Source of the DNA: a plasmid
Sequence record: NZ_CP021969.1
DNA length: 28,436 nt
Direction: 5' to 3' (one strand)
Shown here: positions 1 through 28,436 of the stretch, in pieces
How positions within the stretch are numbered: position 1 is the first letter of the stretch
Layout of the letters: each line of letters opens with the position of its first letter
Notes under the pieces: generated by a model
The model's database searches: none
What the model was told of the DNA's origin: nothing
Seen by the model: the letters and a program-made list of their open reading frames with translations, nothing else
Translations under genes and position numbers: made by a program

Positions 1-73
1 CTGTCTCCCAATTAGATATGGTTTTATTAGACACCAATAATTTATTAGCCAAATCCATTTGTGTTAGAGACAT
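1..73 (-). CDS. 5' end (first ~24 codons) of XRE-family HTH regulator gene; gene body lies upstream of window start (partial)
   Basis: Reverse complement of 1-73 begins ATGTCTCTAACACAAATGGATTTGGCTAATAAA (MSLTQMDLANK), identical to the start of the 14302..14033 ORF. GAGG RBS on minus strand at 80-90. Confidence 0.5.
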   Translation of the reverse strand, partial: MSLTQMDLANKLLVSNKTISNWET

Positions 74-316
74 TTTTTGCCTCTTTGCTTTTATCAAATT
101 ATGGAATATCACGACTATCCTCCCTGCACTTGTTATGACATTAAACATATCCCTATGACGTCAATTTAGCAATGGAAAGTCCTTACCAATCCTTATGATA
201 AGGGTTCATTATCGTGCTATTTAAAGTTAACCAAAATTGATTTGAGCTACTTTCACTGCGCTTCAATTAATATTTATTATGTTAGTTTATTTAGTTCAGC
301 TGTTATTTTTCTACCA

Positions 317-356
317 GAAGTCAAGTGTTTCAAGGTACTTGACTTCTTTTCTTTTT
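317..356 (+). terminator. Perfect 10-bp inverted repeat (GAAGTCAAGT / ACTTGACTTC, 10-nt loop) followed by TTTTCTTTTT; orphan rho-independent terminator-like hairpin
   Basis: Seen directly; no plus-strand CDS precedes it. Confidence 0.4.
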
Positions 357-597
357 AGCTTCCTTCATTAAAAAAATCCAGATTAAGCAGTAAATTAACA
401 CAAAAATACCCTCAAATTATTTCTTCAACCTGATATATATTCAATATGCTATATATTGTTTGAATGGATAAAATTAGACTATTAAAAAATGCCAATTTTA
501 ACATAATTATCGGCTATAATTCTATAACATTTAATAAATGAGGATAATTGATTGATGAACACTATATTATTAATTAAAAAAAGTTGAGCAAATTTTC

Positions 598-626
598 TTG
601 TTTTCTTTTATGAAAACGTTTACAAT
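598..626 (+). promoter_or_regulatory. Sigma-70-type promoter TTGTTT-17nt-TACAAT upstream of dehydrogenase operon
   Basis: -35 at 598-603, -10 at 621-626, about 40 nt upstream of RBS AAAGGAG and ATG at 669. Confidence 0.45.
611..624 (+). promoter_or_regulatory. Catabolite-responsive element (cre) TGAAAACGTTTACA overlapping promoter spacer and -10
   Basis: Perfect fit to cre consensus WTGNAANCGNWNNCW (preceding base A); the position overlapping the -10 would give CcpA-mediated repression. Confidence 0.5.
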
Positions 627-668
627 TTAAGATGTTCATGGTGTGAAAAAAATCAAAGGAGAACAAAC

Positions 669-1685
669 ATGGAAGCACTTGTGTTAACTGGTACAAAAAA
701 ATTAGAGGTTAAAAGCATTGAAAAACCTGAGGTTAAGCCCAATGAAGTTTTGATTCATACAGCATTCGCTGGTATTTGTGGTACTGATCATGCTTTGTAT
801 GCCGGCCTTCCCGGCTCAGCAGATGCTGTACCACCAATTGTTTTGGGTCATGAAAATTCCGGTGTTGTAGCTGAGATTGGTTCATCTGTTACAAACGTTA
901 AGGTAGGAGACCGTGTGACGGTTGATCCTAATATTTACTGCGGTCAATGTAAGTATTGCCGTACGGGACGCCCAGAACTTTGCGAAAACTTGTCGGCTGT
1001 TGGTGTTACACGTAATGGTGGATTTGAGGAATACTTTACGGCACCTGCATCAGTTGTTTACCAAATTCCTGATAATGTGTCATTGAAGTCAGCTGCTGTG
1101 GTTGAACCTATTTCATGTGCAGTGCACGGAATTAAGTTGCTTAAAGTAACACCATATCAAAAAGCTTTAGTTATTGGTGATGGATTTATGGGTGAACTAT
1201 TTGTTCAACTTTTGCAAGCTTATGGCATTCACCAAGTCGATTTGGCCGGTATTGTTCCTGAAAAGCTTGCTATGAATAAAGAAAATTTTGGCGTGAAAAA
1301 CACCTACAATACCAAAGATGGTGATAAAATTCCTGAGGGCGCTTATGATGTTGTTGTTGAAGCAGTTGGTTTACCACAAACACAAGAAGCAGCCATTGAG
1401 GCTTCAGCCCGTGGTGCTCAAGTTTTGATGTTTGGTGTTGGCGGTCCTGACGCAAAGTTCCAAATGAACACTTATGAAGTCTTCCAAAAGCAATTGACGA
1501 TTCAAGGATCATTTATCAATCCAAATGCCTTTGAAGATTCATTGGCATTGTTGTCATCAGGCAAGTTGAATGTTGAGGATTTGATGTCACATGAATTAGA
1601 CTACAAGACTGTTGACGATTTTGTTAACGGTAAGCTTGGTGTCGTTTCCAAAGCTGTGGTTAAGGTTGGCGGAGAAGAGGCATAA
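669..1685 (+). CDS. Zn-dependent medium-chain dehydrogenase (polyol/sorbitol or alcohol dehydrogenase family), 338 aa
   Basis: Catalytic Zn Cys in GICGTDHALYAG, GHENSGVVAEIG motif, structural-Zn cluster CGQCKYCRTGRPELC, Rossmann GxGxxG (VIGDGFMG). RBS AAAGGAGAACAAAC-ATG. Confidence 0.9.
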   Translation: MEALVLTGTKKLEVKSIEKPEVKPNEVLIHTAFAGICGTDHALYAGLPGSADAVPPIVLGHENSGVVAEIGSSVTNVKVGDRVTVDPNIYCGQCKYCRTGRPELCENLSAVGVTRNGGFEEYFTAPASVVYQIPDNVSLKSAAVVEPISCAVHGIKLLKVTPYQKALVIGDGFMGELFVQLLQAYGIHQVDLAGIVPEKLAMNKENFGVKNTYNTKDGDKIPEGAYDVVVEAVGLPQTQEAAIEASARGAQVLMFGVGGPDAKFQMNTYEVFQKQLTIQGSFINPNAFEDSLALLSSGKLNVEDLMSHELDYKTVDDFVNGKLGVVSKAVVKVGGEEA

Positions 1686-1688
1686 TCA

Positions 1689-2417
1689 ATGGATTCACAA
1701 GACGTCTTAGACAGTAAAATTCATGGTCGCAAGTTAACAATTGGTGTCTCATTGTCTTATTTTATTTTCTCTTTAGTGATTAATGCTGCCGGTAACGTTT
1801 TAACTGTTGTTACAAGTCAAAAAATACACCCAACCTTTTTAGGATCAGCGTATTGGACTGCTGCATCAGCTGGAGTTAATAAAGCGATATTTAATGGAAA
1901 CAGCAGCATGCTGGGATGGGTGTTTTTCGTTATTGGTGTGGTTGTTGCTATTTTAAATGTCTTTCTTCAGGGACACTTTAACGCAAGAAAATTTTTTGGT
2001 AACATTGCATTCATGGTGCCTTTCTCCGCATTGATTAGTTATTTCGCCAATATCTTTTCAAGCATTATGCCTGATTCACAAAGTATTGGTATGACAATTT
2101 TCTATGTTATTTTAAATTTTTTCGGTGTTTTCTTAATTGCCATTGCTATTTCTATTTATCAACGTGTTAATTTGGTATTACATCCAGCAGATGATTTGAT
2201 GCAAATTTTACGCTTTAAATATTTTAAAGGTTCCGCGGCCAAGGCCATGTGGGCGTCCTATATTCCACCAACTATCTTAGCTATTATTGCAATCATCATT
2301 TACCCTGATTTTTCAAATTATGGGTTAGGAACAGTTTTTGCCTTCTTATTCCAGGGTGGTATAACTGGTTGGGGAGACAAGGCAATTTTCCCAAATTTAA
2401 AGCACCAAGGCGTGTAA
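1689..2417 (+). CDS. Uncharacterised integral membrane protein (about 6 predicted TM segments), translationally coupled to dehydrogenase
   Basis: ATG 3 nt after dehydrogenase stop; strongly hydrophobic segments throughout; no recognisable transporter family motif. Confidence 0.7.
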   Translation: MDSQDVLDSKIHGRKLTIGVSLSYFIFSLVINAAGNVLTVVTSQKIHPTFLGSAYWTAASAGVNKAIFNGNSSMLGWVFFVIGVVVAILNVFLQGHFNARKFFGNIAFMVPFSALISYFANIFSSIMPDSQSIGMTIFYVILNFFGVFLIAIAISIYQRVNLVLHPADDLMQILRFKYFKGSAAKAMWASYIPPTILAIIAIIIYPDFSNYGLGTVFAFLFQGGITGWGDKAIFPNLKHQGV

Positions 2418-2463
2418 AAGTAACTGATAAATTAATGGTTAATATCTTAAAGGAGCAAATTAA

Positions 2464-2847
2464 ATGGCATTTTCAGATTATTATTCAGGGGTCCAACACA
2501 TTGGTATTCCTACAAAAGATTTGGCAACAGCAGAAAGTTTTTGGACAAAACTTGGTTTCAAAAAGACGGGTGATTTCCCAGTCGGAGATGTTATCTTTAT
2601 GCAGCGCGATAATTTAGTTATTGAGACTTGGCACGCTGATGAGGTGGCTGGTAAGCCTGGTGCGATTAATCATATTTCAATGGATACAACAGACGCTGAT
2701 GCTGCTTTTGCTGCAGCCAAATCTGAAGGGTTTGACTTAATCGACGATGAAGTACAACATTTAGATTTCTGGAAAAAAGGAATTAAATTCTTTAATATTT
2801 CGGGACCAGATGCTGTGATTGTTGAATTTTGTGAAATTGTTAAGTAA
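2464..2847 (+). CDS. VOC / glyoxalase-bleomycin-resistance-fold protein, 127 aa
   Basis: Typical beta-alpha-beta VOC pattern (GIPTKDLATAESFWTKLGF...INHISMDTTDADAAF); RBS AAAGGAGCAAATTAA-ATG. Confidence 0.8.
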   Translation: MAFSDYYSGVQHIGIPTKDLATAESFWTKLGFKKTGDFPVGDVIFMQRDNLVIETWHADEVAGKPGAINHISMDTTDADAAFAAAKSEGFDLIDDEVQHLDFWKKGIKFFNISGPDAVIVEFCEIVK

Positions 2848-2858
2848 AAGATGTTTCT

Positions 2859-2887
2859 CAACGGCTATCTTGCGATGGCCGTTTTTT
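2859..2887 (+). terminator. Weak hairpin (ACGGC/GCCGT, 12-nt loop) plus T6 after the VOC gene; possible partial terminator or attenuator
   Basis: Seen directly; only a 5-bp stem. Confidence 0.25.
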
Positions 2888-3018
2888 CAGACATTTTCAG
2901 GGAGAATTATTATGTAAAAATATTAGCTTAAATTGTCTGTGAACAATCTATTAGACTCACAATGATGAGCGCTATATGATTACTGTGAATAATTAATTGA
3001 TAAAGAAAAGAGAACAAG

Positions 3019-3888
3019 ATGGGATTATTGGGTGCAATTGAAGCAGGTGGAACAAAATTTGTTGTTGCTGTAGCTGATCATAATTATAATATTGTAGAGC
3101 GTACAGCATTTCCAACGTTGGATGGTCAGAAAACGCTTGATCAAGTTATTTCGTTTTTTGATCAGTTCGATAATATTGATGCAATTGGTATTGCTGCCTT
3201 TGGCCCAATTGATATTATTGAGCAGTCTAAAACATATGGGTATGTTTTGGCCACTCCAAAAACAGGTTGGTCTGGGTATAACTTTTTGGGACGAATGAAG
3301 GAATGGCGTGACATTCCCTATTATTGGACAACTGATGTTAATGGAGCTGGCTGGGCAGAGTTTGAAACAGGTGCCGCAAAAAACGTTGACAATATGGTTT
3401 ATTTGACCGTAGGTACTGGTGTTGGAGCTGGTATTGTATCTAGTGGCCATTTAGTGAGTGGCTATAGCCACCCAGAAGCTGGACATATTTTCTTGCAAAA
3501 GCATCCAGCCGACAATTATGTGGGGCACTGCCCCTTCCATGATGATAATTGCTTGGAAGGTCTTGCGGCTGGACCTGCTATTGAGGAACGTTGGCATATG
3601 AGTGCTAAAGAAATTCCTGATGATGCTGAAGCATGGAAAATAGAAGCATTTTACTTAGCTCAGGCAGCGTTGGATTATACAATGATTCTACGTCCAGATA
3701 AAATCGTTTTTGGCGGTGGGGTGCCACATCGTGAAATGTTATTCCCACTCATTCGTGAAAGTTTTGCAGAACAAATGAGTGATTATCTTGATGTGCCAGA
3801 CTTAGACAATTACATTGTTCCTGTAGCGAATGGTGATAATGCCGGAATTTTGGGTTGTTTTTACTTGGCCAAAACATTATTGCCTTAA
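3019..3888 (+). CDS. ROK-family fructokinase, 289 aa
   Basis: N-terminal LGAIEAGGTKF ATP-binding motif; ROK zinc motif GHCPFHDDNCLEG; overall ROK sugar-kinase length. Confidence 0.9.
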   Translation: MGLLGAIEAGGTKFVVAVADHNYNIVERTAFPTLDGQKTLDQVISFFDQFDNIDAIGIAAFGPIDIIEQSKTYGYVLATPKTGWSGYNFLGRMKEWRDIPYYWTTDVNGAGWAEFETGAAKNVDNMVYLTVGTGVGAGIVSSGHLVSGYSHPEAGHIFLQKHPADNYVGHCPFHDDNCLEGLAAGPAIEERWHMSAKEIPDDAEAWKIEAFYLAQAALDYTMILRPDKIVFGGGVPHREMLFPLIRESFAEQMSDYLDVPDLDNYIVPVANGDNAGILGCFYLAKTLLP

Positions 3889-3960
3889 AATATAATTTTG
3901 TTAATTACGCTTAACATAGATAAAGCAAATAATACTTGTCATTGTCTAAAGTCCATTATT

Positions 3961-4542
3961 TTAACCAAAATTAATTTGATCTAATATTGTTTCTCGGCTT
4001 GCTTGATCTAATCCTAAATAAGTTAACGTCATTGCTTCACTAGAATGATTTAACAATTGCATAACCAATCCAATATTATAGTTGGACTGCATGTAGACGC
4101 GATAAGCACCAGTTTTTCGCATGGTATGGGTGCCTATCCCTAAAAGGTCGCCAACCTTAGCCATAACCTTGTAGAATTGTTTCTCAGTAATATGACGCTC
4201 TGGGTGCTGAATTGAGGGGAAAAGCCACTCAGAAATCAGATTTTGTTGCTGAAGCCAATCATAGTAATCCAGTAAATCAGCGTGAACAGGTTTGAGGTAG
4301 AGAGTGTTGGCTTTACCTGTTTTTTGATCGTGGATGAATGTATTTTGCTTAATCGTTCCATCTGCGGTGAATACATCAGACCTTTTCAGCTGCATGACAT
4401 CACTAACCCGTAGTAGGGTCGCTTTACCCAGTTGAAAAATGGTGTAATTACGCCTGCCTGCACGAAAACTATTTAAAAGGGTCTCCTGAACATTTTTTAA
4501 AATGTTGGAATCTTTAATCGGTAAAACAATTTGTTGCACCAT
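3961..4542 (-). CDS. Minimal tyrosine recombinase / phage-integrase-family protein (catalytic domain only), 193 aa
   Basis: Catalytic signature residues: R in LLRVSDV, HTMRKTGAYRVY (HxxR box), C-terminal HSSEAMTLTYLG (nucleophile Tyr). No N-terminal core-binding domain. Confidence 0.8.
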   Translation of the reverse strand: MVQQIVLPIKDSNILKNVQETLLNSFRAGRRNYTIFQLGKATLLRVSDVMQLKRSDVFTADGTIKQNTFIHDQKTGKANTLYLKPVHADLLDYYDWLQQQNLISEWLFPSIQHPERHITEKQFYKVMAKVGDLLGIGTHTMRKTGAYRVYMQSNYNIGLVMQLLNHSSEAMTLTYLGLDQASRETILDQINFG

Positions 4543-4608
4543 TAGCTAGTCACCTCTTTATTTAAACGTTAGAATCAAGCCATATAGGCGTTATTTTAAT
4601 TATAAGCT

Positions 4609-4656
4609 AAAAAACAGCCCCTAACAAACCAAAGCGATTTGTTAGGGGCTGTTTTA
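4609..4656. terminator. Bidirectional rho-independent terminator: A6, 14-bp perfect stem (CAGCCCCTAACAAA / TTTGTTAGGGGCTG), then T4
   Basis: Seen directly; lies between the integrase start and the copB 3' region. Confidence 0.55.
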
Positions 4657-4904
4657 ATAGTCTTTCCTAGGGGTCATTATATAATTATAGACCCTGAGTT
4701 AAGGAATGTACTGATGTTTTCTAGTACAGTCCCTAGTTTGATAATGTTTATTGTATTTTTCTGTATTTAGTTATTCGATGATATCGAGGCTAATATGTCA
4801 GTCTTCCAAGCAGCCATTGGTTAGTATATCAATTTTTATAATCGCAATCGTATCTCAAATGTTGCCTAAGTAACTGAATAAAAATAGTCCAATTTATTGA
4901 CTTC

Positions 4905-4950
4905 TGAGCAAAAAGGAAGAGATGATTTTTTAAATTATTTCATCTCTTCC
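4905..4950 (-). terminator. copB rho-independent terminator: 11-bp perfect stem (GGAAGAGATGA / TCATCTCTTCC) followed on minus strand by a T-run
   Basis: Seen directly, about 70 nt downstream of copB stop (5019) on minus strand. Confidence 0.6.
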
Positions 4951-5018
4951 TTTCCTGTGAAACTATTGTATTTTTACACGATAAGGTCATTCAATTATTT
5001 CATGTGCCAAATAACTGT

Positions 5019-7229
5019 TTATTTTGGCTCTAATTTCAATGTCATAGCATTGATGGCAACAATTACAGTCGAAAGTGACATCAAGACGGCAGCGACTGCT
5101 GGACTTAATGTTATGCCAATTGGTGCTAGTATTCCTGCAGCTATTGGGATCGCGATAAAGTTATACCCTGCTCCCCAAACAAGATTTTCTTTCATCTTAC
5201 GTGTGGTCTTCTGAGCCAACTCGATAAAGGATTCAATGTCGCCAGGGTCTGACTGTGTCAAGATGACATCGGCTGAATCCAATGCTACTTGAGTTCCGGC
5301 ACCAATAGCTATACCAACGTCTGCTAGTGCAAGAGACGGTGCATCGTTGACCCCGTCACCGACCATGATAACTTTCTTTTCTTCTGCTTTAAGTTTTTCA
5401 ACTAATTCATATTTGTCTTGAGGAGATTGATTAGCTAGATAATCAATACCTAAAATTTCTGCAGCCCCTTGAGCCGCTTTTTCATTGTCACCCGTTGCCA
5501 TAATCGGCTGAATCTTGTTCTTTTTAAGGGCTTGTATTAAGGCTTTACTTGTCGGTTTTAATTCATCCCCTAAAGCTACAGCACCGATTGCTTCGTCGTT
5601 TTCTACTAAGACACTGAGGGTTGATCCTTTTGGAATATCCATATCCAGATTACGTCCATATGCTTTTTGACTGATTAATTGATAACGATGTCCGTTAGCT
5701 TGACCTTCTACACCAGCGCCAGAAATAACATCAATCGAATCAAAACTTACTGGACGTATCCCTTGATGTTCTGCGTAACTAATAATTGACTGAGCGATAG
5801 GGTGACTAGATCCACCTTCGATACCTGACAATAAGGCAACGATTTCATCTTTCGTATATTTATCATTAAGGAGTTCAACATCTAATACTTTAAACTCACC
5901 AGTTGTTAAAGTTCCAGTTTTATCTAAAACCATAACATCTGCGTTTGTAGTCAACTCCAAAGCGTCCCGGTCCTTCACTAATAATCCCCGACTGGCCCCT
6001 AAGCTGGTACTACGAGCAGTCACCAATGGAATAGCCAGACCCAGGGCATGCGGACAAGCAATAACTAATGTGGTGACTGTAAAAATAACTGCCGTTGGTA
6101 CATCAGCTATAACCATCCATATGACAAGGGCAATAAGAGCTACAATAACCGCAATATAAAAGAGCCATCCTGCAACTTTTTGTGCAAGATTTTCTGTTCG
6201 AGAATGTTGGCTTTGAGCTTGACTGATTAATGTCTGAACCTGAGAAATGAAGGACTTATCGCCCGTCTGCTTTATTTCCACATAGAGGACTCCGCCACCA
6301 TTGGTTGATCCACCGATGACCTCATCTCCAGGATTTTTTTCAATTGGTTTCGATTCCCCAGTCACAAGCGCTTCGTTTACACGTGATTCGCCACGCTGGA
6401 TCGTTCCATCTGCTGGAACATTTTCTCCGGCTTGAACACGAATCAAATCACCTACTTGCAAGTCAGCAACTGGACGAGTCTCAATCGAATCGTCTTCTAA
6501 AACAACATGAGCATCTTTCGGCACCAACTCAGCCAATGCTTTTTGCGCGTCCCCTGCTTCACCCAATGCCTTCATTTCAATCCAGTGTCCTAATAACATG
6601 ATTAAAATTAACGTTGTAAACTCAAAGAAGAAGTCCATGACATGTTCTCCGGTCACATATCGAGCGGCCACTGCGTAAACACTATAGGTATAAGAAACCG
6701 TTATTCCCAAAGTAATCAAGGACATCATGCCTGGAGCTTTTGAATTAAACTCATCTTTCGCACCCATGAAGAATGGTTTTCCGCCAAAAATGTATAGAAT
6801 TGTTGCCAATACAGCTGCTACAACGTCTGCATAAGGAAAGATAATTTGGAAAGGCAACTGAATATCCATCAAAGGAGTAATGAGTAAGATTGCAATTCCT
6901 AATGGGAGTGACTTCAAGAAAATCTCCTTAAAGCTACCGTGATGGTGGTGGGCATGCCCTCCCATTGCGCCATGATCCATTTCACTGTGATCCATCGCAT
7001 TATGATTCATCTTGCTGTGATCCATCTGACTATGTTCCATTTCATTATGGTCGTGTTTTGAGTGTTCCATGTCGCCGTGATGGTGGTGGGCATGCCCTCT
7101 CATTGCGCAATGATCCATCGCACTATGATCCATCTGACTATGTTCCATTTCATTATGGTCGTGTTTTGAGTGTTCCATGTCGCCGTGATTATGATGACTA
7201 TGTGACGAATGTTTTTTGTTATTCCTCAT
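5019..7229 (-). CDS. copB: Copper-translocating P1B-type ATPase (CopB/TcrB-like; His-rich N-terminus, CPH motif), 736 aa
   Basis: TGES (ALVTGESKP), CPH (VIACPHALG), DKTGTLT, GDGVNDAP motifs; N-terminal repeats rich in His/Met/Asp (HDHNEMEHSQMDHS). Confidence 0.95.
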   Translation of the reverse strand: MRNNKKHSSHSHHNHGDMEHSKHDHNEMEHSQMDHSAMDHCAMRGHAHHHHGDMEHSKHDHNEMEHSQMDHSKMNHNAMDHSEMDHGAMGGHAHHHHGSFKEIFLKSLPLGIAILLITPLMDIQLPFQIIFPYADVVAAVLATILYIFGGKPFFMGAKDEFNSKAPGMMSLITLGITVSYTYSVYAVAARYVTGEHVMDFFFEFTTLILIMLLGHWIEMKALGEAGDAQKALAELVPKDAHVVLEDDSIETRPVADLQVGDLIRVQAGENVPADGTIQRGESRVNEALVTGESKPIEKNPGDEVIGGSTNGGGVLYVEIKQTGDKSFISQVQTLISQAQSQHSRTENLAQKVAGWLFYIAVIVALIALVIWMVIADVPTAVIFTVTTLVIACPHALGLAIPLVTARSTSLGASRGLLVKDRDALELTTNADVMVLDKTGTLTTGEFKVLDVELLNDKYTKDEIVALLSGIEGGSSHPIAQSIISYAEHQGIRPVSFDSIDVISGAGVEGQANGHRYQLISQKAYGRNLDMDIPKGSTLSVLVENDEAIGAVALGDELKPTSKALIQALKKNKIQPIMATGDNEKAAQGAAEILGIDYLANQSPQDKYELVEKLKAEEKKVIMVGDGVNDAPSLALADVGIAIGAGTQVALDSADVILTQSDPGDIESFIELAQKTTRKMKENLVWGAGYNFIAIPIAAGILAPIGITLSPAVAAVLMSLSTVIVAINAMTLKLEPK
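6936..7196. repeat. In-frame tandem duplication (units of about 138 and 108 nt) encoding the His-rich metal-binding N-terminus of CopB
   Basis: GTGATGGTGGTGGGCATGCCCTC... recurs at 6939 and 7076; the protein shows GDMEHSKHDHNEMEHSQMDHS...GHAHHHH twice. Confidence 0.7.
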
Positions 7230-7367
7230 TTTTAATTCCTCCTTATTATATTAGAGACTGATTTTAAAGTTTTAGAACTTTCTCATCTAACACTGCATAT
7301 AATTCTCATGAAAAGGGTTCTATACTTTATCTCTATCTACTATCTATGAATAAATGGTATTCGTACT

Positions 7368-7732
7368 TTATGCACTTAATACTGAATAGTTAGTTTCTGC
7401 TAAAGCAGCATTGAGCGTTTCGGTATCAATCTCTGTTTGACTTTCAAGTACTGCTTTTTTAGTCGCTAAATCAACCTCTACAGATTCAACCCCTTCAATT
7501 GCAAAGGTTTGCGTCTTTCCCTCTTGGGCAATCAGTTCATACCCTGAATTATCCACCGCTTTTTGTAGATTTTCTACCGAAAAAGTTGGTTCATTGTATT
7601 CTATACTCAACTTTTCTGTTGCTAGGTTCACGGAAGCCTGTGTGACCCCACGTACTTTTTTGCCGCTTTTTCTACTGTCTGCGCACAAGACGCACAGGTC
7701 ATACCTTCTATGGCAAACGATTTATTCTCCAA
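7368..7732 (-). CDS. copZ: CopZ-like copper chaperone (HMA domain), apparently frameshifted at an A6 run; second degenerate HMA-like half
   Basis: From TTG at 7732 (GGAG 8 nt upstream): LENKSFAIEGMTCASCAQTVEKAAKK in one frame, then the ORF-track frame continues VRGVTQASVNLATEKLSIEY... A 1-nt shift at GCAAAAAAG joins them. The same shift is present in copy 2. Confidence 0.6.
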
Positions 7733-7744
7733 TTTTTTCGCTCC

Positions 7745-8200
7745 TTATTCTCCATGATGATGTAAATGGCAATCGCATTGCCCTTCTGTACACTGACAAT
7801 CTACTTCTTCTACTGCGAAAGCTTTTTTCATCTCTAATATTTCTTCTAGTCGCTGGATATCATCGAAGCTTAAGACATGATCTTCAATGACACTCCCTAC
7901 TACACTCCCGACATCCTTTCGACAAATACGGTTGAAAATATCGTCTGTATAATTTCCTACGGCTTCTTTCTCTTCAATATTGGTAGTATAAATAAATTTT
8001 CTACCTTCTTGCTCTGTATTTAGTACGCCTTTTTCAACCAGTCGACCTAAGAGCGTTTTGATAGTGGCTTGTTTCCAGTCCATTTTTTCTTTCAATATGG
8101 AGATGATTTCTTTACTAGTCACTCGACCATTCGCCCAGACTACACGCATAACTTCCCATTCAGCATCTGTGATATGAGGGTTAACTACTATTGTACTCAT
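7745..8200 (-). CDS. copY: CopY/TcrY copper-responsive repressor (BlaI/MecI/CopY family), 151 aa
   Basis: N-terminal winged helix (ITDAEWEVMRVVWANGRVTSKEIISIL...TIKTLLGRLVEKGVL); C-terminal CxCx4CxC (CQCTEGQCDCH); RBS GGAGGGAAAGAG. Confidence 0.9.
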   Translation of the reverse strand: MSTIVVNPHITDAEWEVMRVVWANGRVTSKEIISILKEKMDWKQATIKTLLGRLVEKGVLNTEQEGRKFIYTTNIEEKEAVGNYTDDIFNRICRKDVGSVVGSVIEDHVLSFDDIQRLEEILEMKKAFAVEEVDCQCTEGQCDCHLHHHGE

Positions 8201-8250
8201 TCTCTTTCCCTCCTTATTGTCTACATGCGTAAACGTAAATGTTTGAGATA

Positions 8251-8280
8251 AGTTTACTATTGTAAACCATTCCTGTCAAG
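8251..8280 (-). promoter_or_regulatory. copY promoter (TTGACA-17-TAAACT on minus strand) with overlapping cop-box palindrome GTTTACTATTGTAAAC (8252-8267)
   Basis: Perfect -35 TTGACA at 8275-8280 (minus); 16-bp perfect palindrome containing the TAC..GTA core of CopY/BlaI operators. Confidence 0.55.
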
Positions 8281-8344
8281 TCTTTTTTAAATAAATGTAA
8301 CCAGCTATTATTGCCTTTATTTTCCTATCTTTACCCAATACTAA

Positions 8345-8620
8345 TTATAAGGTTACCATTGATTTACTTTTATTGATTTTAGAATTCCTTATTTTTAAAA
8401 TCTCAAGTTCTTCGCGAAGTTTGTCGTTTTCCTTTTGTAATGCGTTTACATCAGCTTGCGTCCATTTTTCGCCGTCCACTTCGTGGACCGCGTACAGCTT
8501 GACCTAGTTACGGATTGAGTCGACCGAAGGTCCGTATTCAGCGGATAGATCAGTATATGAACGGCCTTGATTGTGCATCTCAACAAGAGACTGCTTAAAT
8601 TCTTTTTTGTATCGAATCAT
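8345..8620 (-). pseudogene. Truncated IS3-family transposase OrfA remnant with in-frame TAG (TGG to TAG) and loss of downstream orfB
   Basis: Minus-strand translation MIRYKKEFKQSLVEMHNQGRSYTDLSAEYGPSVDSIRN*VKLYAVHEVDGEKWTQADVNALQKENDKLREELEILK (HTH plus leucine-zipper typical of IS3 OrfA), then unrelated tail; RBS AGGAGC. Confidence 0.6.
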
Positions 8621-8733
8621 ATTAAAAAATGCTCCTATGCTATTAGTTTACAGGGCAGAAGAAAATCTGTCCGTAAATCTAGCATAAGAGCATTCCGCCA
8701 TTTAACTAGTCTTCTTTTCTTTTTTAGTTGTAA

Positions 8734-9312
8734 CTATTTACCAAAACGCCACCACTTTTTAGGTTTAGGTTGTGACTCCGGGGTGCTATTTTCAGGTTCC
8801 GGTTGTTTGTCTGACGTCACTTCTTTTTCACCATCATCATGCGGTGCCATCGTTAAGGCTTTCAAGTCCTTAATTTCTGCCTTGTATTCTTCGAGCAGTT
8901 GTTTGTCCTGTAAGGCTAGCCGTTGTTGTTGGTCTAATAAATTTTGCATTTGGTTCAATTGCTTAAAGTGTTGTGATTTAGTTTCTTTTAAATCTTCTAT
9001 TTGTGCATTCTGATACTTAATAATGTCATTTAAGTAGTTAATATCTGAATATTTTAGGTTGGCGTTTTCAAAGTTTTCGGTTTTTGATTCTGGTTGTTGA
9101 TATGTGTTTTCGGTTTTCGATTTATGGTTGTCGATTCCAGACGAAAACATTGTTCTTATAGCCTTTTGTCCGTTTTCGTTAACCAAAAACCGGTTCCCGT
9201 TTTTTGAAAACCATTGTTTTCGTTCGCTATCCGAAACTTTTTTGTTAATTGCAGTCTTACTAACTCCTAACTCATCAGCGAGTTCTCGAATTGTTTTTAA
9301 ATTTTCACTCAT
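8734..9312 (-). CDS. repB: Replication-associated protein RepB-like (N-terminal HTH, coiled-coil/DUF536-like C-terminus), 192 aa
   Basis: MSENLKTIRELADELGVSKTAINKK HTH; Q/E/K-rich coiled coil; start ATG overlaps the last 8 nt of repA (translational coupling), as in pUCL287-family replicons. Confidence 0.65.
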   Translation of the reverse strand: MSENLKTIRELADELGVSKTAINKKVSDSERKQWFSKNGNRFLVNENGQKAIRTMFSSGIDNHKSKTENTYQQPESKTENFENANLKYSDINYLNDIIKYQNAQIEDLKETKSQHFKQLNQMQNLLDQQQRLALQDKQLLEEYKAEIKDLKALTMAPHDDGEKEVTSDKQPEPENSTPESQPKPKKWWRFGK

Positions 9313-10459
9313 GATCTATATCCTGCCTTTTAACGATTGGTAGATACTGTTCAATCGATTTTTTAAGATACTTAGCAATATTCTTTTTCGAATAGTCATC
9401 TTGTTTGTCTCTGATATAGGCTAAGTGTTCTTTCACGCCCTTTAAACCACGTGACTCTTTTAATTCGTCATAAAGTGGATAAACATTTTTCTGTAACCCT
9501 GACAAAATAGTAGTATCCGTTAAATCAATATATGACAATAAAAACTGCTCCATAAGTAACTTTGTATAGGGACTTTTTATTGCCTTAACAGTCAACATAT
9601 CTTCTGTTTCTTCTTGACGGATCTTGCCCTCGATATAAACGGGATCATCTAGCTTGTAACTAATATCATCTGCCACTTGGTTTTTAGTGATATGAAAGAC
9701 AATACTCTCAATGCTGCGTCCTTTTTTTACTTTTTCATACGTAACATTAAAGCTGGTATGGTTTGTGATTTCTTTAATCGGATCTTTTAATACTCTTCTT
9801 TCAAAATCAGTAAACTTTTTATATTCACTCACCGTATCGGTCGTGTCGCGCAATTCCCGAATAGTGATTATCGGATTACGGTAACTTTCCACTTGCTCTT
9901 CTCTTCGCCCACCTTTAACGCTGTAATGCTCATATTGGTTGTAATTCATTGATAACCAACGGTACAAAATGATTGCATACTTGCTATTCAATTCAGAAAT
10001 TTCTGATAAGGCATGTTGCGTAAAATTGGTTTTGAGATTGATTAAATAAGGCATGATTTCGGGGCTAAATCGAATTAATACCTCATCATGATAATCAGTC
10101 CATTCCACATAAGGGATTGGCACAATACTAACGAATTTAAAACCTTTATCTTGTTCTTTTTTAATCTGAAAAAAAGCCTGTTTTTGCATTTTTTCAATTG
10201 CTTCTTTAAAACGACTATGTTTATTGCTATCATCCACGTTAAAAAAAGCAAATAACTCTTGCTTGGATAAATAAACTGTCTGGTCTTTCGGTGGATTTTC
10301 TGTATCAATTAAAGAAACAGCTAATTCAAACATTTTAAGCGGTGTTTTATCCATTTTGGCAATCGACGTGATTAGGCTATTATGTTCAACTACTTTTCGT
10401 TTTGATAATTCATTCAAGGTCTGTACCTGCCTTGTCTTTGATTCTGTTATAATAGACAT
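9305..10459 (-). CDS. repA: Theta-type replication initiator RepA (Rep_3 family, pUCL287-like), 384 aa
   Basis: N-terminus TLNELSKRKVVEHNSLITSIAKMDKTPLKMFELAVS typical of Rep_3 initiators; located immediately downstream of iterons. Confidence 0.9.
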   Translation of the reverse strand: MSIITESKTRQVQTLNELSKRKVVEHNSLITSIAKMDKTPLKMFELAVSLIDTENPPKDQTVYLSKQELFAFFNVDDSNKHSRFKEAIEKMQKQAFFQIKKEQDKGFKFVSIVPIPYVEWTDYHDEVLIRFSPEIMPYLINLKTNFTQHALSEISELNSKYAIILYRWLSMNYNQYEHYSVKGGRREEQVESYRNPIITIRELRDTTDTVSEYKKFTDFERRVLKDPIKEITNHTSFNVTYEKVKKGRSIESIVFHITKNQVADDISYKLDDPVYIEGKIRQEETEDMLTVKAIKSPYTKLLMEQFLLSYIDLTDTTILSGLQKNVYPLYDELKESRGLKGVKEHLAYIRDKQDDYSKKNIAKYLKKSIEQYLPIVKRQDIDHE

Positions 10460-10571
10460 ATAAATACGCTCCTTTAGGCGTGTTGTTGGATAAGCATAAA
10501 GAAAAACTTTTAGTCGGGAATTTCTTTATGCTTTTATTATAACATTATATAGCGACAAAATATTTTAAACA

Positions 10572-10647
10572 GTCGCTATATACATAGTTTTTTGTCGCTA
10601 TATACATAGTTTTTTGTCGCTATATACATAGTTTTTTGTCGCTATAT
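10572..10647. repeat. Origin iterons: 22-bp direct repeat GTCGCTATATACATAGTTTTTT x3 plus a 10-bp partial; inverted partial copy at 10547-10556
   Basis: Seen directly; 112 bp upstream of repA start on the replicon side. Confidence 0.8.
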
Positions 10648-10762
10648 TACCTATTAAACCCTTGATATTACTGAATTTCTAACTACGCAAAAGAACAAAA
10701 GATTAAAATATAAAAGATAAACTTATAATAGGCTCCGCCTTTTTATTGATTCAATAAAAAAC

Positions 10763-10818
10763 AAAACAAAAAGAACACTGGTGCACATAAATTTCGTACA
10801 GAGTGTTCTTTTTGTTTT
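10763..10818. terminator. Bidirectional terminator: 16-bp perfect stem (AAAACAAAAAGAACAC / GTGTTCTTTTTGTTTT) with 24-nt loop, T-runs on both sides
   Basis: Seen directly, about 150 nt downstream of mob stop (minus strand). Confidence 0.6.
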
Positions 10819-10960
10819 GAATCATTTCAAATGCTGGATACCTAGTTATCTATCATAATTGCCACTTATTAAGCCAATAGCGACGTTTTAAGTTACTTAA
10901 TGATTATTTCTACGTATTTCATCTAAAAACGCTTAGACGGGCAAATAAGCCGTTATAACG

Positions 10961-12196
10961 TTAGAGACTGGGTCCTTTAAAAATATCACGCGTTAATTCA
11001 ATGATCCGATTGATTAATGCTTTAACTTGTTCAATACCCCAATCTAATCTACTAGGTGCTATTTTGGTGTCTGGATCTTCTCTAGCTGTCGTCAAGGTTT
11101 TTAACCATGACTGGGCCGTTTTTTTATTTTTTGTCAGTTCTTCATGATCAAGCTTATAAAGGACATAGCGGGCCTCCACATCAGTAAAGGACAGTTTGTC
11201 GACACCATAATCATTTTTAAGCATATCGCGCATCACATAGTCCATCTTTTGCTTTTCTCGTTGATCTGCCTGCAGCGTTTGATGTGCTGCTTTCAGTTTT
11301 TGATAGTCTTCTTGGACAGCTGCTAGCTGCGCTTTGACTTGTCTTAACGTTTGCTTGAGTTCTTCCGTCTCATTCTGGCTTTGTAGGGTGGCTTTCTTCA
11401 TCGTGGCTAACACACTTTTAAAGCGATCTAAGTCATCTGGTTTAAGCACCGTCTTACCAAAGAGGTTTTTAGATAAGTCTTGTTTAAAGTCATCAATTTG
11501 TTTTTCGGCTAAGTCAACTTCGGTTAAGGCTTGATCCGTGATTTTGAGTACAGCCTGTTTAGCACGAATATTTTCTTCAACGTCAGCTAGTTCATCCTTC
11601 AAGGCGTTAAACTGATCATTGTATTTTTTGATTTCAGCGACATTCTCAAACGGTAAGGTTTTATTATTTAAAATGCCTTTTTCATAAAAAGGGAGCCCCT
11701 TTTTTAAATCCTGATCTAGATCCTCATGAAAGGTTTGTAGATCATGACGCGTTAGCACTTCTTTAGCGGATACTTTATAACGTGTCTTTTTATCATCAAA
11801 AACCACTGGGACAAAGGCATAGTGCAAGTGAGGGGTTGTCTCGTCATAATGCACGACAGCGGCCACGGCATTTTCTTGACCATAACGGCCATTAAGAAAA
11901 TTGGTGGTTGCTTCAAAAAAGGCGCTCTGTTGCTCGTAGGGCGCTTCTGTAAGTTCTTCAGGTAAAGTGACAATCCAAGTCGCTAACGCCTTCACATCGT
12001 CTCTTTTCATGCAATAAACGTCATTTAAACGCTCATTGAAACGTGAAAGCATATCAGAACCATCTGTCATCAGATCTTGATTCAGATAGGTTTTCGACAC
12101 ATCAATATCTTTGTTAGTGTGATGGTCGGTTTTACGCTCAAAATGAACGGCTAAACCAGGCACTGCACCACGGGTATTTTTCTTTAAATGCGCCAT
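10961..12196 (-). CDS. mob: MobV-family relaxase (Mob_Pre), 411 aa from ATG with GAGGAGG RBS
   Basis: MAHLKKNTRGAVPGLAVHFERK N-terminus, HYDETTPHLHYAFVP (HxDExxPHxH motif III); long coiled-coil C-terminus. The ORF-track start at 12241 is an upstream non-ATG extension. Confidence 0.9.
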   Translation of the reverse strand: MAHLKKNTRGAVPGLAVHFERKTDHHTNKDIDVSKTYLNQDLMTDGSDMLSRFNERLNDVYCMKRDDVKALATWIVTLPEELTEAPYEQQSAFFEATTNFLNGRYGQENAVAAVVHYDETTPHLHYAFVPVVFDDKKTRYKVSAKEVLTRHDLQTFHEDLDQDLKKGLPFYEKGILNNKTLPFENVAEIKKYNDQFNALKDELADVEENIRAKQAVLKITDQALTEVDLAEKQIDDFKQDLSKNLFGKTVLKPDDLDRFKSVLATMKKATLQSQNETEELKQTLRQVKAQLAAVQEDYQKLKAAHQTLQADQREKQKMDYVMRDMLKNDYGVDKLSFTDVEARYVLYKLDHEELTKNKKTAQSWLKTLTTAREDPDTKIAPSRLDWGIEQVKALINRIIELTRDIFKGPSL

Positions 12197-12253
12197 AAAA
12201 ATTGCCTCCTCGAAAAAGGTTTTACGAGACCAGTATAACACCGTTAAAAATCT

Positions 12254-12271
12254 GGTATAGCCTGTTATACC
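12254..12271 (-). other. Candidate oriT (pMV158/MobV-type): GGTATAGCCTGTTATACC inverted repeat
   Basis: Lies about 60 nt upstream of mob. Strongly resembles the pMV158 oriT core GTATAGTGTGTTATAC (from memory; nick expected inside the G-rich loop). Confidence 0.5.
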
Positions 12272-12289
12272 AAAATTCTATTTTGGACA

Positions 12290-12500
12290 GGCTCTGCGAG
12301 GCGTGTCATCGACAAGCGATGCCAGTAGCGTTTCCCCTTCCTGCTGGGGAAACTGCTATTTTACAGCGCCTATTATCCGGCTTGTAAAACCTCCGGCGGG
12401 TCACGCCGTGACAGGGCAATTTATCATTGCAGGATCACCTTCAGTGAGAGCATGTCATGCAGAACGCTACCCGCGCGGGGCAAGCTGGTGTCAGCTTAAC
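12290..12500. other. GC-rich (roughly 55% by eye vs about 35% surroundings) highly structured non-coding island; candidate ssoA-like single-strand origin or structured RNA
   Basis: Hairpins TTTCCCC-7nt-GGGGAAA, GTCAC-3nt-GTGAC, CCGG-12nt-CCGG, GCTG-4nt-CAGC; TAGCGT hexamer (CS-6-like) at 12320-12325; no RBS-preceded ORF. Confidence 0.3.
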
Positions 12501-12539
12501 CACAATAAAATAATCTGTAAACGTAAGTGTATAATAACA

Positions 12540-12620
12540 AAAAAATTGTAGTGGACTATCGCAATTAATAGGTGTTATACAATAAAAGCAAACAAAAAGG
12601 CACCCTTAAGGTGCCCACAT
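12540..12620 (+). ncRNA. Candidate antitoxin antisense RNA (RNA II-like), convergent with the Fst-like toxin mRNA and sharing its terminator
   Basis: TGTATAAT -10-like element at 12528-12535; ends at shared hairpin 12599-12615 plus T-run; AATAGGTGTTATACAAT (12567-12583) is repeated as AATATAGTGTTATAATG (12807-12823) in the toxin 5' leader. Confidence 0.3.
12599..12620. terminator. Bidirectional terminator GGCACC-CTTAA-GGTGCC flanked by A/T runs
   Basis: Seen directly, 10 nt beyond the toxin stop codon. Confidence 0.5.
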
Positions 12621-12624
12621 TATT

Positions 12625-12729
12625 TTAACGATCATTAAGATCATCAAAATAACGTTTAATTGCGAACGTCACAACAGCAACACAGATTGCGTTAAACAAT
12701 TGTGTAAGTTCTTGAAAAAAGTAAAACAT
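12625..12729 (-). CDS. Fst-like type I toxin peptide, 34 aa (MFYFFQELTQLFNAICVAVVTFAIKRYFDDLNDR)
   Basis: Perfect RBS AAGGAGG 9 nt upstream of ATG; single hydrophobic helix followed by a charged DDLNDR tail, as in Fst/Ldr-family toxins; identical and intact in copy 2 (26829..26933). Below ORF-track size cutoff. Confidence 0.55.
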   Translation of the reverse strand: MFYFFQELTQLFNAICVAVVTFAIKRYFDDLNDR

Positions 12730-13186
12730 GGAGTCTAAACCTCCTTGCCGTTGCAGTATAGTAGGAAACAACAGCTTTTTAAGTATATCATGTTTTGAAA
12801 TACCAATAATATAGTGTTATAATGTTAATAGAAGAAAGTACATGGAGACTAACCTCTCTAGTAAAAAGGGCTAGTGCGTAGGAACACCAGCTCTTTTTGT
12901 TTGTCTTTTTTGAAGCAAGTTTCCTTTCAGGGCAAGACAGTGTATAATTATAAACAATAACTGCCATGAAACAGCTCTGCTGTTTCAAAGGCTTGGGCCA
13001 GTACGCTGGGCAAGCCTGGTGGCCCACTTTAAAATACAGTGACGCTGATAGTATGATGGCTAGACTGTTATTTTGACAATTAAAGGCGCTTCAAAAAATT
13101 TCTTTAACCCCCAAATCACTAATAGGGGGGTTAAATTTACAAAAAAGCCAACAGGCAAACAACCCTCATGCTTACGGGGAGTCGGG

Positions 13187-13256
13187 TTACAGCGAAAAAA
13201 TATTCGTGTAAAAATCGCTGTAATAATGAAAATATGATGATAAAAATCGCCTGTAA
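13187..13256. repeat. Three copies of a 9-10-bp motif (TTACAGCGA inverted; TCGCTGTAA; TCGCCTGTAA) about 70-140 nt upstream of the 94-aa gene
   Basis: 13187-13195, 13215-13223, 13247-13256; each preceded by AAAAA. Candidate operator for the downstream gene. Confidence 0.4.
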
Positions 13257-13325
13257 GATGGCATTTTTTATTATATAAATCATTTTTAGGTTGCTATCAA
13301 GCTATTTACGATTAAGGAGGATTAT

Positions 13326-13610
13326 ATGACATACAATGCGATTAAAGGACGCTTTACACGCGTTGCGCCCGATAAATCGACAGTATACGGTGATAAGCAG
13401 TACACCTTTGCCTTAACACCAGAACAAAGTGAACAGATTGACCAGGCTGTTTATGCGGTTGTCCTGGCCAAAAATTACAAAACGACCTCGTTCTCAATTG
13501 ATGAGAAGTTAACGTTGTCTGACGAAGAAGTCGCCCAACACAAATTGGTGGTCCGTTTACGCCTCCGCAAAAAGCACAAACAGCCGTCTCATAAACCGCT
13601 CACGGACTAA
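13326..13610 (+). CDS. Hypothetical 94-aa protein with strongly basic C-terminal tail (RLRLRKKHKQPSHKPL)
   Basis: Perfect RBS TAAGGAGGATTAT-ATG; identical and intact in both copies (27531..27815). Confidence 0.7.
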   Translation: MTYNAIKGRFTRVAPDKSTVYGDKQYTFALTPEQSEQIDQAVYAVVLAKNYKTTSFSIDEKLTLSDEEVAQHKLVVRLRLRKKHKQPSHKPLTD

Positions 13611-13697
13611 AATTTCACAAATCCTAAAAGCCTTGCTACCAGCATTGTGAGAGCTAGACCAATTATTTTTAGCTCAATTCACAAGAACAGATCACAG

Positions 13698-13738
13698 AAA
13701 AAGCGCCAAACCCTATTTATTCAGGTTTGGCGCTTTTT
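13698..13738. terminator. Bidirectional rho-independent terminator: A5, 11-bp perfect stem (AGCGCCAAACC / GGTTTGGCGCT), T5
   Basis: Seen directly, between the convergent 94-aa gene and the XRE-TM gene. Confidence 0.7.
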
Positions 13739-13790
13739 AGTTTAGATAAGCTACATTATGTTTGTTGAGTTTCTAGTATTCCCCAGTTAC

Positions 13791-14302
13791 TTAATTAATA
13801 CTAGATCCGACAAACCCTCTTATCAAACCGTCTATAACTTCCATTACTGGTATAACTGCGTACAAAAATATCAACAGGCCTATGGCAATGATCAGTTTTT
13901 TATTTAAAATACTAATCAATGAATGCCAGTTAATTTTTGTTAGAATGTATATGATTAGCACAAGGATTGGAATAGCTAAATAAGTAGATACGTTTGATTC
14001 GATTGAAGCCAAAATAGCTGAGTAGAACAATTTTAAAATAAATAACCGATAGTTCCAACTACCATTGCACTGATTAGGCTTATCGTAACCACACGATAAA
14101 ATTTGCGTTCTTGTTGATTTTCTCTTAATTTTTCAACCATAGTTTCATCTCCCAAAAATAAATCATCTAATGACAAGTTTAAGTATTTAGATATTAAAAT
14201 AATATTTTCAATATCGGGTAACGTTTTACCTGTCTCCCAATTAGATATGGTTTTATTAGACACCAATAATTTATTAGCCAAATCCATTTGTGTTAGAGAC
14301 AT
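13791..14302 (-). CDS. XRE-family HTH transcriptional regulator fused to a C-terminal 3-TM membrane domain; split in this copy by a 1-nt homopolymer indel at about 14031
   Basis: N-terminus MSLTQMDLANKLLVSNKTISNWETGKTLPDIENIILISKYLNLSLDDLF (HTH_XRE); hydrophobic segments follow. Copy 2 reads through (…GTIGYLFLKLFYSAILAS…) with one extra A. Confidence 0.7.
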
Positions 14303-14836
14303 TTTTTTGCCTCTTTGCTTTTATCAAATTATGGAATATCACGACTATCCTCCCTGCACTTGTTATGACATTAAACATATCCCTATGACGTCAATTTAGC
14401 AATGGAAAGTCCTTACCAATCCTTATGATAAGGGTTCATTATCGTGCTATTTAAAGTTAACCAAATTGATTTGAGCTACTTCACTGCGCTTCAATTAATA
14501 TTTATTATGTTAGTTTATTTAGTTCAGCTGTTATTTTTCTACCAGAAGTCAAGTGTTTCAAGGTACTTGACTTCTTTTCTTTTTAGCTTCCTTCATTAAA
14601 AAAATCCAGATTAAGCAGTAAATTAACACAAAAATACCCTCAAATTATTTCTTCAACCTGATATATATTCAATATGCTATATATTGTTTGAATGGATAAA
14701 ATTAGACTATTAAAAAATGCCAATTTAACATAATTATCGGCTATAATTCTATAACATTTAATAAATGAGGATAATTGATTGATGAACACTATATTATTAA
14801 TTAAAAAAAGTTGAGCAAATTTTCTTGTTTTCTTTA

Positions 14837-14850
14837 TGAAAACGTTTACA
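14837..14850 (+). promoter_or_regulatory. cre site copy 2 (TGAAAACGTTTACA)
   Basis: Identical to 611-624. Confidence 0.45.
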
Positions 14851-14893
14851 ATTTAAGATGTTCATGGTGTGAAAAAATCAAAGGAGAACAAAC

Positions 14894-15909
14894 ATGGAAG
14901 CACTTGTGTTAACTGGTACAAAAAAATTAGAGGTTAAAAGCATTGAAAAACCTGGAGGTTAAGCCCAATGAAGTTTTGATTCATACAGCATTCGCTGGTA
15001 TTTGTGGTACTGATCATGCTTTGTATGCCGGCCTTCCCGGCTCAGCAGATGCTGTACCACCAATTGTTTTGGGTCATGAAAATTCCGGTGTTGTAGCTGA
15101 GATTGGTTCATCTGTTACAAACGTTAAGGTAGGAGACCGTGTGACGGTTGATCCTAATATTTACTGCGGTCAATGTAAGTATTGCCGTACGGGACGCCCA
15201 GAACTTTGCGAAAACTGTCGGCTGTTGGTGTTACACGTAATGGTGGATTTGAGGAATACTTTACGGCACCTGCATCAGTTGTTTACCAAATTCCTGATAA
15301 TGTGTCATTGAAGTCAGCTGCTGTGGTTGAACCTATTCATGTGCAGTGCACGGAATTAAGTTGCTTAAAGTAACACCATATCAAAAAGCTTAGTTATTGG
15401 TGATGGATTTATGGGTGAACTATTTGTTCAACTTTTGCAAGCTTATGGCATTCACCAAGTCGATTTGGCCGGTATTGTTCCTGAAAAGCTTGCTATGAAT
15501 AAAGAAAATTTTGGCGTGAAAAACACCTACAATACCAAAGATGGTGATAAAATTCCTGAGGGCGCTTATGATGTTGTTGTTGAAGCAGTTGGGTTTACCA
15601 CAAACACAAGAAGCAGCCATTGAGGCTTCAGCCCGTGGTGCTCAAGTTTTGATGTTTGGTGTTGGCGGTCCTGACGCAAAGTTCCAAATGAACACTTATG
15701 AAGTCTTCCAAAAGCAATTGACGATTCAAGGATCATTTATCAATCCAAATGCCTTTGAAGATTCATTGGCATTGTTGTCATCAGGCAAGTTGAATGTTGA
15801 GGATTTGATGTCACATGAATTAGACTACAAGACTGTTGACGATTTTGTTAACGGTAAGCTTGGTGTCGTTTCCAAAGCTGTGGTTAAGGTTGGCGGAGAA
15901 GAGGCATAA
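14894..15909 (+). pseudogene. Copy 2 of Zn-dependent dehydrogenase, broken into at least 4 frames by indels
   Basis: ORF-track fragments 14943..15311, 15182..15373, 15411..15623, 15541..15909 together reproduce the copy-1 protein. Confidence 0.8.
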
Positions 15910-15912
15910 TCA

Positions 15913-16639
15913 ATGGATTCACAAGACGTCTTAGACAGTAAAATTCATGGTCGCAAGTTAACAATTGGTGTCTCATTGTCTTATTTATTTTCTCTTTAGT
16001 GATTAATGCTGCCGGTAACGTTTTAACTGTTGTTACAAGTCAAAAATACACCCAACCTTTTTAGGATCAGCGTATTGGACTGCTGCATCAGCTGGAGTTA
16101 ATAAAGCGATATTTAATGGAAACAGCAGCATGCTGGGATGGGTGTTTTTCGTTATTGGTGTGGTTGTTGCTATTTTAAATGTCTTTCTTCAGGGACACTT
16201 TAACGCAAGAAAATTTTTTGGTAACATTGCATTCATGGTGCCTTTCTCCGCATTGATTAGTTATTTCGCCAATATCTTTTCAAGCATTATGCCTGATTCA
16301 CAAAGTATTGGTATGACAATTTTCTATGTTATTTTAAATTTTTTCGGTGTTTTCTTAATTGCCATTGCTATTTCTATTTATCAACGTGTTAATTTGGTAT
16401 TACATCCAGCAGATGATTTGATGCAAATTTTACGCTTTAAATATTTTAAAGGTTCCGCGGCCAAGGCCATGTGGGCGTCCTATATTCCACCAACTATCTT
16501 AGCTATTATTGCAATCATCATTTACCCTGATTTTTCAAATTATGGGTTAGGAACAGTTTTTGCCTTCTTATTCCAGGGTGGTATAACTGGTTGGGGAGAC
16601 AAGGCAATTTTCCCAAATTTAAAGCACCAAGGCGTGTAA
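15913..16639 (+). pseudogene. Copy 2 of membrane protein; N-terminal third frameshifted
   Basis: 16130..16639 matches the copy-1 C-terminal 169 aa exactly. Confidence 0.75.
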
Positions 16640-16685
16640 AAGTAACTGATAAATTAATGGTTAATATCTTAAAGGAGCAAATTAA

Positions 16686-17065
16686 ATGGCATTTTCAGAT
16701 TATTATTCAGGGGTCCAACACATTGGTATTCCTACAAAAGATTTGGCAACAGCAGAAGTTTTTGGACAAAACTTGGTTTCAAAAGACGGGTGATTTCCCA
16801 GTCGGAGATGTTATCTTTATGCAGCGCGATAATTTAGTTATTGAGACTTGGCACGCTGATGAGGTGGCTGGTAAGCCTGGTGCGATTAATCATATTTCAA
16901 TGGATACAACAGACGCTGATGCTGCTTTGCTGCAGCCAATCTGAAGGGTTTGACTTAATCGACGATGAAGTACAACATTTAGATTTCTGGAAAAAAGGAA
17001 TTAAATTCTTTAATATTTCGGGACCAGATGCTGTGATTGTTGAATTTTGTGAAATTGTTAAGTAA
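16686..17065 (+). pseudogene. Copy 2 of VOC-family protein; frameshifted
   Basis: ORF fragments 16591..16944 and 16841..17065 carry copy-1 peptide stretches. Confidence 0.75.
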
Positions 17066-17236
17066 AAGATGTTTCTCAACGGCTATCTTGCGATGGCCGT
17101 TTTTTCAGACATTTTCAGGGAGAATTATTATGTAAAAATATTAGCTTAAATTGTCTGTGAACAATCTATTAGACTCACAATGATGAGCGCTATATGATTA
17201 CTGTGAATAATTAATTGATAAAGAAAAGAGAACAAG

Positions 17237-18105
17237 ATGGGATTATTGGGTGCAATTGAAGCAGGTGGAACAAAATTTGTTGTTGCTGTAGCTGATCATA
17301 ATTATAATATTGTAGAGCGTACAGCATTTCCAACGTTGGATGGTCAGAAAACGCTTGATCAAGTTTTTCGTTTTTTGATCAGTTCGATAATATTGATGCA
17401 ATTGGTATTGCTGCCTTTGGCCCAATTGATATTATTGAGCAGTCTAAAACATATGGGTATGTTTTGGCCACTCCAAAAACAGGTTGGTCTGGGTATAACT
17501 TTTTGGGACGAATGAAGGAATGGCGTGACATTCCCTATTATTGGACAACTGATGTTAATGGAGCTGGCTGGGCAGAGTTTGAAACAGGTGCCGCAAAAAA
17601 CGTTGACAATATGGTTTATTTGACCGTAGGTACTGGTGTTGGAGCTGGTATTGTATCTAGTGGCCATTTAGTGAGTGGCTATAGCCACCCAGAAGCTGGA
17701 CATATTTTCTTGCAAAAGCATCCAGCCGACAATTATGTGGGGCACTGCCCCTTCCATGATGATAATTGCTTGGAAGGTCTTGCGGCTGGACCTGCTATTG
17801 AGGAACGTTGGCATATGAGTGCTAAAGAATTCCTGATGATGCTGAAGCATGGAAAATAGAAGCATTTTACTTAGCTCAGGCCAGCGTTGGATTATACAAT
17901 GATTCTACGTCCAGATAAATCGTTTTTGGCGGTGGGGTGCCACATCGTGAAATGTTATTCCCACTCATTCGTGAAAGTTTTGCAGAACAAATGAGTGATT
18001 ATCTTGATGTGCCAGACTTAGACAATTACATTGTTCCTCGTAGCGAATGGTGATAATGCCGGAATTTTGGGTTGTTTTTACTTGGCCAAAACATTATTGC
18101 CTTAA
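17237..18105 (+). pseudogene. Copy 2 of ROK fructokinase; multiple frameshifts
   Basis: Fragments 17237..17515 and 17464..17859 match the copy-1 protein. Confidence 0.8.
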
Positions 18106-18176
18106 AATATAATTTTGTTAATTACGCTTAACATAGATAAGCAAATAATACTTGTCATTGTCTAAAGTCCATTATT

Positions 18177-18758
18177 TTAACCAAAATTAATTTGATCTAA
18201 TATTGTTTCTCGGCTTGCTTGATCTAATCCTAAATAAGTTAACGTCATTGCTTCACTAGAATGATTTAACATTGCATAACCAAATCCAATATTATAGTTG
18301 GACTGCATGTAGACGCGATAAGCACCAGTTTTTCGCATGGTATGGGTGCCTATCCCTAAAAGGTCGCCAACCTTAGCCATAACCTTGTAGAATTGTTTCT
18401 CAGTAATATGACGCTCTGGGTGCTGAATTGAGGGGAAAAGCCACTCAGAAATCAGATTTTGTTGCTGAAGCCAATCATAGTAATCCAGTAAATCAGCGTG
18501 AACAGGTTTGAGGTAGAGAGTGTTGGCTTTACCTGTTTTTTGATCGTGGATGAATGTATTTTGCTTAATCGTTCCATCTGCGGTGAATACATCAGACCTT
18601 TTCAGCTGCATGACATCACTAACCCGTAGTAGGGTCGCTTTACCCAGTTGAAAAATGGTGTAATTACGCCTGCCTGCACGAAAACTATTTAAAAGGGTCT
18701 CCTGAACATTTTTTAAAATGTTGGAATCTTTAATCGGTAAAACAATTTGTTGCACCAT
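18177..18758 (-). CDS. Copy 2 of minimal tyrosine recombinase; frame preserved by two compensating indels (IGFGYAM vs IGLVMQL)
   Basis: 193 aa, identical except for a 6-aa stretch. Confidence 0.75.
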   Translation of the reverse strand: MVQQIVLPIKDSNILKNVQETLLNSFRAGRRNYTIFQLGKATLLRVSDVMQLKRSDVFTADGTIKQNTFIHDQKTGKANTLYLKPVHADLLDYYDWLQQQNLISEWLFPSIQHPERHITEKQFYKVMAKVGDLLGIGTHTMRKTGAYRVYMQSNYNIGFGYAMLNHSSEAMTLTYLGLDQASRETILDQINFG

Positions 18759-19199
18759 TAGCTAGTCACCTCTTTATTTAAACGTTAGAATCAAGCCATA
18801 TAGGCGTTATTTAATTATAAGCTAAAAAACAGCCCCTAACAAACCAAAGCGATAGGGGCTGTTTTAATAGTCTTTCCTAGGGGTCATTATTATAGACCCT
18901 GAGTTAAGGAATGTACTGATGTTTTCTAGTAGTCCCTAGTTTGATAATGTTTATTGTATTTTCTGTATTTAGTTATTCGATGATCGAGGCTAATATGTCA
19001 GTCTTCCAAGCAGCCATTGGTTAGTATATCAATTTTTATAATCGCAATCGTATCTCAAATGTTGCCTAAGTAACTGAATAAAATAGTCCAATTTATTGAC
19101 TTCTGAGCAAAAAGGAAGAGATGATTTTTTTAAATTATTTCATCTCTTCCTTTCCTGTGAAACTATTGTATTTTTACACGATAAGGTCATTCAATTATT

Positions 19200-21426
19200 T
19201 CATGTGCCAAATAACTGTTTATTTGGCTCTAATTTCAATGTCATAGCATTGATGGCAACAATTACAGTCGAAAGTGACATCAAGACGGCAGCGACTGCTG
19301 GACTTAATGTTATGCCAATTGGTGCTAGTATTCCTGCAGCTATTGGGATCGCGATAAAGTTATACCCTGCTCCCCAAACAAGATTTTCTTTCATCTTACG
19401 TGTGGTCTTCTGAGCCAACTCGATAAAGGATTCAATGTCGCCAGGGTCTGACTGTGTCAAGATGACATCGGCTGAATCCAATGCTACTTGAGTTCCGGCA
19501 CCAATAGCTATACCAACGTCTGCTAGTGCAAGAGACGGTGCATCGTTGACCCCCGTCACCGACCATGATAACTTTCTTTTTCTGCTTTAAGTTTTTCAAC
19601 TAATTCATATTTGTCTTGAGAGATTGATTAGCTAGATAATCAATACCTAAAATTTCTGCAGCCCCTTGAGCCGCTTTTTCATGTCACCGTTGCCATAATC
19701 GGCTGAATCTTGTTCTTTTTAAGGGCTTGTATTAAGGCTTTACTTGTCGGTTTTAATTCATCCCCTAAAAGCTACAGCACCGATTGCTTCGTCGTTTTCT
19801 ACTAAGACACTGAGGGTTGATCCTTTTGGAATATCCATATCCAGATTACCCATATGCTTTTTGACTGATTAATTGATAACGATGTCCGTTAGCTTGACCT
19901 TCTACACCAGCGCCAGAAATAACATCGAATCAAAACTTACTGGACGTATCCCTTGATGTTCTGCGTAACTAATAATTGACTGAGCGATAGGGTGACTAGA
20001 TCCACCTTCGATACCTGACAATAAGGCAACGATTTCATCTTTCGTATATTTATCATTAAGGAGTTCAACATCTAATACTTTAAACTCACCAGTTGTTAAA
20101 GTTCCAGTTTTATCTAAAACCATAACATCTGCGTTTGTAGTCAACTCCAAAGCGTCCCGGTCCTTCACTAATAATCCCCGACTGGCCCCTAAGCTGGTAC
20201 TACGAGCAGTCACCAATGGAATAGCCAGACCCAGGGCATGCGGACAAGCAATAACTAATGTGGTGACTGTAAAAATAACTGCCGTTGGTACATCAGCTAT
20301 AACCATCCATATGACAAGGGCAATAAGAGCTACAATAACCGCAATATAAAAGAGCCATCCTGCAACTTTTTGTGCAAGATTTTCTGTTCGAGAATGTTGG
20401 CTTTGAGCTTGACTGATTAATGTCTGAACCTGAGAAATGAAGGACTTATCGCCCGTCTGCTTTATTTCCACATAGAGGACTCCGCCACCATTGGTTGACT
20501 CCACCGATGACCTCATCTCCAGGATTTTTTTTCAATTGGTTTCGATTCCCCAGTCACAAGCGCTTCGTTTACACGTGATTCGCCACGCTGGATCGTTCCA
20601 TCTGCTGGAACATCTTTCTCCGGCTTGAACACGAATCAAATCACCTACTTGCAAGTCAGCAACTGGACGAGTCTCAATCGAATCGTCTTCTAAAACAACA
20701 TGAGCATCTTTCGGCACCAAACTCAGCCCAATGCTTTTTTGCGCGTCCCCTGCTTCACCCAATGCCTTCATTTCAATCCAGTGTCCTAATAACATGATTA
20801 AAATTAACGTTGGTAAACTCAAAGAAGAAGTCCATGACATGTTCTCCGGTCACATATCGAGCGGCCACTGCGTAAACACTATAGGTATAAGAAACCGTTA
20901 TTCCCAAAGTAATCAAGGACATCATGCCTGGAGCTTTTGAATTAAACTCATCTTTCGCACCCATGAAGAATGGTTTTTCCGCCAAAAATGTATAGAATTG
21001 TTGCCAATACAGCTGCTACAACGTCTGCATAAGGAAAGATAATTTGGAAAGGCAACTGAATATCCATCAAAGGAGTAATGAGTAAGATTGCAATTCCTAA
21101 TGGAGTGACTTCAAGAAAATCTCCTTAAAGCTACCGTGATGGTGGTGGGCATGCCCTCCCATTGCGCCATGATCCATTTCACTGTGATCCATCGCATTAT
21201 GATTCATCTTGCTGTGATCCATCTGACTATGTTCCATTTCATTATGGTCGTGTTTTGAGTGTTCCATGTCGCCGTGATGGTGGTGGGCATGCCCTCTCAT
21301 TGCGCAATGATCCATCGCACTATGATCCATCTGACTATGTTCCATTTCATTATGGTCGTGTTTTGAGTGTTCCATGTCGCCGTGATTATGATGACTATGT
21401 GACGAATGTTTTTTGTTATTCCTCAT
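19200..21426 (-). pseudogene. copB: Copy 2 of copB, broken into at least 5 fragments
   Basis: Fragments 19200..19559, 19902..20516, 20532..20840, 20773..20985, 21097..21426 reproduce copy-1 CopB segments, including GDGVNDAP, DKTGT and His-rich repeats. Confidence 0.85.
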
Positions 21427-21564
21427 TTTTAATTCCTCCTTATTATATTAGAGACTGATTTTAAAGTTTTAGAACTTTCTCATCTAACACTGCATATAAT
21501 TCTCATGAAAAGGGTTCTATACTTTATCTCTATCTACTATCTATGAATAAATGGTATTCGTACT

Positions 21565-21929
21565 TTATGCACTTAATACTGAATAGTTAGTTTCTGCTAA
21601 AGCAGCATTGAGCGTTTCGGTATCAATCTCTGTTTGACTTTCAAGTACTGCTTTTTTAGTCGCTAAATCAACCTCTACAGATTCAACCCCTTCAATTGCA
21701 AAGGTTTGCGTCTTTCCCTCTTGGGCAATCAGTTCATACCCTGAATTATCCACCGCTTTTTGTAGATTTTCTACCGAAAAAGTTGGTTCATTGTATTCTA
21801 TACTCAACTTTTCTGTTGCTAGGTTCACGGAAGCCTGTGTGACCCCACGTACTTTTTTGCCGCTTTTTCTACTGTCTGCGCACAAGACGCACAGGTCATA
21901 CCTTCTATGGCAAACGATTTATTCTCCAA
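21565..21929 (-). CDS. copZ: Copy 2 of copZ-like HMA gene with the same A-run frameshift
   Basis: Identical ORF (MCADSRKSGKKVRGV...). Confidence 0.55.
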
Positions 21930-21942
21930 TTTTTTCGGCTCC

Positions 21943-22398
21943 TTATTCTCCATGATGATGTAAATGGCAATCGCATTGCCCTTCTGTACACTGACAATCT
22001 ACTTCTTCTACTGCGAAAGCTTTTTTCATCTCTAATATTTCTTCTAGTCGCTGGATATCATCGAAGCTTAAGACATGATCTTCAATGACACTCCCTACTA
22101 CACTCCCGACATCCTTTCGACAAATACGGTTGAAAATATCGTCTGTATAATTTCCTACGGCTTCTTTCTCTTCAATATTGGTAGTATAAATAAATTTTCT
22201 ACCTTCTTGCTCTGTATTTAGTACGCCTTTTTCAACCAGTCGACCTAAGAGCGTTTTGATAGTGGCTTGTTTCCAGTCCATTTTTTCTTTCAATATGGAG
22301 ATGATTTCTTTACTAGTCACTCGACCATTCGCCCAGACTACACGCATAACTTCCCATTCAGCATCTGTGATATGAGGGTTAACTACTATTGTACTCAT
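21943..22398 (-). CDS. copY: Copy 2 of copY repressor; intact
   Basis: 151 aa identical to copy 1; cop box copy at 22450-22465. Confidence 0.9.
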   Translation of the reverse strand: MSTIVVNPHITDAEWEVMRVVWANGRVTSKEIISILKEKMDWKQATIKTLLGRLVEKGVLNTEQEGRKFIYTTNIEEKEAVGNYTDDIFNRICRKDVGSVVGSVIEDHVLSFDDIQRLEEILEMKKAFAVEEVDCQCTEGQCDCHLHHHGE

Positions 22399-22540
22399 TC
22401 TCTTTCCCTCCTTATTGTCTACATGCGTAAACGTAAATGTTTGAGATAAGTTTACTATTGTAAACCATTCCTGTCAAGTCTTTTTTAAATAAATGTAACC
22501 AGCTATTATTGCTTTATTTCCTATCTTTACCCAATACTAA

Positions 22541-22817
22541 TTATAAGGTTACCATTGATTTACTTTTATTGATTTTAGAATTCCTTATTTTTAAAATCTC
22601 AAGTTCTTCGCGAAGTTTGTCGTTTTCCTTTTGTAATGCGTTTACATCAGCTTGCGTCCATTTTTTCGCCGTCCACTTCGTGGACCGCGTACAGCTTGAC
22701 CTAGTTACGGATTGAGTCGACCGAAGGTCCGTATTCAGCGGATAGATCAGTATATGAACGGCCTTGATTGTGCATCTCAACAAGAGACTGCTTAAATTCT
22801 TTTTTGTATCGAATCAT
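22541..22817 (-). pseudogene. Copy 2 of IS3 OrfA remnant
   Basis: C-terminal ...KWTQADVNALQKENDKLREELEILKIRNSKINKSKSMVTL identical; extra T in a homopolymer upstream. Confidence 0.55.
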
Positions 22818-22930
22818 ATTAAAAAATGCTCCTATGCTATTAGTTTACAGGGCAGAAGAAAATCTGTCCGTAAATCTAGCATAAGAGCATTCCGCCATTT
22901 AACTAGTCTTCTTTTCTTTTTTAGTTGTAA

Positions 22931-23510
22931 CTATTTACCAAAACGCCACCACTTTTTAGGTTTAGGTTGTGACTCCGGGGTGCTATTTTCAGGTTCCGGT
23001 TGTTTGTCTGACGTCACTTCTTTTTCACCATCATCATGCGGTGCCATCGTTAAGGCTTTCAAGTCCTTAATTTCTGCCTTGTATTCTTCGAGCAGTTGTT
23101 TGTCCTGTAAGGCTAGCCGTTGTTGTTGGTCTAATAAATTTTGCATTTGGTTCAATTGCTTAAAGTGTTGTGATTTAGTTTCTTTTAAATCTTCTATTTG
23201 TGCATTCTGATACTTAATAATGTCATTTAAGTAGTTAATATCTGAATATTTTAGGTTGGCGTTTTCAAAGTTTTCGGTTTTTGATTCTGGTTGTTGATAT
23301 GTGTTTTCGGTTTTCGATTTATGGTTGTCGATTCCAGACGAAAACATTGTTCTTATAGCCTTTTGTCCGTTTTCGTTAACCAAAAACCGGTTCCCGTTTT
23401 TTGAAAAACCATTGTTTTCGTTCGCTATCCGAAACTTTTTTGTTAATTGCAGTCTTACTAACTCCTAACTCATCAGCGAGTTCTCGAATTGTTTTTAAAT
23501 TTTCACTCAT
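22931..23510 (-). pseudogene. repB: Copy 2 of repB-like gene; N-terminal frameshift
   Basis: 150-aa ORF matches the copy-1 C-terminal portion. Confidence 0.65.
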
Positions 23511-24660
23511 GATCTATATCCTGCCTTTTAACGATTGGTAGATACTGTTCAATCGATTTTTTAAGATACTTAGCAATATTCTTTTTCGAATAGTCCATCT
23601 TGTTTGTCTCTGATATAGGCTAAGTGTTCTTTCACGCCCTTTAAACCACGTGACTCTTTTAATTCGTCATAAAGTGGATAAACATTTTTCTGTAACCCTG
23701 ACAAAATAGTAGTATCCGTTAAATCAATATATGACAATAAAAACTGCTCCATAAGTAACTTTGTATAGGGACTTTTTATTGCCTTAACAGTCAACATATC
23801 TTCTGTTTCTTCTTGACGGATCTTGCCCTCGATATAAACGGGATCATCTAGCTTGTAACTAATATCATCTGCCACTTGGTTTTTAGTGATATGAAAGACA
23901 ATACTCTCAATGCTGCGTCCTTTTTTTACTTTTTCATACGTAACATTAAAGCTGGTATGGTTTGTGATTTCTTTAATCGGATCTTTTAATACTCTTCTTT
24001 CAAAATCAGTAAACTTTTTATATTCACTCACCGTATCGGTCGTGTCGCGCAATTCCCGAATAGTGATTATCGGATTACGGTAACTTTCCACTTGCTCTTC
24101 TCTTCGCCCACCTTTAACGCTGTAATGCTCATATTGGTTGTAATTCATTGATAACCAACGGTACAAAATGATTGCATACTTGCTATTCAATTCAGAAATT
24201 TCTGATAAGGCATGTTGCGTAAAATTGGTTTTGAGATTGATTAAATAAGGCATGATTTCGGGGCTAAATCGAATTAATACCTCATCATGATAATCAGTCC
24301 ATTCCACATAAGGGATTGGCACAATACTAACGAATTTAAAACCTTTATCTTGTTCTTTTTTAATCTGAAAAAAAGCCTGTTTTTGCATTTTTTCAATTGC
24401 TTCTTTAAAAACGACTATGTTTATTGCTATCATCCACGTTAAAAAAAGCAAATAACTCTTGCTTGGATAAATAAACTGTCTGGTCTTTCGGTGGATTTTC
24501 TGTATCAATTAAAGAAACAGCTAATTCAAACATTTTAAGCGGTGTTTTAATCCATTTTGGCAATCGACGTGATTAGGCTATTATGTTCAACTACTTTTCG
24601 TTTTGATAATTCATTCAAGGTCTGTACCTGCCTTGTCTTTGATTCTGTTATAATAGACAT
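23503..24660 (-). pseudogene. repA: Copy 2 of repA; frameshifts near both ends
   Basis: 312-aa ORF matches copy-1 internal residues; N- and C-termini diverge by frame. Confidence 0.8.
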
Positions 24661-24772
24661 ATAAATACGCTCCTTTAGGCGTGTTGTTGGATAAGCATAA
24701 AGAAAAACTTTTAGTCGGGAATTTCTTTATGCTTTTATTATAACATTATATAGCGACAAAATATTTTAAACA

Positions 24773-24850
24773 GTCGCTATATACATAGTTTTTTTGTCGC
24801 TATATACATAGTTTTTTGTCGCTATATACATAGTTTTTTGTCGCTATATT
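24773..24850. repeat. Iteron array copy 2 (first unit has one extra T)
   Basis: Same 22-bp units as copy 1. Confidence 0.75.
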
Positions 24851-25163
24851 ACCTATTAAACCCTTGATATTACTGAATTTCTAACTACGCAAAAGAACAA
24901 AAGATTAAAATATAAAAGATAAAACTTATAATAGGCTCCGCCTTTTTATTGATTCAATAAAAAACAAAACAAAAAGAACACTGGTGCACATAAATTTCGT
25001 ACAGAGTGTTCTTTTTGTTTTGAATCATTTCAAATGCTGGATACCTAGTTATCTATCATAATTGCCACTTATTAAGCCAATAGCGACGTTTTAAGTTACT
25101 TAATGATTATTTCTACGTATTTCATCTAAAAACGCTTAGACGGGCAAATAAGCCGTTATAACG

Positions 25164-26400
25164 TTAGAGACTGGGTCCTTTAAAAATATCACGCGTTAAT
25201 TCAATGATCCGATTGATTAATGCTTTAACTTGTTCAATACCCCAATCTAATCTACTAGGTGCTATTTTGGTGTCTGGATCTTCTCTAGCTGTCGTCAAGG
25301 TTTTTAACCATGACTGGGCCGTTTTTTTTATTTTTTGTCAGTTCTTCATGATCAAGCTTATAAAGGACATAGCGGGCCTCCACATCAGTAAAGGACAGTT
25401 TGTCGACACCATAATCATTTTTAAGCATATCGCGCATCACATAGTCCATCTTTTGCTTTTCTCGTTGATCTGCCTGCAGCGTTTGATGTGCTGCTTTCAG
25501 TTTTTGATAGTCTTCTTGGACAGCTGCTAGCTGCGCTTTGACTTGTCTTAACGTTTGCTTGAGTTCTTCCGTCTCATTCTGGCTTTGTAGGGTGGCTTTC
25601 TTCATCGTGGCTAACACACTTTTAAAGCGATCTAAGTCATCTGGTTTAAGCACCGTCTTACCAAAGAGGTTTTTAGATAAGTCTTGTTTAAAGTCATCAA
25701 TTTGTTTTTCGGCTAAGTCAACTTCGGTTAAGGCTTGATCCGTGATTTTGAGTACAGCCTGTTTAGCACGAATATTTTCTTCAACGTCAGCTAGTTCATC
25801 CTTCAAGGCGTTAAACTGATCATTGTATTTTTTGATTTCAGCGACATTCTCAAACGGTAAGGTTTTATTATTTAAAATGCCTTTTTCATAAAAAGGGAGC
25901 CCCTTTTTTAAATCCTGATCTAGATCCTCATGAAAGGTTTGTAGATCATGACGCGTTAGCACTTCTTTAGCGGATACTTTATAACGTGTCTTTTTATCAT
26001 CAAAAACCACTGGGACAAAGGCATAGTGCAAGTGAGGGGTTGTCTCGTCATAATGCACGACAGCGGCCACGGCATTTTCTTGACCATAACGGCCATTAAG
26101 AAAATTGGTGGTTGCTTCAAAAAAGGCGCTCTGTTGCTCGTAGGGCGCTTCTGTAAGTTCTTCAGGTAAAGTGACAATCCAAGTCGCTAACGCCTTCACA
26201 TCGTCTCTTTTCATGCAATAAACGTCATTTAAACGCTCATTGAAACGTGAAAGCATATCAGAACCATCTGTCATCAGATCTTGATTCAGATAGGTTTTCG
26301 ACACATCAATATCTTTGTTAGTGTGATGGTCGGTTTTACGCTCAAAATGAACGGCTAAACCAGGCACTGCACCACGGGTATTTTTCTTTAAATGCGCCAT
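25164..26400 (-). pseudogene. mob: Copy 2 of MobV relaxase; C-terminal frameshift
   Basis: 386-aa ORF identical to copy 1 until ...ELTKNKK, then diverges. Confidence 0.8.
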
Positions 26401-26457
26401 AAAAATTGCCTCCTCGAAAAAGGTTTTACGAGACCAGTATAACACCGTTAAAAATCT

Positions 26458-26475
26458 GGTATAGCCTGTTATACC
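26458..26475 (-). other. Candidate oriT copy 2
   Basis: Identical GGTATAGCCTGTTATACC. Confidence 0.45.
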
Positions 26476-26828
26476 AAAATTCTATTTTGGACAGGCTCTG
26501 CGAGGCGTGTCATCGACAAGCGATGCCAGTAGCGTTTCCCCTTCCTGCTGGGGAAACTGCTATTTTACAGCGCCTATTATCCGGCTTGTAAAACCTCCGG
26601 CGGGTCACGCCGTGACAGGGCAATTTATCATTGCAGGATCACCTTCAGTGAGAGCATGTCATGCAGAACGCTACCCGCGCGGGGCAAGCTGGTGTCAGCT
26701 TAACCACAATAAAATAATCTGTAAACGTAAGTGTATAATAACAAAAAAATTGTAGTGGACTATCGCAATTAATAGGTGTTATACAATAAAAGCAAACAAA
26801 AAGGCACCCTTAAGGTGCCCACATTATT

Positions 26829-26933
26829 TTAACGATCATTAAGATCATCAAAATAACGTTTAATTGCGAACGTCACAACAGCAACACAGATTGCGTTAAA
26901 CAATTGTGTAAGTTCTTGAAAAAAGTAAAACAT
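26829..26933 (-). CDS. Fst-like toxin copy 2; intact
   Basis: Identical 105-nt ORF and RBS. Confidence 0.5.
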   Translation of the reverse strand: MFYFFQELTQLFNAICVAVVTFAIKRYFDDLNDR

Positions 26934-27530
26934 GGAGTCTAAACCTCCTTGCCGTTGCAGTATAGTAGGAAACAACAGCTTTTTAAGTATATCATGTTTT
27001 GAAATACCAATAATATAGTGTTATAATGTTAATAGAAGAAAGTACATGGAGACTAACCTCTCTAGTAAAAAGGGCTAGTGCGTAGGAACACCAGCTCTTT
27101 TTGTTTGTCTTTTTTGAAGCAAGTTTCCTTTCAGGGCAAGACAGTGTATAATTATAAACAATAACTGCCATGAAACAGCTCTGCTGTTTCAAAGGCTTGG
27201 GCCAGTACGCTGGGCAAGCCTGGTGGCCCACTTTAAAATACAGTGACGCTGATAGTATGATGGCTAGACTGTTATTTTTGACAATTAAAGGCGCTTCAAA
27301 AAATTTCTTTAACCCCCAAATCACTAATAGGGGGGTTAAATTTACAAAAAAGCCAACAGGCAAACAACCCTCATGCTTACGGGGAGTCGGGTTACAGCGA
27401 AAAAATATTCGTGTAAAAATCGCTGTAATAATGAAAATATGATGATAAAAATCGCCTGTAAGATGGCATTTTTTATTATATAAATCATTTTTAGGTTGCT
27501 ATCAAGCTATTTACGATTAAGGAGGATTAT

Positions 27531-27815
27531 ATGACATACAATGCGATTAAAGGACGCTTTACACGCGTTGCGCCCGATAAATCGACAGTATACGGTGATA
27601 AGCAGTACACCTTTGCCTTAACACCAGAACAAAGTGAACAGATTGACCAGGCTGTTTATGCGGTTGTCCTGGCCAAAAATTACAAAACGACCTCGTTCTC
27701 AATTGATGAGAAGTTAACGTTGTCTGACGAAGAAGTCGCCCAACACAAATTGGTGGTCCGTTTACGCCTCCGCAAAAAGCACAAACAGCCGTCTCATAAA
27801 CCGCTCACGGACTAA
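27531..27815 (+). CDS. 94-aa basic-tailed hypothetical protein copy 2; intact
   Basis: Identical protein. Confidence 0.7.
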   Translation: MTYNAIKGRFTRVAPDKSTVYGDKQYTFALTPEQSEQIDQAVYAVVLAKNYKTTSFSIDEKLTLSDEEVAQHKLVVRLRLRKKHKQPSHKPLTD

Positions 27816-27996
27816 AATTTCACAAATCCTAAAAGCCTTGCTACCAGCATTGTGAGAGCTAGACCAATTATTTTTAGCTCAATTCACAAGAACAGATCAC
27901 AGAAAAAGCGCCAAACCCTATTTATTTCAGGTTTGGCGCTTTTTAGTTTAGATAAGCTACATTATGTTTGTTGAGTTTCTAGTATTCCCCAGTTAC

Positions 27997-28436
27997 TTAA
28001 TTAATACTAGATCCGACAAACCCTCTTATCAAACCGTCTATAACTTCCATTACTGGTATAACTGCGTACAAAAATATCAACAGGCCTATGGCAATGATCA
28101 GTTTTTTATTTAAAATACTAATCAATGAATGCCAGTTAATTTTTGTTAGAATGTATATGATTAGCACAAGGATTGGAATAGCTAAATAAGTAGATACGTT
28201 TGATTCGATTGAAGCCAAAATAGCTGAGTAGAACAATTTTAAAAATAAATAACCGATAGTTCCAACTACCATTGCACTGATTAGGCTTATCGTAACCACA
28301 CGATAAAATTTGCGTTCTTGTTGATTTTCTCTTAATTTTTCAACCATAGTTTCATCTCCCAAAAATAAATCATCTAATGACAAGTTTAAGTATTTAGATA
28401 TTAAAATAATATTTTCAATATCGGGTAACGTTTTAC
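27997..28436 (-). CDS. XRE-HTH / 3-TM regulator copy 2 in fused (probably genuine) reading frame; 5' end runs past the window end
   Basis: Continuous ORF ...ENQQERKFYRVVTISLISAMVVGTIGYLFLKLFYSAILAS...; window end coincides with the unit boundary. Confidence 0.65.
   Translation of the reverse strand, partial: KTLPDIENIILISKYLNLSLDDLFLGDETMVEKLRENQQERKFYRVVTISLISAMVVGTIGYLFLKLFYSAILASIESNVSTYLAIPILVLIIYILTKINWHSLISILNKKLIIAIGLLIFLYAVIPVMEVIDGLIRGFVGSSIN

Follow-up and report, generated by a model that had tools for sequence, protein, structure and literature searches.

The window analysed here is a stretch of 28,436 nt of the plasmid record NZ_CP021969.1, which consists of exactly 2.000 head-to-tail plasmid units. 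The genes and other features of one unit are as follows.

669..1685, + strand: zinc-dependent alcohol dehydrogenase (ADH) family protein, 338 aa; the copy-2 counterpart is broken by 5 indels
1689..2417, + strand: "fructose permease" (DUF6198), 242 aa
2464..2847, + strand: VOC/glyoxalase family protein, 127 aa
3019..3888, + strand: ROK family sugar kinase, 289 aa; best NCBIfam match fructokinase ScrK, below the family cut-off
3961..4542, - strand: small tyrosine recombinase ("site-specific integrase"), 193 aa
4611..4655: hairpin with a perfect 18-bp stem, bordered by A and T runs; the TTTGT of its 3' arm is missing from copy 2
4805..4916: solo remnant, the end of an IS3-family element
5019..7229, - strand: P-type ATPase for copper translocation, 736 aa, its N-terminus repetitive and rich in His
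7368..7688, - strand: 106-aa ORF with two partial HMA/CopZ-like domains (profile positions 21-62 only)
7745..8200, - strand: CopY/TcrY copper-responsive repressor, 151 aa; TIGR02698 CopY_TcrY at 192 bits, cut-off 122
8734..9312, - strand: protein of 192 aa with a weak HTH in its N-terminal part, overlapping repB and directly downstream of it
9305..10459, - strand: RepB/Rep3 theta-replication initiator, 384 aa (Rep3_N, Rep3_C, L_lactis_RepB_C)
10459..10544, + strand: counter-transcribed antisense RNA ctRNA_pND324 (Rfam RF00238) at the 5' end of repB
10572..10647: iterons upstream of repB, 3.5 copies of a 22-bp unit at 100% identity (Tandem Repeats Finder)
10961..12196, - strand: MobV-family relaxase, 411 aa; in copy 2 frameshifted close to the C-terminus
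13326..13610, + strand: conserved hypothetical protein, 94 aa
13791..14378, - strand: HTH regulator of the XRE family, its C-terminal part transmembrane (XRE-TM), spanning the unit junction

The replication module is centred on RepB, whose matches to the Pfam models PF01051 (9e-37), PF21205 (4e-19) and PF06430 (1e-58) all lie above the cut-offs, and the overlapping 192-aa protein is annotated as a "DNA-binding protein" in relatives. The antisense RNA reaches 76.1 bits, the gathering score being 45, and is found in both copies (24660-24745 in copy 2). The iterons are followed by an A/T-rich stretch, with a GC content of 26-27% across 10500-10800, and together these form a predicted theta origin. 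The combination of Rep3/RepB, 3.5 iterons of 22 bp, an A/T-rich stretch and a ctRNA is that of the lactococcal pCI305/pND324-type theta replicons, a likeness seen here at the level of sequence, although the closest relatives come from Leuconostoc and Weissella, not from Lactococcus. Mobilisation is represented by the MobV relaxase, which reaches 133 bits with NCBIfam NF041497 (cut-off 100) and 4.6e-29 with Pfam Mob_Pre.

The copper ATPase matches TIGR01511 ATPase-IB1_Cu at 646 bits (cut-off 397) and would be 719 aa long by the start codon called in a related contig, Ga0121675_100111 (JGI 3300011677; 15,647 nt; L024), hereafter the JGI contig. In copy 2 the ATPase gene is disrupted by 18 indels. 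The unit shares CopY and a copper P1B-type ATPase with the cop type of Enterococcus hirae but lacks an intact CopZ, all CopZ models staying below cut-off for the 106-aa ORF (49 vs 91 bits). This ORF, the sequence of which is identical in the JGI contig, is probably a remnant. On the other side of the ATPase gene, the hairpin at 4611-4655 resembles a bidirectional terminator, and the IS3-family remnant, about 110 nt of which recur in three related loci (L014, L017 and L018) at the 3' end of an IS with an rve transposase, marks a module junction.

The twofold structure is apparent from several directions. Repeat offsets within the window group at 14190-14230 in a k-mer comparison, and global alignment with MAFFT runs collinearly throughout 1-14229 and 14230-28436 with no gaps at the ends. 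The sequence also closes on itself, for the wrap-around junction (the last 150 nt joined to the first 150 nt) matches the internal one (14229|14230) in all but a single T6/T7 run, and it is the absence of end gaps together with these matching junctions that gives the figure of exactly 2.000 units. The first-pass annotation of this DNA had described two tandem copies of about 14.2 kb, of 14,229 and 14,207 nt, and both the arrangement and the lengths are borne out. The copies, and the stretches into which they divide once their differences are assigned, are the following.

1..14229: first copy of the unit (copy 1), 14,229 nt, with 3 deletion errors (13071, 13720 and 14035)
14230..28436: second copy of the unit (copy 2), 14,207 nt, with 62 indel errors from 14302 to 25322; correct from 27275 to the end
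13071..25322: contiguous error-bearing stretch, first to last error, taking in the copy-1 tail (3 errors) and copy 2 (62)
27275..28436: error-free unit-length, first part, running on into base 1 provided that the contig is circular
1..11119: error-free unit-length, second part, 100% identical to the JGI contig

The first-pass annotation had also held that the copies differ by indels alone, and had proposed a pairwise alignment with substitutions and indels tallied. The raw MAFFT tally gives 64 indel events and 2 apparent substitutions. Both substitutions fall within a misaligned spot at 8315-8320, which resolves into one-base losses from two homopolymers (CC>C and TTTT>TTT), so that the final count is 65 indels and no substitutions, in agreement with that annotation. 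Most of these (58) involve a single nucleotide; four are 2 nt long, one is 4 nt and two are 5 nt. Read as changes in the error-bearing stretch, the 65 comprise 39 deletions and 26 insertions. The description of the differences as single-base indels in homopolymers holds for the deletions, 26 of 32 of the 1-nt events lying in runs of at least 3 (25 of 30 in the enrichment test, against a background of 22.8%, p=4e-12). It is less apt for the insertions, of which 13 of the 26 1-nt events adjoin or extend such runs (background 7.3%, p=7e-9) and 9 of the 26 insertions occur at non-homopolymer sites. The two 5-nt deletions are located, as had been noted, in low-complexity hairpins: TTTGT is lost from the 3' arm of the perfect hairpin (4611-4628/4638-4655) and ATATA from the interval between two short arms, GGGTC and GACCC, whose complementarity was judged by eye (about 4671-4694). 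Coding DNA is struck by 43 of the 65 indels and makes up 73% of the sequence; this is the chance rate (p=0.21), and the indels carry no sign of selection.

These differences are errors, and they are not scattered over the window. Their true limits fall within 11120-13070 and 25323-27274, such that the affected region amounts to one unit-length, with a density of about 4.6 errors per kb and a maximum at 18.0-21.0 kb. An impression that the middle of the contig is bad and its ends are good dissolves when the contig is viewed as a circle, since what remains is one bad and one good unit-length. The earlier view that each copy contains errors and that a consensus is needed stands on both counts, with the refinement that the errors form one contiguous block of a unit-length rather than noise in both copies. 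Within this block deletions predominate up to 19924 and insertions from 20499 (Fisher p=2.6e-7, for a split chosen post hoc), and copy 2 is thus not merely shortened: it has deletions in its first 5.7 kb and then insertions over the following 5 kb. The deletion-rich half looks nanopore-like, whereas the insertion-rich half, with its many non-homopolymer sites, does not.

The consequences for the genes are uneven. In copy 2 eight CDSs are frameshifted, including repB, and no error falls in the CopY, HMA-remnant or 94-aa CDSs. The copy-2 integrase gene (18177-18758) keeps its length through a compensating -1/+1 pair of errors that leaves 5 wrong residues, and the statement that nearly all copy-2 CDSs are frameshifted is to this extent somewhat overstated. 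One further copy-2 error (T6>T7, at 24789) sits within an iteron. The XRE-TM gene at the internal junction, which had been reported as broken in copy 1, is indeed broken, although by one error from each copy, a deletion in copy 1 (14035) and an insertion in copy 2 (14302); the intact gene, of 195 aa, reads from 148..1 joined to 28436..27997.

Which allele is right at each difference can be read from the relatives. At all 63 of 63 merged sites one allele is present in between 1 and 13 of 23 independent loci and the other in none. Copy 1 is correct at all checkable sites in 1-11119, the error-free unit-length has no indel against any relative, and the JGI contig and copy 1 show 100% identity throughout unit positions 1-12270. 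For instance, the clean unit differs from the related locus L001 over 4,680 nt by 5 mismatches and no gaps, and the bad unit by the same 5 mismatches plus 27 gap openings. A corrected unit of 14,232 nt was built from window positions 1-12000 and the part of copy 2 that aligns past copy-1 position 12000 (about 26205-28436), the cut point being a free choice within unit positions 11120-13070, and its CDS lengths are those found in relatives. The reconstructed unit has 28 mismatches and no gaps over 1,073 nt against a second relative, L002, and 39 substitutions and 3 indels, in the region 12271-12961, against the JGI contig. Natural divergence in this plasmid family therefore runs at about 72 substitutions to 3 indels, and the comparisons with L001, L002 and the JGI contig uphold the premise of the first-pass annotation that it is dominated by substitutions. 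Judged by its sequence, the true replicon is predicted to be a circle of about 14,232 bp in which all 13 CDSs are intact.

How, then, did one plasmid come to be recorded twice, once correctly and once with errors? The window is best explained, with a probability of about 0.8, as a circularised long-read contig of double length, derived from a single plasmid circle of about 14,232 bp. The earlier reading, a single circular plasmid of about 14.2 kb overlaid with long-read indel noise, is thereby supported, through the indel-only differences, the adjudication of alleles and the identity to the JGI contig. The assembler would have run twice round the plasmid circle before closure; in consensus building and polishing one unit-length (27275-28436 into 1-11119) would have drawn reads and been fully corrected, and the other (13071-25322) would have kept 65 residual indel errors and no substitutions. 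Uneven placement of reads between near-identical copies would account for the unpolished unit, and the doubling itself would have arisen in the assembler and not from real dimers. The sharp switch from deletions to insertions at 19924-20499 is, however, unexplained by a simple model in which one copy was starved of reads.

The doubling of small plasmids is a documented error of long-read assemblers, and the benchmarking by Wick & Holt (PMC6966772), Wick et al. 2023 (PMC9980784) and the Plassembler paper (PMC10326302) describe contigs that are like this one in that a replicon of less than 20 kb is present at about 200% in one contig, in their residual homopolymer-type indels and in the hampering of polishing by repeats. 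The window is unlike the doubled contigs presented there in having exactly 2.000 units in a closed circle with no ragged overlap of start and end. The confinement of errors to one unit-length and the switch from deletions to insertions form a pattern that is not described in the available text of these three papers.

An alternative, which we regard as unlikely, is that the plasmid exists at least partly as head-to-tail dimers after failed multimer resolution, and that long reads longer than one unit guided the assembler to a correct dimer, the 65 indels still being consensus errors in one half; the twofold structure would then be real and the indels alone erroneous. Plasmid multimers are known to be real, and exact closure at 2.000 units suits a circular dimer as well as a loop made by an assembler, two situations that are hard to distinguish according to PMC10326302. 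Against this, assemblers double small plasmids even from simulated reads of monomers alone (PMC6966772), and the Xer-like tyrosine recombinase encoded on the plasmid, if its function is as its sequence suggests, could resolve dimers. In independent assemblies of this plasmid and its relatives, moreover, a single unit is seen: the overlap between the two JGI contig ends has a period of 14,178-14,231, which points to a unit of about 14.2 kb, and L001 and L002 cross the unit junction once, L002 straight across. The overlap at the JGI contig ends is divergent (94-97% identity) and so indicates the unit length without providing a clean closed circle. An assembler also normally collapses two truly identical copies, and a doubled contig is for this reason no evidence for a dimer. 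That the plasmid is kept in its host as a head-to-tail dimer, wholly or in a large fraction of the molecules, is improbable.

There is next to no likelihood of a genuine dimer or tandem duplication in which the second copy decays biologically by frameshifts, for which the sole support is that most copy-2 CDSs are broken and those of copy 1 intact. Decay is effectively ruled out by the absence of substitutions among 65 differences, set against the natural ratio given above, and by indels that are biased to homopolymers and indifferent to coding regions; in addition the "decaying" unit is a block offset by about 1.2-3 kb that takes in the tail of copy 1, and 0 of 63 variant alleles are present in any relative. 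Repeats of 14 kb that are 99.5% identical would also be subject to homologous recombination, leading to rapid collapse or homogenisation. The chaining of two co-resident plasmid variants from a strain mixture into one contig has a negligible probability: the JGI contig appears to chain two variants of the region 12.3-14.2 kb, and mixtures of this plasmid family thus exist, but a mixture is rejected here since real variants carry substitutions concentrated in 12271-14232, where the window shows 3 homopolymer deletions and no substitutions, and elsewhere there are only frameshifting indels, which would inactivate repB and most other genes.

The doubling and the indels are therefore a matter of quality control and not of biology. 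Taken at face value the record doubles the plasmid size and gene count, contributes about 10 false pseudogenes, including repB and the copper ATPase gene, truncates mobV near its C-terminus, splits the XRE-TM regulator gene and inflates copy-number and pangenome statistics. The proper object for annotation is the corrected 14,232-bp unit. The presence of one clean and one dirty unit-length represents a simple, reference-free signature by which doubled contigs of plasmids in public collections could be flagged and repaired.

The corrected plasmid is an ordinary mosaic of a type known from Leuconostoc and Weissella of kimchi, combining the theta replicon and MobV relaxase with a CopY/Cu-ATPase copper module, an ADH/permease/VOC/ROK sugar module, the small tyrosine recombinase and the XRE-TM regulator. 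No closed record of the exact 14.2-kb plasmid is present in PLSDB, the best match covering 73% of the unit. The plasmids unnamed3 of Leuconostoc mesenteroides WiKim32 (NZ_CP037751.1) and unnamed2 of SRCM103460 (NZ_CP035748.1) have in common with it the XRE/ADH/fructose permease/VOC/ROK/integrase module, at 99.7-99.9% identity and without gaps. They are larger (25.9 and 22.8 kb, respectively) and carry other cargo, including fucose, thioredoxin and MFS genes. The WiKim32 plasmid has a RepB-MobV backbone about 93% identical to that of the unit and lacks its cop module. The JGI contig has the gene order of the clean unit, differing in that one end is a 94-97% variant of the 12.6-14.2 kb region and its final 294 nt are without a match at the threshold used. 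In the phage collection there were short matches only, to the cop module and the IS remnant, and nothing pointing to phage; an exact 44-mer and 45-mer from the window had no matches in viral contigs, and the frameshifted copy-2 MobV product has no exact protein match on record. A scan of metagenome contigs returned eight short-read contigs of relatives at about 92% identity, and the sole match in the scan of genome contigs was an 81-nt element common to the window and contig2 of Leuconostoc aquikimchii MS01. Another doubled contig of the same plasmid family, JBNFUL010000006.1, was met in passing.

The doubling of the plasmid in this record is most likely an artefact of assembly and polishing rather than biology, and the plasmid itself is a circle of about 14,232 bp with 37% GC. 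A k-mer analysis of the window places a cluster of offsets between repeated 25-mers at 14,190-14,230, and in a global alignment positions 1-14229 (copy 1) and 14230-28436 (copy 2) are collinear with terminal gaps absent. When the end of the window (150 nt) is joined to its start (150 nt), the internal junction 14229/14230 is reproduced, save for one T6/T7 run. This makes the window exactly two units in head-to-tail order, 14,229 and 14,207 nt long, as the first-pass annotation had read it from the sequence alone. The value of exactly 2.000 units, as against a ragged overlap of start and end, suggests that the contig had been closed as a circle.

A single unit can be reconstructed from copy 1 as far as position 12000, followed by the tail of copy 2. 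This gives 14,232 nt with 13/13 CDSs intact, including the 195-aa XRE-TM gene that crosses the arbitrary unit boundary, and the CDS lengths agree with those in relatives; the initial view that the true gene set has to be reconstructed from a consensus is borne out. The gene content is typical of pCI305/pND324-type theta plasmids of lactic acid bacteria with MobV mobilisation.

Features of the plasmid unit (window coordinates)
669-1685, Zn-ADH
1689-2417, DUF6198 'fructose permease'
2464-2847, VOC protein
3019-3888, ROK kinase
3961-4542 (-), small Xer-like tyrosine recombinase
4611-4655, terminator-like hairpin
4805-4916, solo IS3-family end remnant
4912-4953, second hairpin, just beyond the ATPase stop
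5019-7229 (-), copper P-type ATPase with His-rich repeat N-terminus
7368-7688 (-), degenerate HMA/CopZ remnant
7745-8200 (-), CopY
8734-9312 (-), 192-aa HTH protein
9305-10459 (-), RepB
10459-10544, ctRNA_pND324 antisense RNA
10572-10647, 22-bp iterons x 3.5, adjoining an A/T-rich stretch
10961-12196 (-), MobV
13326-13610, 94-aa ORF
spanning the unit boundary, XRE-TM regulator

What, then, distinguishes the two copies? The raw listing from the global alignment holds 64 indel events and 2 substitutions, but both substitutions lie at 8315-8320, where two 1-nt deletions in homopolymers (GCC>GC, TTTT>TTT) explain them exactly, giving a corrected tally of 65 indels and 0 substitutions. By size these comprise 58 indels of 1 nt, 4 of 2 nt, a single one of 4 nt and 2 of 5 nt. 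The two 5-nt events are deletions in hairpins, confirming the initial observation: a perfect 18-bp hairpin (4611-4628/4638-4655) has lost TTTGT in its 3' arm, and ATATA is missing between short complementary GGGTC/GACCC arms, read by eye, slightly downstream of it. Homopolymer runs of at least 3 hold 25/30 single-base deletions while making up 22.8% of bases (p=4e-12), and such runs are extended by 13/26 insertions against 7.3% expected (p=7e-9). The description of the differences as indel-only homopolymer noise is accurate as to the indels and the enrichment, but not for the 9 insertion sites, about a third of insertions, that lie outside homopolymers.

Coding sequence receives 43/65 indels where 73% of the sequence is coding (p=0.21), a proportion that shows no sign of selection. 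In copy 2 the genes for ADH, permease, VOC, ROK, Cu-ATPase (18 hits), the 192-aa HTH protein, RepB and MobV are frameshifted. The copy-2 integrase (window 18177-18758, minus strand) keeps its ORF length of 193 aa solely because two errors 12 nt from each other, a -1 and a +1, compensate; the pair rewrites residues 159-163 from LVMQL to FGYAM (5 residues), so that ORF length by itself under-reports the damage.

The choice between alleles was made with fetched relatives, comprising three PLSDB plasmids, eight short-read metagenome contigs, ten contigs with an identical ADH protein and one JGI contig whose MobV and Cu-ATPase proteins are identical. The differences, each flanked by 12 nt, were searched in 23 independent loci, and at 63/63 merged sites one allele was present in 1-13 of these, its alternative in 0. 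Copy 2 holds insertions besides deletions, and the copy-1 allele is supported throughout the sites from 73 to 11119, be it the longer or the shorter of the two, while the copy-2 allele is supported at 13071, 13720 and 14035. On this allele pattern the errors fill one contiguous stretch, window 13071-25322, and since its limits fall in 11120-13070 and 25323-27274 it amounts to one unit-length. The remainder, 27275-28436 running into 1-11119, is one contiguous clean unit-length on a circular dimer. The earlier claim of errors in both copies stands in the count (copy 2 has 62, the copy-1 tail 3), but these belong to a single block. The JGI contig 3300011677 Ga0121675_100111 (15,647 nt; L024) has the gene order of the unit and is 100% identical to copy 1 over 1-12270, its 39 substitutions and 3 indels all falling within 12271-12961.

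The character of the errors changes along the bad unit. From 13071 to 19924 deletions prevail (36 against 9 insertions), and from 20499 to 25322 insertions do (17 against 2 deletions), a switch at 19924-20499 with a Fisher's p of 2.6e-7 for a split picked post hoc. Error density peaks at 8-11 events/kb between 18 and 21 kb, to either side of the switch, against 1-5 per kb in the rest of the stretch, apart from 8 in 14-15 kb. The region at 19.9-20.5 kb may be the seam at which the two poorly supported ends of an original linear contig had been joined prior to rotation of the circle. The error spectrum of 65 indels does not identify the sequencing platform.

Passages in the assembly literature document small-plasmid doubling as a failure of long-read assemblers (PMC6966772) and count 'doubled plasmids' among the structural errors of automated assemblies (PMC9980784). 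With two near-identical reference copies, polishing reads would be placed on either one; a copy that was slightly better would attract reads and the other would remain at draft quality. Such uneven placement is consistent with a clean unit-length beside a dirty one. According to the Plassembler paper (PMC10326302), multiplication by the assembler is not easily told from true multimerisation, and for this reason genuine dimer molecules bearing the same indel errors are kept as a rival, albeit an unlikely one. The plasmid does encode a small Xer-like tyrosine recombinase that might resolve dimers.

The artefactual origin can also be set against natural variation. Relatives differ from the clean unit almost exclusively by substitutions, with 5 mismatches and 0 gaps over 4,680 nt for one (L001), 28 mismatches and 0 gaps over 1,073 nt for another (L002), and 39 substitutions to 3 indels for the JGI contig. 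The bad unit shows the same mismatches to L001 plus 27 extra gap openings. Four independent lines, namely spectrum, context, lack of selection and private alleles (the variants being seen nowhere else in the 23 loci), point to the inter-copy differences being errors, and the indel-only differences and absent variant alleles support the artefact first suspected. By the same four lines, both a biologically decaying second copy and a second plasmid variant are effectively excluded.

Judged from its matches in PLSDB, the unit is a mosaic plasmid of the kimchi Leuconostoc/Weissella kind. The best PLSDB record has 73% coverage at 96% identity, and no PLSDB record covers more than 73% of the unit; the underlying plasmid is a new combination of known modules of which a near-identical independent sighting exists. 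In that sighting, L024, the 39 substitutions that follow 12.27 kb of identity to the clean unit are packed into 700 nt upstream of mobV, and the two ends of the contig are 94-97% variants of each other, pointing to either a hypervariable segment or the co-occurrence of two plasmid variants with one backbone in common. A contig of the same plasmid family, L015 (GenBank JBNFUL010000006.1, 35,320 nt), also repeats itself. Its period of 17,801 nt is perfect, supported by 3,196 of the roughly 3,216 21-mers possible in the part that was fetched, and indel differences are absent. At about 1.98 units, L015 adds a second case of a doubled plasmid among public contigs. L016 (JGI Ga0455766_000530) and L020 (CP026848.1, Weissella koreensis) each carry two RepB-MobV sets, separated by about 13.9 kb. 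Unlike the artefactual doubling of the window, the sets within each are similar but not identical, which suggests real cointegrates of related plasmids.

Several smaller features concern the modules themselves. The element of about 110 nt at 4805-4916 (and 19004-19115) is found in many relatives, in three to four copies in L008, and a 47-nt piece of it matches Lactobacillus phage LF1. In the relatives L014, L017 and L018 an IS3-family (rve) element has this sequence as its 3' end; the copy here is therefore a solo IS-end remnant, which marks the integrase/cop module junction. Beginning inside the 3' arm of the hairpin at 4611-4655, window 4646-4729 also covers the GGGTC/GACCC hairpin and corresponds to 5011-5094 of L004. 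These 81-84 nt are the sole part of the plasmid that recurs, at 94-95% identity, in a 50.6-kb contig of Leuconostoc aquikimchii MS01. Within it, at 4668-4695, homology to L001 and L002 stops and homology to a further relative, L003, starts, and the segment may be a recombination hot spot. The 106-aa ORF at 7368-7688 (-), between copY and the Cu-ATPase gene, holds two partial HMA domains matched only from profile position 21 onward, so that the N-terminal part, where the CxxC metal site normally lies, is unmatched. As the JGI contig has the identical ORF, its degenerate state is genuine rather than a sequencing error, and it is probably a CopZ/HMA remnant; in L003, 207 nt of the ORF are missing. 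Finally, the Cu-ATPase N-terminus (6970-7160, minus strand) is a His-rich repetitive leader of HSxHDHNEMEH type in which 108 nt are duplicated internally (k-mer offset 108) and sub-repeats of 15 nt occur. Its repeat number varies among relatives, L003 aligning in two registers.

What the first reader, a model, noticed from the sequence alone, without database searches (positions are those of the whole stretch)
12290..12500. GC-rich, multi-hairpin non-coding island beside oriT: possible ssoA-like lagging-strand origin or structured RNA
About 200 bp are markedly GC-richer than the rest of the plasmid and densely palindromic (TTTCCCC/GGGGAAA, GTCAC/GTGAC, GCTG/CAGC). A TAGCGT hexamer like the ssoA CS-6 loop motif is present. 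A theta replicon does not need an sso, but a MobV-transferred single strand does need a priming site in the recipient. The island may be a relic of the RCR plasmid that donated the mob cassette. Alternatively it may be foreign DNA (ColE1-like bom flavour) or an sRNA.
Basis: partly seen in the sequence, partly recalled or inferred. Interest (0 to 1): 0.55.

Follow-up and report, generated by a model that had tools for sequence, protein, structure and literature searches.

The report
Probable transfer-strand priming site beside oriT
The GC-rich stretch is a real, conserved, hairpin-rich non-coding module that always sits at the outer end of a MobV oriT–relaxase cassette in plasmids of lactic acid bacteria, and it most likely lets the recipient cell copy the transferred single DNA strand; this is a known job done by a sequence type not yet catalogued.

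Summary
Window 12290-12510 has 56% GC against a 37% background, and it is the only stretch of the plasmid at or above 50% GC. Both strands fold far better than shuffles.

The window is a head-to-tail dimer of a ~14.2 kb theta plasmid, so an identical copy lies at 26494-26714.

The element directly abuts a pMV158-type oriT and a MobV relaxase gene. I found about 100 homologues in two forms:
- A long form of ~226 nt, mostly on theta plasmids of Leuconostoc and Weissella.
- A short form of ~150 nt at ~70% identity, on small pMV158-family rolling-circle plasmids.

Orientation relative to oriT is fixed. Homology between plasmids usually stops exactly at the element's outer end. Hairpins are kept by compensatory changes.

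The element occupies the slot that ssoU holds in pUB110 and pMV158. My best reading (about 0.6) is a single-strand origin for complementary-strand synthesis of the transferred strand.

It is not ssoA: the RSB motif is absent, and TAGCGT is neither conserved nor in a loop. It shows no sequence similarity to ssoU or ssoT references or to any Rfam family. ssoW and ssoL could not be tested.

Function and the active strand are inferred, not shown.

The parts
12290..12510 (-). Whole element, copy 1. It is the long form of a conserved, multi-hairpin, GC-rich non-coding module. The candidate functional strand is the - strand, which is the mob-sense strand and the predicted transferred strand.
   Evidence: GC 55.9%. 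Fold z -4.25 / -4.53. About 100 homologues. Homology between plasmids ends at 12500-12519 in 75 of 93 loci.
12504..12510 (-). T-run (TTTTATT on the - strand) that marks the outer, 5' boundary of the module.
   Evidence: Present at the 5' end of both the long and short forms. It coincides with the homology breakpoint.
12482..12497 (-). Hairpin A: AAGCTG-ACAC-CAGCTT.
   Evidence: The G-C to A-T compensatory change is seen in 2 of the 31 sequences counted and in many short-form variants. A ~30-nt module containing it recurs in the ssoT-like element of L001 at 1350-1377.
12470..12480 (-). Hairpin B: CCC-NNNNN-GGG. It can extend through G.T pairs into the neighbouring TAGCGT.
   Evidence: The stem is constant and the loop variable. 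RNAalifold extends it with three G.T pairs that change to Watson-Crick pairs in L008, L097, L041 and L128.
12464..12469 (-).
   Evidence: The fourth base varies: C in most long forms, A in short forms, T in L057. L102 reads TATCGT. It is predicted paired or bulged, not in a terminal loop.
12450..12460 (-). Hairpin C: GCAT-GAC-ATGC, inside the invariant stretch GTTCTGCATGA.
   Evidence: Cells paired 99.2%. Recovered by RNAalifold. Invariant columns listed.
12435..12447 (-). Hairpin D1: TCAC-TGAAG-GTGA. Long form only.
   Evidence: A-T changes to G-C through G.T intermediates. L106 rebuilds the hairpin with a different stem.
12416..12430 (-). Hairpin D2: GCAAT-GATAA-ATTGC. Long form only.
   Evidence: Cells paired 99%. 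Absent from the short form.
12400..12412 (-). Hairpin E: GTCAC-GGC-GTGAC.
   Evidence: The short form has GCTAT-GCA-ATAGC at the same place, so three of five pairs changed on both sides. G.T intermediates appear in L099, L066 and L096.
12359..12389 (-). Hairpin F: TTTTACA/TGTAAAA around an inner GCC/GGC stem. The invariant loop GGATAATA lies at 12371-12378.
   Evidence: Two pairs change on both sides, giving TTTTTCT/AGAAAAA in the short form. The loop and inner stem are invariant in 31 sequences.
12326..12358 (-). Hairpin G: TTTCCCC/GGGGAAA, extended by TAGC/GCTA. On the + strand it reads as a terminator-like hairpin followed by TTTTA.
   Evidence: Four compensated stem versions exist: TTTCCCC, TTCCCCC, TTTTCCC and TTCTCCC, each with a matching partner.
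12305..12323 (-). Hairpin H: G(G/T)CATCG-CTTGT-CGATGAC. Long form only.
   Evidence: Cells paired 94.6%, with one C-G to A-T change. pUB110 has a hairpin, GTCGGCA-CT-GCCGAC, at the same place before the box.
12290..12301 (-). Junction box CCTCGCAGAGCC, which joins the element to oriT.
   Evidence: Shared with pUB110 (GCCTCGCAGAGC) and the short form (CCTCGTAGAGCC). In pMV158 the left arm of IR3 begins at 'gagCac', which in the matching pUB110 sequence lies at the end of this box.
12253..12286 (-). pMV158-type oriT. IR1 is CCAAAAT-AGA-ATTTTGG and IR2 is TGGTATA-ACAGGC-TATACCA. The nick is predicted near 12260/12261 on the - strand.
   Evidence: Read from the sequence against pUB110 and L001. 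The pMV158 nick is 5'-GTG/TTATAC on the coding, transferred strand (PMC5863519). The nick position here is inferred.
10961..12196 (-). MobV (Mob_Pre) relaxase gene, 411 aa.
   Evidence: Pfam PF01076, E = 4.6e-29. In 60 of 66 long-form loci a Mob start lies 64-90 nt beyond the element on the same strand.
26494..26714 (-). Second, identical copy of the element in the second plasmid unit of the window.
   Evidence: Self-alignment of the window. Exact repeat of 12285-12510 at 26489.

Best explanation
The island is a single-strand origin (sso) that belongs to the MobV mobilisation cassette.

Proposed mechanism:
1. The relaxase nicks oriT on the mob-sense strand, which is the window's - strand, near 12260.
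2. That strand enters the recipient 5' to 3', mob first.
3. The island (12505 down to 12290) is the last stretch to arrive and lies just 5' of the nick.
4. As single-stranded DNA it folds into eight or so hairpins, with invariant loop and junction sequences such as GGATAATA, GTTCTGCATGA and TAGCAG.
5. A host enzyme recognises this structure and lays down a primer. The enzyme may be RNA polymerase, as for ssoA and ssoU, or a primase or primosome.
6. DNA polymerase extends the primer in the + direction, towards rising coordinates, and so copies nearly the whole plasmid in one run.

In the small rolling-circle relatives the same strand is also the displaced strand, so there the element can serve vegetative replication as well. 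On this theta plasmid only transfer needs it.

Shown: the element is real, discrete, structured and conserved; it is linked and oriented to oriT; and it shares its slot with the strongly folding pUB110 segment that I take to be ssoU. Inferred: that it is used as single-stranded DNA, which strand is active, that it primes synthesis, and which enzyme acts.
For: 1. Discrete module. It is the only region at or above 50% GC. Homology to other plasmids ends at 12500-12519 in 75 of 93 loci.

2. Conserved structure.
- 97% of cells pair, against 39-45% when partners are slid.
- 9 pairs show changes on both sides, against 0-3 when slid.
- 0 of 500 shuffles reach the observed values.
- RNAalifold independently recovers hairpins B, C, F and G.
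- Hairpins E, F and G are rebuilt with different bases between the long and short forms.

3. Fixed link to oriT.
- 60 of 66 long-form loci have a Mob start 64-90 nt downstream on the same strand.
- In short-form loci where a cassette separates oriT from mob, the element stays with oriT.

4. Correct strand and position for an sso.
- In pMV158 the coding strand is the transferred one (PMC5863519).
- In L001 the dso nick motif CACTACGAC lies on the same strand as mob and rep.

5. Same slot as ssoU. In pUB110 the ~300 nt before the shared GCCTCGCAGAGC box fold with z = -7.2. pMV158 carries ssoU and ssoA flanking its mobilisation cassette (PMC5737340).

6. Retention on theta plasmids.
- Among long-form loci where a Rep was held, 18 are theta and 1 is rolling-circle.
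- Among short-form loci, 13 are rolling-circle and 1 is theta.
- The ssoT-like element next to the dso occurs in 12 of 35 short-form loci and in 0 of 66 long-form loci.
- So the element that was kept is the one tied to transfer.

7. Modularity. The element is ~70% identical between contexts whose Mob proteins are only 34% identical.

8. Precedent.
- Loss of ssoU lowers pMV158 transfer 300-1000-fold (PMC4595007).
- MobV modules or relaxase genes on non-rolling-circle elements carry ssos: IMESag-rpsI (PMC5090054) and ICEBs1 sso1.

9. It is not coding. The 82-aa frame is open in only 30 of 50 variants.
Against: - There is no functional data of any kind.
- There is no detectable sequence similarity to reference ssoU (pUB110), ssoT (pTA1060) or ssoA (pE194, pC194). 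nhmmer --max found nothing at E <= 100.
- The sequences do not tell which strand is active. G.T against A.C variant pair types number 11 against 9.
- Minimum free energies of the two strands differ by less than 1 kcal/mol. In the long form the complement is slightly the more stable.
- The architecture is many short hairpins, unlike the long hairpins of ssoA and ssoU, and no long duplex that could form a -35/-10 single-strand promoter is evident.
- The rolling-circle relatives already carry an ssoT-like element, so the island is not needed to explain their replication.
- Many homologues are closely related, so the shuffle statistics overstate independence.
Confidence: 0.6

Rival explanations
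1. The island is an accessory part of oriT that acts in the donor. As double-stranded DNA or extruded cruciforms it would bind the relaxase, a host protein or the helper's coupling protein, and so raise nicking or recruitment. It would not prime synthesis in the recipient.
For: The element directly abuts the oriT box and is never separated from it. Hairpin H plus the box has a counterpart in pUB110. The structure is equally good on both strands, as expected for a cruciform or duplex site.
Against: - The oriT defined in pMV158 spans about 43 nt, with a 26-nt minimal binding site, and no upstream element is described as needed for binding (PMC5863519).
- The element is ~70% identical beside relaxases that are only 34% identical and beside different oriT repeats. 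That argues against recognition by the cognate relaxase.
- Compensatory changes that keep eight separate small hairpins suit a folded single strand better than a duplex binding site.
Confidence: 0.15
2. The island is a structured RNA. It could be a small RNA made from a promoter in the oriT region and ended by hairpin G plus TTTTA on the + strand. Alternatively it could be a long leader read in the mob direction.
For: Covariation cannot distinguish RNA from DNA. A terminator-like hairpin with a T-run is conserved on the + strand in both forms. A weak extended -10-like TGtTATACC lies at 12263-12271, as read from the sequence.
Against: - No Rfam family matches.
- No canonical promoter is found on the + strand in or just before the element.
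- A + strand RNA stopped at hairpin G would leave hairpins F, E, C, B and A unexplained.
- In the mob direction the element follows a terminator directly, both in L001 and in the window.
- The pMV158 mob promoters lie inside and downstream of oriT (PMC5863519).
Confidence: 0.1
3. The element serves the theta replicon itself. It could be a primosome assembly site for lagging-strand synthesis, a replication pause site, or a multimer-resolution site.
For: Most long-form copies sit on theta plasmids. A tyrosine recombinase gene is present on the plasmid at 3961-4542.
Against: The element lies about 1.75 kb from the 5' end of repB (10459), on the far side of mob. It travels with oriT and mob rather than with the replicon, since homology breaks at its outer end. 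It also occurs on rolling-circle plasmids that have unrelated Rep proteins.
Confidence: 0.05
4. The element is a functionless relic that hitch-hikes with a recently spread mob cassette.
For: Most long-form copies are 90-98% identical, so much of the conservation could reflect recent spread. Degraded copies exist, such as L106, and so do half-copies.
Against: - Changes on both sides keep pairing in at least 9 pairs.
- Whole stems are rebuilt between forms that are 30% diverged.
- Loops and junctions are invariant over that distance.
- The outer boundary is sharp and reproducible.
Confidence: 0.1

Closest known systems
ssoU (palU) of pUB110 and pMV158
   Same: It occupies the same slot: immediately 5' of the MobV oriT on the transferred, coding strand, joined through the same GCCTCGCAGAGC box. 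It is a highly structured non-coding segment; the pUB110 slot folds with z = -7.2 and the island with z about -4.5. It is known to matter for conjugal transfer, not only for vegetative replication (PMC4595007; PMC6607859).
   Different: There is no sequence similarity. ssoU is AT-rich with long hairpins, while the island is GC-rich with many short ones. ssoU is experimentally proven and the island is not. That the pUB110 segment equals palU rests on my own knowledge; the record carries no such annotation.
ssoA (palA) of pE194, pC194, pLS1 and IMESag-rpsI
   Same: It is a lagging-strand origin found with MobV modules, including on a non-rolling-circle element (PMC5090054). A TAGCGT hexamer is present in the island.
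   Different: The RSB motif TTTATGCCGAGAAAA and its partner arm are absent. The extended CS-6 hairpin TAGCG(T/A)NAGCTA is absent. The island's TAGCGT varies between homologues and is not in a terminal loop. ssoA is one long hairpin, and it lies downstream of mob in pMV158 and IMESag-rpsI.
ssoT of pTA1060 and pBAA1, and sso1 of ICEBs1
   Same: It is GC-rich relative to its host plasmid and has several separate stem-loops. An ssoT-type origin sits next to a relaxase gene on a conjugative element (PMC4595007). Hairpin A of the island resembles the last stem-loop of the ssoT-like element in L001.
   Different: There is no significant similarity to the pTA1060 ssoT. The one shared hairpin is at the opposite end of the element. 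The order of stem-loops is not collinear.
Single-strand initiation signals and single-strand promoters of Gram-negative conjugative plasmids (G4-type ssi, Frpo)
   Same: They are folded signals on the transferred strand that host enzymes use after entry (from my own knowledge).
   Different: Those lie in the leading region, which enters first, and some drive early gene expression. This element enters last and has no gene downstream of it in the priming direction that it obviously serves.

Membership tests
Single-strand origin (functional class) | Non-coding segment with extensive intrastrand pairing when single-stranded | tested here: met
   z = -4.25 / -4.53 for the long form and z = -4.0 for the short form. 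Pairing is conserved with compensatory changes. No conserved ORF.
Single-strand origin (functional class) | Fixed orientation on the strand that becomes single-stranded, placed just upstream of the nick | tested here: met
   Orientation relative to oriT and mob is constant in the roughly 100 loci examined, and the Mob start is 64-90 nt away in 60 of 66 long-form loci. The transferred strand is the coding strand in pMV158. The dso nick motif is on the same strand in L001.
Single-strand origin (functional class) | Orientation-dependent conversion of single-stranded to double-stranded plasmid DNA; primer synthesis by RNA polymerase or primase | not testable with these tools
   Needs ssDNA Southern blots, transfer assays and in vitro priming.
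ssoA | RSB motif (TTTATGCCGAGAAAA) paired at the base of the hairpin | tested here: not met
   The motif was derived from the pE194 and pC194 palA regions. No match with up to 3 mismatches in or near the island.
ssoA | Conserved CS-6 (TAGCGT/A) at the tip of the main hairpin | tested here: not met
   The hexamer is present but varies to TAGAGT, TAGTGT and TATCGT. It is predicted paired or bulged. The extended form TAGCGWNAGCTA is absent.
ssoU | Sequence similarity to the pUB110/pMV158 ssoU | tested here: not met
   blastn with word size 7 and nhmmer --max against the whole of pUB110 found nothing significant.
ssoU | Position immediately upstream of the MobV oriT | tested here: met
   Shared box and layout with pUB110.
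ssoT | Sequence similarity to the pTA1060/pBAA1 sso and its three stem-loops in order | tested here: not met
   No hit to NC_001766 6349-6549. Only a ~30-nt hairpin is shared with an ssoT-like neighbour.
ssoW and ssoL | Similarity to the pWV01 ssoW or to the ssoL type | not tested
   pWV01 is not in the collections. No paper held describes ssoL beyond its name.
Rfam RNA families | Covariance-model match at the gathering score | tested here: not met
   No match in the island at the gathering score. At E <= 10 only weak hits touch its edges: mir-2187, SQ2397 and SprD, at 16-17 bits against gathering scores of 67-100.
MOBV1 (pMV158-type) oriT, for the flanking sequence | IR1/IR2 repeats with a nick motif upstream of a Mob_Pre gene | tested here: met
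   Repeats at 12253-12286 and box at 12290-12301, read against pUB110 and L001. Mob_Pre E = 4.6e-29. Nicking itself was not tested.

The most novel reading that the evidence does not exclude
The element is a previously unclassified type of Gram-positive single-strand origin. It would be GC-rich and multi-hairpin, and unrelated in sequence to ssoA, ssoU and ssoT. Its role would be recipient-side establishment after conjugation. It would travel as the outer end of MobV cassettes and be kept on theta plasmids that have no vegetative need for an sso.
Probability: 0.4. Interest if true: 0.6.

Novelty: new variant of a known kind. Interest (0 to 1): 0.45.

Why it matters
About 165 sequenced plasmids of Leuconostoc, Weissella, Enterococcus, Latilactobacillus, Pediococcus and related genera carry this element. 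In nearly all records listed it is unannotated; a few call it a hypothetical protein.

If it is the priming signal for the incoming strand, it would help set how well mobilisable plasmids establish in new hosts. These include plasmids of food-fermentation strains and small resistance plasmids carrying an erm-type cassette.

It would also give a clean case of an sso kept purely for transfer on theta replicons. That extends what is known from pMV158, ICEBs1 and IMESag-rpsI.

In practice it defines a marker for the outer end of a MobV cassette. It is also a candidate part for building shuttle or mobilisable vectors for lactic acid bacteria.

Tried and rejected
- Rfam at gathering and permissive thresholds found nothing in the island.
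- blastn and nhmmer against pUB110 (ssoU), pTA1060 (ssoT), pE194 and pC194 (ssoA) found no similarity.
- The ssoA motifs RSB and extended CS-6, derived here from pE194 and pC194, are absent.
- I tried to identify the functional strand from G.T against A.C wobble asymmetry. The counts were 11 against 9 variant types, which is not informative.
- I also tried from minimum free energies of the two strands over 76 variants. The difference is under 1 kcal/mol and the direction is inconsistent between forms.
- The coding hypothesis is rejected: the 82-aa frame is open in only 30 of 50 long-form variants, and the indels between forms remove whole hairpins.
- The long-range stem pairing the two TAGCGT copies is only weakly supported. 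The central pair is a mismatch in most short forms, and a local TAGC/GCTA extension of hairpin G fits both forms better.
- The promoter scan found no canonical promoter inside the element.
- Literature searches for a description of this element, and for ssoL, found nothing usable.
- pMV158 and pWV01 could not be fetched. Several older papers are not held.
- The 17-mer genome scan returned mostly chance matches and had to be filtered by blastn.
- I did not build a covariance model, because nhmmer with filters off had already found nothing in the reference plasmids.

Full report
**What is in the window**

The window is two head-to-tail copies of a plasmid of about 14.2 kb. Copy 1 is 1-14229 and copy 2 is 14230-28436, at 99.4% identity. 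Of the 82 differing alignment columns, 80 are gaps. Most of these are single-base indels in short homopolymer runs, and a few are 2- to 5-base indels. This looks like an uncorrected long-read assembly of a circle rather than two diverged plasmids. The finding therefore has an identical twin at 26489-26714.

The replicon is theta-type. The Rep protein has Rep3_N, Rep3_C and L_lactis_RepB_C domains, and a ctRNA_pND324 match lies next to it. The gene to the left of the finding, 10961-12196 on the - strand, encodes a Mob_Pre (MobV) relaxase.

**The observation**

- The stretch 12290-12500 has 55.9% GC in a plasmid averaging 37.5%.
- It is the only part of the plasmid at or above 50% GC.
- As single-stranded DNA, both strands fold much better than shuffles, with z = -4.25 and z = -4.53.
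- TAGCGT is present at 12326-12331 (+), and its inverted partner is at 12469-12464 (-).
- The hexamer is no more frequent in the window than chance predicts.

**Anatomy**

I read the element on the - strand, which is the sense strand of mob. From 12510 down to 12290 it consists of:
1. a T-run;
2. hairpin A (AAGCTG/CAGCTT);
3. hairpin B (CCC-N5-GGG);
4. the invariant GTTCTGCATGA containing hairpin C;
5. hairpins D1 and D2;
6. hairpin E (GTCAC/GTGAC);
7. CCGCCGGAGG;
8. hairpin F (TTTTACA/TGTAAAA), with an inner GCC/GGC stem and the invariant loop GGATAATA;
9. TAGCAG;
10. hairpin G (TTTCCCC/GGGGAAA), extended by TAGC/GCTA;
11. hairpin H;
12. the box CCTCGCAGAGCC.

The box runs straight into the inverted repeats of a pMV158-type oriT at 12253-12286, and then into the mob ribosome-binding site and start codon. 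pUB110 has the same GCCTCGCAGAGC box and a hairpin before it.

**Relatives**

The element is widespread.
- About 160 plasmid records contain it: Leuconostoc about 100, Weissella 22, Enterococcus 12-22 depending on the query, then Latilactobacillus, Pediococcus and others. Most are typed as mobilisable.
- In nearly all listed records the stretch is unannotated.
- Pattern scans of genomes and metagenomes brought the set to 101 loci.

There are two forms.
- The long form is ~226 nt and 86-98% identical to the window.
- The short form is ~150 nt and ~70% identical. It lacks hairpins D1, D2 and H.
- The short form sits on 2.7-3.9 kb plasmids with CopG/RepB rolling-circle replicons of the pMV158 family.
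- Where a Rep gene was within the DNA held, the long form goes with theta Rep3 (18 against 1) and the short form with rolling-circle Rep (13 against 1).

**Structure is under selection**

On a 31-sequence alignment with my hairpin model:
- 97% of cells form standard pairs, against 39-45% when partners are slid by one to three columns;
- 9 pairs show changes on both sides, against 0-3 when slid;
- no shuffle out of 500 reaches the observed values.

RNAalifold independently recovers hairpins B, C, F and G.

The clearest evidence is between the two forms.
- Hairpin E is GTCAC/GTGAC in one and GCTAT/ATAGC in the other.
- Hairpin F is TTTTACA/TGTAAAA against TTTTTCT/AGAAAAA.
- Hairpin G appears as TTTCCCC, TTCCCCC, TTTTCCC or TTCTCCC, each with the matching partner.

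Loop and junction sequences such as GGATAATA, GTTCTGCATGA and TAGCAG are invariant across this 30% divergence. That suggests sequence-specific recognition as well as shape.

One caveat applies. Many sequences are close relatives, so the shuffle counts are not probabilities.

**Context**

The element is tied to oriT.
- In 60 of 66 long-form loci a Mob start lies 64-90 nt beyond it on the same strand. Of the other six, three elements are truncated and three contigs end too soon. Three further full-length copies are remnants whose oriT or mob is disrupted.
- In many short-form loci a cassette with an erm-type leader lies between oriT and mob. The element stays with oriT.
- Homology between the window and other plasmids ends at 12500-12519 in 75 of 93 loci. 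The element is therefore the outer end of a mobile module: element, oriT, mob.
- The module is itself mosaic. The long-form and short-form Mob proteins are only 34% identical, and the oriT repeats differ, yet the elements are ~70% identical.

**Which strand, and why an sso**

In pMV158 the relaxase cuts 5'-GTG/TTATAC on the coding strand, and that strand is transferred (PMC5863519). By homology the transferred strand here is the - strand, nicked near 12260. Transfer runs 5' to 3' into mob, so the element is the last part to enter and lies next to the 3' end. A primer made there can be extended round almost the whole plasmid.

Rolling-circle plasmids place their sso just upstream of the dso nick for the same reason. 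In L001 the dso nick motif lies on the same strand as mob.

pUB110 has, in exactly this slot, about 300 nt that fold with z = -7.2. From my own knowledge this is palU/ssoU. pMV158 is described as having ssoU and ssoA flanking its mobilisation cassette (PMC5737340). Loss of ssoU lowers its interspecies transfer 300-1000-fold (PMC4595007). MobV or relaxase modules on elements that do not replicate by rolling circle also carry ssos (PMC5090054; PMC4595007).

The short-form plasmids also have an ssoT-like element next to their dso. It is present in 12 of 35 short-form loci and in 0 of 66 long-form loci. The theta plasmids therefore carry the oriT-linked element but not the dso-linked one. That pattern is expected if the island serves transfer.

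**What it is not**

- It is not ssoA. From pE194 and pC194 I derived the RSB motif and the CS-6 tip hairpin, and neither is present. The island's TAGCGT varies between homologues and is predicted in a stem or bulge.
- It has no detectable sequence similarity to the pUB110 ssoU or the pTA1060 ssoT.
- It matches no Rfam family.
- It is not a conserved ORF.
- No Enterobacteriaceae or ColE1-type plasmid appeared among the hits from 72,556 plasmids.
- ssoW and ssoL could not be compared.

**Limits**

- Nothing here shows function.
- The sequences do not reveal which strand is active. Wobble asymmetry is flat, and the two strands fold about equally well.
- The only hint is that RNAalifold extends hairpin B with three G.T pairs that exist only on the - strand. 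In four homologues these become Watson-Crick pairs.
- The priming enzyme is unknown.
- The many-short-hairpin design differs from ssoA and ssoU.
- A donor-side role in oriT function, or a short RNA ended by the terminator-like hairpin G on the + strand, remain possible.

**Verdict**

The finding is a real, discrete and conserved structured module. It is most likely a transfer-linked single-strand origin of a sequence type I could not place in ssoA, ssoU or ssoT. The ssoA/CS-6 detail and the 'relic' reading are not.

It is of moderate interest. The kind of element is known, but this version appears undescribed in the literature I could search.

Noticed in passing
window 1-14229 and 14230-28436: The window is a head-to-tail dimer of one ~14.2 kb plasmid. 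Of the 82 differing alignment columns, 80 are gaps, mostly single-base indels in short homopolymer runs plus a few 2- to 5-base indels. This looks like an uncorrected long-read assembly of a circle. ORF lengths differ between the copies for this reason; for example the mob ORF is 426 aa (from GTG) in copy 1 and 386 aa in copy 2.
   Followed up: yes
window 12598-12730 (second copy about 26802-26934): On the - strand, 12730-12626 plus the stop codon at 12625-12623 form a small ORF for a hydrophobic 34-aa peptide, MFYFFQELTQLFNAICVAVVTFAIKRYFDDLNDR, with a strong ribosome-binding site. Promoter-like sequences on the + strand converge on it, and a bidirectional terminator lies at 12598-12616. The layout resembles a type I toxin-antitoxin (Fst/par-like) locus. 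There was no Pfam hit.
   Followed up: partly
L001 1130-1400; also L002, L003, L004, L013, L060, L127 and others: The small rolling-circle relatives carry a second structured element between mob and the dso. It has patches like the pTA1060 ssoT (GTCAACGGTAA..., TTAAGGAGTTGA). Its last stem-loop, CAAGCTG-ACA-CAGCTTG, is nearly the same as hairpin A of the island but sits at the opposite end of the element. I cannot say whether this is a shared functional motif or a recombination scar.
   Followed up: partly
short-form loci L008, L097, L133, L135, L136, L141, L162, L167, L177, L179, L192, L194, L196 and others: Between oriT and mob these loci carry an inserted cassette. It begins with a short leader ORF (MRSYVRHYPLAIAKLMCLCSPKIC) that looks like an erm-type attenuator. 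In L133 and L177 mob resumes about 870 nt further on. The resistance cassette therefore appears to have landed between oriT and the relaxase gene.
   Followed up: no
L106 1922-2147 and flank; L088, L143, L168, L193: These are degraded or rearranged copies. In L106 the oriT is deleted between two nick-like motifs (GCCTGT|TATACTGG), mob is broken, and the element has drifted to 86% identity. The four other loci have the element joined to an inverted copy of the oriT box and no mob, as if produced by relaxase-mediated recombination.
   Followed up: no
PLSDB hits H86-H89, H145-H150; L093 5031-5141: Half-elements exist. Some plasmids hold only the outer half (window 12398-12505). pMRI 5.2 holds only the inner half next to oriT. 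This suggests a recombination point near hairpin E.
   Followed up: no
window 6937-7189 (and 21134-21386): Overlapping direct repeats with offsets of about 108 and 138 nt (92-94% identical) lie at the 5' end of the P-type ATPase gene at 5019-7229 on the - strand. They probably encode repeated N-terminal metal-binding domains. A Penicillinase_R/CopY-type repressor gene lies at 7745-8200.
   Followed up: no
window 12985-13030: A second, smaller GC-rich hairpin, AGGCTTG-GGCCAGTACGCTGGG-CAAGCCT, lies in the non-coding stretch to the right of the toxin-like locus. I did not examine it.
   Followed up: no
L129 2999-3027 and 10146-10174: A 13.8 kb metagenome contig carries the element twice, 7147 nt apart, with identical sequence. 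It is probably another plasmid assembled as a concatemer.
   Followed up: no

Follow-up and report, generated by a model that had tools for sequence, protein, structure and literature searches.

A conserved plasmid gene for a 34-residue peptide with a predicted divergent, complementary small RNA: a putative new type I toxin-antitoxin family

Results

A conserved 34-codon gene on Leuconostoc-group plasmids

The window analysed here, by which we mean the whole 28,436-nt stretch of plasmid DNA (sequence record NZ_CP021969.1), holds a unit of ~14.2 kb twice. Because the window thus contains the plasmid twice, the module described below recurs in identical form at 26797–27103 (toxin ORF 26829–26933, minus strand; small RNA (sRNA) 27034–27103, plus strand), and the locus is identical between the copies across 601 nt, in line with the statement of a first-pass annotation of this DNA that both are free of indels. 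All other coordinates refer to the first copy.

The putative toxin ORF lies on the minus strand at 12625..12729 (ATG at 12729, stop codon TAA at 12627–12625), comprises 34 codons plus TAA and encodes MFYFFQELTQLFNAICVAVVTFAIKRYFDDLNDR. The first-pass annotation had called this 105-nt minus-strand ORF and given it an AAGGAGG ribosome-binding site; both are borne out, with AAGGAGG at 12746–12740, 10 nt ahead of the ATG. Conservation in related plasmids, on which that annotation had staked its reading, was checked and found across ~60 plasmids: tblastn recovered homologues on 58 PLSDB plasmids, and others occur at 17 GTDB-species loci and 12 metagenome loci (below, WIN denotes the window type, and L003, L004 and so on the compared loci). 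Every full-length homologue on the ~60 plasmids and at the 29 genome/metagenome loci is 34 codons long without indels. Variable sites number 17, 10 and 26 at codon positions 1, 2 and 3, the third being the most variable, and pN/pS of the ORF is 0.16–0.61. Judged by this pattern of substitution, the ORF is a real gene under purifying selection. Its carriers include dozens of plasmids from food-fermentation Leuconostoc and Weissella, and some from Enterococcus faecalis; 55 of the 58 in PLSDB are mobilizable, and one family member (L024) resides on a chromosomal contig of 2 Mb. A profile search run exhaustively over 1.84 billion representative proteins resolved the family into two clusters at 50% identity and matched nothing else, and a scan of viral contigs for the toxin family gave no match.

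Structure prediction renders the peptide as a single continuous helix (residues 2–33, pLDDT 90), hydrophobic over residues 8–24 (mean KD 2.0) and ending in the charged tail KRYFDDLNDR, in which KR is followed by acidic residues; the hydrophobic helix with acidic tail foreseen in the first-pass annotation is thus upheld by prediction. The motif K/Q-R/K-Y/W-F-D-D is invariant or nearly so across the family, E7 and N13 are invariant and sit on the polar face of the helix, and no member has Pro or Gly within residues 1–30. Membrane insertion is uncertain because the helix contains the polar residues Q6, E7, T9, Q10 and N13. The same annotation had also assigned the peptide to the Fst architecture and family; family membership is not supported: the Fst_toxin profile gave no match at E<=10, and the PXXXG motif is absent. 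At E<=10, four family members scanned against Pfam and NCBIfam gave no family match and one chance match to an NADH dehydrogenase, a PDB profile search with the toxin family returned chance matches and none to Fst, and a literature search on the peptide motif KRYFDD found nothing. By its sequence, this unannotated, conserved plasmid gene for a small hydrophobic peptide is one that bears the hallmarks of a type I toxin.

The toxin mRNA is predicted to be highly structured

Toxin transcription is expected to be driven by an extended -10 box, TGATATACT (12782..12790, minus strand), with a weak -35; the form TGnTATACT or TGnTATAAT, with n variable, is kept in all loci. An alternative promoter, TTAAAA-16-TATACT at 12782–12755, was rejected, as its -10 box is not kept in L004 and L005. 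From the retained box we infer a start near 12775, which would give an mRNA of ~183 nt with a 5' UTR of ~46 nt. Its 5' hairpin (12747..12775, minus strand) has the stem GCUGUUGU / GCAACGGC and a 13-nt loop containing UUCCUAC (12767–12761). The Shine-Dalgarno (SD) sequence AAGGAGG follows in a small hairpin (12730..12746, minus strand) in which GGAG (12744–12741) pairs with CUCC (12733–12730); pyrimidine-rich codons 3–5 are the partner of the SD in the consensus fold, in all types, and SD sequestration in an intramolecular stem-loop is predicted in 8 of 8 sequence types as well as in the consensus.

A long 3' hairpin, formed by an inverted repeat (12617..12655, minus strand), takes in codons 26–34, the stop codon and the first part of the 3' UTR. 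It appears in the minimum free energy fold of seven of the eight types (L024 folds otherwise) and in the consensus structure, and it may contribute to mRNA stability. The transcript would end at an intrinsic terminator (12593..12616, minus strand; GGGCACCTTAAGGGTGCC followed by TTTTTG) whose hairpin is kept with compensatory changes. This whole architecture of 5' hairpin, SD sequestration, 3' hairpin and terminator is conserved, with 12 compensatory pairs. We also considered a 15-nt inverted repeat (12554–12568 / 12656–12670) as a pairing element and rejected it, since the opposite-strand transcripts would be identical rather than complementary; it is not kept outside the flank of the window type.

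A predicted divergent sRNA gene lies upstream

Back-to-back with the toxin promoter, and overlapping it, is a plus-strand promoter candidate (12795..12823) consisting of TTGAAA, a 17-nt spacer and TATAAT with TG before the -10 box. A promoter scan ranked it as the top promoter-like site of the 1.2-kb region (11/12 consensus with the TG), and TGnTA(T/C)AAT is kept on this strand in 7/7 sequence types of the subfamily with the sRNA upstream. The two transcription starts, both predicted, lie ~55 nt apart and face outward (12775 on the minus strand, 12830 on the plus strand), and the toxin -35 is poor. The predicted sRNA is ~70 nt long (12830–12899, plus strand), has its own terminator and does not overlap the toxin mRNA. 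Independent calls recovered its promoter and terminator in L024 and L006, and its terminator in L005 as well.

The sRNA 5' portion (12830..12863, plus strand) is an imperfect direct repeat of 12713–12750 and is complementary to the toxin SD, AUG and codons 2–6. In most types the contiguous complementary block starts ~7–8 nt 3' of the sRNA -10 box, a spacing that an automatic measure of the distance from -10 box to first paired base blurs by counting spurious terminal pairs. The terminator (12868..12899, plus strand) is a hairpin with a T-run whose loop, CGUAGGAA, carries GUAGGAA (12878–12884), and six of its pairs show compensatory changes. In the window type, plus-strand folding leaves an A.C mismatch in its stem where the minus strand has a G.U pair, and for this reason the hairpin may also, or instead, act as a minus-strand insulator. 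Reading the upstream copy as a mini-ORF (7–8 codons in some types) was rejected, because L005, L024 and L033 have no ATG there. An Rfam search of 12300–13100 yielded nothing at gathering score and, at E<=10, only chance-level matches, with no known antitoxin RNA among them.

The predicted sRNA and toxin mRNA are complementary and co-vary

A repeat search detected a direct repeat (12713–12775 / 12830–12892, copies 114 nt apart) that underlies the complementarity between the two RNAs: they are complementary, though non-overlapping, because the sRNA gene is a decayed direct-repeat copy of the toxin 5' region, read from the other strand. The first-pass annotation had invoked direct repeats read from opposite strands, the logic of par, and this idea holds for a different sRNA than the one it proposed. 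Regulation of the peptide gene by a small RNA that derives from a DNA direct repeat read from the opposite strand is on these sequence grounds very likely. The duplex of the first 34 nt of the sRNA with the toxin SD, AUG and codons 2–6 has a predicted energy of -33.0 kcal/mol, which none of 500 shuffles reached, and that of the whole sRNA with the first 63 nt of the toxin mRNA reaches -53.2 kcal/mol (z=-5.7). A second contact is offered by the sRNA terminator loop, in which GUAGGAA is complementary to UUCCUAC in the toxin 5' hairpin loop.

Seven sequence types show co-variation at both contacts, the 5' duplex and the loop-loop pairing. In a 6x6 matrix, cognate duplexes score -31 to -34 kcal/mol and outrank all others in their row and column, as compared with -11 to -24 for non-cognate duplexes between distinct lineages, while WIN, L008 and L003 cross-pair at -25 to -29; L033, the seventh type, likewise mirrors its toxin sequence in its sRNA. 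The loop heptamer reads TTCCTAC, TTCCCAC (L004) or CTCCAAC (L024) and is identical in both partners of each locus. Since the sequence types are few and partly related, independent co-variation events number only about 4–6, and gene conversion between the repeat copies could maintain their likeness without selection for pairing. In a joint alignment of toxin 5' regions with reverse-complemented sRNAs, identity is 0.48 within a locus versus 0.39 across loci; the register is poor and the statistic diluted, and pairing was judged from duplex energies instead. Divergence of the paired segment (SD spacer and codons 2–6) runs at roughly double the rate seen in the remainder of the gene (0.47 versus 0.23 differences per site). 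At least 4–5 specificity types with mutually poor cross-pairing result, the sRNA tracking the divergence of the paired segment.

Module boundaries and a sister subfamily

Alignment of 20 loci in at least five flanking contexts delimits a conserved block that runs exactly from the sRNA terminator to ~20 nt beyond the toxin terminator. Its left-hand end is the sRNA terminator (12868–12899), at which identity among all aligned loci starts; its right-hand end is the toxin terminator (12593–12616), homology between loci stopping ~20 nt beyond it. By this alignment the conserved module is ~310 bp long (12593–12899) and reaches upstream beyond the interval of the first-pass annotation, and the sequence that fits an antitoxin role is 12795–12899, which lies mostly outside that interval. 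Truncated remnants without the sRNA always lack the toxin 5' half too. The flanks contain a 19-nt direct repeat, which includes a second copy of the box TGTATAAT at 12941; the other copy (12528..12535, plus strand) is also outside the conserved module.

A sister subfamily (L006/L007/L025; hhalign 96.8%) carries its sRNA copy downstream of the toxin gene in convergent orientation, with an 11/12 promoter and its own terminator, so that there are two separate terminators. The loop-loop contact and the duplex with the translation initiation region are both retained. In L025, a TAGAC->TTAAC change recurs in the sRNA copy, and the loops of this locus read GTGATAG.

Discussion

A probable type I toxin-antitoxin module and the alternatives to it

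The general features of type I systems are present at this locus: a 34-aa single-helix peptide, a structured mRNA of ~183 nt, and an adjacent sRNA with extended complementarity to it, the last defined here by its promoter, its terminator and co-variation. We consider it probable, from these sequence features taken together, that 12593–12899 is a compact type I toxin-antitoxin module and represents a family not described before. If it works as par of pAD1 does, pairing would begin with a kiss between GUAGGAA in the sRNA terminator loop and the UUCCUAC loop of the toxin 5' hairpin, and would then spread from the sRNA 5' end over codons 2–6, the AUG and the SD, blocking ribosome binding and probably creating an RNase III substrate. 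Before the sRNA pairs, the SD would be held in its intramolecular helix. Upon plasmid loss, the structured mRNA would outlast the sRNA, and synthesis of the peptide, with ensuing membrane damage, would bring about post-segregational killing. What we infer in this scheme, from known systems and from the features above, is that both RNAs are transcribed, how stable each is relative to the other, that the peptide is toxic, and in which order pairing proceeds.

The first-pass annotation had placed the antitoxin elsewhere, in an arrangement of the Fst type as in par(pAD1): a convergent, RNA II-like transcript of ~75 nt would run from TGTATAAT at 12528 to a terminator shared with the toxin (12598–12616) and pair through a 17-nt near-direct repeat (12567–12583 / 12808–12824). 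The box itself exists, the palindromic, GC-rich terminator hairpin is flagged on both strands, and any plus-strand transcript extending that far would be an exact antisense match to the toxin 3' end. However, the box was not called in the promoter scan because it has no -35, and as a bidirectional terminator the hairpin is lopsided, with a good T-run on the minus strand and a poor one on the plus strand (CACATTATTT). The proposed promoter occurs only in loci that share the MobV/oriT-side flank; eight loci (L003, L004, L005, L011, L021, L022, L024 and L033) that keep the toxin and the upstream sRNA lack both the box and the region more than ~20 nt beyond the terminator. Nor does the pairing element hold up: its two copies are identical at 6 of 17 positions without gaps and went unreported in a repeat search of the region, they share exactly only the 8-mer GTGTTATA, and a shared 8-mer arises in 17% of dinucleotide shuffles of the two regions. 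The second copy, said to lie in the toxin leader, does not do so because it is upstream of the toxin promoter TGATATACT (12790–12782); it is instead the extended -10 box (TGTTATAAT) of the plus-strand promoter. Outside the shared terminator, the proposed RNA (about 12542–12620) shows only chance-level pairing to the toxin 5' region (-14.2 kcal/mol, z=+0.7), and pairing of its 5' part to the leader is likewise what chance would give (z=+0.7 and +0.1). With no Rfam match to a known antitoxin RNA besides, we give this arrangement very little credence. Just as little weight falls on the view that the upstream copy is a non-functional fossil, left by partial tandem duplication of the toxin 5' region and kept similar by gene conversion, with the hairpin at 12870–12891 serving only as a minus-strand insulator or terminator. 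The hairpin is indeed slightly better on the minus strand (G.U versus A.C) and was flagged there by the scan, and 114 nt separate the two directly repeated copies. Yet the copy has no coding capacity (no conserved ATG or ORF in L005, L024 and L033), and complementarity is nevertheless kept precisely over the SD, AUG, codons 2–6 and the loop; the outward-facing extended -10 box is conserved ~7–8 nt from the contiguous complementary block, and in the sister subfamily the copy sits elsewhere and in the other orientation, is still antisense, and has an 11/12 promoter and its own terminator.

A different question is what the peptide does. It may be a small membrane protein that acts in, for example, stress response, membrane modulation or plasmid competition, rather than an addiction toxin, with its translation tuned by the upstream sRNA. 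Such a role would suit the polar helix face with its invariant E7 and N13 and the L024 member on the chromosomal contig, given that type I loci on chromosomes frequently have no role in addiction (Weaver 2020, PMC7472228), and the peptide's toxicity is itself deduced by analogy. We nonetheless regard this as unlikely: the module is nearly always plasmid-borne (55/58 on mobilizable plasmids); it moves between unrelated flanks as a self-contained unit, as selfish stabilisation modules do; its weak toxin promoter, strong sRNA promoter, sequestered SD and structured mRNA reproduce the design of proven type I toxins; and no truncated remnant without the sRNA retains the toxin 5' half, which is what intolerance of an unguarded toxin would predict.

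Relation to known type I systems

If the locus is a type I module, its closest counterpart in logic is par, in which direct repeats are read in opposite directions, the sRNA terminator loop takes part in a loop-loop contact, and a stem-loop covers the SD, as described for Fst/RNA II of Enterococcus faecalis pAD1 (Weaver 2020, PMC7472228) and Lpt/RNA II of Lactobacillus (Folli 2017, PMC5608710). Like these systems, the module is plasmid-borne and encodes a toxin of ~30 aa with one hydrophobic helix and a charged C-terminal tail; its sRNA is of similar length (~65–75 nt), owes its complementarity to the translation initiation region to oppositely read DNA direct repeats and uses its terminator loop for the loop-loop contact; and the SD is, by prediction here, sequestered by an intramolecular stem-loop. 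In contrast to par, whose promoters converge, the promoters here are divergent and back-to-back, the RNAs neither share a terminator nor overlap, the kissing partner is the mRNA 5' hairpin loop rather than the mRNA terminator loop, and a single long repeat stands in place of DRa and DRb. The peptide resembles Fst in architecture only, with a charged tail and an aromatic residue at the membrane boundary (a conserved Trp in Fst); it lacks the essential PXXXG and does not match the Fst_toxin profile, and hhalign against Fst and PepA1 sequences gave a probability of 17%.

In gene order the module is instead like the enterobacterial systems TisB/IstR-1, ShoB/OhsC, ZorO/OrzO and DinQ/AgrB, where the sRNA gene is 5' of the toxin, divergent and non-overlapping, and separate complementary segments pair (Wen & Fozo 2014, PMC4147584; T1TAdb, PMC8594479). 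Those sRNAs pair within long 5' UTRs away from the initiation site (Wen & Fozo 2014, PMC4147584), unlike the sRNA here, which covers the SD, AUG and first codons of an mRNA with a 5' UTR of ~46 nt; they are reported only from Gram-negative bacteria and have no sequence relationship to this module. SprA1/SprA1AS of Staphylococcus aureus offers a precedent for an sRNA domain outside the mRNA overlap that pairs with the ribosome-binding region and blocks translation (T1TAdb, PMC8594479), but the SprA1AS gene runs convergently and its RNA overlaps the 3' end of the mRNA, and PepA1 belongs to the Fst family and has PXXXG. TxpA/RatA (Pfam Hol_Tox, PF16935) shares with our family a small single-helix toxin of Firmicutes, and in Fozo et al. 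(2010) L. citreum KM20 and L. mesenteroides ATCC 8293 are each listed with two TxpA-family candidates. RatA, however, overlaps the toxin 3' end, which the conserved sRNA here does not; our peptide has no Pfam match to PF16935, carried by TxpA itself, and hhalign of the peptide family against TxpA gave a probability of 0.1%.

Implications

On the sequence comparisons above, a gene for a 34-residue membrane peptide is conserved on Leuconostoc-group plasmids, and its likely RNA antidote is the upstream sRNA read in the opposite direction, a layout undescribed for plasmid-addiction modules of Gram-positive bacteria. According to a 2014 review, all Gram-positive type I pairs described by that time overlap at their 3' ends (Wen & Fozo, PMC4147584), and reviews up to 2021 give the 5'-divergent, non-overlapping layout only for enterobacterial families (PMC4147584, PMC8594479). 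We read the sequence as that of a module which would work like par while being divergently laid out, in a new type I toxin-antitoxin family; if confirmed, it would provide the first 5'-divergent, non-overlapping antitoxin in Gram-positive bacteria, as far as the literature was searched, and a new toxin family without a Pfam, NCBIfam or Rfam model. Type I modules are difficult to detect, and analogy often serves as the guide to their antitoxins; the present case shows that it can mislead.

A wider interpretation, which we offer tentatively and hold to be possible rather than probable, is that the antitoxin gene in this new Gram-positive family is a portable, decayed copy of the toxin 5' end, which can be upstream and divergent or downstream and convergent and acts in trans through a loop-loop kiss and an initiation-region duplex, and that the specificity types arose as plasmids escaped each other's antitoxins (RNA-level incompatibility, or an anti-addiction arms race). 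Rapid divergence of the paired segment with the sRNA tracking it would be expected if co-resident or competing plasmids were selected for such escape. Because the module sits on plasmids of Leuconostoc, Weissella and some Enterococcus faecalis, it may bear on the stability of starter-culture plasmids and on vector design, and if the reading proposed here is right, its co-varying specificity types and two gene layouts would make it a ready-made system in which to test how the specificity of RNA antitoxins evolves.

A conserved toxin-like gene on a duplicated plasmid

The window (1-28436) holds a single ~14.2-kb plasmid in two head-to-tail copies. An alignment of the two halves reaches 99.4%, with 65 gap openings and no mismatches, as is typical when indel-prone long reads yield either a dimer or a circular plasmid that the assembly has gone round twice. 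Several ORFs are interrupted in just one of the copies; a P-type ATPase, for example, is intact at 5019-7229 and in fragments at 19200-21426. This ATPase accompanies a CopY-like repressor, metabolic genes, a MobV (Mob_Pre) relaxase and a Rep3/RepB theta replicon, whose gene (9305-10459) adjoins ctRNA_pND324 (RF00238; 10459-10544 and 24660-24745, 76 bits), the antisense RNA that controls the replicon's copy number. A strong hairpin (GTTTCCCC...GGGGAAAC, 12330-12353), flanked by the start of the relaxase (12241) and the toxin-antitoxin (TA) module, sits where a MobV oriT would be expected. The TA locus itself is repeated without change at +14204, in agreement with the first-pass annotation, which had called both copies indel-free.

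The unannotated 34-aa minus-strand ORF that it had proposed is present, from an ATG at 12729 to a TAA at 12627-12625 (MFYFFQELTQLFNAICVAVVTFAIKRYFDDLNDR), with the Shine-Dalgarno (SD) sequence AAGGAGG at 12746-12740 and a terminator, comprising a GC hairpin and T-run, at 12593-12616 on the same strand; it is conserved among plasmids. Among PLSDB plasmids, 65 carry the 481-bp region (Leuconostoc 52, Enterococcus 7, Weissella 4, Lactobacillus 1, Pediococcus 1), 61 of them mobilizable, and tblastn with the peptide finds 58 plasmids, 17 loci in GTDB species representatives and 12 metagenome contigs. Full-length copies are always 34 codons long, variable sites per codon position number 17/10/26, and pN/pS is 0.16-0.61; judged by these sequence comparisons, the ORF is a real gene. 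Database entries for the peptide read only "hypothetical" or "uncharacterized" protein (e.g. UniRef100_B1N0D2), and the PLSDB gene tables have no entry under it. AlphaFold places a single helix over residues 2-33 (pLDDT 90), with residues 8-24 hydrophobic and a charged tail, KRYFDDLNDR, bearing out the hydrophobic helix and acidic tail described earlier. One module with 94% peptide identity (L016, JAFRKN010000005.1) lies on a 21.5-kb goat jejunum contig assigned in binning to "Candidatus Saccharibacteria"; the contig most likely comes from a Lactobacillales plasmid and was put in the wrong bin.

To delimit the module, 20 loci were aligned with the toxin in one orientation. Their flanking sequences are of at least five kinds (MobV/oriT side, restriction enzyme, IS elements and, for L024, a chromosomal contig, among them), and the block common to all runs from an A-run plus GAGCTGGTGTTCCTACGCACTAGCCC on the upstream side of the toxin to ~20 nt beyond its terminator. 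A 19-nt direct repeat (AGTGTATAATAACAAAAAA / AGTGTATAATTATAAACAA, 12526-12544 and 12939-12957, 84% identical) brackets the module, is confined to window-type flanks, and could be a trace of module insertion or chance. Truncated remnants with one recurring junction (L023 1201-1251; L034-L037 601-651; PLSDB matches H90-H97) retain toxin codons 19-34, the terminator and a downstream flank of the window type, without promoter, 5' half or sRNA; they lie in several plasmids and a Weissella paramesenteroides scaffold, and their junction is behind a 175-aa ORF that is probably Asp23/Gls24-like.

Eight types of toxin mRNA share a predicted architecture of 5' hairpin, SD helix (with pyrimidine-rich early codons as predicted partner), mid-ORF hairpin, long 3' hairpin and terminator, with compensatory changes at 12 pairs. 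The long hairpin (12617-12655, minus strand) spans codons 26-34, including RYFDDLNDR, the stop codon and 3' UTR, and is kept in 7/8 MFE folds; since these models conserve a hairpin in the tail codons, the acidic tail and RNA structure may constrain each other.

A putative divergent sRNA as antitoxin

The first-pass annotation had placed a convergent antitoxin downstream, driven by TGTATAAT. This box does exist (12528-12535, plus strand) but lies outside the block common to all loci, and the promoter is absent from eight of them (L003, L004, L005, L011, L021, L022, L024, L033). Pairing between the 5' part of the proposed RNA and the toxin 5' region is no better than chance (-14.2 kcal/mol, z=+0.7), also when a longer toxin leader is assumed (z=+0.1). 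The accompanying 17-nt near-direct repeat does not stand: its copies agree at 6/17 ungapped positions and have in common just the 8-mer GTGTTATA, whose sharing arises in 17% of shuffles, and the repeat search of the window did not recover it.

That search returned an imperfect direct repeat of the toxin 5' region (12713-12775) at 12830-12892, a copy with no conserved ORF. The plus-strand signals here are a promoter-like site that outscores all others in the region (TTGAAA-17-TATAAT preceded by TG, 12795-12823, 11/12) and a terminator hairpin followed by a long run of T (12868-12899), predicting an sRNA of ~70 nt that would start at ~12830. The toxin promoter, an extended -10 TGATATACT with a poor -35 (12790-12782, minus strand), stands back-to-back with it, and both extended -10 boxes are conserved in all lineages of the 20-locus alignment, their middle base being variable. 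Because the repeat copy is read on the opposite strand, the two RNAs are complementary over ~63 nt (-53.2 kcal/mol, z=-5.7). The contiguous block starts ~8 nt past the -10 hexamer in most types (by eye, the automatic count being noisy), coinciding with the expected transcription start. Two contacts are predicted: sRNA nt 1-34 with the SD, AUG and codons 2-6 (-33.0 kcal/mol, equalled in 0/500 shuffles), and the sRNA terminator loop CGUAGGAA with the 13-nt loop of the toxin 5' hairpin, UUCCUACUAUACU (7-nt complementarity).

The translation initiation region is highly variable by lineage (N-termini MFYFF, MIYFF, MAIFF, MVALI, MSLLF, MALLF), divergence being about twofold greater in codons 2-6 than in codons 7-34 (0.47 vs 0.23), and in every locus the sRNA copy carries the sequence variant of the toxin beside it. 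In a 6x6 duplex matrix, cognate pairs reach -31 to -34 kcal/mol, against -11 to -24 between distinct lineages; the closely related types of the window, L008 and L003 cross-pair at -25 to -29. In a seventh type, the metagenomic L033, GCACTTTTATTCC is found in both partners. Most loci have the loop heptamer TTCCTAC; L004 has TTCCCAC and L024 has CTCCAAC, always identical between partners. Leuconostoc inhae DSM 15101 carries two modules (L010 and L022) on different contigs, with different translation-initiation-region/sRNA types, a case that bears on the orthogonality of the types.

Plasmids of Leuconostoc and Lactococcus (L006 1400-1760, L007, L025) encode a 32-aa homologue, MLFLDEMRELANAIFVALVAILLQKWFDDHNH (hhalign 96.8%, E=3e-10), and form a sister subfamily. 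There the antisense copy is downstream and convergent, with an 11/12 promoter and its own terminator, distinct from that of the toxin. Both contacts are retained, with loops GUGAUAG / CUAUCAC; GTGATAG also occurs in the toxin's own terminator loop, and the sRNA copy of L025 matches a TAGAC-to-TTAAC change in the translation initiation region of its toxin. The two layouts thus fix the pairing design and leave the sRNA gene position free, which argues for a putative sRNA acting in trans by base-pairing. The sister layout could be intermediate between the upstream-divergent and classical par layouts.

Relation to known systems

Fst/par loci are marked by convergent promoters, a shared bidirectional terminator, DRa/DRb repeats and a 5'-SL, and their toxins by PXXXG, Trp and a charged tail (Weaver 2020, PMC7472228). 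The module resembles them in its predicted opposite-strand direct-repeat logic, SD sequestration, terminator-loop kiss and charged tail, but in the window lacks convergence, a shared terminator and PXXXG. Neither the Fst profile nor TxpA/Hol_Tox matches the peptide, so the proposed Fst membership is not upheld. T1TAdb (2021) lists 5'-located, non-overlapping asRNAs only for the Gram-negative ShoB/OhsC, TisB/IstR-1, Zor/Orz and DinQ/AgrB and 3'-overlapping layouts for all Gram-positive families, a split with which Wen & Fozo (2014) agree. Divergent antitoxins leave the translation initiation site uncovered (Wen & Fozo 2014), whereas the predicted pairing here covers it. Our literature search found no description of the locus; Fozo et al. 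2010 report two "TxpA-family" candidates for each of two Leuconostoc genomes, which may include this peptide.

The ORF is, from its sequence, a real and unannotated type I toxin-like gene; that assignment and the kind of regulation first proposed stand, but the antitoxin had been placed on the wrong side of the gene and the family misnamed. We infer that the sRNA would be transcribed, the peptide toxic and the module active in post-segregational killing. The evidence best fits a new type I TA family, par-like in its predicted action, whose putative sRNA is divergent and non-overlapping and lies at 12830-12899.
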